DNA of 64,000 nt, taken from the NCBI GenBank assembly GCA_000002445.1, contig CP000070.1, positions 480,001 through 544,000 of the forward strand, in the 5' to 3' direction. Source of the stretch: Trypanosoma brucei (lineage: Eukaryota). Shown here one piece after another: positions 1-64,000 of the stretch (within the stretch, counting starts at the first letter, position 1; each line of letters begins with the position of its first letter). A model generated the notes under the pieces. That model worked only from the letters and a program-made list of their open reading frames with translations, did no database searches and had not been told where the DNA came from. Both the position numbers and the translations under genes were made by a program.

Positions 1-1439
1 GATGGAAACTTAAGATACATCTATGTGAGCATAGCGTTGTGTGAGTAGAAATCATGTGCATATTTTATCTTAATCTTTCCCTATATTGTACTCACTCACT
101 CGTAAAACTTAATCATGGAAATAAAGTTTAGGGAATAGTAAAGTTGTTCTTCCACTCGCATCAAGACACAAATACATGCTTTCTGTCATTGGAAATCATG
201 TGTCTTTATTAAATTGTAGTATCCAATAATGAAAAAGAAGTACTCTATTACTATATCACTCATCATTTCCTACATCCCTAAATATATCGCATATTGTAAC
301 TATACATATTCTTTTTCTTTTTCATATACCAAACAACAATCATATATTATTTACTTCCTTTCTTTAACCTGATGTCGTAATGTTCCTTTTGGAAGATACA
401 AATAAATAATTGTACAAATATTAACACAAGAGTAATAATAGAAGAAAAGAATTACCTTAAGGAAACTACATGGAACTTCCATTATATAAGATACTACACT
501 TCATATAAGGGGGAAATACGTAACAGTGGTTGTATCTTTTATTTGTCCTCAGTGTATCGGCAATCCTTCAGTAGACACTGCTTTGCAACTGATTTCTTTT
601 ATGGATTAAGTTAGTCAGCAGTGTTGAGACAGGTTCCCCCGCATGAGGAGTGAAGGGACAAAACAATATTCCTACCTTCTAACCTATTGAACAAGAATGT
701 CTCAAACAATATCATTTGTCCCTATTTATTTCTGCAGATGCAAATGCTATTGATGGGTGAGATACATCTAAACAGCAACGGATATAACTATACTCATACA
801 GTGTTTCTTTGATTTCTTCTCGTCACCACAGTTGTGTTGGGTTACAAATATATACACAGCACTCCACTTTGTGGCTATAAGTCTCTTTAATATTTGAATG
901 AAATCCTGCTTATCGCTACTGCAATATTTCACACTCTGTGAGGGACACTGATATTTGCTTCTTTCGTCCATTTCATATTTTGATAGTTATGTAAATATCT
1001 TATGTGCAATCCATCTTCTTTCCAAAATAAATAAAAAGAAAGATAAAAGCATAAGCAATTATCGACATAAAAACTGGAATGAGTCTCTCGGTTACACGTC
1101 GCACGCTTCTAACATATAGACACGCTGCATGTAACCTATTTTTGTTGTTTCATGCATGTGTCAGTATGATAAAATGAAAATAGTCTCATGTTTCTCCTTG
1201 TGCTTTTGTATTGCATAAACTACTGGACTCGTCATCTCTTCCACCTATTCATCACACAGGAGTTATTCACTTGCTTTACATGTAGCATATAGTAAAAATA
1301 CAAAATATCAAATTATTAAATTAATACTTCACTATAAGCAATAAAGCTTACTTGATTTTGTTTATTTCATTTATATCTGAGTTGAATTACATATGTTAAT
1401 GAAATTATTCCACTACTCAAAGATACAAACACTTTATTG

Positions 1440-1440
<1 letters not shown>

Positions 1441-1474
<34 letters not shown>

Positions 1475-1476
1475 AT
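1441..1476. repeat. Compound microsatellite (TA)9(GA)9, present once per array unit.
   Basis: Sequence tatatatatatatatatagagagagagagagagaa. It recurs near 7029, 12631, 18241, 23821 and 29401 with small length differences. Confidence 0.9.
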
Positions 1477-2413
1477 GGTTTTGAGACACACCACATATCA
1501 GTTCTTCAACATTACATATGTGTAAATCCATATTTACCAAAGGTACAGCTTTTGAATATCTGCATAATATTTTGAAGTATTATTATCTAATGAAGTGAAC
1601 AGTAGATGTCACTGAAATGCAAATAGTAATAATCCTCTGAAAGGCATAAATACTGTTTCATACAATACTCTAAAGTAATGCAGCGCTGTGCCATGAATAC
1701 TTCCACAGAATATACAACAACTAATGTGCGATAGTTAGTCATAATGATGCCTTCCATGTGATGAACTCTGCAATACAAATCATACGTTGAACAGAAACTA
1801 AAACATTAAATACTAAATATAAATACATGGGGGAGTGATGTAAACTATAAGAGGGGTTATGCACGTCAAAAAAGTTTCATTAGAATACAATAATAGTTTT
1901 GAATTTTATTAAACAACTTAAAGCTTAACCACATGTGTGGAAACAACAATCACTTCACTATAGCATTTGTAGATTAGTGATTGTTACTGAAATAAATGAA
2001 AAAAAACAAATGAAGTAAATACGGCAAGCACTGCATCCCATATTCTGTATTCATCACTGTGTGCTGACGCGTTTGAGTAGCTTTGCCCATTGACAGAAAA
2101 AAAAATAATAAATAAATGAAATCTCTTCTTGCATCTTGTACAAGTGTATTTCAACAAAACAAAGACGTAAAAGAAATTTTATGCTTAATATATTTACTCA
2201 TTTATTTGAAGGAAAGGTACAATAGCCAAAAAACTATAAAGGTGCATGTGAGTTATACTTCATTGTCAGATAAAGTTAACTTCACAACCCTCCTGAAACA
2301 CAAAAGGAAAATTAAAAGAATTACAATGAAGAAACAGAAGGAATACAATATGTTTTTTCCAACCTCTAACATGTTATATGTAAAAGTGACGAAATGGTCT
2401 TCACAATAGGATG

Positions 2414-4495
2414 CTACTCATGACCTCGTTTCCGTGTGAATGCTGGTGCATCTCGATATTTTCTCTCTTCATGATACGCTATTATAAGCTCTTTCTGTAT
2501 CTTTTTATCAAATGTTATTTGATACTGGTCAATACCATCCCAAAATACTTGTGTTTCCTCAGTTTGTTGCTCAGCATCAGCGGTGTTGTTGTTCACACAT
2601 CGTTGCCGCGTCTTAATCACACCACCATAAATAGCATTAACATATATCATCTCCCATGCCATGTTACGAGAAAAGGTATCCCAATCGGAAAAATACCTTG
2701 CAATGTTTGTCATAAATTCCTGTAACTCTGAAACACTTGCTTCTTTCCTGTAATTATCTGTTATTTGAATAAGCACAATAGTCTTTGAGGCAACTCCCAG
2801 TTGTGGAAAACCATCCCTCATATCCGCAACCCTTCTAGAGCAATCTTCCACAAAGAAAAAGCCATCCACAAAAAGCTTACTCTCCTCCAATGACCTGTAG
2901 AGCACTTTGTATTTACAGTTTCCAATTGCATTCTGTCCAGTTTTTGGCAAGAACTTTTGTTCAAAAATTTGAAACTGTTGTGGGGTCATATCTTTCAGGA
3001 TGCTACGCTTGTCTTCCGTCTCTCCGAGTCTTCGGAGGTAGTTCAAATGTTTTGTGACCACACAAAAGACTCTAGGAAAGAGAAGTGAAACCAAAGCCCT
3101 TGTTTTAAGCGAGTAGGCTCCGACCTTACCGTATTCCATCATGAATTCATGGGATGACATACTTTCCGCAACATCTGCAAACAGCGTACAGAGTATCATA
3201 TTCCCAATGGCAACTGATAGAGGTCTACAGTGGTATGATTCGAGGTTGCCATATCTGCTCCTCTCCCGTACAATCTTTATTAACGATTCTGTGAAATGAT
3301 TACCTTTCCATTCAAAATATTTTCCCATCATCATATCATAGCCATCTCGTCTATTACAACTGAGACTGCTTAGATACCCTATTACTGCCGCCTCACGACA
3401 GCCAGCTCCATTACTGAAAACATAACGAGGCAGCGGCCCCACAAAGTCAACACGTCTCTCCACCAACCTCCACTCATCCTCTAGCTCTTCCTTAACCTTC
3501 AAACGAGCATTTTCATCGAGAGTCGTATAGTTGGGAAATAGGGACAGTTTCTTCCAAGCCACAAACGCCTTAATGTCACGTACGTCATCGCAGTTTAAAA
3601 TTATCCTTGTTTGTTCCAGGTTCTTCATCCAGTACTTGTAGCTAACTCCATCTGGGGGTGCGAGGACAGTCACACCCCAAACATTTCTTGGGATCTCATA
3701 AGGCAGAGTTTCCTTACGACTATTAATATCAAAAATAATATGCCCTCTTTTTTTTAGACGCATTTCCTTAATAACATTAGTGACGTCTTCTCTCTTGTAC
3801 AATACAACCCTCCCTTCCTCATTCCCCTTCTTGTTGTATATAAGGTAAGCTTTGGAACCCGTGAAAAACACAACGACATCAAGCATTCCTTCATGGAAGT
3901 GAAGTAGGGAATGAAGTAAAAATGATCCAACTCCACATGATTTTCCAATACCAGATATACCAATGACAATGTGTGTTGGTGGTGTGCTCTCTGTCTTTTC
4001 CACCCACCATGCATTTAATTTTCGTTGTATTATATACCACACACGCATCATTTCACGACGGATGTAGACATTATTGTCCAATATCCCAATTCTCTGATAT
4101 AAACTAATGAGAGAACATTGAAATCTATCTGAGGGCCAACCCATCTTTGATGTAAGGACAAAGATCTCCAGGCCAGTGGGTCTCTCCTCAAGTTCCGCAT
4201 CAACTTCACAATGTTCAGGAGTTATATCAACTTCTTCTTCCGTCCATATGTGTTGTGGTCTTCCAAAGAATACCTTCATACCGAGTGGCTCTTGATTATA
4301 ACCTGACATCACATAACTCCACTTCGCATAATACAGAGACTCATATAACTCCTCTTCACGAGATTTCCTTTTTCCAGTTACCGATGGATTCTGCATCTGT
4401 CGTCCACCTCGTTCCTGCACTTCACCTTGTGCACGATTAAACCGTTCGTTAAACACATTCTGAGTATTTCCCATATTGCCGTTGTTTTGAATCAT
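2414..4495 (-). CDS. Multicopy P-loop NTPase-like protein, copy 1 (693 aa, cassette type A). Candidate RHS (retrotransposon hot spot) family member.
   Basis: Intact 693-aa ORF with ATG at 4493-4495 (cat on the + strand). Walker A motif IVIGISGIGKSCG. The ORF is conserved in frame in six tandem copies. The RHS name is an inference from the trypanosomatid multicopy tandem context, not a detected domain hit. Confidence 0.8.
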   Translation of the reverse strand: MIQNNGNMGNTQNVFNERFNRAQGEVQERGGRQMQNPSVTGKRKSREEELYESLYYAKWSYVMSGYNQEPLGMKVFFGRPQHIWTEEEVDITPEHCEVDAELEERPTGLEIFVLTSKMGWPSDRFQCSLISLYQRIGILDNNVYIRREMMRVWYIIQRKLNAWWVEKTESTPPTHIVIGISGIGKSCGVGSFLLHSLLHFHEGMLDVVVFFTGSKAYLIYNKKGNEEGRVVLYKREDVTNVIKEMRLKKRGHIIFDINSRKETLPYEIPRNVWGVTVLAPPDGVSYKYWMKNLEQTRIILNCDDVRDIKAFVAWKKLSLFPNYTTLDENARLKVKEELEDEWRLVERRVDFVGPLPRYVFSNGAGCREAAVIGYLSSLSCNRRDGYDMMMGKYFEWKGNHFTESLIKIVRERSRYGNLESYHCRPLSVAIGNMILCTLFADVAESMSSHEFMMEYGKVGAYSLKTRALVSLLFPRVFCVVTKHLNYLRRLGETEDKRSILKDMTPQQFQIFEQKFLPKTGQNAIGNCKYKVLYRSLEESKLFVDGFFFVEDCSRRVADMRDGFPQLGVASKTIVLIQITDNYRKEASVSELQEFMTNIARYFSDWDTFSRNMAWEMIYVNAIYGGVIKTRQRCVNNNTADAEQQTEETQVFWDGIDQYQITFDKKIQKELIIAYHEERKYRDAPAFTRKRGHE

Positions 4496-4552
4496 TCCTA
4501 TCTCAAAATAATAACTTTAAATAGGTAATATTGTGTTACTTTCTGAACATAT

Positions 4553-4568
4553 GTGTGTGTGTGTGTGT
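4553..4568. repeat. (GT)8 tract ((AC)n on the coding strand) about 55 nt upstream of the copy-1 ATG.
   Basis: The sequence reads acatatgtgtgtgtgtgtgtgtt. Confidence 0.9.
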
Positions 4569-7027
4569 TAAATCAAATAGTAAAATGAAGGGAATGATGT
4601 GTACACACTATCAAGCAACACATATATACAGTTCATGAATATCATAAACTAACAGAACAAATTATAACCTCTCCTTACAGTTAAACCCCTTAACAACCCC
4701 TTGCATATATTGAATAGTGATGTTCAATCAATTAAATATTCTGTATGAAAGCATGAGTAATAAGATTTTTAGATATGAGAGATAACAAACACGAAATCCT
4801 AAGTGAAGAATACTACTATTTCATATAATATAATATGTATGCATATAGTATAATATGTCATACTTTTTGAAATAATAAACAATAGTATTAATAATGAGAT
4901 AAACAGAATTTACAATAATAGATTATACATTGCACACGTAATAATGAGGACAACGTATGTCACAAAGGTTCTTAATTATAACATCGAAAGAACATTAACT
5001 CAAAGCATCAGCAAACATGCACATACAAACTGTTATTCATTATAACATCTTGGCTCCATCTCACAGCATAGACGACAATGTTTGAGTGTAAACCGTAACA
5101 TACAAAACCTAACACAAATATCTTCTGTACTGTCAAATATTGGGATGGTATCTCATCTCATTATTAAACACTTTCAACATTATCTTGTTGTCTCCTTGTT
5201 TGGGAACTCTCATCTTTGACACTAAGGAATATGTGAAGATACTAAGATCATTTATTTTTTTATTTCCTAGTTGCATTTGCAATTGTTCACATATTCTTTC
5301 AGTACACGCAAAAAAATTGAAAGTTTAAGGAAAATTGAATTATGAGAATAAGGAAACAAAGGATAAATTTTCTGTGAACAATAAAATATTATATAATATC
5401 TCAAATCTTCTGCAGTGATTCACCACATGTGGAAAATATATGCAATAGTTACATAACACTGACAACACTGAATAAAGGAATATATTCAATATACTCAATA
5501 TAGTCAATATATTTAATGCAAATATTACATGGAATATAAGAAGTGTAAGGAATCAAAGGAATATAAAAAATAAAATGTAATGGAGAATGATGGAAACTTA
5601 AGATACATCTATGTGAGCATAGCGTTGTGTGAGTAGAAATCATGTGCATATTTTATCTTAATCTTTCCCTATATTGTACTCACTCACTCGTAAAACTTAA
5701 TCATGGAAATAAAGTTTAGGGAATAGTAAAGTTGTTCTTCCACTCGCGTCAAGACACAAATACCTGCTTTCTGTCATTGGAAATCATGTGTCTTTATTAA
5801 ATTGTAGTATCCAATAATGAAAAAGAAGTACTCTATTACTATATCACTCATCATTTCCTACATCCCTAAATATATCGCATATTGTAACTATACATATTCT
5901 TTTTCTTTTTCATATACCATACAACAATCATATATTATTTACTTCCTTTCTTTAAACTGATGTCGTAATGTTCCTTTTGGAAGATACAAATAAATAATTG
6001 TACAAATATTAACACAAGAGTAATGATAGAAGAAAAGAATTACCTTAAGGAAACTACATGGAACTTCCATTATATAAGATACTACACTTCATATAAGGGG
6101 GAAATACGTAACAGTGGTTGTATCTTTTATTTGTCCTCAGTGTATCGGCAATCCTTCAGTAGACGCTGCTTTGCAACTGATTTCTTTTATGGATTAAGTT
6201 AGTCAGCAGTGTTGAGACAGGTTCCCCCGCATGAGGAGTGAAGGGACAAAACAATATTCCTACCTTCTAACCTATTGAACAAGAATGTCTCAAACAATAT
6301 CATTTGTCCCTATTTATTTCTGCAGATGCAAATGCTATTGATGGGTGAGATACATCTAAACAGCAACGGATATAACTATACTCATACAGTGTTTCTTTGA
6401 TTTCTTCTCGTCACCACAGTTGTGTTGGGTTACAAATATATACACAGCACTCCACTTTGTGGCTATAAGTCTCTTTAATATTTGAATGAAATCCTGCCTA
6501 TCGCTACTGCAATATTTCACACTCTGTGAGGGACACTGATATTTGCTTCTTTCGTCCATTTCATATTTTGATAGTTATGTAAATATCTTATGTGCAATCC
6601 ATCTCCTTTCCAAAATAAATAAAAAGAAAGATAAAAGCATAAGCAATTATCGACATAAAAACTGGAATGAGTCTCTCGGTTACACGTCGCACGCTTCTAA
6701 CATATAGACACGCTGCATGTAACCTATTTTTGTTGTTTCATGCATGTGTCAGTATGATAAAATGAAAATAGTCTCATGTTTCTCCTTGTGCTTTTGTATT
6801 GCATAAACTACTGGACTCGTCATCTCTTCCATCTATTCATCACACAGGAGTTGTTCACTTGCTTTACATGTAGCATATAGTAAAAATACAAAATATCAAA
6901 TTATTAAATTAATACTTCACTATAAGCAATAAAGCTTACTTGATTTTGTTTATTTCATTTATATCTGAGTTGAATTACATATGTTAATGAAATTATTCCA
7001 CTACTCAAAGATACAAACACTTTATTG

Positions 7028-7062
<35 letters not shown>

Positions 7063-8001
7063 ATGGTTTTGAGACACACCACATATCAGTTCTTCAACAT
7101 TACATATGTGTAAATCCATATTTACAAAAGGTACAGCTTTTGAATATCTGCATAATTATTTGAAGTATTATTATCTAATGAAGTGAACAGTAGATGTCAC
7201 TGAAATGCAAATAGTAATAATCCTCTGAAAGGCATAAATACTGTTTCATACAATACTCTAAAGTAATGCAGCGCTGTGCCATGAATACTTCCACAGAATA
7301 TACAACAACTAATGTGCGATAGTTAGTCATAATGATGCCTTCCATGTGATGAACTCTGCAATACAAATCATACGTTGAACAGAAACTAAAACATTAAATA
7401 CTAAATATAAATGCATGGGGGAGTGATGTAAACTATAAGAGGGGTTATGCACGTCAAAAAAGTTTCATTAGAATACAATAATAGTTTTGAATTTTATTAA
7501 ACAACTTAAAGCTTAACCACATGTGTGGAAACAACAATCACTTCACTATAGCATTTGTAGATTAGTGATTGTTACTGAAATAAATGAAAAAAAACAAATG
7601 AAGTAAATAAGGCAAGCACTGCATCCCATATTCTGTATTCATCACTGTGTGCTGACGCGTTTGAGTAGCTTTGCCCATTGACAGAAAAAAAAATAATAAA
7701 TAAATGAAATCTCTTCTTGCATCTTGTACAAGTGTATTTCAACAAAACAAAGACGTAAAAGAAATTTTATGCTTAATATATTTACTCATTTATTTGAAGG
7801 AAAGGTACAATAGCCAAAAAACTATAAAGGTGCATGTGAGTTATACTTCATTGTCAGATAAAGTTAACTTCACAACCCTCCTGAAACACAAAAGGAAAAT
7901 TAAAAGAATTACAATGAAGAAACAGAAGGAATACAATATGTTTTTTCCAACCTCTAACATGTTATATGTAAAAGTGACGAAATGGTCTTCACAATAGGAT
8001 G

Positions 8002-10083
8002 CTACTCATGACCTCTTTTCCGTGTGAATGCTGGTGCATCTCGATATTTTCTCTCTTCATGATACGCTATTATAAGCTCTTTCTGTATCTTTTTATCAAA
8101 TGTTATTTGATACTGGTCAATACCATCCCAAAATACTTGTGTTTCCTCAGTTTGTTGCTCAGCATCAGCGGTGTTGTTGTTCACACATCGTTGCCGCGTC
8201 TTAATCACACCACCATAAATAGCATTAACATATATCATCTCCCATGCCATGTTACGAGAAAAGGTATCCCAATCGGAAAAATACCTTGCAATGTTTGTCA
8301 TAAATTCCTGTAACTCTGAAACACTTGCTTCTTTCCTGTAATTATCTGTTATTTGAATAAGCACAATAGTCTTTGAGGCAACTCCCAGTTGTGGAAAACC
8401 ATCCCGCATATCCGCAACCCTTCTAGAGCAATCTTCCACAAAGAAAAAGCCATCCACAAAAAGCTTACTCTCCTCCAATGACCTGTAGAGCACTTTGTAT
8501 TTACAGTTTCCAATTGCATTCTGTCCAGCTTCTGGCAAGAACTTTTGTTCAAAAATTTGAAACTGTTGTGGGGTCATATCTTTCAGGATGCTACGCTTGT
8601 CTTCCGTCTCTCCGAGTCTTCGGAGGTAGTTCAAATGTTTTGTGACCACACAAAAGACTCTAGGAAAGAGAAGTGAAACCAAAGCCCTTGTTTTAAGCGA
8701 GTAGGCTCCGACCTTACCGTATTCCATCATGAATTCATGGGATGACATACTTTCCGCAACATCTGCAAACAGCGTACAGAGTATCATATTCCCAATGGCA
8801 ACTGATAGAGGTCTACAGTGGTATGATTCGAGGTTGCCATATCTGCTCCCCTCCCGTACAATCTTTATTAACGATTCTGTGAAATCATTACCTTTCCATT
8901 CAAAATATTTTCCCATCATCATATCATAGCCATCTCGTCTATTACAACTGAGACTGCTTAGATACCCTATTACTGCCGCCTCACGACAGCCAGCTCCATT
9001 ACTGAAAACATAACGAGGCAGCGGCCCCACAAAGTCAACACGTCTCTCCACCAACCTCCACTCATCCTCTAGCTCTTCCTTAACCTTCAAACGAGCATTT
9101 TCATCGAGAGTCGTATAGTTGGGAAATACGGACAGTTTCTTCCAAGCCACAAACGCCTTAATGTCACGTACGTCATCGCAGTTTAAAATTATCCTTGTTT
9201 GTTCCAGGTTCTTCATCCAGTACTTGTAGCGAACTCCATCTGGGGGTGCGAGGACAGTCACACCCCAAACATTTCTTGGGATCTCATAAGGCAGAGTTTC
9301 CTTACGACTATTAATATCAAAAATAATATGCCCTCTTTTTTTTAGACGCATTTCCTTAATAACATTAGTGACGTCTTTTCTCTTGTACAATACAACCCTC
9401 CCTTCCTCATTCCCCTTCTTGTTGTATATAAGGTAAGCTTTGGAACCCGTGAAATACACAACGACATCAAGCATTCCTTCATGGAAGTGAAGTAGGGAAT
9501 GAAGTAAAAATGATCCAACTCCACATGATTTTCCAATACCAGATATACCAATGACAATGTGTGTTGGTGGTGTGCTCTCTGTCTTTTCCACCCACCATGC
9601 ATTTAATTTTCGTTGTATTATATACCACACACGCATCATTTCACGACGGATGTAGACATTATTATCCAATATCCCAATTCTCTGATATAAACTAATGAGA
9701 GAACATTGAAATCCGCATGATGGGTTACATATCTTTGATGTAAGGACAAAGATCTCCAGGCCAGTGGGTCTCTCCTCAAGTTCCGCATCAACTTCACAAT
9801 GTTCAGGAGTTATATCCACTTCTTCTTCCGTTCATATGTGTTGTGGTCTTCCAAAGAATACCTTCATACCGAGTGGCTCTTGATTATAACCTGACATCAC
9901 ATAACTCCACTTCGCATAATACAGAGACTCATATAACTCCTCTTCACGAGATTTGCTTTTTCCAGTTACCGATGGATTCTGCATCTGCCGTCCACCTTGT
10001 TCATGCACTTCACCTTGTGCACGATTAAACCGTTCGTTAAACACATTCTGAGTATTTCTCATATTGCCGTTGTTTTGAATCAT
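8002..10083 (-). pseudogene. Copy 2 of the P-loop protein gene, disrupted by a nonsense codon: TGG to TGA, coding-strand stop at 9832-9834.
   Basis: The N-terminal 83 codons (from ATG at 10083) end at ...RPQHI followed by a stop. Other copies read HIWTEE. Here the + strand has gttcatatg where the others have gtccatatg. The rest of the ORF (605 aa) continues in frame. There is also a private variant patch SKICNPSCGFQ. Confidence 0.8.
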
Positions 10084-10140
10084 TCCTATCTCAAAATAAT
10101 AACTTTAAATAGGTAATATTGCGTTACTTTCTGCACATAT

Positions 10141-10141
10141 G

Positions 10142-10176
<35 letters not shown>

Positions 10177-10178
10177 GT
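10141..10178. repeat. (GT)n tract of about 38 bp upstream of copy 2. The longest allele in the array.
   Basis: gtgtgtgtgtgtgtgtttgtgtgtgtgtgtgtgtgtgt. Confidence 0.9.
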
Positions 10179-12638
10179 TAAATCAAATAGTAAAATGAAG
10201 GGAATGATGTGTACACACTATCAAGCAACACATATATACAGTTCATGAATATCATAAACTAACAGAACAAATTATAACCCCTTCTTACAGTTAAACCCCT
10301 TAACAACCCCTTGCATATATTGAATAGTGATGTTCAATCAATTAAATATTCTGTATGAAAGCATGAGTAATAAGATTTTTAGATATGAGAGATAACAAAC
10401 ACGAAATCCTAAGTGAAGAATACTACTATTTCATATAATATAATATGTATGCATATAGTATAATATGTCATACTTTTTGAAATAATAAACAATAGTATTA
10501 ATAATGAGATAAACAGAATTTACAATAATAGATTATACATTGCACACGTAATAATGAGGACAACGTATGTCACAAAGGTTCTTAATTATAACATCGAAAG
10601 AACATTAACTCAAAGCATCAGCATATACTGCACATACAAACTGTTATTCATTATAACATCTTGGCTCCATCTCACAGCATAGACGACAATGTTTGAGTGT
10701 AAACCGTAACATACAAAACCTAACACAAATATCTTCTGTACTGTCAAATATTGGGATGGTATCTCATCTCATTATTAAACACTTTCAACATTATCTTGTT
10801 GTCTCCTTGTTTGAGAACTCTCATCTTTGACACTAAGGAATATGTGAAGATACTAAGATCATTTATTTTTTTATTTCCTAGTTGCATTTGCAATTGTTCA
10901 CGTATTCTTTCAGTACACGCAAAAAAATTGAAAGTTTAAGGAAAATTGAATTATGAGAATAAGGAAACAAAGGATAAATTTTCTGTGAACAATAAAATAT
11001 TATATAATATCTCAAATCTTCTGCAGTGATTCACCACATGTGGAAAATATATGCAATAGTTACATAACACTGACAACACTGAATAAAGGAATATATTCAA
11101 TATACTCAATATAGTCAATATATTTAATGCAAATATTACATGGAATATAAGAAGTGTAAGGAATCAAAGGAATATAAAAAATAAAATGTAATGGAGAATG
11201 ATGGAAACTTAAGATACATCTATGTGAGCATAGCGTTGTGTGAGTAGAAATCATGTGCATATTTTATCTTAATCTTTCCCTATATTGTACTCACTCACTC
11301 GTAAAACTTAATCATGGAAATAAAGTTTAGGGAATAGTAAAGTTGTTCTTCCACTCGCGTCAAGACACAAATACATGCTTTCTGTCATTGGAAATCATGT
11401 GTCTTTATTAAATTGTAGTATCCAATAATGAAAAAGAAGTACTCTATTACTATATCACTCATCATTTCCTACATCCCTAAATATATCGCATATTGTCACT
11501 ATACATATTCTTTTTCTTTTTCATATACCATACAACAATCATATATTATTTACTTCCTTTCTTTAAACTGATGTTGTAATGTTCCTTTTGGAAGATACAA
11601 ATAAATAATTGAACAAATATTAACACAAGAGTAATAATAGAAGAAAAGAATTACCTTAAGGAAACTACATGGAACTTCCATTATATAAGATACTACACTT
11701 CATATAAGGGGGAAATACGTAACAGTGGTTGTATCTTTTATTTGTCCTCAGTGTATCGGCAATCCTTCAGTAGACACTGCTTTGCAACTGATTTCTTTTA
11801 TGGATTAAGTTAGTCAGCAGTGTTGAGACAGGTTCCCCCGCATGAGGAGTGAAGGGACAAAACAATATTCCTACCTTCTAACCTATTGAACAAGAATGTC
11901 TCAAACAATATCATTTGTCCCTATTTATTTCTGCAGATGCAAATGCTATTGATGGGTGAGATACATCTAAACAGCAACGGATATAACTATACTCATACAG
12001 TGTTTCTTTGATTTCTTCTCGTCACCACAGTTGTGTTGGGTTACAAATATATACACAGCACTCCACTTTGTGGCTATAAGTCTCTTTAATATTTGAATGA
12101 AATCCTGCTTATCGCTACTGCAATATTTCACACTCTGTGAGGGACACTGATATTCGCTTCTTTCGTCCATTTCATATTTTGATAGTTATGTAAATATCTT
12201 ATGTGCAATCCATCTCCTTTCCAAAATAAATAAAAAGAAAGATAAAAGCATAAGCAATTATCGACATAAAAACTGGAATGAGTCTCTCGGTTACACGTCG
12301 CACGCTTCTAACATATAGACACGCTGCATGTAACCTATTTTTGTTGTTTCATGCATGTGTCAGTATGATAAAATGAAAATAGTCTCATGTTTCTCCTTGT
12401 GCTTTTGTATTGCATAAACTACTGGACTCGTCATCTCTTCCACCTATTCATCACACAGGAGTTGTTCACCTGCTTTACATATAGCATATAGTAAAAATAC
12501 AAAATATCACATTATTAAATTAATACTTCACTATAAGCAATAAAGCTTACTTGATTTTGTTTATTTCATTTATATCTGAGTTGAATTACATATGTTAATG
12601 AAATTATTCCACTACTCAAAGATACAAACACTTTATTG

Positions 12639-12673
<35 letters not shown>

Positions 12674-13612
12674 ATGGTTTTGAGACACACCACATATCAG
12701 TTCTTCAACATTACATATGTGTAAATCCATATTTACAAAAGGTACAGCTTTCGAATATCTGCATAATTATTTGAAGTATTATTATCTAATGAAGTGAACA
12801 GTAGATGTCACTGAAATGCAAATAGTAATAATCCTCTGAAAGGCATAAATACTGTTTCATACAATACTCTAAAGTACTGCAGCGCTGTGCCATGAATACT
12901 TCCACAGAAGATACAACAACTAATGTGCGATAGTTAGTCATAATGATGCCTTCCATGTGATGAACTCTGCAATACAAATCATACGTTGAACAGAAACTAA
13001 AACATTAAATACTAAATATAAATACATGGGGGAGTGATGTAAACTATAAGAGGGTTTATGTACGTCAAGGAAGTTTCATTAGAATACAATAATAGTTTTG
13101 AATTTTATTAAACAACTTAAAGCTTAACCACATGTGTGGAAACAACAATCACTTCACTATAGCATTTGTAGATTAGTGATTGTTACTGAAATAAATGAAA
13201 AAAAACAAATGAAGTAAATACGGCAAGCACTGCATCCCATATTCTGTATTCATCACTGTGTGCTGACGCGTTTGAGTAGCTTTGCCCATTGACAGAAAAA
13301 AAAATAATAAATAAATGAAATCTCTTCTTGCATCTTGTACAAGTGTATTTCAACAAAACAAAGACGTAAAAGAAATTTTATGCTTAATATATTTACTCAT
13401 TTATTTGAAGGAAAGGTACAATAGCCAAAAAACTATAAAGGTGCATGTGAGTTATACTTCATTGTCAGATAAAGTTAACTTCACAACCCTCCTGAAACAC
13501 AAAAGGAAAATTAAAAGAATTACAATGAAGAAACAGAAGGAATACAATATGTTTTTTCCAACCTCTAACATGTTATATGTAAAAGTGACGAAATGGTCTT
13601 CACAATAGGATG

Positions 13613-15688
13613 CTACTCATGACCTCGTTTCCGTGTGAATGCTGGTGCATCTCGATATTTTCTCTCTTCATGATACGCTATTATAAGCTCTTTCTGTATC
13701 TTGTTATCAAATGTTATTTGATACTGGTCAATACCATCCCAAAATACTTGTGTTTCCTCAGTTTGTTGCTCAGCATCAGCGGTGTTGTTGTTCACACATC
13801 GTTGCCGCGTCTTAATCACACCACCATAAATAGCATTAACATATATCATCTCCCATGCCATGTTACGAGAAAAGGTATCCCAATCGGAAAAATACCTTGC
13901 AATGTTTGTCATAAATTCCTGTAACTCTGAAACACTTGCTTCTTTCCTGTAATTATCTGTTATTTGAATAAGCACAATAGTCTTTGAGGCAACTCCCAGT
14001 TGTGGAAAACCATCCCTCATATCCGCAACCCTTCTAGAGCAATCTTCCACAAAGAAAAAGCCATCCACAAAAAGCTTACTCTCCTCCAATGACCTGTAGA
14101 GCACCTTGTATTTACAGTTTCCAATTGCATTCTGTCCAGTTTTTGGTAAGAACTTTTGTTCAAAAATTTGAAACTGTTGTGGGGTCATATCTTTCAGGAT
14201 GCTACGCTTGTCTTCCGTCTCTCCGAGTCTTCGGAGGTAGTTCAAATGTTTTGTGACCACACAAAAGACTCTAGGAAAGAGAAGTGAAACCAAAGCCCTT
14301 GTTTCAAGCGAGTAGGCTCCGACCTTACCGTATACGCTTTCACTATGTTTCTCAACCATCAGTGTTGCAACAGTTGAAAACAGCGTACAGAGTATCATAT
14401 TCCCAATGGCAACTGATAGAGGTCTACAGTGGTATGATTCGAGGTCGTCATATCTGCCCCCCTCCCGTACAATCTTCACTAAACTGTGAACCACTTTTTC
14501 ACTTTTCCACGTAAAATATTTTTCCAGAATCGTTTCATACTCTTCTTTCTTCTCATTTTCTAGGCTTCTTAGGTAATCACTGATATCCTGCAGCCGGTTG
14601 GTGTAACTTTGCTTGCTGAAAACATAACGAGGCAGCGGCCCCACAACGTCAACACGTCTCTCCACTAACCTCCACTCATCCTCTAGCTCTTCCTTAACCT
14701 TCGCACGAGCATTTTCATCGAGAGTCGTATAGTTGGGAAATAGGGACAGTTTCTTCCAGGCCACAAACGCCTTAATGTCACGTACGTCATCGCAGTTTAA
14801 AATCACATTCCAACTGAAATAGTCCTTCTCCCAATGTTTATAATAGTATGTATCCGGAGTGTTGAGTGTAGTTATTCCCCACCCAAGATATTGGGTCTCA
14901 TAAGGCGGAGTCTCATCAGGTCCATCAGTATCAAAAATAATATGCCCTCTTTTTTTCAAACGCATTTCTTTAATAACATTAGTGACGTCTTTTCTCTTGT
15001 ACAATACAACCCTCCCTTCCTCATTCCCCTTCTTGTTGTATATAAGGTAGGCGTCCACATCCGTGAAATACACAACGACATCAAGCATTCCTTCATGGAA
15101 GTGAAGTAGGGAATGAAGTAAAAATGATCCAACTCCACATGATTTTCCAGTCCCTGGAATACCAATGACAATGTGTGTTGGTGGTGTGCTCTCTGTCTTT
15201 TGCACCCACCATGCATTTAATTTTCGTTGTATTATATACCACACACGCATCATTTCACGACGGATGTAGACATTATTGTCCATTATACCACTTTCATCAT
15301 TGATACCTAATTGAAACGTAGCTGATGGCCAACCCATCTTTGATGTAAGGACAAAGATCTCCAGGCCAGTGGGTCTCTCCTCAAGTTCCGCATCAACTTC
15401 ACAATGTTCAGGAGTTATATCCACTTCTTCTTCCGTCCATATGTGTTGTGGTCTTCCAAAGAATACCTTCATACCGAGTGGCTCTTGATTATAACCTGAC
15501 ATCACATAACTCCACTTCGCATAATACAGAGACTCATATAACTCCTCTTCACGAGATTTCCTTTTTCCAGTTACCGATGGATTCTGCATCTGTCGTCCAC
15601 CTCGTTCCTGCACTTCACCTTGTGCACGATTAAACCGTTCGTTAAACACATTCTGAGTATTTCCCATATTGCCGTTGTTTTGAATCAT
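13613..15688 (-). CDS. Multicopy P-loop NTPase-like protein, copy 3 (691 aa, cassette type B). Candidate RHS family.
   Basis: Intact ORF with ATG at 15686-15688. Walker A variant IVIGIPGTGKSCG. Three internal segments are replaced relative to copy 1. Confidence 0.8.
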   Translation of the reverse strand: MIQNNGNMGNTQNVFNERFNRAQGEVQERGGRQMQNPSVTGKRKSREEELYESLYYAKWSYVMSGYNQEPLGMKVFFGRPQHIWTEEEVDITPEHCEVDAELEERPTGLEIFVLTSKMGWPSATFQLGINDESGIMDNNVYIRREMMRVWYIIQRKLNAWWVQKTESTPPTHIVIGIPGTGKSCGVGSFLLHSLLHFHEGMLDVVVYFTDVDAYLIYNKKGNEEGRVVLYKRKDVTNVIKEMRLKKRGHIIFDTDGPDETPPYETQYLGWGITTLNTPDTYYYKHWEKDYFSWNVILNCDDVRDIKAFVAWKKLSLFPNYTTLDENARAKVKEELEDEWRLVERRVDVVGPLPRYVFSKQSYTNRLQDISDYLRSLENEKKEEYETILEKYFTWKSEKVVHSLVKIVREGGRYDDLESYHCRPLSVAIGNMILCTLFSTVATLMVEKHSESVYGKVGAYSLETRALVSLLFPRVFCVVTKHLNYLRRLGETEDKRSILKDMTPQQFQIFEQKFLPKTGQNAIGNCKYKVLYRSLEESKLFVDGFFFVEDCSRRVADMRDGFPQLGVASKTIVLIQITDNYRKEASVSELQEFMTNIARYFSDWDTFSRNMAWEMIYVNAIYGGVIKTRQRCVNNNTADAEQQTEETQVFWDGIDQYQITFDNKIQKELIIAYHEERKYRDAPAFTRKRGHE

Positions 15689-15744
15689 TCCTATCTCAAA
15701 ATAATAACTTTAAATAGGTAATATTGTGTTACTTTCTGCACATA

Positions 15745-15746
15745 TG

Positions 15747-15781
<35 letters not shown>

Positions 15782-15783
15782 GT
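15745..15783. repeat. (GT)n tract of about 39 bp upstream of copy 3.
   Basis: Same position in the unit as the other (GT)n tracts. Interrupted by tt. Confidence 0.9.
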
Positions 15784-18242
15784 TAAATCAAATAGTAAAA
15801 TGAAGGGAATGATGTGTACACACTATCAAGCAACACATATATACAGTTCATGAATATCATAAACTAACAGAACAAATTATAACCTCTCCTTACAGTTAAA
15901 CCCCTTAACAACCCCTTGCATATATTGAATAGTGATGTTCAATCAATTAAATATTCTGTATGAAAGCATGAGTAATAAGATTTTTAGATATGAGAGATAA
16001 CAAACACGAAATCCTAAGTGAAGAATACTACTATTTCATATAATATAATATGTATGCATATAGTATAATATGTCATACTTTTTGAAATAATAAACAATAG
16101 TATTAATAATGAGATAAACAGAATTTACAATAATAGATTATGCATTGCACACGTAATAATGAGGACAACGTATGTCACAAAGGTTCTTAATTATAACATC
16201 GAAAGAACATTAACTCAAAGCATCAGCAAACATGCACATAAAAACTGTTATTCATTATAACATCTGGCTCCATCCCACAACATAGACGACAATGTTTGAG
16301 TGTAAACCGTAACATACAAAACCTAACACAAATATCTTCTGTACTGTCAAATATTGGGATGGTATCTCATCCCATTATTAAACACTTTCAACATTATCTT
16401 GTTGTCTCCTTGTTTGGGAACTCTCATCTTTGACACTAAGGAATATGTGAAGATATTAAGATCATTTATTTTTTTATTTCCTAGTTGCATTTGCAATTGT
16501 TCACATATTCTTTCAGTACACGCAAAAAAATTGAAAGTTTAAGGAAAATTGAATTATGAGAATAAGGAAACAAAGGATAAATTTTCTGTGAACAATAAAA
16601 TATTATATAATATCTCAAATCTTCTGCAGTGATTCACCACATGTGGAAAATATATGCAATAGTTACATAACACTGACAACACTGAATAAAGGAATATATT
16701 CAATATACTCAATATAGTCAATATATTTAATGCAAATATTACATGGAATATAAGAAGTGTAAGGAATCAAAGAAATATAAAAAATAAAATGTAATGGAGA
16801 ATGATGGAAACTTAAGATACATCTATGTGAGCATAGCGTTGTGTGAGTAGAAATCATGTGCATATTTTATCTTAATCTTTCCCTATATTGTACTCACTCA
16901 CTCGTAAAATTTAATCATGGAAATAAAGTTTAGGGAATAGTAAAGTTGTTCTCCCACTCGCATCAAGACACAAATACATGCTTTCTGTCATTGGAAATCA
17001 TGTGTCTTTACTAAATTGTAGTATCCAATAATGAAAAAGAAGTACTCTATTACTATATCACTCATCATTTCCTACATCCCTAAATATATCGCATATTGTC
17101 ACTATACATATTCTTTTTCTTTTTCATATACCATACAACAATCATATATTATTTACTTCCTTTCTTTAAACTGATGTCGTAATGTTCCTTTTGGAAGATA
17201 CAAATAAATAATTGTACAAATATTAACACAAGAGTAATAATAGAAGAAAAGAATTACCTTAAGGAAACTACATGGAACTTCCATTATATAAGATACTACA
17301 CTTCATATAAGGGGGAAATACGTAACAGTGGTTGTATCTTTTATTTGTCCTCAGTGTATCGGCAATCCTTCAGTAGACACTGCTTTGCAACTGATTTCTT
17401 TTATGGATTAAGTTAGTCAGCAGTGTTGAGACAGGTTCCCCCGCATGAGGAGTGAAGGGACAAAACAATATTCCTACCTTCTAACCTATTGAACAAGAAT
17501 GTCTCAAACAATATCATTTGTCCCTATTTATTTCTGCAGATGCAAATGCTATTGATGGGTGAGATACATCTAAACAGCAACGGATATAACTATATTCATA
17601 CAGTGTTTCTTTGATTTCTTCTCGTCACCACAGTTGTGTTGGGTTACAAATATATACACAGCACTCCACTTTGTGGCTATAAGTCTCTTTAATATTTGAA
17701 TGAAATCCTGCTTATCGCTACTACAATATTTCACACTCTGTGAGGGACACTGATATTTGCTTCTTTCGTCCATTTCATATTTTGATAGTTATGTAAATAT
17801 CTTATGTGCAATCCATCTTCTTTCCAAAATAAATAAAAAGAAAGATAAAAGCATAAGCAATTATCGACATAAAAACTGGAATGAGTCTCTCGGTTACACG
17901 TCGCACGCTTCTAACATATAGACACGCTGCATGTAACCTATTTTTGTTGTTTCATGCATGTGTCAGTATGATAAAATGAAAATAGTCTCATGTTTCTCCT
18001 TTTGCTTTTGTATTGCATAAACTACTGGACTCGTCATCTCTTCCACCTATTCATCACACAGGAGTTATTCACTTGCTTTACATGTATCATATAGTAAAAA
18101 TACAAAATATCAAATTATTAAATTAATACTTCACTATAAGCAATAAAGCTTACTTGATTTTGTTTATTTCATTTATATCTGAGTTGAATTACATATTTTA
18201 ATTGAAATTATTCCACTACTCAAAGATACAAACACTTTATTG

Positions 18243-18277
<35 letters not shown>

Positions 18278-19214
18278 ATGGTTTTGAGACACACCACATA
18301 TCAGTTCTTCAACATTACATATGTGTAAATCCATATTTACAAAAGGTACAGCTTTTGAATATCTGCATAATTATTTGAAGTATTATTATCTAATGAAATG
18401 AACAGTAGATGTCACTGAAATGCAAATAGTAATAATCCTCTGAAAGGCATAAATACTGTTTCATACAATACTCTAAAGTACTGCAGCGCTGTGCCATGAA
18501 TACTTCCACAGAATATACAACAACTAATGTGCGATAGTTAGTCATAATGATGCCTTCCATGTGATGAACTCTGCAATACAAATCATACGTTGAACAGAAA
18601 CTAAAACATTAAATACTAAATATAAATGCATGGGGGAGTGATGTAAACTATAAGAGGGGTTATGTACGTCAAGGAAGTTTCATTAGAATACAATAATAGT
18701 TTTGAATTTTATTAAACAACTTAAAGCTTAACCACATGTGTGGAAACAACAATCACTTCACTATAGCATTTGTAGATTAGTGATTGTTACTGAAATAAAT
18801 GAAAAAAACAAATGAAGTAAATACAGCAAGCACTGCATCCCATATTCTGTATTCATCACTGTGTGCTGACGCGTTTGAGTAGCTTTGCCCATTGACAGAA
18901 AAAAAAATAATAAATAAATGAAATCTCTTCTTGCATCTTGTACAAGTGTATTTCAACAAAACAAAGACGTAAAAGAAATTTTATGCTTAATATATTTACT
19001 CATTTATTTGAAGGAAAGGTACAATAGCCAAAAACTATAAAGGTGCATGTGAGTTATACTTCATTGTCAGATAAAGTTAACTTCACAACCCTCCTGAAAC
19101 ACAAAAGGAAAATTAAAAGAATTACAATGAAGAAACAGAAGGAATACAATATGTTTTTTCCAACCTCTAACATGTTATATGTAAAAGTGACGAAATGGTC
19201 TTCACAATAGGATG

Positions 19215-21287
19215 CTACTCATGACCTCGTTTCCGTGTGAATGCTGGTGCATCTCGATATTTTCTCTCTTCATGATACGCTATTATAAGCTCTTTCTGTA
19301 TCTTGTTATCAAATGTTATTTGATACTGGTCAATACCATCCCAAAATACTTGTGTTTCCTCAGTTTGTTGCTCAGCATCAGCGGTGTTGTTGTTCACACA
19401 TCGTTGCCGCGTCTTAATCACACCACCATAAATAGCATTAACATATATCATCTCCCATGCCATGTTACGAGAAAAGGTATCCCAATCGGAAAAATACCTT
19501 GCAATGTTTGTCATAAATTCCTGTAACTCTGAAACACTTGCTTCTTTCCTGTAATTATCTGTTATTTGAATAAGCACAATAGTCTTTGAGGCAACTCCCA
19601 GTTGTCGAAAACCATCCCGCATATCCGCAACCCTTCTAGAGCAATCTTCCACAAAGAAAAAGCCATCCACAAAAAGCTTACTCTCTTCAAATGACCTGTA
19701 GAGCACCTTGTATTTACAGTTTCCAATTGCATTCTGTCCAGTTTTTGGTAAGAACTTTTGTTCAAAAATTTGAAACTGTTGTGGGGTCATATCTTTCAGG
19801 ATGCTACGCTTGTCTTCCGTCTCTCCGAGTCTTCGGAGGTAGTTCAAATGTTTTGTGACCACACAAAAGACTCTAGGAAAGAGAAGTGAAACCAAAGCCC
19901 TTGTTTCAAGCGAGTAGGCTCCGACCTTACCGTATACGCTTTCACTATGTTTCTCAACCATCAGTGTTGCAACAGTTGAAAACAGCGTACAGAGTATCAT
20001 ATTCCCAATGGCAACTGATAGAGGTCTACAGTGGTATGATTCGAGGTTGCCATATCCGCTCCCCTCCCGTACAATCTTCACTAAACTGTGAACCACTTTT
20101 TCACTTTTCCACGTAAAATATTTTTCCAGAATCGTTTCATACTCTTCTTTCTTCTCATTTTCTAGGCTTCTTAGGTAATCACTGATATCCTGCAGCCGGT
20201 TGGTGTAACTTTGCTTGCTGAAAACATAACGAGGCAGCGGCCCCACAACGTCAACACGTCTCTCCACTAACCTCCACTCATCCTCTAGCTCTTCCTTAAC
20301 CTTCGCACGAGCATTTTCATCGAGAGTCGTATAGTTGGGAAATAGGGACAGTTTCTTCCAGGCCACAAACGCCTTAATGTCACGTACGTCATCGCAGTTT
20401 AAAATCACATTCCAACTTAAATAGTCCTTCTCCCAATGTTCATAATAGTGTGTATCCGGAGTGTTGAGTGTAGTTATTCCCCACCCAAGATATTGGGTCT
20501 CATAAGGCGGAGTCTCATCAGGTCCATCAGTATCAAAAATAATATGCCCTCTTTTTTTAAAACGCATTTCTTCAATAACATTAGTGACGTCTTTTCTCTT
20601 GTACAATACAACCCTCCCTTCCTCATTCCCCTTCTTGTTGTATATAAGGTAAGCTTTGGCATCCGTGAAATACACAACGACATCAAGCATTCCTTCATGG
20701 AAGTGAAGTAGGGAATGAAGTAAAAATGATCCAACTCCACATGATTTTCCAGTCCCTGGAATACCAATGACAATGTGTGTTGGTGGTCTCTCTGTCTTTT
20801 GCACCCACCATGCATTTAATTTTTGTTGTATTATATACCACACACGCATCATTTCACGACGGATGTAGACATTATTGTCCATTATACCACTTTCATCATT
20901 GATACCTAATTGAAACGTAGCTGATGGCCAACCCATCTTTGATGTAAGGACAAAGATCTCCAGGCCAGTGGGTCTCTCCTCAAGTTCCGCATCAACTTCA
21001 CAATGTTCAGGAGTTATATCAACTTCTTCTTCCGTCCATATGTGTTGTGGTCTTCCAAAGAATACCTTCATACCGAGTGGCTCTTGATTATAACCTGACA
21101 TCACATAACTCCACTTCGCATAATACAGAGACTCATATAACTCCTCTTCACGAGATTTCCTTTTTCCAGTTACCGATGGATTCTGCATCTGTCGTCCACC
21201 TCGTTCCTGCACTTCACCTTGTGCACGATTAAACCGTTCGTTAAACACATTCTGAGTATTTCTCATATTGCCGTTGTTTTGAATCAT
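19215..21287 (-). CDS. Multicopy P-loop NTPase-like protein, copy 4 (690 aa, type B).
   Basis: Intact ORF with ATG at 21285-21287. Walker A is GIPGTGKS. Confidence 0.8.
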   Translation of the reverse strand: MIQNNGNMRNTQNVFNERFNRAQGEVQERGGRQMQNPSVTGKRKSREEELYESLYYAKWSYVMSGYNQEPLGMKVFFGRPQHIWTEEEVDITPEHCEVDAELEERPTGLEIFVLTSKMGWPSATFQLGINDESGIMDNNVYIRREMMRVWYIIQQKLNAWWVQKTERPPTHIVIGIPGTGKSCGVGSFLLHSLLHFHEGMLDVVVYFTDAKAYLIYNKKGNEEGRVVLYKRKDVTNVIEEMRFKKRGHIIFDTDGPDETPPYETQYLGWGITTLNTPDTHYYEHWEKDYLSWNVILNCDDVRDIKAFVAWKKLSLFPNYTTLDENARAKVKEELEDEWRLVERRVDVVGPLPRYVFSKQSYTNRLQDISDYLRSLENEKKEEYETILEKYFTWKSEKVVHSLVKIVREGSGYGNLESYHCRPLSVAIGNMILCTLFSTVATLMVEKHSESVYGKVGAYSLETRALVSLLFPRVFCVVTKHLNYLRRLGETEDKRSILKDMTPQQFQIFEQKFLPKTGQNAIGNCKYKVLYRSFEESKLFVDGFFFVEDCSRRVADMRDGFRQLGVASKTIVLIQITDNYRKEASVSELQEFMTNIARYFSDWDTFSRNMAWEMIYVNAIYGGVIKTRQRCVNNNTADAEQQTEETQVFWDGIDQYQITFDNKIQKELIIAYHEERKYRDAPAFTRKRGHE

Positions 21288-21344
21288 TCCTATCTCAAAA
21301 TAATAACTTTAAATAGGTAATATTGTGTTACTTTCTGAACATAT

Positions 21345-21368
21345 GTGTGTGTGTGTTTGTGTGTGTGT
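21345..21368. repeat. (GT)n tract of about 24 bp upstream of copy 4.
   Basis: Same position in the unit. Confidence 0.9.
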
Positions 21369-23821
21369 TAAATCAAATAGTAAAATGAAGGGAATGATGT
21401 GTACACACTATCAAGCAACACATATATACAGTTCATGAATATAATAAACTAACAGAACAAATTATAACCTCTCCTTACAGTTAAACCCCTTAACAACCCC
21501 TTGCATATATTGAATAGTGATGTTCAATCAATTAAATATTCTGTATGAAAGCATGAGTAATAAGATTTTTAGATATGAGAGATAACAAACACGAAATCCT
21601 AAGTGAAGAATACTACTATTTCATATAATATAATATGTATGCATATAGTATAATATGTCATACTTTTTAAAATAATAAACAATAGTATTAATAATGAGAT
21701 AAACAGAATTTACAATAATAGATTATACATTGCACACGTAATAATGAGGACAACGTATGTCACAAAGGTTCTTAATTATAACATCGAAAGAACATTAACT
21801 CAAAGCATCAGCATATATGCACATACAAACTGTTATTCATTATAACATCTTGGCTCCATCTCACAGCATAGACGACAATGTTTGAGTGTAAACCGTAACA
21901 TACAAAACCCAACACAAATATCTTCTGTACTGTTAAATATTGGGATGGTATCTCATCTCATTATTAAACACTTTCAACATTATCTTGTTGTCTCCTTGTT
22001 TGGGAACTCTCATCTGTGACACTAAGGAATATGTGAAGATATTAAGATCATTTATTTATTTATTTCCTAGTTGCATTTGCAATTGTTCACGTATTCTTTC
22101 AGTACACGCAAAAAAATTGAAAGTTTAAGGAAAATTGAATTATGAGAATAAGGAAACAAAGGATAAATTTTCTGTGAACAATAAAATATTATATAATATC
22201 TCAAATCTTCTGCAGTGATTCACCACATGTGGAAAATATATGCAATAGTTACATAACACTGACAACACTGAATAAAGGAATATATTCAATATACTCAATA
22301 TACTCAATATATTTAATGCAAATATTACATGGAATATAAGAAGTGTAAGGAATCAAAGGAATATAAAAAATAAAATGTAATGGAGAATGATGGAAACTTA
22401 AGATACATCTATGTGAGCATAGCGTTGTGTGAGTAGAAATCATGTGCATATTTTATCTTAATTTTTCCCTATATTGTACTCACTCACTCGTAAAATTTAA
22501 TCATGGAAATAAAGTTTAGGGAATAGTAAAGTTGTTCTTCCACTCGCATCAAGACACAAATACCTGCTTTCTGTCATTGGAAATCACGTGTCTTTACTAA
22601 ATTGTAGTATCCAATAATGAAGTACTCTATTACTATATCACTCATCATTTCCTACATCCCTAAATATATCGCATATTGCCACTATACATATTCTTTTTCT
22701 TTTTCATATACCATACAACAATCATATATTATTTACTTCCTTTCTTTAAACTGATGTCGTAATGTTCCTTTTGGAAGATACAAATAAATAATTGTACAAA
22801 TATTAACACAAGAGTAATAATAGAAGAAAAGAATTACCTTAAGGAAACTACATGGAACTTCCATTATATAAGATACTGCACTTCATATAAGGGGGAAATA
22901 CGTAACAGTGGTTGTATCTTTTATTTGTCCTCAGTGTATCGGCAATCCTTCAGTAGACACTGCTTTGCAACTGATTTCTTTTATGGATTAAGTTAGTCAG
23001 CAGTGTTGAGACAGGTTCCCCCGCATGAGGAGTGAAGGGACAAAACAATATTCCTACCTTCTAACCTATTGAACAAGAATGTCTCAAACAATATCATTTG
23101 TCCCTATTTATTTCTGCAGATGCAAATGCTATTGATGGGTGAGATACATCTAAACAGCAACGGATATAACTATATTCATACAGTGTTTCTTTGATTTCTT
23201 CTCGTCACCACAGTTGTGTTGGGTTACAAATATATACACAGCACTCCACTTTGTGGCTATAAGTCTCTTTAATATTTGAATGAAATCCTGCTTATCGCTA
23301 CTACAATATTTCACACTCTGTGAGGGACACTGATATTTGCTTCTTTCGTCCATTTCATATTTTGATAGTTATGTAAATATCTTATGTGCAATCCATCTCC
23401 TTTCCAAAATAAATAAAAAGAAAGATAAAAGCATAAGCAATTATCGACATAAAAACTGGAATGAGTCTCTCGGTTACACGTCGCACGCTTCTAACATATA
23501 GACACGCTGCATGTAACCTATTTTTGTTGTTTCATGCATGTGTCAGTATGATAAAATGAAAATAGTCTCATGTTTCTCCTTGTGCTTTTGTATTGCATAA
23601 ACTACTGGACTCGTCATCTCTTCCACCTATTCATCACACAGGAGTTATTCACTTGCTTTACATATAGCATATAGTAAAAATACAAAATATCAAATTATTA
23701 AATTAATACTTCACTATAAGCAATAAAGCTTACTTGATTTTGTTTATTTCATTTATATCTGAGTTGAATTACATATGTTAATGAAATTATTCCACTACTC
23801 AAAGATACAAACACTTTATTG

Positions 23822-23858
<37 letters not shown>

Positions 23859-24808
23859 ATGGTTTTGAGACACACCACATATCAGTTCTTCAACATTACA
23901 TATGTGTAAATCCATATTTACAAAAGGTACAGCTTTTGAATATCTGCATAATTATTTGAAGTATTATTATCTAATGAAGTGAACAGTAGATGTCACTAAA
24001 ATGCAAATAGTAATAATCCTCTGAAAGGCATAAATACTGTTTCATACAATACTCTAAAGTAATGCAGCGCTATGCCATGAATACTTCCACAGAAGATACA
24101 ACAACTAATGTGCGATAGTTAGTCATAATGATGCCTTCCATGTGATGAACTCTGCAATACAAATCATACGTTGAACAGAAACTAAAACATTAAATACTAA
24201 ATATAAATGCATGGGGGAGTGATGTAAACTATAAGAGGGGTTATGTACGTCAAGGAAGTTTCATTAGAATACAATAATAGTTTTGAATTTTATTAAACAA
24301 CTTAAAGCTTAACCACATGTGTGGAAACAACAATCACTTCACTATAGCATTTGTAGATTAGTGATTGTTACTGAAATAAATGAAAAAAAACAAATGAAGT
24401 AAATACAGCAAGCACTGCATCCCATATTCTGTATTCATCACTGTGTGCTGACGCGTTTGAGTAGCTTTGCCCATTGACAGAAAAAAAATAATAAATAAAT
24501 GAAATCTCTTCTTGCATCTTGCACAAGTGTATTTCAACAAAACAAAGACGTAAAAGAAATTTTATGCTTAATATATTTACTCATTTATTTGAAGGAAAGG
24601 TACAATAGCCAAAAAACTATAAAGGTGCATGTGAGTTATACTTCATTGTCAGATAAAGTTAACTTCACAACCCTCCTGAAACACAAAAGGAAAATTAAAA
24701 GAATTACAATGAAGAAACAGAAGAAATACAATATGTTTTTTCCAACCTCTAACATGTTATATGTAAAAGTGACGAAATGGTCTTCACAATAGGATGCTAC
24801 TCATGACC

Positions 24809-26872
24809 TCATTTCCGTGTGAATGCTGGTGCATCTCGATATTTTCTCTCTTCATGATACGCTATTATAAGCTCTTTCTGTATCTTGTTATCAAATGTTA
24901 TTTGATACTGGTCAATACCATCCCAAAATACTTGTGTTTCCTCAGTTTGTTGCTCAGCATCAGCGGTGTTGTTGTTCACACATCGTTGCCGCGTCTTAAT
25001 CACACCACCATAAATAGCATTAACATATATCATCTCCCATGCCATGTTACGAGAAAAGGTATCCCAATCGGAAAAATACCTTGCAATGTTTGTCATAAAT
25101 TCCTGTAACTCTGAAACACTTGCTTCTTTCCTGTAATTATCTGTTATTTGAATAAGCACAATAGTCTTTGAGGCAACTCCCAGTTGTGGAAAACCATCCC
25201 TCATATCCGCAACCCTTCTAGAGCAATCTTCCACAAAGAAAAAGCCATCCACAAAAAGCTTACTCTCCTCCAATGACCTGTAGAGCACCTTGTATTTACA
25301 GTTTCCAATTGCATTCTGTCCAGTTTTTGGTAAGAACTTTTGTTCAAAAATTTGAAACTGTTGTGGGGTCATATCTTTCAGGATGCTACGCTTGTCTTCC
25401 GTCTCTCCGAGTCTTCGGAGGTAGTTCAAATGTTTTGTGACCACACAAAAGACTCTAGGAAAGAGAAGTGAAACCAAAGCCCTTGTTTCAAGCGAGTAGG
25501 CTCCGACCTTACCGTATACGCTTTCACTATGTTTCTCAACCATCAGTGTTGCAACAGTTGAAAACAGCGTACAGAGTATCATATTCCCAATGGGAACTGA
25601 TAGAGGTCTACAGTGGTATGATTCGAGGTCGTCATATCTGCCCCCCTCCCGTACAATCTTCACTAAACTGTGAACCACTTTTTCACTTTTCCACGTAAAA
25701 TATTTTTCCAGAATCGTTTCATACTCTTCTTTCTTCTCATTTTCTAGGCTTCTTAGGTAATCACTGATATCCTGCAGCCGGTTGGTGTAACTTTGCTTGC
25801 TGAAAACATAACGAGGCAGCGGCCCCACAACGTCAACACGTCTCTCCACCAACCTCCACTCATCCTCTAGCTCTTCCTTAACCTTCGCACGAGCATTTTC
25901 ATCGAGAGTCGTATAGTTGGGAAATAGGGACAGTTTCTTCCAGGCCACAAACGCCTTAATGTCACGTACGTCATCGCAGTTTAAAATCACATTCCAACTT
26001 AAATAGTCCTTCTCCCAATGTTCATAATAGTGTGTATCCGGAGTGTTGAGTGTAGTTATTCCCCACCCAAGATATTGGGTCTCATAAGGCGGAGTCTCAT
26101 CAGGTCCATCAGTATCAAAAATAATATGCCCTCTTTTTTTCAAACGCATTTCTTTAATAACATTAGTGACGTCTTTTCTCTTGTACAATACAACCCTCCC
26201 TTCCTCATTCCCCTTCTTGTTGTATATAAGGTAAGCTTTGGCATCCGTGAAATACACAACGACATCAAGCATTCCTTCATGGAAGTGAAGTAGGGAATGA
26301 AGTAAAAATGATCCAACTCCACATGATTTTCCAGTCCCTGGAATACCAATGATAATGTGTGTTGGTGGTGTGCTCTCTGTCTTTTGCACCCACCATTCTT
26401 TTAATTTTTGTTGTATTATATACCACACACGCATCATTTCACGACGGATGTAGACATTATTGTCCATTATACCACTTTCATCATTGATACCTAATTGAAA
26501 CGTAGCTGATGGCCAACCCATCTTTGATGTAAGGACAAAGATCTCCAGGCCAGTGGGTCTCTCCTCAAGTTCCGCATCAACTTCACAATGTTCAGGAGTT
26601 ATATCCACTTCTTCTTCCGTCCATATGTGTTGTGGTCTTCCAAAGAATACCTTCATACCGAGTGGCTCTTGATTATAACCTGACATCACATAACTCCACT
26701 TCGCATAATACAGAGACTCATATAACTCCTCTTCACGAGATTTCCTTTTTCCAGTTACCGATGGATTCTGCATCTGTCGTCCACCTCGTTCCTGCACTTC
26801 ACCTTGTGCACGATTAAACCGTTCGTTAAACACATTCTGAGTATTTCTCATATTGCCGTTGTTTTGAATCAT
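24809..26872 (-). CDS. Multicopy P-loop NTPase-like protein, copy 5 (687 aa, type B). The C-terminus is 4 aa shorter because CGA became TGA.
   Basis: Intact ORF with ATG at 26870-26872. It ends ...FTRK rather than ...FTRKRGHE. Confidence 0.8.
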   Translation of the reverse strand: MIQNNGNMRNTQNVFNERFNRAQGEVQERGGRQMQNPSVTGKRKSREEELYESLYYAKWSYVMSGYNQEPLGMKVFFGRPQHIWTEEEVDITPEHCEVDAELEERPTGLEIFVLTSKMGWPSATFQLGINDESGIMDNNVYIRREMMRVWYIIQQKLKEWWVQKTESTPPTHIIIGIPGTGKSCGVGSFLLHSLLHFHEGMLDVVVYFTDAKAYLIYNKKGNEEGRVVLYKRKDVTNVIKEMRLKKRGHIIFDTDGPDETPPYETQYLGWGITTLNTPDTHYYEHWEKDYLSWNVILNCDDVRDIKAFVAWKKLSLFPNYTTLDENARAKVKEELEDEWRLVERRVDVVGPLPRYVFSKQSYTNRLQDISDYLRSLENEKKEEYETILEKYFTWKSEKVVHSLVKIVREGGRYDDLESYHCRPLSVPIGNMILCTLFSTVATLMVEKHSESVYGKVGAYSLETRALVSLLFPRVFCVVTKHLNYLRRLGETEDKRSILKDMTPQQFQIFEQKFLPKTGQNAIGNCKYKVLYRSLEESKLFVDGFFFVEDCSRRVADMRDGFPQLGVASKTIVLIQITDNYRKEASVSELQEFMTNIARYFSDWDTFSRNMAWEMIYVNAIYGGVIKTRQRCVNNNTADAEQQTEETQVFWDGIDQYQITFDNKIQKELIIAYHEERKYRDAPAFTRK

Positions 26873-26930
26873 TCCTATCTCAAAATAATAACTTTAAATA
26901 GGTAATATTGTGTTACTTTCTGAACATATA

Positions 26931-26945
26931 TGTGTTTGTGTGTGT
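26931..26945. repeat. Short degenerate (GT)n tract of about 15 bp upstream of copy 5.
   Basis: Sequence tgtgtttgtgtgtgtt. The shortest allele. Confidence 0.85.
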
Positions 26946-29404
26946 TAAATCAAATAGTAAAATGAAGGGAATGATGTGTACACACTATCAAGCAACACAT
27001 ATATACAGTTCATGAATATCATAAACTAACAGAACAAATTATAACCCCTCCTTACAGTTAAACCCCTTAACAACCCCTTGCATATATTGAATAGTGATGT
27101 TCAATCAATTAAATATTCTGTATGAAAGCATGAGTAATAAGATTTTTAGATATGAGAGATAACAAACACGAAATCCTAAGTGAAGAATACTACTATTTCA
27201 TATAATATAATATGTATGCATATAGTATAATATGTCATACTTTTTGAAATAATAAACAATAGTATTAATAATGAGATAAACAGAATTTACAATAATAGAT
27301 TATACATTGCACACGTAATAATGAGGACAACGTATGTCACAAAGGTTCTTAATTATAACATCGAAAGAACATTAACTCAAAGCATCAGCAAACATGCAGA
27401 TACAAACTGTTATTCATTATAACATCTTGGCTCCATTTCACAGCATAGACGACAATGTTTGAGTGTAAACCGTAACATACAAAACCCAACACAAATATCT
27501 TCTGTACTGTCAAATATTGGGATGGTATCTCATCTCATTATTAAACACTTTCAACATTATCTTGTTGTCTCCTTGTTTGGGAACTCTCATCTTTGACACT
27601 AAGGAATATGTGAAGATATTAAGATCATTTATTTTTTTATTTCCTAGTTGCATTTGCAATTGTTCACGTATTCTTTCAGTACACGCAAAAAAATTGAAAG
27701 TTTAAGGAAAATTGAATTATGAGAATAAGGAAACAAAGGATAAATTTTCTGTGAACAATAAAATATTATATAATATCTTAAATCTTCTGCAGTGATTCAC
27801 CACATGTGGAAAATATATGCAATAGTTACATAACACTGACAACACTGAATAAAGGAATATATTCAATATACTCAATATAGTCAATATATTTAATGCAAAT
27901 ATTACATGGAATATAAGAAGTGTAAGGAATCAAAGGAATATAAAAAATAAAATGTAATGGAGAATGATGGAAACTTAAGATACATCTATGTGAGCATAGC
28001 GTTGTGTGAGTAGAAATCATGTGCATATTTTATCTTAATCTTTCCCTATATTGTACTCACTCACTCGTAAAACTTAATCATGGAAATAAAGTTTAGGGAA
28101 TAGTAAAGTTGTTCTTCCACTCGCGTCAAGACACAAATACATGCTTTCTGTCATTGGAAATCATGTGTCTTTATTAAATTGTAGTATCCAATAATGAAAA
28201 AGAAGTACTCTATTACTATATCACTCATCATTTCCTACATCCCTAAATATATCGCATATTGTCACTATACATATTCTTTTTCTTTTTCATATACCATACA
28301 ACAATCATATATTATTTACTTCCTTTCTTTAAACTGATGTCGTAATGTTCCTTTTGGAAGATACAAATAAATAATTGAACAAATATTAACACAAGAGTAA
28401 TGATAGAAGAAAAGAATTACCTTAAGGAAACTACATGGAACTTCCATTATATAAGATACTACACTTCATATAAGGGGGAAATACGTAACAGTGGTTGTAT
28501 CTTTTATTTGTCCTCAGTGTATCGGCAATCCTTCAGTAGACACTGCTTTGCAACTGATTTCTTTTATGGATTAAGTTAGTCAGCAGTGTTGAGACAGGTT
28601 CCCCCGCATGAGGAGTGAAGGGACAAAACAATATTCCTACCTTCTAACCTATTGAACAAGAATGTCTCAAACAATATCATTTGTCCCTATTTATTTCTGC
28701 AGATGCAAATGCTATTGATGGGTGAGATACATCTAAACAGCAACGGATATAACTATACTCATACAGTGTTTCTTTGATTTCTTCTCGTCACCACAGTTGT
28801 GTTGGGTTACAAATATATACACAGCACTCCACTTTGTGGCTATAAGTCTCTTTAATATTTGAATGAAATCCTGCTTATCGCTACTGCAATATTTCACACT
28901 CTGTGAGGGACACTGATATTTGCTTCTTTCGTCCATTTCATATTTTGATAGTTATGTAAATATCTTATGTGCAATCCATCTCCTTTCCAAAATAAATAAA
29001 AAGAAAGATAAAAGCATAAGCAATTATCGACATAAAAACTGGAATGAGTCTCTCGGTTACACGTCGCACGCTTCTAACATATAGACACGCTGCATGTAAC
29101 CTATTTTTGTAGTTTCATGCATGTGTCAGTATGATAAAATGAAAATAGTCTCATGTTTCTCCTTGTGCTTTTGTATTGCATAAACTACTGGACTCGTCAT
29201 CTCTTCCACCTATTCATCACACAGGAGTTATTCACTTGCTTTACATGTAGCATATAGTAAAAATACAAAATATCAAATTATTAAATTAATACTTCACTAT
29301 AAGCAATAAAGCTTACTTGATTTTGTTTATTTCATTTATATCTGAGTTGAATTACATATGTTAATGAAATTATTCCACTACTCAAAGATACAAACACTTT
29401 ATTG

Positions 29405-29437
<33 letters not shown>

Positions 29438-30387
29438 ATGGTTTTGAGACACACCACATATCAGTTCTTCAACATTACATATGTGTAAATCCATATTTAC
29501 AAAAGGTACAGCTTTTGAATATCTGCATAATTATTTGAAGTATTATTATCTAATGAAGTGAACAGTAGATGTCACTGAAATGCAAATAGTAATAATCCTC
29601 TGAAAGGCATAAATACTGTTTCATACAATACTCTAAAGTACTGCAGCGCTGTGCCATGAATACTTCCACAGAATATACAACAACTAATGTGCGATAGTTA
29701 GTCATAATGATGCCTTCCATGTGATGAACTCTGCAATACAAATCATACGTTGAACAGAAACTAAAACATTAAATACTAAATATAAATGCATGGGGGAGTG
29801 ATGTAAACTATAAGAGGGGTTATGTACGTCAAGGAAGTTTCATTAGAATACAATAATAGTTTTGAATTTTATTAGACAACTTAAAGCTTAACCACATGTG
29901 TGGAAACAACAATCACTTCACTATAGCATTTGTAGATTAGTGATTGTTACTGAAATAAATGAAAAAAAACAAATGAAGTAAATACGGCAAGCACTGCATC
30001 CCATATTCTGTATTCATCACTGTGTGCTGACGCGTTTGAGTAGCTTTGCCCATTGACAGAAAAAAAAATAATAAATAAATGAAATCTCTTCTTGCATCTT
30101 GTACAAGTGTATTTCAACAAAACAAAGACGTAAAAGAAATTTTATGCTTAATATATTTACTCATTTATTTGAAGGAAAGGTACAATAGCCAAAAACTATA
30201 AAGGTGCATGTGAGTTATACTTCATTGTCAGATAAAGTTAACTTCACAACCCTCCTGAAACACAAAAGGAAAATTAAAAGAATTACAATGAAGAAACAGA
30301 AGGAATACAATATGTTTTTTCCAACCTCTAACATGTTATATGTAAAAGTGACGAAATGGTCTTCACAATATGATGCTACTCATGACC

Positions 30388-32454
30388 TCATTTCCGTGTG
30401 AATGCTGGTGCATCTCGATATTTTCTCTCTTCATGATACGCTATTATAAGCTCTTTCTGTATCTTTTTATCAAATGTTATTTGATACTGGTCAATACCAT
30501 CCCAAAATACTTGTGTTTCCTCAGTTTGTTGCTCAGCATCAGCGGTGTTGTTGTTCACACATCGTTGCCGCGTCTTAATCACACCACCATAAATAGCATT
30601 AACATATATCATCTCCCATGCCATGTTACGAGAAAAGGTATCCCAATCGGAAAAATACCTTGCAATGTTTGTCATAAATTCCTGTAACTCTGAAACACTT
30701 GCTTCTTTCCTGTAATTATCTGTTATTTGAATAAGCACAATAGTCTTTGAGGCAACTCCCAGTTGTGGAAAACCATCCCTCATATCCGCAACCCTTCTAG
30801 AGCAATCTTCCACAAAGAAAAAGCCACCAACAAGGGGCTTACTCTCTTCAAATGACCTGTAGAGCACCTTGTATTCACAGTTTCCAATTGCATTCTGTCC
30901 AGCTTCTGGTAAGAACTTTTGTTCAACAAGTTGAAACTGTTGTGGGGTCATATCTTTCAGGATGCTACGCTTGTCTTCCGTCTCTCCGAGTCTTCGGAGG
31001 TAGTTCAAATGTTTTGTGACCACACAAAAGACTCTAGGAAAGAGAAGTGAAACCAAAGCCCTTGTTTTAAGCGAGTAGGCTCCGACCTTACCGTATCCCA
31101 TCATGAATTCAAGGGATGACATACTTTTCGCAACAGTTGCAAACAGCGTACAGAGTATCATATTCCCAATGGCAACTGATAGAGGTCTACAGTGGTATGA
31201 TTCGAGGTTGCCATATCTGCTCCTCTCCCGTACAATCTTTATTAACGGTTGTGTGAAATCATTACCTTTCCATTCAAAATATTTTCCCATCATCATATCA
31301 TAGCCATCTCGTCTATTACAACTGAGACGGCTTAGATACCTTATTACCTCCAACTCACGACAGTTACCTCGATTACCGAAAACATAACGAGGCAGCGGCC
31401 CCACTACGTCAACACGTCTCTCCACCAACCTCCACTCATCCTCTAGCTCTTCCTTAACCTTCGCACGAGCATTTTCATCGAGAGTCGTATAGTTGGGAAA
31501 TAGGGACAGTTTCTTCCAAGCCACAAACGCCTTAATGTCACGTACGTCATCGCAGTTTAAAATTATCCTTGTTTGTTCCAGGTTCTTCATCCAGTACTTG
31601 TAGCGAACTCCATCTGGGGGTGCGAGGACAGTCACACCCCAAACATTTCTTGGGATCTCATAAGGCAGAGTTTCCTTAGGACTATTAATATCAAAAATAA
31701 TATGCCCTCTTTTTTTCAAACGCATTTCTTCAATAACATTAGTGACGTCTTTTCTCTTGTACAATACAACCCTCCCTTCCTCATTCCCCTTCTTGTTGTA
31801 TATAAGGTAAGCTTTGGCATCCGTGAAATACACAACGACATCAAGCATTCCTTCATGGAAGTGAAGTAGGGAATGAAGTAAAAATGATCCAACTCCACAT
31901 GATTTTCCAATACCAGATATACCAATGACAATGTGTGTTGGTGGTCTCTCTGTCTTTTGCACCCACCATGCATTTAATTTTTGTTGTATTATATACCACA
32001 CACGCATCATTTCACGACGGATGTAGACATTATTGTCCAATATCCCAATTCTCTGATATAAACTAATTAGACCACCTTGAAATCTATCTGAGGGCCAACC
32101 CATCATTGATGTAAGGACAAAGATCTCCAGGCCAGTGGGTCTCTCCTCAAGTTCCGCATCAACTTCACAATGTTCAGGAGTTATATCCACTTCTTCTTCC
32201 GTCCATATGTGTTGTGGTCTTCCAAAGAATACCTTCATACCGAGTGGCTCTTGATTATAACCTGACATCACATAACTCCACTTCGCATAATACAGAGACT
32301 CATATAACTCCTCTTCACGAGATTTCCTTTTTCCAGTTACCGATGGATTCTGCATCTGTCGTCCACCTCGTTCCTGCACTTCACCTTGTGCACGATTAAA
32401 CCGTTCGTTAAACACATTCTGAGTATTTCCCATATTGCCGTTGTTTTGAATCAT
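30388..32454 (-). CDS. Multicopy P-loop NTPase-like protein, copy 6 (688 aa). A chimera of type A and type B cassettes.
   Basis: Intact ORF with ATG at 32452-32454. GISGIGKS (A-like) is followed by YFTDAKAY (B-like), then an A-like FDINSPKETLPYEIP block, then B-like ARAKVKEE...VDVVGPLP. Confidence 0.8.
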   Translation of the reverse strand: MIQNNGNMGNTQNVFNERFNRAQGEVQERGGRQMQNPSVTGKRKSREEELYESLYYAKWSYVMSGYNQEPLGMKVFFGRPQHIWTEEEVDITPEHCEVDAELEERPTGLEIFVLTSMMGWPSDRFQGGLISLYQRIGILDNNVYIRREMMRVWYIIQQKLNAWWVQKTERPPTHIVIGISGIGKSCGVGSFLLHSLLHFHEGMLDVVVYFTDAKAYLIYNKKGNEEGRVVLYKRKDVTNVIEEMRLKKRGHIIFDINSPKETLPYEIPRNVWGVTVLAPPDGVRYKYWMKNLEQTRIILNCDDVRDIKAFVAWKKLSLFPNYTTLDENARAKVKEELEDEWRLVERRVDVVGPLPRYVFGNRGNCRELEVIRYLSRLSCNRRDGYDMMMGKYFEWKGNDFTQPLIKIVRERSRYGNLESYHCRPLSVAIGNMILCTLFATVAKSMSSLEFMMGYGKVGAYSLKTRALVSLLFPRVFCVVTKHLNYLRRLGETEDKRSILKDMTPQQFQLVEQKFLPEAGQNAIGNCEYKVLYRSFEESKPLVGGFFFVEDCSRRVADMRDGFPQLGVASKTIVLIQITDNYRKEASVSELQEFMTNIARYFSDWDTFSRNMAWEMIYVNAIYGGVIKTRQRCVNNNTADAEQQTEETQVFWDGIDQYQITFDKKIQKELIIAYHEERKYRDAPAFTRK

Positions 32455-32512
32455 TCCTATCTCAAAATAATAACTTTAAATAGGTAATATTGTGTTACTT
32501 TCTGAACATATA

Positions 32513-32527
32513 TGTGTGTGTGTGTGT
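32513..32527. repeat. (GT)7 tract upstream of copy 6.
   Basis: Same position in the unit. Confidence 0.85.
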
Positions 32528-33547
32528 TAAATCAAATAGTAAAATGAAGGGAATGATGTGTACACACTATCAAGCAACATATATATACAGTTCATGAATA
32601 TCATAAACTAACAGAACAAATTATAACCCCTCCTTACAGTTAAACCCCTTAACAACCCCTTGCATATATTGAATAGTGATGTTCAATCAATTAAATATTC
32701 TGTATGAAAGCATGAGTAATAAGATTTTTAGATATGAGAGATAACAAACACGAAATCCTAAGTGAAGAATACTACTATTTCATATAATATAATATGTATG
32801 CATATAGTATAATATGTCATACTTTTTGAAATAATAAACAATAGTATTAATAATGAGATAAACAGAATTTACAATAATAGATTATACATTGCACACGTAA
32901 TAATGAGGACAACGTATGTCACAAAGGTTCTTAATTATAACATCGAAAGAACATTAACTCAAAGCATCAGCAAACATGCACATACAAACTGTTATTCATT
33001 ATAACATCTTGGCTCCATCTCACAGCATAGACGACAATGTTTGAGTGTAAACCGTAACATACAAAACCCAACACAAATATCTTCTGTACTGTTAAATATT
33101 GGGATGGTATCTCATCTCATTATTAAACACTTTCAACATTATCTCGTTGTCTCCTTGTTTGGGAACTCTCATCTGTGACACTAAGGAATATGTGAAGATA
33201 CTAAGATCATTTATTTATTTATTTCCTAGTTGCATTTGCAATTGTTCACATATTCTTTCAGTACACGCAAAAAAATTGAAAGTTTAAGGAAAATTGAATT
33301 ATGAGAATGAGGAAACAAAGGATAAATTTTCTGTGAACAATAAAATATTATATAATATCTCAAATCTTCTGCAGTGATTCACCACATGTGGAAAATATAT
33401 GCAATAGTTACATAACACTGACAACACTGAATAAAGGAATATATTCAATATACTCAATATACTCAATATATTTAATGCAAATATTACATGGAATATAAGA
33501 AGTGTAAGGAATCAAAGGAATATAAAAAATAAAATGTAATGGAGAAT

Positions 33548-33734
33548 GATGGAAACTGAAGATACATCTATGTGAGCATAGCGTTGTGTGAGTAGAAATC
33601 ATGTGCATATTTTATCTTAATCTTTCCCTATATTGTACTCACTCACTCGTAAAACTTAATCATGGAAATAAAGTTTAGGGAATAGTAAAGTTGTTCTTCC
33701 ACTCGCATCAAGACACAAATACCTGCTTTCTGTC
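33548..33734. repeat. Partial 7th unit (first 187 bp of the unit), the array edge.
   Basis: Matches unit positions 1-187, then diverges into unique sequence (tttgaatgtgttgattttgg...). Confidence 0.85.
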
Positions 33735-34252
33735 TTTGAATGTGTTGATTTTGGTGTCTGTGTGATAAGGCCTGTTTTCGTAATAGTTTTCGTCGGCGTT
33801 TTATCACTCTGAGAATAAATTTTCTCTACGTAGGTAAAATTTTTTTTTTGTATTTCTAGTTGGTGCTGGAGAAAAATGTTAAAGTGGAGTTCGCAAATTA
33901 TGGGTATTAGGTGGAAATGGTTATGTGTGTGGGGTGAGCATCAGTTAGAGTTTCTTAAAATTAAAGGAATTTTGTGTGTTACCATTCCCAGGAGTGAAAA
34001 ACATACAACGTTTAAAGTTTTTTTTTCTTGATTGTTTGCTTCTCTGACACCGTTCGCGTTGGTAATTTAGCCCTCAGGTGGTGCGGTTGCGGGGTGATCT
34101 TGTCGTTAGGAGGGTTGGTAGGAACAACAGTTTCCACAATGTGCTGTGGAGCACGCAGCTGCGCGGGTAAATTAACACTCCGCCTTCGCTAATCCAATAT
34201 GTACCGTTAGGTTCGTGCTCACCACCAAGGTAATCGACGACGGTTTGGCTGT

Positions 34253-35074
34253 TTAATCGAACATATGGAAGCGAGAAGCCCAATATAATGGGTTGGTTGA
34301 TTGCCTGTCCGTTGGCTCGAGATACTGATAGTGTAACTCTTCTTCGGGGTGGATGCCACCTTCCGCACGCACAGTAACGTAAAAGTGCTCCAACAGCATC
34401 TGGTTTTGTTCACAGTGAAGGAACGGAAAACTTTCTACGGCCACGGTGATGTTTGGATCTTCGCTAGAGTGGTTGATGAGATCGACGAAGGGAACCAGTG
34501 CGGGCCCACCAAATATATCAGCATGTGTGGGGACGTCCACGCATCGACTGCTGCAAATTGCATGGGCTCGCTTCATTGTTTCAATACTAATGGGTACCCC
34601 AACGCTCCGGGCATCGACACAAAGCTGCGTGATAATTTCTGCATTTATTCTTTCAATCGTTCGCAGGTGTCCATACAATTCGGTTCCGAGGGCGTGGTTC
34701 ATACTAATATCATCCGGCCTCTCCACAACAATCCACTCCAAATACTCCCTTAAATCACTAGGACCATGCGACATGTGGATTGCACAGAGAACTGTGGTTA
34801 ACGCACTTTCCCTCGAATACTCTACCCTAACCATGCCCTCAGTTGTGCTATGAGATGAAACAGCTCTCATGAGAGCGGGGCCGTAGTGGATGTGGTTGGA
34901 AATGTTGGGCGCCACACACAAACAGCACGGGACGCTGCAAAGCACTTCACCCGCCTCTATTCCATAACGCCCAGGGCAACAAAATAAACCATGGACGGGT
35001 TTGTCAGGTTTAAGGCGCCTTACCAGTTTGGGATGGGGAACGATACCCATACGCTGAAGGATCTGGCGCCACAT
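34253..35074 (-). CDS. SET-domain-like protein (candidate protein lysine methyltransferase), 273 aa.
   Basis: ATG at 35072-35074. Contains ...PFVDLINHSSEDPNITV..., which resembles the SET NHSxxPN core. A downstream EELHYQY resembles the SET ELxF/YDY motif. No hits were run. Confidence 0.4.
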   Translation of the reverse strand: MWRQILQRMGIVPHPKLVRRLKPDKPVHGLFCCPGRYGIEAGEVLCSVPCCLCVAPNISNHIHYGPALMRAVSSHSTTEGMVRVEYSRESALTTVLCAIHMSHGPSDLREYLEWIVVERPDDISMNHALGTELYGHLRTIERINAEIITQLCVDARSVGVPISIETMKRAHAICSSRCVDVPTHADIFGGPALVPFVDLINHSSEDPNITVAVESFPFLHCEQNQMLLEHFYVTVRAEGGIHPEEELHYQYLEPTDRQSTNPLYWASRFHMFD

Positions 35075-35352
35075 ATGGTGGCCACCACTAAAGGACTAGT
35101 GGACCTTCCGTAGTTGTGAATGAGTAAAAAAAAAAAAGAGGTCAGGGGAAGCATGGCAGATGCATGTAAATGGGTATTCTGAAGCTGGATCCACCTCTCC
35201 TATGGGGAAACCCTGCAGACCTGACGAGCGTGACAACGACAAACCTCCCCCTCGCCGACACAGAAAAAGTTGTCATGTACCCACCGAGACCGCCCAAAGT
35301 TTAACAGTCCATAACATTCAGGCACTTTTCGTTGTATCGGTAAGAAAGAAAA

Positions 35353-37776
35353 CTAACGAGTTTCCCTCTCCCTCCAAGAGGTTATTTTGCTCCAAGGGTT
35401 CTGGAGTTTCCTGAACTCCTTGCCGTCATCTGCAGACGGAATGTAAAACTCAAAGGGTGGTTTAACCGCTTGCAGGTGACGATACGCTTCCCCACGCTTT
35501 GCCTTCTGGACAAAGAACAATCGCAACCGTGGCACACCATTATTTAGACCCCCTTCCTCGCAGACAAATTCACCGGCGAAGTCATGCAGTACTCGCGCAA
35601 TTGTGACGGTATTTGCATGCTCGCCATTCACCACGATAACGTGAGCTGCTACCAATTTGTCTTCCTGACAAATGCGCTCCATGAAAAATAACGGCGAGTG
35701 CTGCTCAGGTGTCGCTATTGCTACGCTTAGCAACGGATCTGGAAGCTTAGTTTTGGGCGTCCTTGTCAGTAGGCATCCACGGCGGGGCTCAGGATCGACA
35801 GACTCAGAATTTATGTGATAGTAGTGGCACATGTTGTGAACGATGGCTCGCTTAGGGGCGGCCATTGCACCCAAACACATGACCCCTTCGCAGCCTACCA
35901 CGAAGGTATGAAGTATCCTTTCAAACTTCCGTATTTGTTCTACATCGGTCAATGCAGCTTCCCAAAGGAAGACGGAGTACTTGATCGGTGGATGCGGCTT
36001 TATACGCTTCGAGAGAATTTCAAGACGCTGCACAGCCAGGCACTCCGCATCGCACTTAATCAAGTAGCGCTGCCCCTGGTGTTCTTTCTTGAACTGAATT
36101 AATTTCCCACACGAAACCTGAACAACTCGACGGCGGCATTCGCAGTGTAGCTCTTCAACCACGATGCAGACCGGGCAGTTTGCCGATCCATGACATTTTG
36201 ACGCACATGCATGACCACAGACATCTTGAATTTTTCCACATGGTTGTCCACAGGGTCGCTGTTCATCAACACACGGTCCGCCGTGACAAAACCGCACACA
36301 CTTGTGACCACAAGATAATTGCTTACCACACTTATACGTGCACGTTGTAGACTCGGCGCTGCAGGGAACGTTTCGCACAATCCGGTGTCCACCGGCGCAA
36401 AGTCGTTCAACTGGAAACATACATGGCGGACAGTCACCGAAGTGACAAATATGACTACCTGTCGGGTGGCCGCATGGCAAAGGAACGCTACATGGTCTAT
36501 TGCATTGTGGTGGCTTAGTTCCGCAAGGCTGCGGGGGCATCAATTCCTCAGCACCGCATCTGCATCGTAGGCGTTCGGAGACTACATTGGGGCATGAGGG
36601 GCACGGACCACGGTGGCACAACTCCATGCAATTGTGGCCACAAGAAAGTTTTTTGTTGCACACTTGCCGGCAACAGTGCGCATCAGCATTATTTCCTTTA
36701 CGTGCGGGACAACACCGCGCGCGACATTGGTGCTTCCCGCAGGAGAGAGCAGCCTTACACACCTTGTTACAACGAAAACTACGCCGCATCAGACAAGGAA
36801 GAGTGGCCTGCGTCTTTCCACACGAACACGTCGCTGCGACCTGCTGCTGGCATGGTTCACAACCTCCCTCGTGGCATTTGGCATCACATTTGTGTTCACC
36901 GCAGTCCAGCCAACGCCCACACACGTTGCCGCAAACTGGCACGGGGTCACTGCACCGCGTCCTGACAACCACCAGAGGTACTGAGCCACAAGGACACGTT
37001 GCTACAACACTAGGGTCAGTCTTGCAAGGAGGACATGTGCCCTCGTGGCACATTCTTTCACAGTGGTGGACCCCACATTTCAATTCCCTGCCACATACCT
37101 TTCCGCAAGAGAAAACGGTGGAGCCGCACCGCATCGGCCTGACCTCCGACCCGCAGTGGCATGACGTGGTGGACTGCTTTGAGCAACCGCGACACGCCCC
37201 GTGGTGGCACTTGTCTGGACATAAGTGCTTTCCACAGGATAACATCTTCCCACAAATTCTATCGCATGTTTTCAACGGGTCCGGTTGACCACACCTCCAT
37301 GTGTACGAGGTGGAGCCACATCCACACGAACCGGGGCCGGATACGGCACTACACGGCACGCAGGGCCCCGGGTGACAAGGCAATGGACAACTATGCGGGC
37401 AGTTGTTGGGGCGAGCCTTTCCGCACGTATCTCCACAGCTATGGGGTGTGATGTGGGGATCATATTTTGGATCTCGCACCTTGCCACAGAAGCAGTAATA
37501 TTTCAGGTCAGACCGCTGCACAACTTGACAGTGTGGGCAACGAAAAGCATTGCCATCCCCACTTGCATCCTCTTTTGCCCATCGCTTTATGCAATAGAGG
37601 TGAAAAATACAGTAGCAATCTCTACACGAGAACACAGCCTTATCATGACGTATTTTGTTTAAGCAGTTGGCGCACTCATACCTTAGCGACTTGAGTTGCT
37701 CAGCGATACCATTGATCCTCTGTACAACCGCATCGTAACTGCTGCCGTCCTGATCGCCTGCAGTTGAACAGTTCAT
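35353..37776 (-). CDS. NF-X1-type zinc-finger protein (807 aa from the first ATG). N-terminal RING/PHD-like Cys/His cluster followed by about 10 tandem Cys-rich NF-X1 fingers.
   Basis: The ORF track starts at GTG 37785. The first ATG is at 37774-37776 (MNCSTAG...). There are repeated C-x-H-x-C-x3-C-H-x-G-x-C modules. The extreme Cys content matches the NFX1 family. Confidence 0.75.
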   Translation of the reverse strand: MNCSTAGDQDGSSYDAVVQRINGIAEQLKSLRYECANCLNKIRHDKAVFSCRDCYCIFHLYCIKRWAKEDASGDGNAFRCPHCQVVQRSDLKYYCFCGKVRDPKYDPHITPHSCGDTCGKARPNNCPHSCPLPCHPGPCVPCSAVSGPGSCGCGSTSYTWRCGQPDPLKTCDRICGKMLSCGKHLCPDKCHHGACRGCSKQSTTSCHCGSEVRPMRCGSTVFSCGKVCGRELKCGVHHCERMCHEGTCPPCKTDPSVVATCPCGSVPLVVVRTRCSDPVPVCGNVCGRWLDCGEHKCDAKCHEGGCEPCQQQVAATCSCGKTQATLPCLMRRSFRCNKVCKAALSCGKHQCRARCCPARKGNNADAHCCRQVCNKKLSCGHNCMELCHRGPCPSCPNVVSERLRCRCGAEELMPPQPCGTKPPQCNRPCSVPLPCGHPTGSHICHFGDCPPCMFPVERLCAGGHRIVRNVPCSAESTTCTYKCGKQLSCGHKCVRFCHGGPCVDEQRPCGQPCGKIQDVCGHACASKCHGSANCPVCIVVEELHCECRRRVVQVSCGKLIQFKKEHQGQRYLIKCDAECLAVQRLEILSKRIKPHPPIKYSVFLWEAALTDVEQIRKFERILHTFVVGCEGVMCLGAMAAPKRAIVHNMCHYYHINSESVDPEPRRGCLLTRTPKTKLPDPLLSVAIATPEQHSPLFFMERICQEDKLVAAHVIVVNGEHANTVTIARVLHDFAGEFVCEEGGLNNGVPRLRLFFVQKAKRGEAYRHLQAVKPPFEFYIPSADDGKEFRKLQNPWSKITSWRERETR

Positions 37777-38220
37777 GCGAGTCACACCCCAGCAAATCTA
37801 AAGAGTAGCGCCGAGTCGCAGTGAAAATGAAGGAAGGAAGGAAAAGAACACTTACACCGCAGGTGAACGGAGAAAGGCATGCTATTTCCCTGCATAACGT
37901 CATCCGGCAAACACTCATGTTGGTTGGGTCTGCCACCTCCTTTTTCCCCTTTTACTCTCTCATCCTCCTGCGTTCGGTGGGTTCACCAAACGGTGGCAGA
38001 AGAAAAAACCGAAGTGACTGCGAAGCTTCACCGAAAATTTCGTGCCAGCGGTTCACAGGTATGTAATCAACCGCAAGTAATGAAACGAAGAGAACGAATA
38101 CAAAAACAAAACAGTCGGTAAAAGCAAACGTATCCTCAAATCCGATACCAAATAAGGCACACCGTACACTGTATTTAGACTCGAATACCACCACCCATCT
38201 ATACCTGAGCTTGCCTCGTC

Positions 38221-48014: not shown

Positions 48015-49931
48015 AATGATAAAAGGTAAAATATTTTTTTTTTCAAAAATGAAAAAGGAAAGAAACAACACGCCAAAGAAAAAAAAAAGAAAAAGAGAAA
48101 CAGCGATGAGTTTCATGTATGTGTGGCATGTTTTCTTTTTTGTTTCTTTTCTGTTCTCCTTCGCAACATTGAATTAACAAGGAACATTGAATAAGTAAAA
48201 GAAAAAAAAGGAAATAAAACGGGACACAGAAGTACACATTTCATTTCATATCATATCATTATATATTTGGTCATGCAAATGTATACAAATATATAAACAA
48301 ACTTTTTGCATACATTTGCTTTCTGTTTTGTTTTCTCTGCTAAAATAGAGCAACATATATATATATATATTTTTTATTTATTTATTTAGAAAGAAAATAA
48401 AAGAAGGAAGAAAAACAAAACAATACAACATTAAATAGCAGAGGCAAAAAGACATTCAGATGCGTGAATGAGCACAAAAAACGCAAAACAAAAAAAAGGT
48501 CTCAGATATAAAAAAAAAGGAGGGAAAGTAAAGTAAAGGAAAGGAAAGGAAAGGAAAACGAAAAAGATAGACTTCGTGTGAGATTGAGAGTTCTGACATT
48601 GGTGATTTCGTATAAATCAAGGAAAACATAACTTTTCTTTTTTTCTTCTTTTTTTTTTCTGTTTCTTCTGTTTATTCTTTTATTTTTTGTAGTTTTTTTT
48701 GTTGATTAATTAAATCCACACGTAAGGAGGAGGGGAAAAGAAGTGCTAACGTCACCACTTGCACAAGTGGTTTTTCCGTTGTGAACATATTACTCCTTTT
48801 TTCATATATTATTTATTTATATATTTTTTCCCTTTTTCAACTGACATCGCTAATAAATGCAATGAAATAAAAAGAGAGAGAGACGTCACACAACCCGCAA
48901 CTGACGTGGAGAGCAAACAAAAAAGAAAACGAAAAAAAAACAAATCACAAAAACTAAATAAAAAGAAAAAGGACTACACGCGAACCTCGAGCAAAGTCAA
49001 TAATAATAATAATAGTAATAAAAGAAGCACCGGTATAATTACAAAAAAAAACTTTCTCTTTCTTTCTTTTTTTTTAAAAATAAAAGAAATAGATCATGAG
49101 AATAACAAATAAATAAAATAATGATCGTTTTTTTTTCCCCCTTTCCTTTGACAAATCAACTTGTCAAATTTGAAATACGAACAGTATATAGAAATATATA
49201 TAAATGTTATACAAACACACCGGTTATGCCGATCAGAACTCCCTCGACACTAATTTTCTAAAGAAAAGGGAGAGGGAGAGAGAGAGAAAAAAAAAAGAAG
49301 TCGAAAAACATCCCCTTCCTTTTTTTCTTTGCAAAATAACATCAAATGTTCATTTTAATAACGGTTTATTTTATTTTCTCATTTTATTCTATTTTTTTAA
49401 ATTTCACTCTGTTTGTTTTTCCCTCCCCCGTAAAAAAAGAAAAAACACTTTTCTGAACACCTTTACATTCCCGCCATTACGCTTTGGCCACTGTAAGGAT
49501 GAAGGTAAAAAAAAAAAAGAAAAGAGAACAAGTGAAACGGAACCAAACAACAATAATAATTTTTAAAAAGGTAAGGAGGAAGAGGGTTGCACATTTTATT
49601 TAGTTATTTATCGCATTATTACTATTGTAATAAACCTTATCATCTGTTGTCCCTTTTTTTTTTCCTCCTTTTCACTTGGGGACATCGTCGTTGCATTATC
49701 AGCAATTAAAACCACATGTACTAAAACGCAAAAACACATGAAACGTTAAATAAAAATACACAAATATAAATGATTAAATATATTTGTATCCATGCAGGTG
49801 AGGGCGGGAGTATGCACATATATCAACTGTTAAATATATAAATATATAAATAAATATATATATATATGTTTATATGTGCGTGTGTTAAACTCGCACATAC
49901 ATGTATGAATAGTTATGTATAAATATATAGT

Positions 49932-49935
<4 letters not shown>

Positions 49936-49966
<31 letters not shown>
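49936..49966. repeat. (TA)15 microsatellite.
   Basis: Read directly. Confidence 0.9.
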
Positions 49967-49969
<3 letters not shown>

Positions 49970-50181
49970 CTTGATTTCCTTTTCTTATTTCTTAACGCTG
50001 CCGATGATTCCGCTATAATAACAGTTGTTCCTCATTATTCTAATTTACTCTCTCTCTCTCATCCCTTTCTTTCTTTATCGTGCACCAACATCTTAACGTA
50101 TGATTTGTTTGTGATTGAATGCTTAGTTCGTGTCTTGTTTGTTTGTTTTTGTTACCGCTCAATCAACATAATGTTAATCGG

Positions 50182-50997
50182 CTACTGCATTGCTGGAACT
50201 AAAACGTTTTCTTCCACTCGCTTATTCGCCTCTTCAACTGCTGCAACCACCTGCCATGTTGCATTCACTTGATTTTTGCATGGGACGGATTCGGGCAACA
50301 CAAGTGGTGGGAAAAATAATAATTTGACACCCAAACGCTCCGACATACGCTCCAACTCCATCATTGTAGCACTTTGTGCCCCTCTTCTTGAATCCATAAC
50401 ATAAGAAGAATAATTAAACCATGCAAAACCAATCACAATGGCATCTCCCGTAGTTCCATCAACTCCCTGCACTCGGACGATGTGACGACGAAATGGAAGG
50501 GACATGTCACCTCCAAACCACAAACCCAACGCTGAAACATATTCCAGTGCCGTTTGAGGCCGCCTTAAAGGCTCAATGCCATTGTTTCCATTAAAAAAGG
50601 CTTCCACTTGATGAAGCAAAGACGCCCACACACGGCGGGTGAATTTCACAGTGGGTTCATCACAACCCCAACCGCGAACAAGTCGTACATCCCGCTCAGC
50701 TGCGGTTCGCACCAACAACTTAACGGCAGCCATTTGATCATCAAAACTCATCCCACCTGCGAACTGTCCAACAAATTCTTGAGTTTTGTTAATATGATGA
50801 CGCAAAACCGTGTCTTGTTGCAATTCCATGTCAGGTCGCATCGGTAAATTGGCTTCATCCAAAAAAAATCGGGCACGTGTTGCATCCGGATGTCGGTTCG
50901 CGTGAGAAACAGTGAAAGTATTTCCCCTTTTGCCACATGTTGCAGTGCACTGCTTTTGTGGCGAGTTGTGCATTAAATTCTTCACAACGTTGTCCAT
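50182..50997 (-). CDS. Hypothetical protein, 271 aa.
   Basis: ATG at 50995-50997. Non-repetitive composition, same strand as its neighbours. I recognised no domain. Confidence 0.55.
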   Translation of the reverse strand: MDNVVKNLMHNSPQKQCTATCGKRGNTFTVSHANRHPDATRARFFLDEANLPMRPDMELQQDTVLRHHINKTQEFVGQFAGGMSFDDQMAAVKLLVRTAAERDVRLVRGWGCDEPTVKFTRRVWASLLHQVEAFFNGNNGIEPLRRPQTALEYVSALGLWFGGDMSLPFRRHIVRVQGVDGTTGDAIVIGFAWFNYSSYVMDSRRGAQSATMMELERMSERLGVKLLFFPPLVLPESVPCKNQVNATWQVVAAVEEANKRVEENVLVPAMQ

Positions 50998-51012
50998 GTA
51001 GTTAAATACAAG

Positions 51013-51038
51013 TATATATATATATATATATATATATA
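51013..51038. repeat. (TA)13 microsatellite, 16-41 nt upstream of the 271-aa gene ATG.
   Basis: Read directly. Confidence 0.9.
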
Positions 51039-52662
51039 AATGTATAAATATTTATTTATATTTTCTCAGGGATGCAACTACAACAAAAAACAACAAAGCG
51101 AAACAGTTCCTCTAACAGCTACTTCAGACTCTTCTATTTATTTTTTCTTTATTTATTTTTTTTGTACTGTCTCTTTTTCAGTTCAAGTTTCGCTCAGTAG
51201 GGATTTCTTTAAGTTTTTTCTTTAACGTTAATGATTTCGCTCTGTCACGACTTTTGTTTCCTATGTAAAGAAAAGAAAAAAGTCAATGCTCTCGATTTGC
51301 GCTAACGTTATTATTATTATTTTTTTAATTTCTCGTTTCGGAACGGATCAGCGAGTAACCTAAATAAAATAATTTAAAAAAAGTACTAACAGTAAAAAAA
51401 AATGAAGGTTCAGTGGGCTAATATAATTAACCTTAGTTCACAGACACTTTACTCTTTTTATCTTTTACTTTTTTTCCTCAGAAAAAAGTTTGTGCAGTCT
51501 TTTTTTCTTTATTTTAAATTTAATATTTTTCATGTAAAGGGATAGTGGAAAAAAAGAGGGAAAAAAGATGATGAGAAATAGAACCAAAAATGAATAAATG
51601 ACAATTATGCATGAGGAAAGAGCGAAATGTAATGGAATATTATTACCAAATGACACTACGCAGCATCACGCACACTCCTATCCAGAAATAAAATAGAATA
51701 GTAACAATTAAAAAAAAAAACACCCAAACACACACACGCATATATATATATATACCATAAATGCGGAGAATATATGTACGGTGCGAAGGCGTTAACGCGT
51801 TATTGCATTTAATGTTAATGATCTTAACAACAGGTGTGAAGGGGAGACGGAGGGCATTGGGAAAATAACAACTATGAATTTCTCAACCACAAATAAATGC
51901 GCCCGCAAAAAAGAAAAGGAAAAAGGAAAAAGAAAAAAGAAAACGACGACAACAACAACAAATGGTTTCTCCATCCATCGCTACCACTTCCTGATGTAAT
52001 GAACTGTTTGGAACCCGGCACATCATCAAATACAAATACAACAACAGCAGTATTGCATACATACATACATATACACGCATAGCTATATATGATGAATATA
52101 TTCGTCCTGATAATGCACTACCCGCAAATTCGTACGATTGGTGAGCAATTATGAAATGTGTGTTTAATTTTCTTTTTTTCCCCCCTTTCCCCCGCATCAC
52201 AACATTCTTCTCTCTCTCTCTCACTCTTCAACCCACCTCGATTTATTAAAAATTTTTTTCTTTTTAAATCCTGCACATTCCTCCTTCTCTAACTTCGGCT
52301 ACTTGTTTATCACCCAATGGTTTCCTTCAGCCTCCCTCCGCCTCCCAAATTTATGTCCACAGTTGTTGTTGTTGTTTATTTACAGAAACGGTGGGTTGAA
52401 ATAAATCAAACAAAAACCGACAAAAGGAACGATGCCACCAAAAACAGGTTGGAGGTATCACAGTGAAGGGAAGAAGAAGTACTAAAAAAACAACAAAAAA
52501 AAAAAGTGGGCCCACACACTTCCGTTACGTTTCACCAAACTGCACCCGCGTCCCCCACTTCACTCGAGCCACCTACAAAACATTTTATTACCTTTCACAA
52601 ACTGTTTATCAAACTCATCGTTACTTTTTGTTCCGCTGTTGCATCACATAATGCTGAAGAGT

Positions 52663-54639
52663 TTATTCCCATTCCGTCGTCCCCGGCGGTTTCCCCGTGA
52701 GATCATACATAACGCGTGATATGAAGTCAAATCCCTGCAAAGTCTCTACAATTTCCTTAAGAGCTTCCAATGGCATATCGGCTGATCCCGGAGCCGCTGG
52801 GACACCAGTCATGAAATCATTTGTAATAAAAGGCCTTATCACAACACTGAAGGGACCCTTTTCCTCAAAACCTATGGGTAATAGTACCACAGGCACTTGG
52901 CTGAGCCGCCTCACAAGTCCATATTTAATTAAGGCACGGTTAACGGTGTCATCCGCAAGCCGAAGTTTGTCCAGCACCTCAGGGACAAGAGATGACTTGG
53001 TCGCTTTCAACGGTGCCTCAGCTCGTTTAGGTCCAAACATAAACACGATACGGTTAACATTTGACGTTAACTTTGGAATAACCAATGCAAGACGCCCAAG
53101 GGAGTTCCACTCTTCTTTATTTGGGAGGCGACCGATGGAAAGTGCCGCAGCGTAGGCATATGTCCTGCCGTCGCCCTGCACGCCCACCGTTCGGATTGGT
53201 AAAATGCAGCTTGCAGGTTGGAGGCTACGCAATTCCTTGCAGAGTGGCTTTAACAGTTCGAAACGCTCATCACCAGCGCACACGGCCCGAACGTTTTCTT
53301 CTGTTCGAGCGTAGTGCTCGTCCTTAAAGAGTGATCCGTCGCTGCATAAAACACGAATAGCCAAACCGGGCCCGGGAAAAGGTTGGCGCTGCACTAAGTG
53401 AGTTGGAATGCCGAGTCGAGTACCCAGTTCCCGCACCTCATCCTTATGGTAGTCGCAAAGTGGCTCGATGATTCGACCCTCCGCTCTCAGTTGCCGCACA
53501 ACTGCCGTATCATTGTGGTGCGTTTTTATTGCATCCGCCACCTTACTGGCGTAGGCCGAACCCGACTCGATCAAGTCAGGTCTCAAGGTTCCTTGAGCGA
53601 GTAACAGGTTATTCACGTCCAAATTAAGATCCTTCACCGCTGCATCACACACAGACATGAATGTGTTACCAATGATGACACGCTTCTCCTCAGGGTCTAT
53701 CGCCTCACAGAGTTTTCCCGTTTGGTACGCCCCTTTGCCACGCTTCGCTGGGAATTCCGTCGTTGCTTCAGAAAATTGTTTGGTTGCATCAATCAGCGTT
53801 ACGTTAACACCAGCGGCTCTCAGCGCCGCCACAACCTCTTGGCTTTCATTAAGCCGCATAAATCCATGGTCAATGTGTATGCATACCACTCGCTCCGGTC
53901 CAAGCGCTTTCAGCAGCAGCACAGCACAAACTGTACTGTCTACACCCCCTGAAGCGAGACACAAAACTTTTTGACCCTGAGTAGTGCGCTCACGAATCAG
54001 GCGCAGGGCCTTCTCCTCCCTATCCTCCATTGTAAATGTAAATTTACAGCCACAAAATGTTAAAAAGTTTTTCAAAATTTGAACTCCGTTCTCTGTAAGC
54101 TCCACCTCGGGGTGGAACTGTACACCAAACAGCGGAAGACTCTCATGTTGGACCGCGGCGATGATGTGTGCGCTACTTCGCGCCGTCACCTTCAGATGCG
54201 GCCCCGCTTCTGTGATGGAGTCGCCATGCGTGAGAAGCACCTTTTCTTTATTTGAAAGACCATGGAAAATGGGTGAGTTGGTATCAACGGTTATCTCATC
54301 TTGGCCATCCTCCCGTACTCCCGCACAACCAACTTTACCACCGAATGCTCGCGTGAGCAACTGCACGCCATAACAAATACCCAGCAAAGGTTTTCCAACT
54401 GAGAAGAGGTCCGTGTTATACGATGGCGCATCGGCGTCACTGATGGAACTCGGCCCACCACTGATGATAATTCCCTTAATTGAGGGATCACTACGAAGGA
54501 TATCAGTGGGGGTATCCAGTGGCATCACTCGAGACTCGACGCGAAGTTCCCGCACCTTCCTGTCAATCACCTTACCGTATTGAGAACCAGCATCAAGAAT
54601 GACAACACACTCCGTTACCGGCTCCTGTTGAACTGACAT
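52663..54639 (-). CDS. GMPS: GMP synthase (glutamine-hydrolysing), 658 aa.
   Basis: ATG at 54637-54639. Class I glutamine amidotransferase with Cys nucleophile in LLGICYGVQLL. PP-loop ATP pyrophosphatase motif SGGVDSTVCAVLL. C-terminal GMPS dimerisation region. Confidence 0.9.
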   Translation of the reverse strand: MSVQQEPVTECVVILDAGSQYGKVIDRKVRELRVESRVMPLDTPTDILRSDPSIKGIIISGGPSSISDADAPSYNTDLFSVGKPLLGICYGVQLLTRAFGGKVGCAGVREDGQDEITVDTNSPIFHGLSNKEKVLLTHGDSITEAGPHLKVTARSSAHIIAAVQHESLPLFGVQFHPEVELTENGVQILKNFLTFCGCKFTFTMEDREEKALRLIRERTTQGQKVLCLASGGVDSTVCAVLLLKALGPERVVCIHIDHGFMRLNESQEVVAALRAAGVNVTLIDATKQFSEATTEFPAKRGKGAYQTGKLCEAIDPEEKRVIIGNTFMSVCDAAVKDLNLDVNNLLLAQGTLRPDLIESGSAYASKVADAIKTHHNDTAVVRQLRAEGRIIEPLCDYHKDEVRELGTRLGIPTHLVQRQPFPGPGLAIRVLCSDGSLFKDEHYARTEENVRAVCAGDERFELLKPLCKELRSLQPASCILPIRTVGVQGDGRTYAYAAALSIGRLPNKEEWNSLGRLALVIPKLTSNVNRIVFMFGPKRAEAPLKATKSSLVPEVLDKLRLADDTVNRALIKYGLVRRLSQVPVVLLPIGFEEKGPFSVVIRPFITNDFMTGVPAAPGSADMPLEALKEIVETLQGFDFISRVMYDLTGKPPGTTEWE

Positions 54640-54818
54640 CCGTTTCTGAAGCTTATCCGAACGCTTAGCTGAACTCTTTATGAAACTAATGGGTTAGATA
54701 TCAACATGTGTTGGTAACCAATATAACGGGGCAGAGCAAGTAACACAAAAATGACGTACACAAACGACCGCAATACAAATGATGGATGCGAAGAAAAGAA
54801 CACTTTCCCCCTTTCATC

Positions 54819-54840
54819 TATATATATATATATATATATA
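54819..54840. repeat. (TA)11 microsatellite upstream of GMPS.
   Basis: Read directly. Confidence 0.9.
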
Positions 54841-55048
54841 AGGATAATGCACCATACGCCGATAGCGTCACTTCAGGTGATTGTATACGCGCCGCTGAAT
54901 TACAACGATACCAACTGCCTCACCAGCCCTCGTAATTACCACTAATAAGCTTTCAGTTGCCATGGCAAACTATTGCTGTTATCAGTAGTGATGATAAGTT
55001 TCCTCATATGCATTTACACGTAAGGGAAAAGGGAGCTGTGACAGTGCA

Positions 55049-55294
55049 TCATCGCTTAACAAAGACGCGGAGAAATTCTCCACTGAATTCCATACCATTC
55101 ATATTACCCGCTGCAGCAATCGCATCATCCGCCTCTTCAAACCCAACCTCAACAACAGATTCCTCCTTCTTGGCTGTTGTTGTGGTGCGCCTGTCAAAGT
55201 CTGTCACTTCTCCAAATGACGAACAGATACGCAGCAAAGAGTTTTCATCAAAAGCAGGTGGCAAACAGCGAATACAAATCCGCCTAGACATCAT
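55049..55294 (-). CDS. Small RRM-domain RNA-binding protein, 81 aa.
   Basis: ATG at 55292-55294. RNP-like layout: ICIRCLPP...SFGEVTDF...VVEVGFEEADDAIAAAGNMNGMEFSGEFLRV. Same strand as the whole cluster. The longer + strand ORF at 54957-55463 is low-complexity. Confidence 0.45.
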   Translation of the reverse strand: MMSRRICIRCLPPAFDENSLLRICSSFGEVTDFDRRTTTTAKKEESVVEVGFEEADDAIAAAGNMNGMEFSGEFLRVFVKR

Positions 55295-56242
55295 TTCTCC
55301 TTTAAAACGTTTAATTGCATCTAAAGAGTCCCTCCAGGTTTATTCCCCTGGTAACTTTGAACACCTTTCGTGCTCCCACTGTTGTCTCGCTTTTACGCGC
55401 TTGCGATCCTCCACTTCCTACAGGACCGCGGCGTCAAAATACTCAGCTTTGTTACACAATTGAAAATAGTGGCAAATAGTGGAAATGGAAAAAAGTTATA
55501 TTAGTTTGGTGAAACAAGGCTCTAAAAGAGATGATACAACGAAGATTGATAGGGAAAGGTTAGTTCGTGCATAAATAAGTGTTTTGATACGTGAGGTTTG
55601 GGTAATGTATCTAAATGAGCCTGTAGGGGAATCCCTACACAAGAAATTGAAACATGGCCAAAGAGTCAATCATTTATCACTGTTGAATCAAACCGCAACA
55701 AAAATGAGGCAGCAAAAAATACTCAATATCGGTGACACCACGCTCCTCTCAAAAGGTTAAAATTGAGTCACAAAATCAACGGCGAATACTCCGATTTAAA
55801 GCTTGGATATTGTCTCCTCCTTTCTTTGTTCGTTTCTTTCTCTTGTTTCTCTTCTCTTCCCTTCCTTTTCGTTTGGTTAGTTTTGGTTTGGTACTGTTTT
55901 GAAGATGATAACAACAAAAAAACACACCCGCTGGTTTGACACCGCCATCAACCCACAATCTAAGTGAATAAGAAAGTTAAGAAAGAAAAAAAAAAAGAAA
56001 ACAAACAGTACCTCATCATCTAGCAAAAAAGAAAAAGGAAAGAAAGGAAGAAGCGCCAAGCTTCAGTTCAACCCGTGTGCCTGTGAACCTGCTTAAATCT
56101 GAACAAGAAAAAGGGTTTGGGGGCCTTTGTAATATCTTCACACTCCCTGAACTATCATGGTTTCTTTGAAAAGACGGTGGGATCAGATTGGTGTAAACTT
56201 GCTATTTTCCATCAGTAAATGAAAGACCCATCCTTTCATCTC

Positions 56243-56998
56243 TTAACAGCATAATAAATCATCGAGAGAGGTCAGTAAGTTGGAATCCATTCTGAGGGCA
56301 CTGGCTTCCTTCATGATGGCGGCGCAGGCTTCCTTCCCTTTTCGTGCCTCTTCTGCTTCTTCAGTGAAGAACTTATGTCTTTCAATCAACCTCTGTTGTT
56401 TCCGCATCTCCGTCTCTACTACCCAAGCCCTTCTTTCCTCCTCCATGGTTGCTTCCACTTCAGCAATTTTGGAGCGCAGCTGTTGAACCTTCTGTTGATG
56501 ATCAACGGCTTCCTGTGCGTTAGTTTCCTCCAATTTGTGGATCTGATCCCGGTACTGTTGTTCACGCTCCTGGCAAGCTATTTGAAACGTTAAGAGTTGT
56601 TCCCTCATTTCCTTCTCCTCTTCTTCACGTTTCTTAAGGCGTTCTGCGATTTCAATAGCACTGGCTTCAAGTCGTGGTTCGTATTCCTCATTACGGGCAT
56701 GAAGCCGTTTAACTATTTCTTCGTTTTGTTTTACCTCTGCCCTGGCCTCCGTCGTTTTGCTCTCATTTTCTGCGATTTTTTCCTTCATTTTCTGAATAGT
56801 TGCCAAAACACCTTCCTTATCACAACTCCAGTCTCGCATGAGTTGTTCATGTTCGGCTAAAATTTGCTCATTTTTCTTGAGTTCATCATCCAAAGCGGAT
56901 TGCTCTTGTGCCACTGCGTTTCTCAGAGCCTGATGGGCTGAAATGGCTTCTTTTAATGCGGAGCCACGGGGTGCGGAAGTAAGTCGTGGCCTGGTCAT
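56243..56998 (-). CDS. Coiled-coil protein rich in E, K and Q, 251 aa.
   Basis: ATG at 56996-56998. Heptad-like charged sequence throughout. Confidence 0.55.
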   Translation of the reverse strand: MTRPRLTSAPRGSALKEAISAHQALRNAVAQEQSALDDELKKNEQILAEHEQLMRDWSCDKEGVLATIQKMKEKIAENESKTTEARAEVKQNEEIVKRLHARNEEYEPRLEASAIEIAERLKKREEEEKEMREQLLTFQIACQEREQQYRDQIHKLEETNAQEAVDHQQKVQQLRSKIAEVEATMEEERRAWVVETEMRKQQRLIERHKFFTEEAEEARKGKEACAAIMKEASALRMDSNLLTSLDDLLCC

Positions 56999-57721
56999 AT
57001 CTAAATGATTAAAATAAAAACGTACGCCTCAGTGAGTAAATTTTTTTTTTAAAAAAGAAAACAACAATTATTCCTCTCTGTTAGACTAACTTGTTGTTTT
57101 TCTTTTTTAAAAATAAATCAACTTTCGTATATTCTTTCTGCTCGTTTGCTTGCCGTATGTGGTGACTTTTCCCTTTCTTTGTCAGCTTAACGGGACACGA
57201 TTTTGGAAGAGAGCAAAGATTACAGCACGTGGAATCTGTCAAACAAAAAGGAAGTAATTAGTATGAAGATGCCTTCCTGTAAAATTAAGTGTCTACTGTA
57301 TGCTTCGTGAAGAAATAATGGACCCAAAAAGAATAAAGGGAAAGAACCAAAAAAGAGGGGGATGATGCCAATATTAATAATTATTATTAATAATTAATAT
57401 TAACAGCACAGTAACAGTAACAGTGACAACTACAACAACAACAACAACAACTATTATTGTTATTATAAGCTCCCATTCAATGAGTGTTTGCTGCACATAA
57501 AGCAAAGCACGTGTAGGGTGGCGTGAGTAGGAAACAAATGAAGTTCTGCACGCTGCTTGTCCGTTCATTAAGACAAATATAAATACATACACTTTTTTTT
57601 GCTTGTTTGCTATTCGTTCTTTTTTTATTATTATTATTTTTTCGTTTTCTTGCGCCTTCAGAAGCGCAGATGACGTAAAGAGGTAATACGAGAAGCAGCA
57701 GTGGGAAGGGGGAGGGGGAAC

Positions 57722-57756
57722 TTTTTTTTTTGGGGGGGGGAGGGGGGAAAAAAAAA
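57722..57756. repeat. Homopolymer block T10 G9 A G6 A9.
   Basis: The block reads ttttttttttgggggggggaggggggaaaaaaaaa. Confidence 0.9.
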
Positions 57757-57828
57757 GGGAAAGAGTAAAGAGGCAAAGGCGATGAGGACACGAAAATGTG
57801 TCTTCACTTCACTTCTCTTTTTTTGTGG

Positions 57829-57856
57829 GGTTGTTGTTGTTGTTGTTGTTGTTGTT
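57829..57856. repeat. (TTG)9 trinucleotide tract. A (CAA)6 tract lies at 57432-57451.
   Basis: Read directly. Confidence 0.85.
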
Positions 57857-59580
57857 TCTTTTCAAATGTGGTAAAATCAAGAAGGAAGGAGTGACAAAAA
57901 CTCAACCGCACACGAGATCTCATTGAAGGTTGGAAAGTTTTGACATACAAATGAGTTTCGTCCCTTATTTAATGATACAAAATACATTTACAAAAGAAAC
58001 GAGGTAATATTTCTTTTGTAAAAGCGGGCAGTAACGAAAGGTACGCGAGTAAAAGTAGAGAAGATGTAAAGGAGCGGGTGCCAAATGAAAGAAACCACTT
58101 TCTTGATAAATTCACAATCACAACTGCAAAAAAAAAAAAGAAGAAGAAAAGATGACTACTGTCAATTCAAACTGCAAAAATTACAAATTTCGCAGAAGAT
58201 GCATAACGGCAACGTCACAGCTACAAAAAGAGAAAATCTTTTTGTTGTTTTCCTTAAACCTTTTCTTTTTTTTTTTAATTGTATGCTTGTATCTTTGTGT
58301 GTGCGCAGAAGGCGCAATGATAACACCCTCACCTTCACATTCACATGGCCATATATGACTGGGACCGTTCTTTTCTTTTTATTTTCTATTTTATTTTTAT
58401 TTTTTTTGTTTTGTTTTTGTTTTTCTTCATTTTCGTTTCCCTTTTCCGTTTCTACAAACAGTTGTAAGCAACAACTATTGAACATTCCCATGCCATACGA
58501 TGTCGAAATGGAGTGAGAGAAGTATAAAAGTTGTTTTATTTTTTTTTTAAAAAATCAAACACTGCCATCACGGTGATGAAAAAGTTGACCGAAAGCAGTT
58601 GAGTGACACACAAAGCATGTACTCGCATCATTTGCGCATGACAGAAAAAAAAACACACACATTTAGCGATACTCTCACCCTCACTAAAAGATTAATGGAA
58701 AAAAAAAAGCAATACCAAACAACAATAAAAATAGAAAAACACACAATACTGTAATACAAGAAACCAAAAGGAAGGTGAGACAAAAAAAACAACTGTGGCA
58801 CAGTAGCGATAAGAAGAACATCAGGGTAAACGAATGTTCCTTTTTACCCTTTTCTCTCTTTTTTTTTTCGGAGATTTACTGTTCACAACACATACTTTAA
58901 CGTAATAACTTGTCATTAAAACGAAAGTGGTGAGAGAAACAAAAAAAATAAACAAAAAATTGTATTCGTAATGTGTTCGTTTGTCCGTGTTCATGTGTGC
59001 TTTTGTCTTTTTATTTTATTTTTTTTCCACCCATTTTGTTGTTGCTTCCTCCCAGTGAATATTCCTTCCTTCCTTCCCACTCACTCCCTCCGGTGAACCA
59101 ACCACTCACCAAATGCCTTATGTTACCTCATTGGCTCACGGTATTGATGTTATCATTAACATTACTGTCGACAAGAACATTATCATTGCACCCACCCACC
59201 TCCACCTATGACTTCTTTCACCATTCCTTCAACAGCCGCTTCGTTGCGTTTTGTTGTCATTCTCCTCCTCCTCCTCCTCTTTTTCTTTCACATTAACCAC
59301 ACCCTCCGGTGTGTTTTTTTTTTCCTTTTTTAAAAAAAATTATCATCAGCCCAACCCTGTAAACACACACACACACACACACACAAAGACAGGTAAGAAT
59401 GTGGCAACACATGTTCACTGTCTAAATACTTCCTCTTCCCTAATCATTAAGCTCCTTATTCCCTTTTGTTTTTTTTCTTTTCTTCATTTGTTACTGTTGG
59501 GCTCCCTTCTCAAGTTGCCTCTCCCCCTCCTCCTCCTCCTCCATTTCTTCCTGATTGCTGAAACTGCAAACACATCTTCT

Positions 59581-60828
59581 TCACACCACGCCATCAACCT
59601 TAAGGTTGTCCTGCAGCTCTGTTAGGCGCTTAACGGCTTGTTTGCGTCTCAACCGCCATTCGTCCTCTAAATCATTTAATCCATCCGTACGAAAAAGAAT
59701 GCGCATAAGTTCCTCATAGTAACCCTGTCTCTGGTTTAGTGTAAGTCCATCTTGATTAACCATCGGTTCCATAGCGGCTATATTTGACTCAATTTCAATC
59801 AGCATTGTTTTCTGGACACCATTGACTTCGTTGGGGGAAAAGTAAAGAGAATATATCCCATCCGCGTCGGGGTTGATGGGCACAGGTTCAATGGTACCAA
59901 CTCCTGAGCGAATGCCGCAGCTAGAGAGTTTGGTGCTCAAGTTATTTAGCTGCTTTCCACGGAAAACAAGTTTACATCCTGCAAGCCGTGGCTCCTGTGC
60001 TACGGCTGCGAGAAGTACATCATCCAGCGTGGCCTCATCCGGTAATGTAAGCAACACGTTTCGCTTCAGACCAGGAGACAAGCAACGGAGCGACACTACT
60101 GACCGCGGAGACAAGGGTTCTGATGGCTGACTTTGCTGCTTCATATCAGGTTGAAAATCATCAGCCGCCTTCGCACTTTCAGATTCTGTTGTGAAACTGC
60201 TACGTGTAATATTTGATGGCACCCCCATAGGCGACGGTATCGTTTGCCGCCCTGTTGCGGCATTGTTATGATGGGAGGTTTGAGGACGGCTATTTGCTGA
60301 TTCAAAAGCTGAGGGTGCAGAGTATCGCGTGTCATTACCAACGGATTGATGCTCGGAAGTCGGCTGCCGTTTGGGTGACTGCCATCCACTCAATGATGCC
60401 AATGGAGGTGAACCACCACTCAAGCGCACACCCGAAGCAAATGTTCGCTGCTTTGGCGAATACGCGGACTCCATCGTCCTATTGTATGGCAAGTTGTCGT
60501 TTTGTTGTGGTTGGCCCTGCTGCCTTGGGGAGTCTGTTTGTTGTTGCGTGCAGTACGGATGCTGATGATGTGACTGCACTCGAGAGCGCTGCGAAACGTT
60601 TGTGGGAAGCTCAATGATAAGTGATCCATCTGGAAAATCACTCAATGCACTGCGCGGGCCTATCTCTTGGTAGTCGTGTACTATTCGAGTCCCTTTTGGG
60701 TAGTCGTACTGATTCACAAGGAAGTTAACTAGTCTTTCTACTGTACAATCGCGTGGCAGCACGAGGTCTATGATTTCCCCGCGTGAAGACCGCAACCGTG
60801 TCGTCACAGTTGCAGACGTTTGATGCAT
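59581..60828 (-). CDS. Ubiquitin-like plus BAG-domain co-chaperone (BAG1-like), 415 aa.
   Basis: ATG at 60826-60828. The UBL segment LTLPDEATLDDVLLAAVAQEPRLAGCKLVFRGKQLNNLSTKLSSCGIRSG resembles the BAG1 UBL (KLIFKGKSL...LSALGIQDG). The C-terminal helical segment YYEELMRILFRTDGLNDLEDEWRLRRKQAVKRL is BAG-like. The middle is a Q/S/P-rich linker. Confidence 0.5.
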   Translation of the reverse strand: MHQTSATVTTRLRSSRGEIIDLVLPRDCTVERLVNFLVNQYDYPKGTRIVHDYQEIGPRSALSDFPDGSLIIELPTNVSQRSRVQSHHQHPYCTQQQTDSPRQQGQPQQNDNLPYNRTMESAYSPKQRTFASGVRLSGGSPPLASLSGWQSPKRQPTSEHQSVGNDTRYSAPSAFESANSRPQTSHHNNAATGRQTIPSPMGVPSNITRSSFTTESESAKAADDFQPDMKQQSQPSEPLSPRSVVSLRCLSPGLKRNVLLTLPDEATLDDVLLAAVAQEPRLAGCKLVFRGKQLNNLSTKLSSCGIRSGVGTIEPVPINPDADGIYSLYFSPNEVNGVQKTMLIEIESNIAAMEPMVNQDGLTLNQRQGYYEELMRILFRTDGLNDLEDEWRLRRKQAVKRLTELQDNLKVDGVV

Positions 60829-61723
60829 GTCACCGTATGCAATGCAGCCCCGCGGATAGTGTATTTAATCAAAATACTTTTGCCTTCACACCCTCCTGCA
60901 ATAGTTGGGTATGAGGAAGTAGAAAAAACAACAAAATTGTACGGCAGCAACGAAACTGAACGAAGCCAATACTAATAAAAAAAAATGGCCAACCCCCGGA
61001 ACGAATACAAGAAGGATGAAAAAGAAGAGGGACCAAATCTCCTTCCTCTTTCCTCCTTTCCTTTTATTTTTTAAAGGCGCGCAAATGAAAAAAAAAAGCT
61101 TTTGTTCACGCTACAGCTAAGTATGATGCAACCAGTATTCGGCTACGAACGAACTATAGTATATATATATATATAATTTTTTCTTCCCCTCGTAGTGAAA
61201 GCACAAATTAGCTAAATCCTAGTGAGTGTGTGCGCGTAAAATCCTTATCAATGCAATTATCGTTTGCGACACGTGAGGCTCCGCCGAGTTGAAGAAATAA
61301 AACTTAGGCTACACGGAAGATATGTATATATAAATAGAGAGAGTGTGTGGTGAGGCATAAGGAAAAGGGACAAAAGGGGAGCGATAAGAGATATGGCAAA
61401 GGAAGAAATCACATGGACCGTCACTGCAAGCGATCAAAGCAGAAAGTGATGGAGTGGTTTGAGGTGAAGAAGTTCCATTGATTCGCCACAGGGTTTTTCT
61501 CACCTTTATTCCTCTCCCCTTCTCTCTTTTTCTGCAGCCACTGCTGCTTAACACATTCTCTGTACCGTCGCCTCTCATTCATAAGTGATAGGCACCAAAG
61601 AGAAATCTCTTTTTTTTAAAAAAAAAGAAAGAGAGGTGGAAAAGATGGTACTCCAACATTGGCAAGGTACCGTTAGACAACAAACAACAGTTGTGAGCGT
61701 TGCGCACATCGCGTATGCGTGTG

Positions 61724-63106
61724 TTAAGAGAGGTTGCCATACATTACTGGACGACCAGGTACACGATACTCCTTAGCGTAACGAACGATAATGTGATCAA
61801 ACGCAACACCGGGATCCAGCAGCGGTGCAACGTACGCACGAAGCTCCTCCGCCTCCCACCGTCCAGGTCGAATTTCAAACAATTGCCGAGTGCGCAATGA
61901 AACGTCTGTTGAGAGGACATTGCTCGGGGCCCATACAGCACGAGCACCCACGTGACTGTCACCTTCAGCATTACGGACGACAATCACCGAGCCATATAAA
62001 AACTTAAGCAATGCATTCCGGTCCGATTGTGATGGTAGCGTCCCATCCGCAAATAACGAGGACGGGATGCTGGACGTCCATGAGTCATAGAAAATGTCGA
62101 AATCAAGCTCCGGGAAAAGGGAACCACGACGATTGACCGATTTCGAAAGTTTCTTGTCCTGTAACTCCGCTTCAGTAAACTGCGTATTCTGCTCTGCATC
62201 ATCAGCGAGCAACACTGAAGCAGCGAGTGCTTGCAACACTTTCGGTACCTGCAAAAACGCCGCCATCCCTCGAGGGGTTTCACCACTTGCGGTTGCGTTG
62301 CCGTATGCTGCCCGTACAGCCCGCAGGACAATGTGCGGGTAAACTGATGGACAGAGCTGTTCCATGACTCCTTCCCATGACATGGTGTCATACGCATCGA
62401 AAAAATTCAACGATGCTCGCAGGGCTTCACGCATGAGTGCGGGTTTCAATAAGCGAACATACCCATTGAACACTACAGCCCCCATATCAGAAAGAATTAC
62501 AGCCAGTTCACGCGCACTGCTACGGTTCAGAGCTACGAGTTGAGGAAAGGTGTAGAAACGTTGAGCGGAACTTGAGGTACCATTTTCCAACTCCTCCCTT
62601 TTTATGTATTCCACATTTTCGTCTGAGCGTTCCACTGTACCAAGAGTGTCGAGCTCCTTTAATGTAAGGGGAGATTCCAATAAGTGTTGCGAGATATCGT
62701 TGTAGGCTACGGAGGGTTTAACCTCGAAGACCCGCTCAGACGAGCACACCACCACATGCTCTCGCCCTTCCCCCGCATCGGAAGCATTGTCAGACTCAAT
62801 GATGCCATTTGTATCGTGCATTTTCGCTGCTTTTGCTTCTGCAAGGAGAAGTGTGTTGGAGTACTCAACACGCCGCACACGGAATGTTCGCTCATCATCA
62901 CATAAAAGCAGTTGACTGCCTCCCTTCATAGTCATTAGTGTTGTCGCCTCATGGTGAGTTTCATTGATTTTCCCCATTTCTTCACCAGTTTGCTTGCACG
63001 CCGCAACTTTGCATGTGATCTCCTTGAAGTGGTCAGCGCTCACTGACAAAATGCGGTAATCCGCGGCGCAGTCGTCAAAATCCTCGCGTAGCGTTACCCG
63101 CGCCAT
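61724..63106 (-). CDS. Hypothetical protein, about 460 aa from the first ATG.
   Basis: The track start at 63124 is GTG. The first ATG is at 63104-63106 (MARVTLRED...). Non-repetitive, same strand as the cluster. Confidence 0.5.
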   Translation of the reverse strand: MARVTLREDFDDCAADYRILSVSADHFKEITCKVAACKQTGEEMGKINETHHEATTLMTMKGGSQLLLCDDERTFRVRRVEYSNTLLLAEAKAAKMHDTNGIIESDNASDAGEGREHVVVCSSERVFEVKPSVAYNDISQHLLESPLTLKELDTLGTVERSDENVEYIKREELENGTSSSAQRFYTFPQLVALNRSSARELAVILSDMGAVVFNGYVRLLKPALMREALRASLNFFDAYDTMSWEGVMEQLCPSVYPHIVLRAVRAAYGNATASGETPRGMAAFLQVPKVLQALAASVLLADDAEQNTQFTEAELQDKKLSKSVNRRGSLFPELDFDIFYDSWTSSIPSSLFADGTLPSQSDRNALLKFLYGSVIVVRNAEGDSHVGARAVWAPSNVLSTDVSLRTRQLFEIRPGRWEAEELRAYVAPLLDPGVAFDHIIVRYAKEYRVPGRPVMYGNLS

Positions 63107-64000
63107 CACAAGTTTCCCTCTCACACAACGCTGAGGGTTTCCCTCCTGCCGACAGCGGCAGTTCCGTTGCTACCGTGGCAGGTTTTACCTGCTGAAAGGA
63201 AAGGAGGAAAAAAAAGAAAGAAAGGTGGAAAAATACACATAAAGATGGAAACGATGCGGAGAAGTATGAATGACACAATACACGGGGCGGCTGGATACGC
63301 AGAGATGTACCGTATGTTAAAAGAGATGATGGTGGTATTGATCAACTAAGTCATTTAAACTGCTTCCACGGCATTTTTTTTTTAAAATCGAACCACCATA
63401 AATGAAGTTAATGCGTAACTGTATAAATAGCAAGAATGGGGAATGACCGCGATGGAGAGGCAGTCTACCTCCATATGTAATCCTACTTTATTCCTCGTCC
63501 TCCACTTTGGCTCACAGTCAAACCAAACCTCTGTTTTATAAATTATCATAAAAGAATAATTCCTGTCCGCTCCCTTAACCTGAGAAGTCGAAAGTTCCAG
63601 AGCAGTGCCACATCAGATCGCACACATGATGAAACCTGCTGATACCATATGCTTTCACGGTGTATCACATGTGACTGCACTTATGAACCATTTCCACTAT
63701 TTCTTTTTAATATTCCTATTTCGTACATTTGTGTGGTGTTGCCGTTCACTGAAGTTTATTTCACTTTCCACTTCGTCTTCCTTCCCTCCCATGGAGACAC
63801 TACTTAATGCGTTTTCATGTGCATGAGCTTTTGCTTCTCACATCAAACAGAGAAAAATCCCATTTTTTTTTAATTTGAGGAATAAAGAAGTGATAAGAAA
63901 GGCAAAGAAGAAGAAGAGAAGGTGAAGATGGCAAACATAAAACTACATGTAGTGAAAGAACATCACGAGATACGAGGGTTACGCAAACACACATAAACAC

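What the first reader, a model, noticed from the sequence alone, without database searches (positions are those of the whole stretch)
1..33734. Large, recently homogenised 5.6-kb tandem array truncated by the window edge
There are six complete units plus a fragment. Each is 5.58-5.61 kb and only about 37% of a unit (2.07 kb) is coding. The remaining ~3.5 kb is AT-rich spacer with no credible ORF. Even so, it is conserved almost base-for-base between copies. One example is cgcgtc at 5757 against cgcatc at 169. Unit 4 carries a single 9-bp indel.
This level of conservation implies very recent amplification or ongoing unequal crossing-over and gene conversion. The array runs to position 1, so more copies probably lie upstream. 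Such arrays usually mark subtelomeric or accessory compartments of trypanosome chromosomes.
Basis: seen in the sequence. Interest (0 to 1): 0.6.

Follow-up and report, generated by a model that had tools for sequence, protein, structure and literature searches.

The report
Known RHS7 tandem gene array
The repeat is real, but it is the already annotated and published array of RHS7 (retrotransposon hot spot protein 7) genes on chromosome 7 of Trypanosoma brucei TREU927; it lies inside the chromosome core rather than in a subtelomere, and its non-coding spacers are more alike than its genes.

Summary
Window 1-33738 holds six head-to-tail units of 5577-5611 bp plus a 191-bp fragment, each with one minus-strand ORF of about 2.07 kb (37% of the unit).

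The ORFs are exact matches to T. brucei brucei TREU927 chromosome 7 RHS proteins AAZ12263-12267, the RHS7 subfamily. The array is already catalogued as tandem array "Tb55" (Jackson 2007). [quoted passage not shown]

The interpretation needs correcting in three places.
- **Conservation:** the "near base-for-base" identity holds only for the spacers (98.8-99.3%). The coding sequences fall into two types, U1/U2/U6 and U3/U4/U5, that are 90-91% identical. The differences sit in four short hypervariable blocks (dS about 0.7), and the block states are found in different combinations among copies of three T. brucei strains.
- **Age:** spacer divergence within the array (about 1%) equals that between TREU927 and T. 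b. equiperdum units, and both gene types are shared across subspecies. The amplification is therefore not very recent.
- **Location:** the array abuts housekeeping genes on the same strand, at a chromosome-internal convergent strand-switch region. It is not subtelomeric.

Unit 2 is a pseudogene with a single stop codon. Low novelty.

The parts
1..33738 (-). RHS7 tandem array: six units plus a 191-bp fragment. It is cut by the left window edge, and about three more copies lie upstream.
   Evidence: Self-BLAST; anchor positions; boundary alignment; nine genes according to PMC4721609
2414..4495 (-). Unit 1 RHS7 gene, 693 aa, type A (= AAZ12263)
   Evidence: Pfam RHS_N 3e-34 and RHSP 1e-53; exact match
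8002..10083 (-). Unit 2 RHS7 pseudogene, type A, with TGG>TGA at codon 84 (9832-9834)
   Evidence: no protein accession for it in the series AAZ12263-12267
13613..15688 (-). Unit 3 RHS7 gene, 691 aa, type B (= AAZ12264)
19215..21287 (-). Unit 4 RHS7 gene, 690 aa, type B (= AAZ12265)
24809..26872 (-). Unit 5 RHS7 gene, 687 aa, type B (= AAZ12266)
30388..32454 (-). Unit 6 RHS7 gene, 688 aa, type A-like with third states in blocks 3 and 4 (= AAZ12267). It is the first copy in the direction of transcription.
4058..4144 (-). Hypervariable block 1 (aa 118-146 of unit 1); four states among known copies. Homologous positions exist in every unit.
3602..3730 (-). Hypervariable block 2 (aa 256-298), two states
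3260..3415 (-). Hypervariable block 3 (aa 361-412), three states
3128..3178 (-). Hypervariable block 4 (aa 440-456), three states
10084..13612 (-). Representative 3.5-kb inter-gene spacer (GC 0.31). It has no credible ORF. It contains a (TC)9(TA)8 tract about 940 nt after the stop codon (12655-12674) and a length-variable (CA)n/(TG)n run about 60 nt before the next ATG (10140-10178). It is presumed to hold the 3' UTR, the processing signals and the 5' UTR.
   Evidence: spacer identity 98.8-99.3%
33548..33738 (-). Terminal 191-bp partial unit. The array ends 1284 bp upstream of the unit-6 ATG and 515 bp downstream of the stop codon of the SET-domain gene.
34253..35074 (-). First single-copy neighbour (SET-domain protein, AAZ12268) on the same strand; the conserved housekeeping genes start here.

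Best explanation
This is the RHS7 gene array of Trypanosoma brucei brucei TREU927 chromosome 7, also known as array 'Tb55' and as the silent cluster at convergent strand-switch region 7.3. The window holds six of its nine head-to-tail copies.

**Shown here.** Each 5.6-kb unit carries one gene for a P-loop RHS protein. The array sits at the 3' end of a polycistronic transcription unit of housekeeping genes, inside the chromosome core.

**Inferred.** The 3.5-kb AT-rich spacer holds the mRNA's untranslated regions and the trans-splicing and polyadenylation signals.

**From the literature.**
- The cluster lies downstream of a transcription termination site marked by base J and histone H3.V, and is silent in bloodstream forms.
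- RHS7 mRNA is restricted to tsetse salivary-gland stages.
- Its mRNA abundance or stability responds to depletion of REG9.1 and of DRBD18.

**How the sequence pattern arises (shown in part, mechanism inferred).** Unit similarity is kept up by unequal crossing-over and gene conversion between misaligned units. This holds spacers and most of the CDS at 98-99% identity and scrambles their genealogies. Four short CDS blocks, within or adjoining the P-loop domain, escape this homogenisation. They persist as two to four deeply diverged states (dS about 0.7, against 0.03 in the rest of the CDS), and the states are found in different combinations among copies. Either selection for diversity keeps them, or their divergence blocks heteroduplex formation, so they move only as whole blocks.
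For: **Identity**
- Exact matches to AAZ12263-12268, XP_845822-27 and other TREU927 chromosome 7 proteins.
- Pfam RHS_N and RHSP domains.
- RHS7 is the name used for Tb927.7.2010 and Tb927.7.2030 (PMC7952579, PMC4477658, PMC1855330).

**Array anatomy:**

**Core position**
- Flanking housekeeping genes on the same strand.
- In T. b. equiperdum IVM-t1 the locus is at 0.71-0.73 Mb of 2.10 Mb. There the array ends 654 bp after the last stop codon and faces a convergent GDA1_CD39 gene.
- 'Nine highly similar RHS genes' at cSSR 7.3, chromosome 7 453-525 kb, de-repressed when H3.V and base J are lost (PMC4721609).

**Expression**
- Restricted to salivary glands (PMC8483307, PMC6393297).
- Up-regulated on REG9.1 depletion (PMC5380359).
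- mRNA destabilised on DRBD18 depletion (PMC4477658).

**Concerted evolution with escape blocks**
- Mean identity is 99.0% in spacers, 98.3% in the CDS outside the blocks, and 58.8% in the blocks between types.
- In the blocks dS is 0.73 and dN 0.59. Outside them dS is 0.03-0.04.
- The split U1U2U6|U3U4U5 has 146 informative sites in the variable part of the CDS and 0-1 in each flank segment. The flank splits are mutually incompatible.
- There are 12 block haplotypes among 28 complete copies, and every adjacent pair of blocks shows all four state combinations.
- CDS types group across strains, whereas spacers do not.
- Jackson 2007 independently reported that copies 2-4 diverge in the CDS but not in the UTRs, with Ds 0.066 and Dn 0.065 (PMC1855330).
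Against: - The UTR assignment of the spacer is inferred. The only strong polypyrimidine tract lies 2.6 kb upstream of the next ATG, and no transcript data were available here.
- Ongoing homogenisation is only weakly visible. T. b. equiperdum spacers are slightly closer to each other (0.3-1.2%) than to TREU927 spacers (0.5-1.6%). The 99% identity could therefore largely reflect a moderate age of the copies plus sexual exchange between strains.
- Some mosaic haplotypes come from the gap-rich T. b. gambiense DAL972 assembly and could be assembly chimeras.
- The structure model was too poor (pLDDT 54.8) to say where the blocks lie on the protein.
Confidence: 0.85

Rival explanations
1. Very recent amplification: the units are near-identical because they were copied from one template shortly before the strain was sampled.
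For: Spacers are 98.8-99.3% identical, with few indels.
Against: - The two CDS types differ by 9-10% overall and by about 40% in the blocks, with dS about 0.7.
- Both types, and the array itself, are present in T. b. gambiense and T. b. equiperdum.
- Within-array spacer divergence equals the divergence between strains.
- It is also at least as large as the single-copy flank divergence from T. equiperdum OVI, about 0.6%.
Confidence: 0.05
2. The divergent CDS blocks of units 3-5 were imported by ectopic gene conversion from another RHS paralogue elsewhere in the genome and then spread to neighbouring units.
For: - The blocks have sharp boundaries inside otherwise identical sequence.
- Mosaic RHS genes formed by segmental conversion are described in T. 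cruzi (PMC7563717).
Against: - No non-RHS7 protein in the 5.8-billion-sequence search is more than 51% identical overall.
- In the blocks, other RHS subfamilies match state A and state B equally poorly, 12-46% across individual blocks and paralogues.
- Jackson 2007 found ectopic conversion very rare in T. brucei arrays and did not list Tb55 among the affected arrays (PMC1855330).
Confidence: 0.1
3. The spacer is conserved because it is itself functional, for example as a long regulatory 3' UTR, a non-coding RNA or a base-J-rich termination/silencing element, and not merely because it is homogenised.
For: - The spacer (99.0%) is slightly better conserved than the CDS outside the blocks (98.3%). 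It is also better conserved than synonymous sites there, where dS is 0.014-0.04.
- RHS7 is tightly stage-regulated and responds to depletion of REG9.1 and of the RNA-binding protein DRBD18 (PMC5380359, PMC4477658).
- The cluster is silenced through base J and H3.V (PMC4721609).
Against: - There is no Rfam hit.
- Substitutions and microsatellite length changes are spread along the whole spacer.
- Linkage to old block haplotypes can by itself explain the higher divergence of the CDS.
- This reading complements the main explanation and does not exclude it.
Confidence: 0.3
4. Assembly artefact: the reference assembly duplicated or mis-tiled a shorter array.
For: Arrays of 5.6-kb units at 99% identity are hard to assemble. 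The IVM-t1 assembly has a gap inside its own copy of the array.
Against: - Every unit has private substitutions and its own microsatellite lengths.
- There are two gene types and one pseudogene in a definite order.
- Independent assemblies of two other strains contain multi-copy arrays.
Confidence: 0.03

Closest known systems
T. brucei tandem array Tb55 / RHS7 cluster (including Tb927.7.2010 and Tb927.7.2030), Jackson 2007, BMC Evol Biol (PMC1855330)
   Same: It is the same locus. The paper reports that the array is present at this position only in T. brucei and T. b. gambiense. It gives Ds 0.066 and Dn 0.065, and notes that CDS copies 2-4 diverge while the 5' and 3' UTRs do not follow that split.
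   Different: Nothing differs in kind. In the text I could read, the four-block structure of the divergence, the block-level dS and the different block combinations across strains are not spelled out.
Silent gene cluster at convergent strand-switch region 7.3 (Reynolds et al. 2016, PLoS Genet, PMC4721609)
   Same: It is the same locus: nine highly similar RHS genes at chromosome 7, 453-525 kb, downstream of a termination site inside the transcription unit that is marked by base J and H3.V.
   Different: The base J and H3.V marks cannot be seen in the sequence, so only the gene order and orientation were checked here.
Subtelomeric RHS1-6 clusters of T. brucei (Bringaud et al. 2002, as summarised in PMC6393297)
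   Same: The same protein family, with RHS_N and RHSP P-loop domains. RHS7 proteins are 29-51% identical to other RHS subfamilies.
   Different: - Those clusters are subtelomeric, and about 60% of their members are disrupted by RIME/ingi insertions.
[quoted passage not shown]
- This array is chromosome-internal and has no retroelement insertion.
- It is a regular tandem array, and its expression is restricted to salivary-gland stages.
Mosaic RHS genes of T. cruzi generated by segmental gene conversion (PMC7563717)
   Same: The same family, with short internal segments exchanged between copies to give mosaic genes.
   Different: In T. cruzi the exchanges are between dispersed paralogue groups. 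Here they occur within one tandem array, between two to four block states, with no outside donor found.
Other T. brucei arrays with invariant non-coding regions but divergent coding sequences (Tb24, Tb62a, BARP array Tb93; PMC1855330)
   Same: The same inverted pattern, with the spacer more conserved than the CDS, inside a polycistronic tandem array.
   Different: The gene families are different, and the degree of block structure in those arrays was not examined here.

Membership tests
RHS (retrotransposon hot spot) protein family, subfamily RHS7 | N-terminal RHS_N domain (PF20445) | tested here: met
   E = 3e-34 (U1) and 2e-33 (U3), above the gathering score
RHS (retrotransposon hot spot) protein family, subfamily RHS7 | RHSP P-loop domain (PF07999) with a Walker A motif | tested here: met
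   E = 1e-53 to 6e-59 over the full profile. The motif is GISGIGKS in type A and GIPGTGKS in type B.
RHS (retrotransposon hot spot) protein family, subfamily RHS7 | Sequence identity to the annotated chromosome 7 RHS7 genes | tested here: met
   Five ORFs are identical to AAZ12263-12267 of TREU927 chromosome 7. The RHS7 name for Tb927.7.2010 and Tb927.7.2030 comes from PMC7952579, PMC4477658 and PMC1855330. The mapping of accessions to Tb927 identifiers is inferred.
RHS (retrotransposon hot spot) protein family, subfamily RHS7 | RIME/ingi retroelement inserted at the 5' hot spot (seen in many family members, but not required) | tested here: not met
   All six coding regions are co-linear, at 2064-2082 bp, with no insertion. 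A recalled retroposon 5' motif was not found in the array (a weak test).
Tandem gene array evolving in concert (unequal crossing-over / gene conversion) | At least four head-to-tail copies on one strand, with alignable intergenic sequence | tested here: met
   Six units in the window
Tandem gene array evolving in concert (unequal crossing-over / gene conversion) | Conflicting genealogies along the unit (a recombination signature) | tested here: met
   The site-pattern partitions differ between the CDS and the flanks, and are mutually incompatible within the flanks. All four state combinations occur between adjacent blocks.
Tandem gene array evolving in concert (unequal crossing-over / gene conversion) | Copies within a genome are more alike than copies between genomes | tested here: inconclusive
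   Spacer differences are 0.6-1.6% within TREU927, 0.5-1.6% between TREU927 and IVM-t1, and 0.3-1.2% within IVM-t1. CDS types group across strains.
   The flank consists of conserved housekeeping genes. The position is 0.71-0.73 Mb of 2.10 Mb in IVM-t1, and chromosome 7, 453-525 kb of 2.2 Mb in TREU927 (PMC4721609; chromosome length).
Silent cluster at the end of a transcription unit, behind a base J / H3.V termination site | Located at the 3' end of a polycistronic unit, facing a convergent unit | tested here: met
   All window genes are on the minus strand. In IVM-t1 the last RHS7 copy is followed by opposite-strand GDA1_CD39, LRR and GDC-P genes.
Silent cluster at the end of a transcription unit, behind a base J / H3.V termination site | Base J and H3.V enrichment, with de-repression when they are lost | not testable with these tools
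   Literature only (PMC4721609)

The most novel reading that the evidence does not exclude
The four hypervariable blocks within or adjoining the P-loop domain of RHS7 could form a deliberately maintained combinatorial diversity system. Old block states, with silent-site divergence about 20 times that of the surrounding gene, would be kept by balancing or diversifying selection and shuffled among array copies. This would give a repertoire of variant nuclear NTPases that are expressed only in the tsetse salivary-gland stages, where mating also takes place. Such variants might serve in partner or self recognition, or in genome defence. The present evidence does not exclude this reading, but it fits a passive explanation equally well, in which divergent segments simply resist gene conversion.
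Probability: 0.12. Interest if true: 0.55.

Novelty: already known. Interest (0 to 1): 0.2.

Why it matters
The case shows that a large, regular repeat in a trypanosome window need not be subtelomeric. This one is a stage-specific gene cluster parked behind a transcription termination site in the chromosome core.

It is also a clear example of a unit whose non-coding part is more uniform than its gene. That pattern argues against using spacer identity alone to date an amplification.

For trypanosome biology, the only mildly new point is that RHS7 diversity sits in four blocks whose states occur in different combinations. This gives a concrete handle for asking whether the variants of this salivary-gland-stage protein differ in function.

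Tried and rejected
- **Tandem Repeats Finder.** It cannot see the array because its period limit is 500 bp. A self-BLAST was used instead.
- **Rfam and tRNA scans of the whole window.** Nothing was found, so a snoRNA or ncRNA cluster in the spacer is not supported.
- **Spacer ORFs.** The longest is 97 aa and of low complexity, so a hidden gene was rejected.
- **Similarity of a unit to the rest of the window.** A sensitive blastn found none.
- **Retroposon 5' signature.** A pattern recalled from memory gave no hit in the array. This is a weak test.
- **Fetching TREU927 DNA upstream of the window.** Exact-protein look-ups failed for P0001 and P0011. Upstream copies were therefore inferred from the accession series and from the literature.
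- **Bringaud 2002 (PMC118050).** The paper is not held, so its content is cited only through PMC6393297.
- **Solved structures.** No PDB relative was found by sequence.
- **AlphaFold model of the unit-1 protein.** A 20-sequence alignment gave mean pLDDT 54.8 and pTM 0.40. Most of the blocks fall in segments with pLDDT below 50. No fold search was run, and nothing is claimed about whether the blocks lie on the protein surface.
- **Compensated frameshifts as the origin of the blocks.** Paired 5/5-bp and 4/7-bp indels suggested this, but the nucleotide alignment inside the blocks is too diverged to support a simple frameshift.
- **dN/dS above 1 in the blocks.** This was not found between types A and B (0.8, with dS saturated). 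U1 against U6 gives 23 non-synonymous and 2 synonymous changes, too few to be significant by my rough binomial estimate of about 0.09.
Full report

Yes. A self-comparison of the window gives five full-length off-diagonal alignments and a sixth short 191-bp one, at offsets of one to six units. Overall identities are 95.5-98.4%, with E = 0 for the five long alignments and 1e-92 for the 191-bp one. An anchor taken from the first bases recurs at 1, 5589, 11200, 16803, 22389, 27966 and 33548. The unit lengths are therefore 5588, 5611, 5603, 5586, 5577 and 5582 bp.

Homology stops sharply at 33738, 191 bp into a seventh unit. Tandem Repeats Finder shows nothing, because its period limit is 500 bp.

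Each unit carries one long minus-strand ORF of 2064-2082 bp, which is 37.0-37.3% of the unit. CDS GC is 0.41 and spacer GC 0.30-0.31. The spacer has no ORF longer than 97 aa and no Rfam or tRNA match. It has no similarity to the rest of the window.

- The CGCATC/CGCGTC difference is at 157 and 5745, not at 169 and 5757.
- No 9-bp indel is private to unit 4. The one 9-bp indel is inside the CDS and is shared by units 3-5 against units 1, 2 and 6. The unit-4 CDS is 9 bp shorter than that of unit 1 as the net result of six indels.
- The units are not uniformly near-identical (section 3).

**2. What is it?**

The ORFs have the RHS_N and RHSP (P-loop) domains of retrotransposon hot spot proteins.
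- Five of them are residue-for-residue identical to AAZ12263-AAZ12267 (XP_845822-845826) of Trypanosoma brucei brucei TREU927.
- The neighbouring SET-domain ORF is identical to AAZ12268.
- The GMP synthase and BAG-domain ORFs further right are identical to AAZ12274 and AAZ12276 respectively.

All of these lie on the 2,205,233-bp chromosome 7. Unit 2 has a TGG>TGA change at codon 84 (9832-9834). It has no protein accession in that series, so it is a pseudogene.

AAZ12260 and AAZ12261 are further RHS7 proteins of the same chromosome, so the array does continue to the left of the window.

The literature names these genes RHS7:
- Tb927.7.2010 in PMC7952579;
- Tb927.7.2030 in PMC4477658 and PMC1855330.

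Jackson (2007) catalogued the locus as tandem array Tb55. It is present at this position only in T. brucei and T. b. gambiense, with Ds 0.0658 and Dn 0.0647. [quoted passage not shown]

Reynolds et al. [quoted passage not shown] It lies downstream of a termination site marked by base J and H3.V, and is de-repressed when those marks are lost. Six copies in the window plus three upstream make nine.

**3. Pattern of conservation: the main correction**

I aligned the six units and split the columns into regions. This shows the following.
- Pairwise spacer identity is 98.8-99.3% for every pair.
- The coding sequences form two groups, U1/U2/U6 and U3/U4/U5. They are 98.7-99.2% identical within U1/U2 and within U3/U4/U5.
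- U6 is only 96.7-97.3% identical to U1 and U2.
- The two groups are only 90.0-91.1% identical to each other.

The non-coding DNA is therefore more uniform than the gene.

The differences are not spread evenly. In 20-codon windows, nucleotide identity between U1 and U3 drops to 46-70% in four short stretches. Nearly everywhere else it is 97-100%; a few adjoining windows (codons 181-220 and 241-260) reach only 87-93%. The boundaries are sharp at the nucleotide level.

In unit-1 residues the blocks are 118-146, 256-298, 361-412 and 440-456. Three lie inside the RHSP domain, and the first lies just before it.

| Region | dS between types | dN between types |
|---|---|---|
| Inside the blocks | 0.73 | 0.59 |
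| Rest of the CDS | 0.03-0.04 | 0.014-0.018 |

Mean nucleotide identity is 99.0% in spacers and 98.3% in the CDS outside the blocks. In the blocks it is 58.8% between the types. Silent sites in the blocks are thus about 20 times more diverged than silent sites around them. This points to old sequence states, not to a burst of amino-acid change.

The split U1U2U6|U3U4U5 is backed by 146 informative sites in the variable part of the CDS. It has 0-1 informative site in each flank segment and 2 in the C-terminal third of the CDS. The few informative sites in the flanks support many mutually incompatible splits. This reproduces Jackson's finding and is the expected footprint of recombination or gene conversion along the unit.

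**4. Block states in different combinations and across strains**

I took 34 RHS7 sequences: TREU927 (seven proteins plus the unit-2 pseudogene), T. b. gambiense DAL972 and T. b. equiperdum IVM-t1. Block 1 has four states among them, block 2 has two, and blocks 3 and 4 have three each.

The 28 copies complete for all four blocks carry 12 different combinations. Every adjacent pair of blocks shows all four state combinations.

A caveat applies. Many of the mosaics come from the gap-rich DAL972 assembly. TREU927 alone shows four haplotypes.

No outside donor was found. The closest non-RHS7 proteins are 51% identical overall. In the blocks they match either state equally poorly, 12-46% across individual blocks and paralogues. 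In block length, state B looks more like the other RHS subfamilies, because it lacks the 9-bp insertion and has the extra residue in block 3.

**5. Age of the array**

DNA of the homologous locus in T. b. equiperdum IVM-t1 (CM010678.1) was retrieved. It holds at least three units, interrupted by a 100-N assembly gap.

| Comparison | Spacer substitution differences |
|---|---|
| Within TREU927 | 0.6-1.6% |
| TREU927 against IVM-t1 | 0.5-1.6% |
| Within IVM-t1 | 0.3-1.2% |

The CDS types group across strains. E1 and E2 are 1.2-2.6% from U3-U5, and E0 is 2.2% from U1. The single-copy flank differs by about 0.6% between TREU927 and T. equiperdum OVI.

So the units are not younger than the split between the strains. 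"Very recent amplification" is not supported, and continuing homogenisation is only weakly visible in these data.

**6. Location**

To the right of the array, all on the same strand, lie these genes:
- a SET-domain protein;
- an NF-X1/R3H zinc-finger protein;
- ERCC1;
- a DnaJ protein;
- the bifunctional capping enzyme/guanine-N7 methyltransferase;
- GMP synthase;
- a BAG-domain protein;
- Dcc1.

In IVM-t1 the locus is at 0.71-0.73 Mb of a 2.10-Mb chromosome. There the array ends 654 bp after the last stop codon and faces opposite-strand GDA1_CD39, LRR and glycine dehydrogenase genes, which makes it a convergent strand-switch region.

This is the chromosome core, at the tail of a polycistronic unit. 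It is not a subtelomere, and none of the six copies carries a retroelement insertion.

**7. How it most likely works**

*Shown:* the anatomy, the identity, the core position and the conservation pattern.

*From the literature:*
- Silencing behind a base J/H3.V termination site (PMC4721609).
- mRNA found only in tsetse salivary-gland stages and not in metacyclic forms (PMC8483307, PMC6393297).
- Up-regulation on REG9.1 depletion (PMC5380359).
- mRNA destabilisation on DRBD18 depletion (PMC4477658).
- The function of RHS7 is unknown (PMC12774637). RHS2, RHS4 and RHS6 act in Pol II transcription and mRNA export (PMC6393297).

*Inferred:*
- The spacer is mostly UTR plus RNA-processing signals.
- Unequal crossing-over and gene conversion keep the units alike.
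- The four blocks persist because they are selected for diversity, or because about 40% divergence blocks heteroduplex formation, so they are transferred only whole.

Silent-site divergence in the CDS outside the blocks (0.014-0.04) is higher than spacer divergence (about 0.01). This fits linkage to the old block states.

**8. Verdict**

It is, however, an annotated and published locus, so its novelty is "already known".

The block structure of RHS7 diversity is a modest refinement of Jackson's observation. It resembles the mosaic RHS genes reported in T. cruzi (PMC7563717).

The AlphaFold model was too weak to place the blocks on the protein, and no solved relative exists.

Noticed in passing
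window 44263-50181: A 5.9-kb stretch with no credible ORF. GC is about 0.28, it is A-rich on the + strand, and it is full of low-complexity and microsatellite repeats. It lies between the capping-enzyme gene (40963-44262, -) and a 271-aa hypothetical gene (50182-50997, -). There is no Rfam or tRNA hit. It is unusually long for an intergenic or UTR region inside a transcription unit.
   Followed up: partly
window 9832-9834: The unit-2 RHS7 copy is inactivated by a single TGG>TGA change at codon 84 and is otherwise intact. The mechanical ORF list shows it as a 605-aa GTG-start ORF at 8002-9819.
   Followed up: yes
window 10140-10178 and 15745-15783 (homologous sites in the other units): A (TG)n/(CA)n microsatellite about 60 nt upstream of each RHS7 start codon varies in length between units. 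It is 22 bp longer in units 2 and 3 and 8 bp longer in unit 4 than in units 1, 5 and 6.
   Followed up: partly
window about 3935-3960 (aa 179-187 of unit 1) and homologous sites: The Walker A motif differs between gene types: GISGIGKS in units 1, 2 and 6, and GIPGTGKS in units 3-5. Both fit the P-loop consensus.
   Followed up: no
L004 1-3467 (T. b. equiperdum IVM-t1 chromosome 7, CM010678.1): Across a 100-N gap from the RHS7 array lies a 194-bp satellite with 17.9 copies at 97% identity. It has no match in the window, where the SET-domain gene occupies that side. It could be a scaffolding join or a real rearrangement.
   Followed up: partly
L004 17633-18287 and window 33548-33738: The array ends are not in phase. 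The first copy keeps 1284 bp of unit sequence upstream of its ATG, and in IVM-t1 the last copy keeps 654 bp after its stop codon. About 1.6 kb of each spacer therefore exists only between copies, and the array is not a whole number of units.
   Followed up: partly
window 36500-37288 (+): A 262-aa TTG-start ORF lies antisense to the NF-X1/R3H gene (35353-37785, -). It is probably a chance ORF in GC-rich coding sequence.
   Followed up: no
T. b. gambiense DAL972 proteins CBH12225-CBH12254: About 30 consecutive RHS7 entries, many of them fragments, are annotated in DAL972, against nine genes in TREU927. This suggests copy-number differences, a fragmented assembly of the array, or both.
   Followed up: no

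What the first reader, a model, noticed from the sequence alone, without database searches (positions are those of the whole stretch)
2414..32454. Cassette-like mosaicism confined to the coding region of an otherwise homogenised tandem gene array
The six ~690-aa P-loop genes are not simple copies of one another. Against a background of near-identical sequence, three discrete internal segments exist in two alternative versions with sharp boundaries.
- Patch 1, roughly residues 117-135: SDRFQCSLISLYQRIGIL versus SATFQLGINDESGIM.
- Patch 2, roughly residues 255-300: FDINSRKETLPYEIPRNVWGVTVLAPPDGVSYKYWMKNLEQTRI versus FDTDGPDETPPYETQYLGWGITTLNTPDTYYYKHWEKDYFSWNV.
- Patch 3, about 100 residues: SNGAGCREAAVIGYLSSLSCNRRDGYDMMMGKYFEWKGN... 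versus SKQSYTNRLQDISDYLRSLENEKKEEYETILEKYFTWKSE...
Copies 1 and 2 carry type A throughout. Copies 3, 4 and 5 carry type B. Copy 6 alternates (A, B, A, B, then an A-like third variant), so it is a recombinant. The Walker A sequence co-varies: GISGIGKS in type A and GIPGTGKS in type B.
The ~3.5 kb non-coding spacers are about 99% identical across all copies. Concerted evolution is therefore homogenising everything except these patches. Either segmental gene conversion is shuffling them or selection is retaining them as alternative modules. Patchwork gene conversion of this kind recalls mosaic VSG formation in African trypanosomes. It has not, to my knowledge, been characterised for this family.
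Basis: partly seen in the sequence, partly recalled or inferred. Interest (0 to 1): 0.78.

Follow-up and report, generated by a model that had tools for sequence, protein, structure and literature searches.

The report
Mosaic RHS7 gene array, Trypanosoma brucei
The window holds the known tandem array of RHS7 (retrotransposon hot spot protein 7) genes on Trypanosoma brucei chromosome 7, whose copies really are patchworks of two old sequence versions on a near-identical background, but this mosaicism was already published for this very array.

Summary
Six tandem 5.6-kb units (five intact genes, one with a premature stop) are about 99% identical in the spacers. In the coding region they differ in five sharply bounded blocks where 46-61% of bases differ. 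Clustering of differences is far beyond chance (variance/mean 11.5 against 0.89). Inside the blocks synonymous divergence is about 0.94, against 0.036 outside. The blocks are therefore old sequence versions, not recent mutation. They are in frame and are not frameshift artefacts.

Copy 6 carries type A blocks on a type B backbone (p = 3e-9). The window is T. brucei brucei TREU927 chromosome 7, the RHS7 array. The same block versions occur in T. b. gambiense and T. equiperdum, partly reassorted.

Its claim that this is uncharacterised is not. Jackson 2007 and Jackson et al. 2010 analysed this array (Tb55, Tb927.7.2030). They reported discordance between coding region and UTRs, partial gene-conversion events, a significant PHI test, and LRT and GARD breakpoints.

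Selection for alternative modules is not shown: dN/dS in the blocks is about 0.8. No outside donor was found. The array is reported as transcriptionally silent in bloodstream forms. Interest is modest.

The parts
2414..4495 (-). RHS7 copy 1 (693 aa, = XP_845822), type A in all blocks
   Evidence: ORF. Pfam RHS_N + RHSP. Exact match in the protein collection. Block typing.
8002..10083 (-). RHS7 copy 2, a pseudogene: in-frame TGA at codon 84 (9832-9834). Type A, with variant 'KICNPSCGFQ' at the start of patch 1.
13613..15688 (-). RHS7 copy 3 (691 aa, = XP_845823), type B in all blocks
19215..21287 (-). RHS7 copy 4 (690 aa, = XP_845824), type B
24809..26872 (-). RHS7 copy 5 (687 aa, = XP_845825), type B; its stop codon is 4 codons earlier than in copies 1-4
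30388..32454 (-). RHS7 copy 6 (688 aa, = XP_845826): type A or A-like blocks on a type B backbone
   Evidence: Fisher p = 2.8e-9.
4081..4146 (-). Block P1 in copy 1 (aa ~117-139). Homologous positions: c2 9669-9734, c3 15283-15339, c4 20882-20938, c5 26467-26523, c6 32040-32105.
   Evidence: Coordinates. 51% of columns differ between A and B. It lies in the C-terminal part of the Pfam RHS_N match, in a low-confidence part of the model.
3948..3956 (-). Walker A mini-block in copy 1 (GISGIGKS against GIPGTGKS; 5 of 9 nt differ). Others: c2 9536-9544, c3 15150-15158, c4 20752-20760, c5 26334-26342, c6 31910-31918.
   Evidence: The chance of 5 differences in 9 nt at background divergence is about 4e-7 per site.
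3602..3726 (-). Block P2 in copy 1 (aa 257-298). It runs from just after the Walker B Asp through the next strand and helix up to the following strand. Others: c2 9190-9314, c3 14804-14928, c4 20406-20530, c5 25988-26112, c6 31564-31688.
   Evidence: Both versions keep the family-invariant P and W and the near-invariant L.
3278..3413 (-). Block P3a in copy 1 (aa 361-409), in the helical region after the ATPase core. Others: c2 8866-9001, c3 14477-14615, c4 20079-20217, c5 25661-25799, c6 31240-31375.
3135..3178 (-). Block P3b in copy 1 (aa 442-458). Others: c2 8723-8766, c3 14334-14377, c4 19936-19979, c5 25518-25561, c6 31097-31140.
   Evidence: It assorts apart from P3a in P0004, P0038 and P0053.
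4496..8001 (-). One of the ~3.5-kb non-coding spacers (3' UTR plus intergenic plus 5' UTR). There is an equivalent stretch between every pair of copies, plus partial spacers at 1-2413 and 32455-33738.
   Evidence: 98.9-99.3% identity in all pairs. The spacer examined (window 9900-13700) has no ORF over 104 aa. No spacer site follows the A/B split, and at least 9 recombination events are needed in 2.4 kb.

Best explanation
This is the RHS7 tandem array of Trypanosoma brucei brucei TREU927 chromosome 7. Six of its roughly ten copies lie in the window.

The repeat unit is kept nearly uniform by unequal crossing-over and short-tract gene conversion between copies. Five short segments of the coding region, all within the N-terminal and P-loop NTPase part of the protein, exist in two (locally three) very old versions. 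These versions are too different to pair with each other.

Recombination starts and ends in the identical sequence between the segments. Each divergent segment is therefore either left alone or moved whole. This produces sharp boundaries and chimeric copies, such as copy 6 here and many copies in T. b. gambiense and T. equiperdum.

Shown: the block structure, its age relative to the background, recombination, and sharing of the versions across subspecies.

Inferred: that the two versions descend from two old RHS7 lineages whose remaining sequence was homogenised, and that sequence divergence itself (rejection of mismatched heteroduplex) protects the blocks. Whether selection also helps to keep both versions is open.
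For: Identity of the array:
- Pfam RHS_N + RHSP.
- Five proteins match XP_845822-XP_845826 exactly.
- The neighbours are core genes: capping enzyme, GMP synthase, DnaJ, Dcc1.

Blocks:
- Variance/mean 11.5 against a null of 0.89.
- 174 of 272 variable CDS columns share one pattern.

Age:
- Inside the blocks dS is 0.94, dN 0.76 and amino-acid identity 30%. In the background dS is 0.036 and dN 0.013.
- A against B identity within blocks (0.20-0.36) is no higher than either against other RHS subfamilies (0.00-0.43). The core is 96% identical between A and B, against 36-64% to other subfamilies.

Homology:
- The blocks are homologous in frame, not frameshifted: BLOSUM62 scores of 79 and 70 in frame against at most 18 out of frame.
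- Family-invariant or near-invariant residues are kept in both versions.
- The predicted secondary structure of P2 is the same in both models.

Recombination:
- PHI p = 0.0005. The Hudson-Kaplan minimum (Rm) is at least 13 in the CDS and at least 9 in the spacer.
- Copy 6 has A blocks on a B backbone, p = 2.8e-9.
- Of 28 complete RHS7 proteins, 10 are all-A, 8 are all-B and 10 are recombinants of 9 kinds. All four gametes occur in 13 of 15 block pairs.

Stability:
- Block versions are discrete and stable. Type B blocks in copies 3-5 have dS = 0 and recur in T. b. gambiense.

Literature:
- Published analyses of the same array reach the same conclusion about gene conversion.
Against: - Other segments that vary just as much across the RHS family (aa 156-170, 231-245, 321-335, 411-440) are identical among RHS7 copies. 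If A and B were old lineages that diverged throughout, those segments must have been homogenised while the five blocks were not. Divergence alone does not explain that.
- No RHS7 relative outside T. brucei was found that could date the split.
- Spacer divergence within the array equals the divergence between subspecies, so ongoing homogenisation is not directly shown.
- Some T. b. gambiense recombinants could be assembly chimeras of a collapsed repeat. Jackson et al. 2010 warn about copy-number assembly.
- The role of mismatch-repair rejection rests on general knowledge of homologous recombination and was not tested here.
Confidence: 0.55

Rival explanations
1. Selection keeps the blocks as alternative functional modules. 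The two versions of each block would give the NTPase different partners or properties. Balancing or diversifying selection would preserve both versions in every array, while recombination generates combinations.
For: - Both versions of all five blocks persist in T. b. brucei and T. b. gambiense arrays, and most in the two T. equiperdum copies.
- Both stay in frame and keep family-invariant or near-invariant residues.
- Blocks are discrete while other variable segments were homogenised.
- A against the A-like variant of copy 6: 22 non-synonymous against 2 synonymous changes in the blocks.
- P3b dN/dS is 1.6.
Against: - Overall block dN/dS is 0.81, with dS near saturation, so the ratio carries little information.
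- The 22:2 excess is not significant by my hand estimate (binomial p about 0.1, not a tool result).
- Recent substitutions are close to neutral, at 0.66-0.86.
- One of six copies here, and several in T. b. gambiense, are pseudogenes.
- The array is reported silent in bloodstream forms (PMC4721609), and RHS7 as expressed only in tsetse salivary glands (PMC6393297).
- RHS7 function is unknown (PMC12774637).
- The structure models are too poor to show surface exposure.
Confidence: 0.22
2. One set of blocks was imported recently. Ectopic gene conversion from a divergent RHS gene or pseudogene elsewhere in the genome would have pasted short foreign tracts into RHS7 copies. These tracts then spread within the array.
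For: - The boundaries are sharp and the jump in divergence is very large.
- The Walker A change is 5 differences in 9 nt, which looks templated.
- Other T. brucei RHS subfamilies show cassette-like sharing at the same positions. P0009 shares patch 1 with P0012 but patch 2 with P0011.
- Inter-RHS recombination is reported in T. cruzi.
Against: - No donor was found. The best non-RHS7 match to the type A variable region among 1.84 billion representatives is 43% identical.
- Neither version is closer to any annotated RHS subfamily than to the other version.
- Jackson 2007 found ectopic conversion very rare among T. brucei tandem arrays.
- Five separate tracts would have to come from an unknown source.
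- Limit: untranslated RHS pseudogenes and subtelomeres could not be searched with these tools.
Confidence: 0.17
3. The blocks are hot spots of local hypermutation or error-prone repair, so both synonymous and non-synonymous sites diverged quickly and recently.
For: Both dS and dN are high inside the blocks.
Against: - Only two or three discrete versions exist per block, with no intermediates.
- Versions are identical or nearly so among copies 3-5 and across subspecies.
Confidence: 0.03
4. The pattern is an artefact: misassembly of a repeat, or misalignment of frameshifted pseudogenes.
For: - Copy 2 has a premature stop.
- Tandem repeats are hard to assemble.
Against: - Five of six copies are full open reading frames.
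- The blocks align in frame only.
- The same block versions appear in independently sequenced T. b. gambiense and T. equiperdum genomes.
- Two earlier publications describe them.
Confidence: 0.02

Closest known systems
Sequence mosaics in T. brucei tandem gene arrays (Jackson 2007, BMC Evol Biol 7:54; Jackson et al. 2010, PLoS Negl Trop Dis 4:e658), array Tb55 = RHS7, Tb927.7.2030
   Same: It is the same locus. Those papers report CDS copies 2-4 diverging while the UTRs do not, five partial gene-conversion events, PHI p < 0.001, 12 LRT breakpoints, at least 3 GARD breakpoints, and isoforms shared and unique between T. b. brucei and T. b. gambiense.
   Different: The passages I read do not describe the block anatomy found here: five blocks, synonymous divergence about 26 times the background, location in the NTPase part of the protein, and copy 6 as A blocks on a B backbone. 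The figures and full supplementary tables were not inspected.
Mosaic RHS genes of Trypanosoma cruzi (Bernardo et al. 2020, Genes 11:1085)
   Same: It is the same protein family. Recombination was detected with RDP4, and the mosaics contain up to three foreign fragments. Unequal crossing-over and segmental gene conversion were invoked.
   Different: In T. cruzi the exchanges are between dispersed, often subtelomeric members of different RHS groups. Here they occur within one internal tandem array, against a homogenised background.
Mosaic VSG formation in African trypanosomes
   Same: Segmental gene conversion assembles chimeric genes from related copies (established knowledge).
   Different: VSG mosaics are made somatically during infection, from a silent archive into an expression site, under antibody selection on a surface coat. 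RHS7 belongs to a nuclear P-loop protein family. Its mosaics are inherited array variants shared between subspecies, and the array is silent in bloodstream forms.
Clusters of plant NLR resistance genes and MHC genes with patchwork gene conversion (recalled from general knowledge, not tested)
   Same: Tandem paralogues share a conserved frame. Short hypervariable segments are shuffled by sequence exchange, and old allelic lineages are retained. RHS has a P-loop domain with weak fold resemblance to AAA+/STAND ATPases, including NLRs.
   Different: In NLR and MHC genes the variable residues lie in ligand-binding surfaces and show dN/dS above 1. Here the blocks lie in and next to the NTPase core, dN/dS is about 0.8, and no ligand or function is known.

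Membership tests
RHS (retrotransposon hot spot) protein family | Pfam RHS_N (PF20445) followed by the RHSP P-loop domain (PF07999) | tested here: met
   RHS_N E = 3e-34 and RHSP E = 1e-53 for copy 1. RHS_N E = 2e-33 and RHSP E = 6e-59 for copy 3. All are above the curated cut-offs.
RHS (retrotransposon hot spot) protein family | ATP/GTP-binding (Walker A) motif in the conserved central region | tested here: met
   GISGIGKS (type A) and GIPGTGKS (type B) both fit GxxxxGK[ST]. A Walker-B-like hhhhD ('HIIFD') follows.
RHS (retrotransposon hot spot) protein family | RIME/ingi retroelement inserted at the family's hot spot (seen in many pseudogene members) | tested here: not met
   Unit lengths are uniform at 5582-5605 bp, and no insertion interrupts any of the six copies. 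An insertion is not required for membership. The position of the hot spot relative to the blocks was not determined.
RHS7 subfamily, chromosome 7 array of T. brucei TREU927 (Tb927.7.19xx-20xx) | Sequence identity to the annotated array members, and the genomic neighbourhood | tested here: met
   Copies 1, 3, 4, 5 and 6 are identical to XP_845822-XP_845826 on the 2,205,233-bp contig. The name RHS7 for Tb927.7.2010 and Tb927.7.2030 comes from PMC7952579 and PMC1855330.
Tandem array under concerted evolution with partial gene conversion | Head-to-tail repeats with near-identical non-coding parts | tested here: met
   Period of about 5.6 kb; spacers 98.9-99.3% identical.
Tandem array under concerted evolution with partial gene conversion | Statistical evidence of recombination between copies | tested here: met
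   PHI p = 0.0005. The Hudson-Kaplan minimum (Rm) is at least 13 in the CDS and at least 9 in the spacer. Published PHI, LRT and GARD results agree.
Tandem array under concerted evolution with partial gene conversion | Copies within a genome more alike than copies between related genomes | tested here: not met
   A T. b. gambiense spacer is 98.9-99.2% identical to the TREU927 spacers, the same as within TREU927. Block versions are shared across subspecies. Homogenisation therefore predates, or is no faster than, the subspecies split.
VSG-type mosaic gene formation | Somatic assembly into an expression site of a surface antigen during infection | not testable with these tools
   The mosaics are present in reference genomes of three subspecies. 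The array is reported silent in bloodstream forms. No expression data can be analysed here.
Balanced, trans-specific polymorphism (MHC-like) | Allelic lineages older than the taxa that carry them | tested here: inconclusive
   The versions are shared by T. b. brucei, T. b. gambiense and T. equiperdum, and dS is 0.94. These taxa differ by only about 1%, however, and no RHS7 was found in a more distant species.
Balanced, trans-specific polymorphism (MHC-like) | Excess of non-synonymous change in the variable segments | tested here: not met
   Block dN/dS is 0.81 overall. Only P3b exceeds 1 (1.6, from 15 codons).
AAA+/STAND P-loop NTPases | Fold match of the NTPase core and lid to solved members | tested here: inconclusive
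   The best Foldseek hits against the PDB are ATAD2, ORC4, NLRP2, ZAR1, NSF and CED-4, but only at E = 1.6e-3 to 1e-2 with TM 0.13-0.17, from a model with mean pLDDT of 54. There is no sequence hit to any solved structure.

The most novel reading that the evidence does not exclude
The five blocks are specificity modules of an AAA+/STAND-like NTPase. Balancing selection keeps them in alternative versions, and recombination within the array combines them. The parasite would then carry a small combinatorial repertoire of RHS7 isoforms for use in the tsetse salivary-gland stages, by analogy with NLR or MHC clusters.
Probability: 0.12. Interest if true: 0.55.

Novelty: already known. Interest (0 to 1): 0.27.

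Why it matters
This is a clear example of how concerted evolution and old sequence variation can coexist within one gene. Short, very divergent segments survive as discrete cassettes in an otherwise uniform tandem array and are reshuffled by recombination.

For trypanosome biology the value is limited. The mosaic nature of this array is already published. RHS7 has no known function. The array is reported as silent outside the tsetse salivary-gland stages.

The detailed block map, showing which parts of the NTPase domain vary and that the variation is old rather than recent, could guide a later functional comparison of A and B isoforms.

Tried and rejected
- Frameshift or misalignment artefact: rejected. 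Only the in-frame comparison scores.
- Donor search among annotated RHS proteins and among 1.84 billion protein representatives: nothing closer than 43% identity.
- The second profile-based homologue search returned the same 27 clusters plus one fragment. It did not deepen the alignment.
- Structure prediction for type B and type A: mean pLDDT of 54-55. Only the P-loop core and the C-terminal domain are usable, so surface exposure of the blocks could not be judged. No coordinates are available for computing solvent accessibility.
- Foldseek against the PDB: only weak AAA+/STAND hits.
- Spacers: the one examined (window 9900-13700) has no ORF of note, and the window has no Rfam family. TRF with a maximum period of 500 does not report the 5.6-kb repeat.
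- My interim impression of 'nearly free reassortment' of blocks was overstated. The two parental combinations make up 18 of 28 complete copies, and r2 is 0.17-0.66.
- Bringaud et al. 2002, the founding RHS paper, could not be retrieved.

Full report
**What is there**

The window carries six long ORFs on the minus strand with a period of 5579-5611 bp. A self-comparison shows a tandem array that is cut by the left edge of the window and ends near position 33738.

Each protein matches Pfam RHS_N and the RHSP P-loop domain, well above the curated thresholds. Copies 1, 3, 4, 5 and 6 are identical to XP_845822-XP_845826 of Trypanosoma brucei brucei TREU927, on a contig of 2,205,233 bp.

Copy 2 has TGA in place of TGG at codon 84 (window 9832-9834) and is absent from the protein set, so it is a pseudogene. 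The neighbours further along the same strand are ordinary core genes: an NF-X1/R3H protein, DnaJ, the capping enzyme-methyltransferase, GMP synthase, a BAG protein and Dcc1.

This is the RHS7 array of chromosome 7. Jackson 2007 lists it as array Tb55, with ten copies at 465,663-512,454.

**Check of the observation**

A MAFFT alignment of the six units gives spacer identities of 98.9-99.3% for every pair. Coding regions are 90-91% identical between copies 1, 2, 6 and copies 3, 4, 5, and 96.7-99.2% within each group. The spacer examined (window 9900-13700) has no ORF longer than 104 aa, and the window has no Rfam match.

Copy 1 and copy 3 differ at 191 sites in the coding region but at only 23 sites in 2.4 kb of spacer. 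Differences are strongly clustered. Variance/mean in 50-nt bins is 11.5, against a permutation mean of 0.89 and a maximum of 1.77.

Columns fixed between types fall into five blocks:
- P1, aa 124-139
- A 9-nt block in the Walker A motif, aa 180-183
- P2, aa 257-298
- P3a, aa 361-409
- P3b, aa 442-458

In these blocks 46-61% of columns differ, and they are flanked by 30-100 nt of identity. Window coordinates for all copies are; there the P1 range starts about 7 codons earlier, to include the copy-2 and copy-6 variants at aa 117-123.

- Its patch 3 is two blocks.
- Copy 2 is a pseudogene with a third variant at the start of patch 1.
- The Walker A co-variation holds only within this window.
- Copy 6 is best described as type A blocks (171 of 188 sites) on a type B backbone (10 of 13 sites), Fisher p = 2.8e-9.

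**The blocks are old, homologous and in frame**

Nei-Gojobori estimates for copy 1 against copy 3 give the following:
- Blocks: amino-acid identity 0.30, dS 0.94, dN 0.76, dN/dS 0.81.
- Rest of the gene: dS 0.036, dN 0.013, dN/dS 0.35.

Synonymous divergence is thus about 26 times higher inside the blocks. Positive selection on amino acids alone would not produce this.

The versions are discrete. Among the type B copies 3-5 the blocks have dS = 0. The same versions recur in T. b. gambiense and T. equiperdum proteins.

P2 and P3a are clearly homologous in the normal frame. Nucleotide z-scores are 5.2 and 5.7, and BLOSUM62 scores are 79 and 70 in frame against at most 18 out of frame. P1 is marginal, and P3b is too short and divergent to tell.

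Both versions keep residues that are invariant (P, W, W) or nearly invariant (L) in an alignment of 28 RHS proteins.

**Recombination**

Among 184 informative coding sites there are 1241 incompatible pairs. The Hudson-Kaplan minimum is 13 events, and my implementation of the PHI test gives p = 0.0005. The first 2.4 kb of spacer needs at least 9 events. None of its 19 informative sites shows the A/B pattern that accounts for 174 of 272 variable coding columns.

- Among the 28 complete ones, 10 are all-A, 8 are all-B and 10 are recombinants of 9 kinds.
- All four gametes occur in 13 of 15 module pairs, and r2 is 0.17-0.66.
- Three T. b. gambiense copies are recombinant inside P2.
- Within TREU927 itself no copy mixes A and B blocks. 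The evidence there comes from copy 6 and from smaller variants.
- Some T. b. gambiense recombinants might be assembly chimeras, but the two T. equiperdum copies are also recombinant.

**Where the blocks come from**

Inside the blocks, A and B are no more alike (0.20-0.36 identity) than either is to other RHS subfamilies (0.00-0.43). In the rest of residues 51-520 they are 96% identical to each other, against 36-64% to other subfamilies.

An exhaustive phmmer search used the type A variable region (residues 250-470) against 1.84 billion representatives. It found only 79 proteins, and the best non-RHS7 match was 43% identical. No donor is visible among annotated proteins. RHS pseudogenes and subtelomeric DNA could not be searched.

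Block columns are less conserved across 21 non-RHS7 RHS proteins than other columns (0.34 against 0.49, p = 9e-9). Other T. brucei RHS subfamilies show their own cassette-like sharing at P1 and P2. However, several segments that vary just as much family-wide are identical among RHS7 copies. Divergence alone therefore does not explain which segments stayed dimorphic.

**Timing of homogenisation**

A T. b. gambiense unit fetched from FN554970 has a spacer 98.9-99.2% identical to the TREU927 spacers. This equals the identity among the TREU927 spacers themselves. Homogenisation of the background is therefore not demonstrably faster than the subspecies split. The array is better described as a uniform background with old islands than as an array under rapid ongoing correction.

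**Structure**

AlphaFold2 models of type B and type A, built from 28 sequences, have mean pLDDT of 54-55. Only the P-loop core and the C-terminal domain are reasonably confident.

In both models P2 covers the loop after the Walker B strand, the next strand and a helix, ending just before the following strand. P3a and P3b lie in a low-confidence helical region. P1 lies in a low-confidence stretch before the P-loop domain. The C-terminal domain, which defines RHS subfamilies, is almost invariant among copies.

Foldseek gives only weak matches to AAA+/STAND ATPases such as ATAD2, ORC4, NLRP2, ZAR1 and CED-4 (E about 1e-3). Surface exposure could not be assessed.

**What is already known**

[quoted passage not shown] The paper lists five partial gene-conversion events of 84-769 bp. 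Copies 2-4 correspond to copies 5, 4 and 3 here if counting follows the direction of transcription.
- Jackson et al. 2010 (PMC2854126, Table 2) report for array 55: 10 T. b. brucei and 20 T. b. gambiense copies, five shared isoforms, PHI p < 0.001, 12 LRT breakpoints and at least 3 GARD breakpoints.
- Mosaic RHS genes are also described in T. cruzi (PMC7563717).
- Reynolds et al. 2016 (PMC4721609) describe this cluster as silent. It lies downstream of an H3.V/base J termination site at cSSR 7.3 and is de-repressed when H3.V is lost.
- Florini et al. (PMC6393297) state that RHS7 is expressed only in tsetse salivary glands.
- A 2026 paper calls the function of RHS7 unknown.

**Verdict**

The claims of novelty and of selection are not supported. 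Recent substitutions are close to neutral (dN/dS 0.66-0.86 within types). One copy here and several in T. b. gambiense are pseudogenes.

My best account is that two old RHS7 lineages had their alignable sequence homogenised. Five highly diverged segments were left behind and now behave as cassettes. Import from an unknown donor and selective retention remain live alternatives.

The block map and the synonymous-divergence contrast add detail to a published phenomenon, so I rate interest as modest.

Noticed in passing
window 9832-9834 (copy 2, codon 84): An in-frame TGA replaces the TGG that copy 1 has at this codon, so copy 2 is a pseudogene. The ORF finder therefore reports only a 605-aa GTG-started ORF at 8002-9819.
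   Followed up: yes
window 1-2413: The array runs off the left edge of the window. The literature gives ten copies in TREU927, so about four more copies lie beyond it. All three type B copies of the strain appear to be inside the window.
   Followed up: partly
window ~33700-34250 and the whole array: Published work places an H3.V/base J Pol II termination site upstream of this RHS cluster (cSSR 7.3). It calls the cluster silent in bloodstream forms. The array therefore lies at the repressed end of a polycistronic unit.
   Followed up: partly
window 44300-50180: About 6 kb of AT-rich sequence (GC 0.28-0.34) with strong positive AT skew (0.12-0.22) lies between the capping-enzyme gene and the next ORF. 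It has no credible ORF and no Rfam match.
   Followed up: partly
window 24809 and 30388 (ends of copies 5 and 6); alignment column 2079: There is a stop-codon polymorphism. Copies 5 and 6 end at ...FTRK, four codons earlier than copies 1-4 (...FTRKRGHE). The short form also occurs in several T. b. gambiense and T. equiperdum copies.
   Followed up: partly
proteins P0007-P0013 (other T. brucei RHS subfamilies): Other RHS subfamilies show cassette-like sharing at the same positions. P0009 shares patch 1 with P0012 (0.71 identity) but patch 2 with P0011 (0.83). P0007 and P0008 are 88% identical in the core but 7% in patch 1. Modular exchange may be a family-wide trait.
   Followed up: partly
L001 4268-12073 (T. 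b. gambiense FN554970): The T. b. gambiense spacer is as similar to the TREU927 spacers (about 99.0%) as the TREU927 spacers are to each other. The terminal unit's downstream flank leaves the repeat and leads into GDA1/CD39 and LRR genes.
   Followed up: yes
proteins P0038, P0046, P0048, P0054 (T. b. gambiense): Three copies are recombinant inside patch 2: B-type 'FDTDGPDETPPYET' is joined to A-type 'PRNVWGVTVLAPPDG'. One annotated pseudogene has a deletion across the same patch.
   Followed up: no

What the first reader, a model, noticed from the sequence alone, without database searches (positions are those of the whole stretch)
2414..4495. Identity and function of the repeated P-loop protein. 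RHS-family is the best guess but is unverified.
The protein has a canonical Walker A (GxxGxGKS) about 175 residues from the N-terminus. A hydrophobic stretch ending in D (GHIIFD) about 70 residues later may be a Walker B. No other motif I can name with certainty.
In T. brucei-like genomes, the RHS family is the known family of ~700-900 aa P-loop proteins occurring in near-identical tandem subtelomeric copies with frequent pseudogenes. RHS proteins have been linked to chromatin, transcription elongation and mRNA export. This copy family is shorter than I remember typical RHS proteins to be, and its array shows no RIME or ingi insertion. It may therefore be a distinct or divergent NTPase family.
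Basis: inference. Interest (0 to 1): 0.55.

Follow-up and report, generated by a model that had tools for sequence, protein, structure and literature searches.

The report
Trypanosoma brucei RHS7 gene array

Summary
ORF 2414..4495 (-) encodes 693 aa, with Walker A GISGIGKS at aa 179-186 and GHIIFD at aa 251-256. Pfam settles the family: RHSP P-loop domain E=1.4e-53 and RHS_N E=3.2e-34. The protein is residue-for-residue XP_845822.1 of T. b. brucei TREU927. Flanking genes ERCC1, CGM1 and GMP synthase correspond to Tb927.7.2060, .2080 and .2100. That places the array at Tb927.7.2030, published as RHS7 (array "Tb55": 10 copies in T. b. brucei, 20 in T. b. gambiense).

The protein is short because it lacks the N-terminal DUF7578 extension, as RHS4 does. 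The array sits beside housekeeping genes, not in a subtelomere. No unit carries a RIME or ingi insertion. Copy 2 is a pseudogene through a single nonsense change (W84*).

The six copies form two types that are 85-86% identical, differing in mosaic patches. Published work already notes this divergence.

An AlphaFold model (pLDDT 83) resembles ORC/Cdc6, STAND (NLR, Apaf-1, CED-4) and mS29/DAP3 ATPases. The C-terminal domain matches no known family.

RHS7 function has not been tested. Published transcriptomes restrict its expression to tsetse salivary-gland stages. The most likely role is a stage-specific ATP-binding factor in the RHS transcription and mRNA-export network.

Verdict: already known, low interest.

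The parts
2414..4495 (-). RHS7 copy 1, the focal gene. 693 aa, type A. Identical to XP_845822.1 / AAZ12263.1.
   Evidence: ORF. Pfam RHSP plus RHS_N. Exact-sequence look-up.
3989..4345 (-). RHS_N domain (PF20445), aa 51-169 of copy 1.
   Evidence: E=3.2e-34, 118.1 bits. The model shows a mixed strand/helix region with pLDDT 84-96 over most of aa 41-120.
3035..3970 (-). RHSP P-loop domain (PF07999), aa 176-487. It contains an AAA+/STAND-like nucleotide-binding core, a helical region carrying the conserved G353-P354-x-P-R357 motif, and a beta hairpin at aa 406-425.
   Evidence: E=1.4e-53, covering model positions 1-311 of 312. AlphaFold secondary structure. Fold matches. Residue conservation.
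3938..3961 (-). Walker A, GISGIGKS (aa 179-186). Type B copies read GIPGTGKS.
3728..3745 (-). Walker B-like strand GHIIFD (aa 251-256). No acidic residue follows D256.
2417..3034 (-). C-terminal alpha/beta domain (aa 488-693) that defines RHS sub-families. Family motifs are FPxVD...LQxT...WExIY...RQxC...FW...QYQV. It matches no Pfam or PDB sequence.
   Evidence: Alignment A6. No PDB hit. No Pfam hit. Secondary structure.
8002..10083 (-). RHS7 copy 2, type A, a pseudogene. A single TGG>TGA change gives W84* at window 9832-9834. The rest is collinear with copy 1, with no indel.
13613..15688 (-). RHS7 copy 3, type B, 691 aa. Identical to XP_845823.1.
19215..21287 (-). RHS7 copy 4, type B, 690 aa. 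Identical to XP_845824.1.
24809..26872 (-). RHS7 copy 5, type B, 687 aa. Identical to XP_845825.1.
30388..32454 (-). RHS7 copy 6, type A-like, 688 aa. Identical to XP_845826.1. Inferred to be Tb927.7.2030 from the numbering of the neighbouring genes.
   Evidence: Anchor genes. Tb927.7.2030 is named RHS7 in PMC4477658.
1..33847 (-). Tandem array of about 5.6-kb units, each a 2.1-kb CDS plus about 3.5 kb of AT-rich spacer without ORFs. The array runs off the left edge of the window. On the right it ends in a degenerate partial unit at 33548-33847.
   Evidence: Repeat families with spacings of 5577-5611 bp. No spacer ORF longer than 104 aa. GC profile.

Best explanation
The repeated protein is RHS7, the seventh sub-family of the Trypanosoma-specific retrotransposon hot spot (RHS) proteins. 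It is encoded by the known chromosome-internal tandem array on T. brucei TREU927 chromosome 7, around Tb927.7.2030 (probability about 0.98). Its architecture is RHS_N, then a P-loop module, then a sub-family-specific C-terminal alpha/beta domain. It lacks the DUF7578 N-terminal extension of the longer paralogues. From the model, the P-loop module has an AAA+/STAND-type fold close to ORC/Cdc6, Apaf-1/NLR and mS29/DAP3. It keeps an intact Walker A and Walker B aspartate but has no acidic residue after that aspartate. It most likely works as an ATP-binding conformational or assembly switch with slow or partner-stimulated hydrolysis, not as a processive motor (inference, about 0.6). By analogy with RHS2, RHS4 and RHS6, its most likely role is as a stage-specific member of the chromatin and RNA polymerase II network that supports transcription elongation and mRNA export. 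Published transcriptomes place its expression in tsetse salivary-gland stages (inference, about 0.35; no experiment exists for RHS7). The confidence of 0.85 given here applies to the identification, not to the proposed role.
Confidence: 0.85

Rival explanations
1. The array is drifting towards non-functionality. On this view RHS7 is a dispensable or decaying RHS offshoot, and its copies persist mainly through tandem duplication and gene conversion.
For: dN/dS is 0.75-1.05 in every pairwise comparison, and published values for the array are dN 0.0647 and dS 0.0658. One of the six copies carries a nonsense mutation. Many T. b. gambiense copies are annotated as fragments or pseudogenes. The mRNA is absent from most life-cycle stages.
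Against: Five of six copies keep intact ORFs of 687-693 aa. Walker A and B and all family-wide conserved residues are invariant. Long blocks (aa 1-120, 299-360, 481-693) are almost without replacement changes (one in the 30-codon windows that lie within them), while the differences sit in discrete patches. That pattern points to gene conversion between two maintained types, and it inflates apparent dN/dS. Both types occur in T. b. brucei, T. b. gambiense and T. equiperdum. Expression is regulated and stage-specific, not absent.
Confidence: 0.12
2. The protein is a distinct, non-RHS NTPase family, such as a KAP or classical AAA ATPase.
For: It is shorter than most RHS proteins, and no RIME or ingi is present in the array.
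Against: Both RHS Pfam domains match end to end at E 1e-53 and 1e-34, and no KAP or AAA Pfam model matches at E<=1. It shares 44-51% identity over 91-100% of its length with RHS paralogues, including RHS4, which has the same short architecture.
Confidence: 0.01
3. RHS proteins, RHS7 included, are STAND-like sensor ATPases joined to a degenerate PD-(D/E)xK-type nuclease-fold domain. On this view they act in control of retroelements or foreign nucleic acid, and RHS7 is the version used in the tsetse salivary-gland stages where meiosis and mating occur.
For: STAND proteins (NLRP2, Apaf-1, NLRP14, TIR-NLRs, CED-4, Avs) are among the best fold matches. A GxP-like motif, G353-P354-x-P-R357, is almost invariant. 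The C-terminal domain has strand-strand-strand-helix-strand order, with a conserved 'FPxVD' at the start of one strand and 'LQxT' in the next. Variation between copies is patchy with pN at or above pS in aa 391-480. Earlier literature suggested that RHS proteins might control retroelement expansion (quoted in PMC7563717).
Against: ORC/Cdc6, mS29 and generic AAA+ proteins score as well as the STAND proteins. The position expected to hold (D/E)xK reads QxT in the family and QIT in RHS7, so no catalytic lysine is present. The C-terminal domain could not be searched on its own, and it has no sequence match to any nuclease family. The experimental data for paralogues point to transcription and export.
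Confidence: 0.1

Closest known systems
RHS7 sub-family, T. brucei TREU927 chromosome 7 array (Tb927.7.2010-2030; array Tb55 of Jackson 2007 and 2010)
   Same: The sequences are identical: XP_845822 to XP_845826 match copies 1 and 3-6. The neighbouring genes are the same. The published array is also tandem, with divergent 'copies 2-4', which correspond to window copies 5, 4 and 3.
   Different: Nothing differs. This is that locus.
RHS4 (for example P0012, Tb927.1.x, 685 aa)
   Same: Both have the short architecture: RHS_N plus RHSP with no DUF7578 extension. The N-termini are similar (MNQNGG... against MIQNNGN...). Identity is 44% over 100% of the length.
   Different: [quoted passage not shown] RHS7 is chromosome-internal, restricted to salivary-gland stages and untested. 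The C-terminal domains differ, and RHS7 lacks the 'HxTT' histidine.
RHS paralogues of 837-858 aa (P0007, P0010, P0011, P0013)
   Same: They share the RHS_N, RHSP and C-terminal domains at 46-51% identity. The sequence just downstream of the P-loop, GVGSFLLHSLLHF, is identical.
   Different: They carry an extra N-terminal region of about 145 aa containing DUF7578. About 60% of RHS genes overall are disrupted by RIME or ingi insertion (PMC6393297).
ORC/Cdc6 and STAND (Apaf-1, CED-4, NLR) NTPases, and mitoribosomal mS29/DAP3
   Different: There is no detectable sequence similarity. No acidic residue follows the Walker B aspartate. The flanking RHS_N and C-terminal domains are different. Membership of any one of these families is not established.

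Membership tests
RHS (retrotransposon hot spot) protein family | RHSP P-loop domain (PF07999) above the gathering score | tested here: met
   182.8 bits against a cut-off of 25, E=1.4e-53, covering model positions 1-311 of 312 at aa 176-487.
RHS (retrotransposon hot spot) protein family | RHS_N domain (PF20445) N-terminal to the P-loop domain | tested here: met
   118.1 bits against a cut-off of 21, E=3.2e-34, aa 51-169.
RHS (retrotransposon hot spot) protein family | ATP/GTP-binding (Walker A) motif in the conserved N-terminal half | tested here: met
   GISGIGKS at aa 179-186, invariant in G179, G182, G184, K185 and S186 across all copies.
RHS (retrotransposon hot spot) protein family | Closest relatives are Trypanosoma RHS proteins (the family is genus-restricted) | tested here: met
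   All 23 hits are annotated RHS proteins of T. brucei subspecies or T. vivax. There are 379 cluster representatives at E<=1e-3. No PDB sequence relatives were found.
RHS (retrotransposon hot spot) protein family | RIME or ingi retroelement inserted at the hot spot a few codons downstream of the P-loop motif (seen in many RHS pseudogenes) | tested here: not met
   No insertion is present in any of the six units. Unit spacing is 5577-5611 bp. The CDSs are collinear, with indels of 4 codons or fewer. No reverse-transcriptase ORF is present. This feature marks pseudogenes and is not required of intact members.
RHS (retrotransposon hot spot) protein family | Conservation of the DNA target sequence of the hot spot | not testable with these tools
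   No DNA of RIME-bearing RHS pseudogenes could be fetched, and the original paper is not held. At protein level the flanking sequence GVGSFLLHSLLHF is identical to that of other RHS proteins.
RHS (retrotransposon hot spot) protein family | Subtelomeric location (typical of the family, not defining) | tested here: not met
   On the right the array abuts SET, NF-X1, ERCC1, DnaJ, CGM1 and GMP synthase genes on the same strand. ERCC1, CGM1 and GMP synthase correspond to the published core gene IDs Tb927.7.2060.2080 and .2100; the whole run therefore corresponds to Tb927.7.2040-2100 if the numbering goes up in steps of ten.
RHS7 sub-family | Sequence identity with the chromosome 7 array genes named RHS7 | tested here: met
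   Exact matches to XP_845822 to XP_845826 on the 2,205,233-bp TREU927 contig. Gene-number anchors place copy 6 at Tb927.7.2030, which is named RHS7. Tb927.7.2010 is also named RHS7.
AAA+ / STAND (ORC-Cdc6, Apaf-1/NLR type) NTPases | P-loop core fold of this class followed by a helical domain | tested here: met
AAA+ / STAND (ORC-Cdc6, Apaf-1/NLR type) NTPases | Acidic catalytic residue directly after the Walker B aspartate (hhhhDE or hhhhDD) | tested here: not met
   The position after D256 is I in type A and T in type B. In the family it is V26, I17, A6 or M5.
AAA+ / STAND (ORC-Cdc6, Apaf-1/NLR type) NTPases | GxP motif in the helical domain, and a winged-helix domain | tested here: inconclusive
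   G353 (65/65), P354 (60/66) and R357 (59/67) are conserved after a long helix, and a beta hairpin at aa 406-425 follows. Equivalence to the STAND GxP motif and winged-helix domain was not shown residue by residue.
   No such family was reported at E<=1.
PD-(D/E)xK nuclease fold (C-terminal domain) | Strand-borne D ... (D/E)xK catalytic motif on an alpha-beta-beta-beta-alpha-beta core | tested here: not met
   The secondary-structure order is compatible, and D544 is conserved (36/43). The next strand reads LQxT in the family and QIT in RHS7, with no lysine. There is no Pfam or PDB sequence match. The fold of the isolated domain could not be searched.

The most novel reading that the evidence does not exclude
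RHS proteins as a whole may be STAND/ORC-like switch ATPases fused to a catalytically degenerate nuclease-fold domain. RHS7, chromosome-internal and kept as two types, would then be a sexual-stage or salivary-gland-stage specialist, for example in retroelement or chromatin surveillance during meiosis, and not a general transcription factor. Neither the fold class nor this domain reading turned up for RHS proteins in the single full-text search made for them.
Probability: 0.1. Interest if true: 0.55.

Novelty: already known. Interest (0 to 1): 0.12.

Why it matters
As a discovery it matters little. The gene, its family, its sub-family name, the array, the copy-number difference between subspecies and even the divergence of three copies are all published. 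Two questions remain open: what RHS7 does, and what any RHS protein does biochemically. The fold assignment made here gives concrete mutational targets for anyone testing RHS biochemistry: K185, D256, R348, R357 and R410. That assignment is an AAA+/STAND-ORC-like nucleotide switch with no catalytic acid after Walker B, joined to an uncharacterised C-terminal alpha/beta domain. The salivary-gland restriction makes RHS7 a candidate marker or factor for the least understood part of the trypanosome life cycle.

Tried and rejected
1. The first AlphaFold run, with a 22-sequence alignment, gave pLDDT 46 and was discarded. A 76-sequence alignment that added cluster representatives gave pLDDT 83.
2. 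A second and a third homologous-protein search, each using a profile alignment, added almost nothing: the second returned the same hits plus one extra fragment (P0047) and the third the same 23 hits.
3. Profile searches of the full-length family and of the C-terminal domain against PDB sequences found nothing meaningful. The MRE11 hits at E about 0.3 were judged to be chance.
4. A member-wise Pfam scan of the C-terminal domain gave only scattered single-member hits at E>0.009.
5. Fetching DNA of other RHS genes to compare the hot-spot target failed. P0007 and P0011 are not on record, and genome contigs holds only prokaryotes.
6. The original RHS paper (Bringaud 2002) is not held.
7. An Rfam scan of the window found no matches, so it gave no HDV-like ribozyme hallmark of ingi or RIME.
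8. The afdb50 fold library was unavailable. The BFVD search gave only generic AAA+ hits.
9. The bacterial promoter and terminator scan is irrelevant for a trypanosome.
10. I tested whether the divergent patches of either copy type were imported from another RHS sub-family. The best non-RHS7 identity was only 36-59%, so this idea was rejected.

Full report
OBSERVATION. The ORF at 2414..4495 on the minus strand is real and encodes 693 aa from an ATG. It carries GISGIGKS at aa 179-186 (window 3938-3961). It carries GHIIFD at aa 251-256 (window 3728-3745). The gene is one of six copies in the window, at 2414, 8002, 13613, 19215, 24809 and 30388, all on the minus strand. They form a tandem array with a period of 5577-5611 bp. 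Each unit is a 2.1-kb CDS of about 39-41% GC plus about 3.5 kb of AT-rich spacer. The spacer holds no ORF longer than 104 aa.

IDENTITY. Pfam gives RHSP (PF07999, 'Retrotransposon hot spot protein, P-loop domain') at E=1.4e-53, matched end to end over aa 176-487. It gives RHS_N (PF20445) at E=3.2e-34 over aa 51-169. No KAP or AAA model matched at E<=1. All 23 database homologues are annotated RHS proteins of T. brucei subspecies or T. vivax. A full HMMER search of 1.84 billion cluster representatives found 379 relatives at E<=1e-3.

The exact sequence is XP_845822.1 / AAZ12263.1 of T. b. brucei TREU927, on a 2,205,233-bp contig. Copies 3-6 are XP_845823 to XP_845826.

To the right of the array, all on the same strand, lie genes with these domains:
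- SET
- NF-X1/R3H
- Rad10/ERCC1
- DnaJ
- capping enzyme plus cap N7-methyltransferase
- GMP synthase
- BAG
- Dcc1

Published gene IDs fit this order: TbERCC1 is Tb927.7.2060, CGM1 is Tb927.7.2080 and GMPS is Tb927.7.2100. With the usual steps of ten, copy 6 is Tb927.7.2030. Papers call that gene RHS7 (PMC4477658), and Tb927.7.2010 is also called RHS7 (PMC7952579). The array is 'Tb55' of Jackson, listed with 10 copies in T. b. brucei and 20 in T. b. gambiense (PMC2854126). The window starts inside a unit. A further RHS7 protein of the same contig (XP_845819) matches none of the window copies. The array therefore continues to the left of the window.

- Short length. The 837-858 aa paralogues carry an extra N-terminal region with DUF7578 (PF24466). 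RHS7 lacks it, and so does RHS4 at 685 aa.
- No RIME or ingi. This is true. Unit lengths differ by 34 bp or less, and the CDSs are collinear.
- Subtelomeric setting. This does not apply here. The array is embedded in core housekeeping genes.

Copy 2 is a pseudogene through one TGG>TGA change (W84*, window 9832-9834). It has no indel.

VARIATION BETWEEN COPIES. The copies are not uniformly near-identical. Type A comprises copies 1, 2 and 6. Type B comprises copies 3, 4 and 5. The two types share 85-86% aa identity.

The differences sit in patches at about aa 123-139, 257-298 and 361-455. In 30-codon windows within these patches, pS reaches 0.77 and pN reaches 0.49. Between the patches lie blocks that are almost unchanged: the 30-codon windows within aa 1-120, 301-330 and 481-690 hold one replacement and four synonymous differences in all. 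Whole-gene dN/dS is 0.75-1.05, close to the published dN 0.0647 and dS 0.0658.

Neither patch type is a recent import from another RHS sub-family; the best identity to a non-RHS7 protein is 36-59%. Both types occur in T. b. gambiense and T. equiperdum. [quoted passage not shown] These correspond to window copies 5, 4 and 3.

STRUCTURE AND LIKELY MECHANISM. A first AlphaFold model from 22 sequences was poor (pLDDT 46). A 76-sequence alignment gave pLDDT 83.4 and pTM 0.81. The model shows, in order:
- a helix at aa 147-165;
- strand 174-178, then Walker A, then helix 185-198;
- further strands, including 251-256 (the Walker B strand), 274-279 and 296-299;
- a long helix at 328-352;
- the nearly invariant G353-P354-x-P-R357 motif;
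- more helices;
- a beta hairpin at 406-425;
- a helical bundle running to about aa 482;
- a C-terminal alpha/beta domain.

Family-wide conserved residues are G179, G182, G184, K185, S186, D256, W273, P281, R348, G353, P354, R357 and R410. No acidic residue follows D256. From these motifs I infer a nucleotide-dependent switch or assembly factor with weak intrinsic hydrolysis.

The C-terminal domain (aa 488-693) has no Pfam or PDB sequence relative. It carries the family motifs FPxVD...LQxT...WExIY. Its strand order would allow a PD-(D/E)xK-like fold, but no (D/E)xK is present. This reading is only a lead.

FUNCTION. RHS2, RHS4 and RHS6 associate with Pol II transcription units. Their depletion lowers nascent RNA synthesis and blocks mRNA export (PMC6393297). 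RHS7 has not been studied functionally (PMC12774637). Its mRNA is restricted to tsetse salivary-gland forms and is not part of the metacyclic transcriptome (PMC8483307). That mRNA is stabilised by DRBD18 and rises on REG9.1 depletion.

The most likely role is a stage-specific member of the RHS transcription and export network (about 0.35). The rivals are a drifting, dispensable array (about 0.12) and a STAND-like surveillance role (about 0.1).

VERDICT. The locus is the known RHS7 array of T. brucei chromosome 7. Novelty: already known. Interest is low. The only additions here are the fold-level classification of the RHS NTPase module and the note that the C-terminal domain remains unassigned.

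Noticed in passing
window 13613-15688, 19215-21287 and 24809-26872, compared with 2414-4495, 8002-10083 and 30388-32454: There are two RHS7 sequence types (85-86% aa identity) with mosaic divergence. The patches at aa 123-139, 257-298 and 361-455 are highly diverged (pS up to 0.77), while the blocks between them show almost no differences. Both types are also present in T. b. gambiense and T. equiperdum. Jackson 2007 already noted the divergent 'copies 2-4'.
   Followed up: yes
window 9832-9834 (copy 2, 8002-10083, minus strand): Copy 2 is inactivated by a single nonsense substitution (TGG>TGA, W84*) at a tryptophan that is invariant in the T. brucei/T. vivax RHS alignments and kept in 62 of 66 sequences of the wider family alignment. 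No retroelement insertion or frameshift is involved.
   Followed up: yes
window 44263-50181: About 6 kb between the CGM1 capping-enzyme gene and the next gene holds only low-complexity ORFs of up to 120 aa. It has very low GC (28%) and strong AT skew (up to 0.22). It is probably long UTR or intergenic sequence.
   Followed up: partly
proteins P0119 (900 aa) and P0108 (876 aa): The C-terminal part of P0119, which aligns where the RHS C-terminal domain should be, looks like a non-LTR reverse transcriptase (motif ...HAFFADDLTIV...). This would fit an RHS ORF fused in frame to a retroelement. Both proteins also carry about 215 extra N-terminal residues.
   Followed up: no
copy 1 aa 279-280 (window 3656-3661) and aa 580-590 (window 2726-2758): RHS7 departs from otherwise conserved RHS positions. 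It has AP (type A) or NT (type B) where the family has [ST]S after strand 4. In the C-terminal domain it reads DNYRKEAS where most RHS proteins have a conserved 'HxTT' motif.
   Followed up: partly
window 36500-37288, plus strand: A 262-aa TTG-initiated ORF lies antisense inside the NF-X1-type zinc-finger gene (35353-37785, minus strand). It is most likely a spurious ORF in GC-rich coding sequence.
   Followed up: no
window 33548-33847: A degenerate partial repeat of the spacer (72% identity to the reference unit) marks the right-hand end of the array, about 400 bp from the SET-domain gene.
   Followed up: partly
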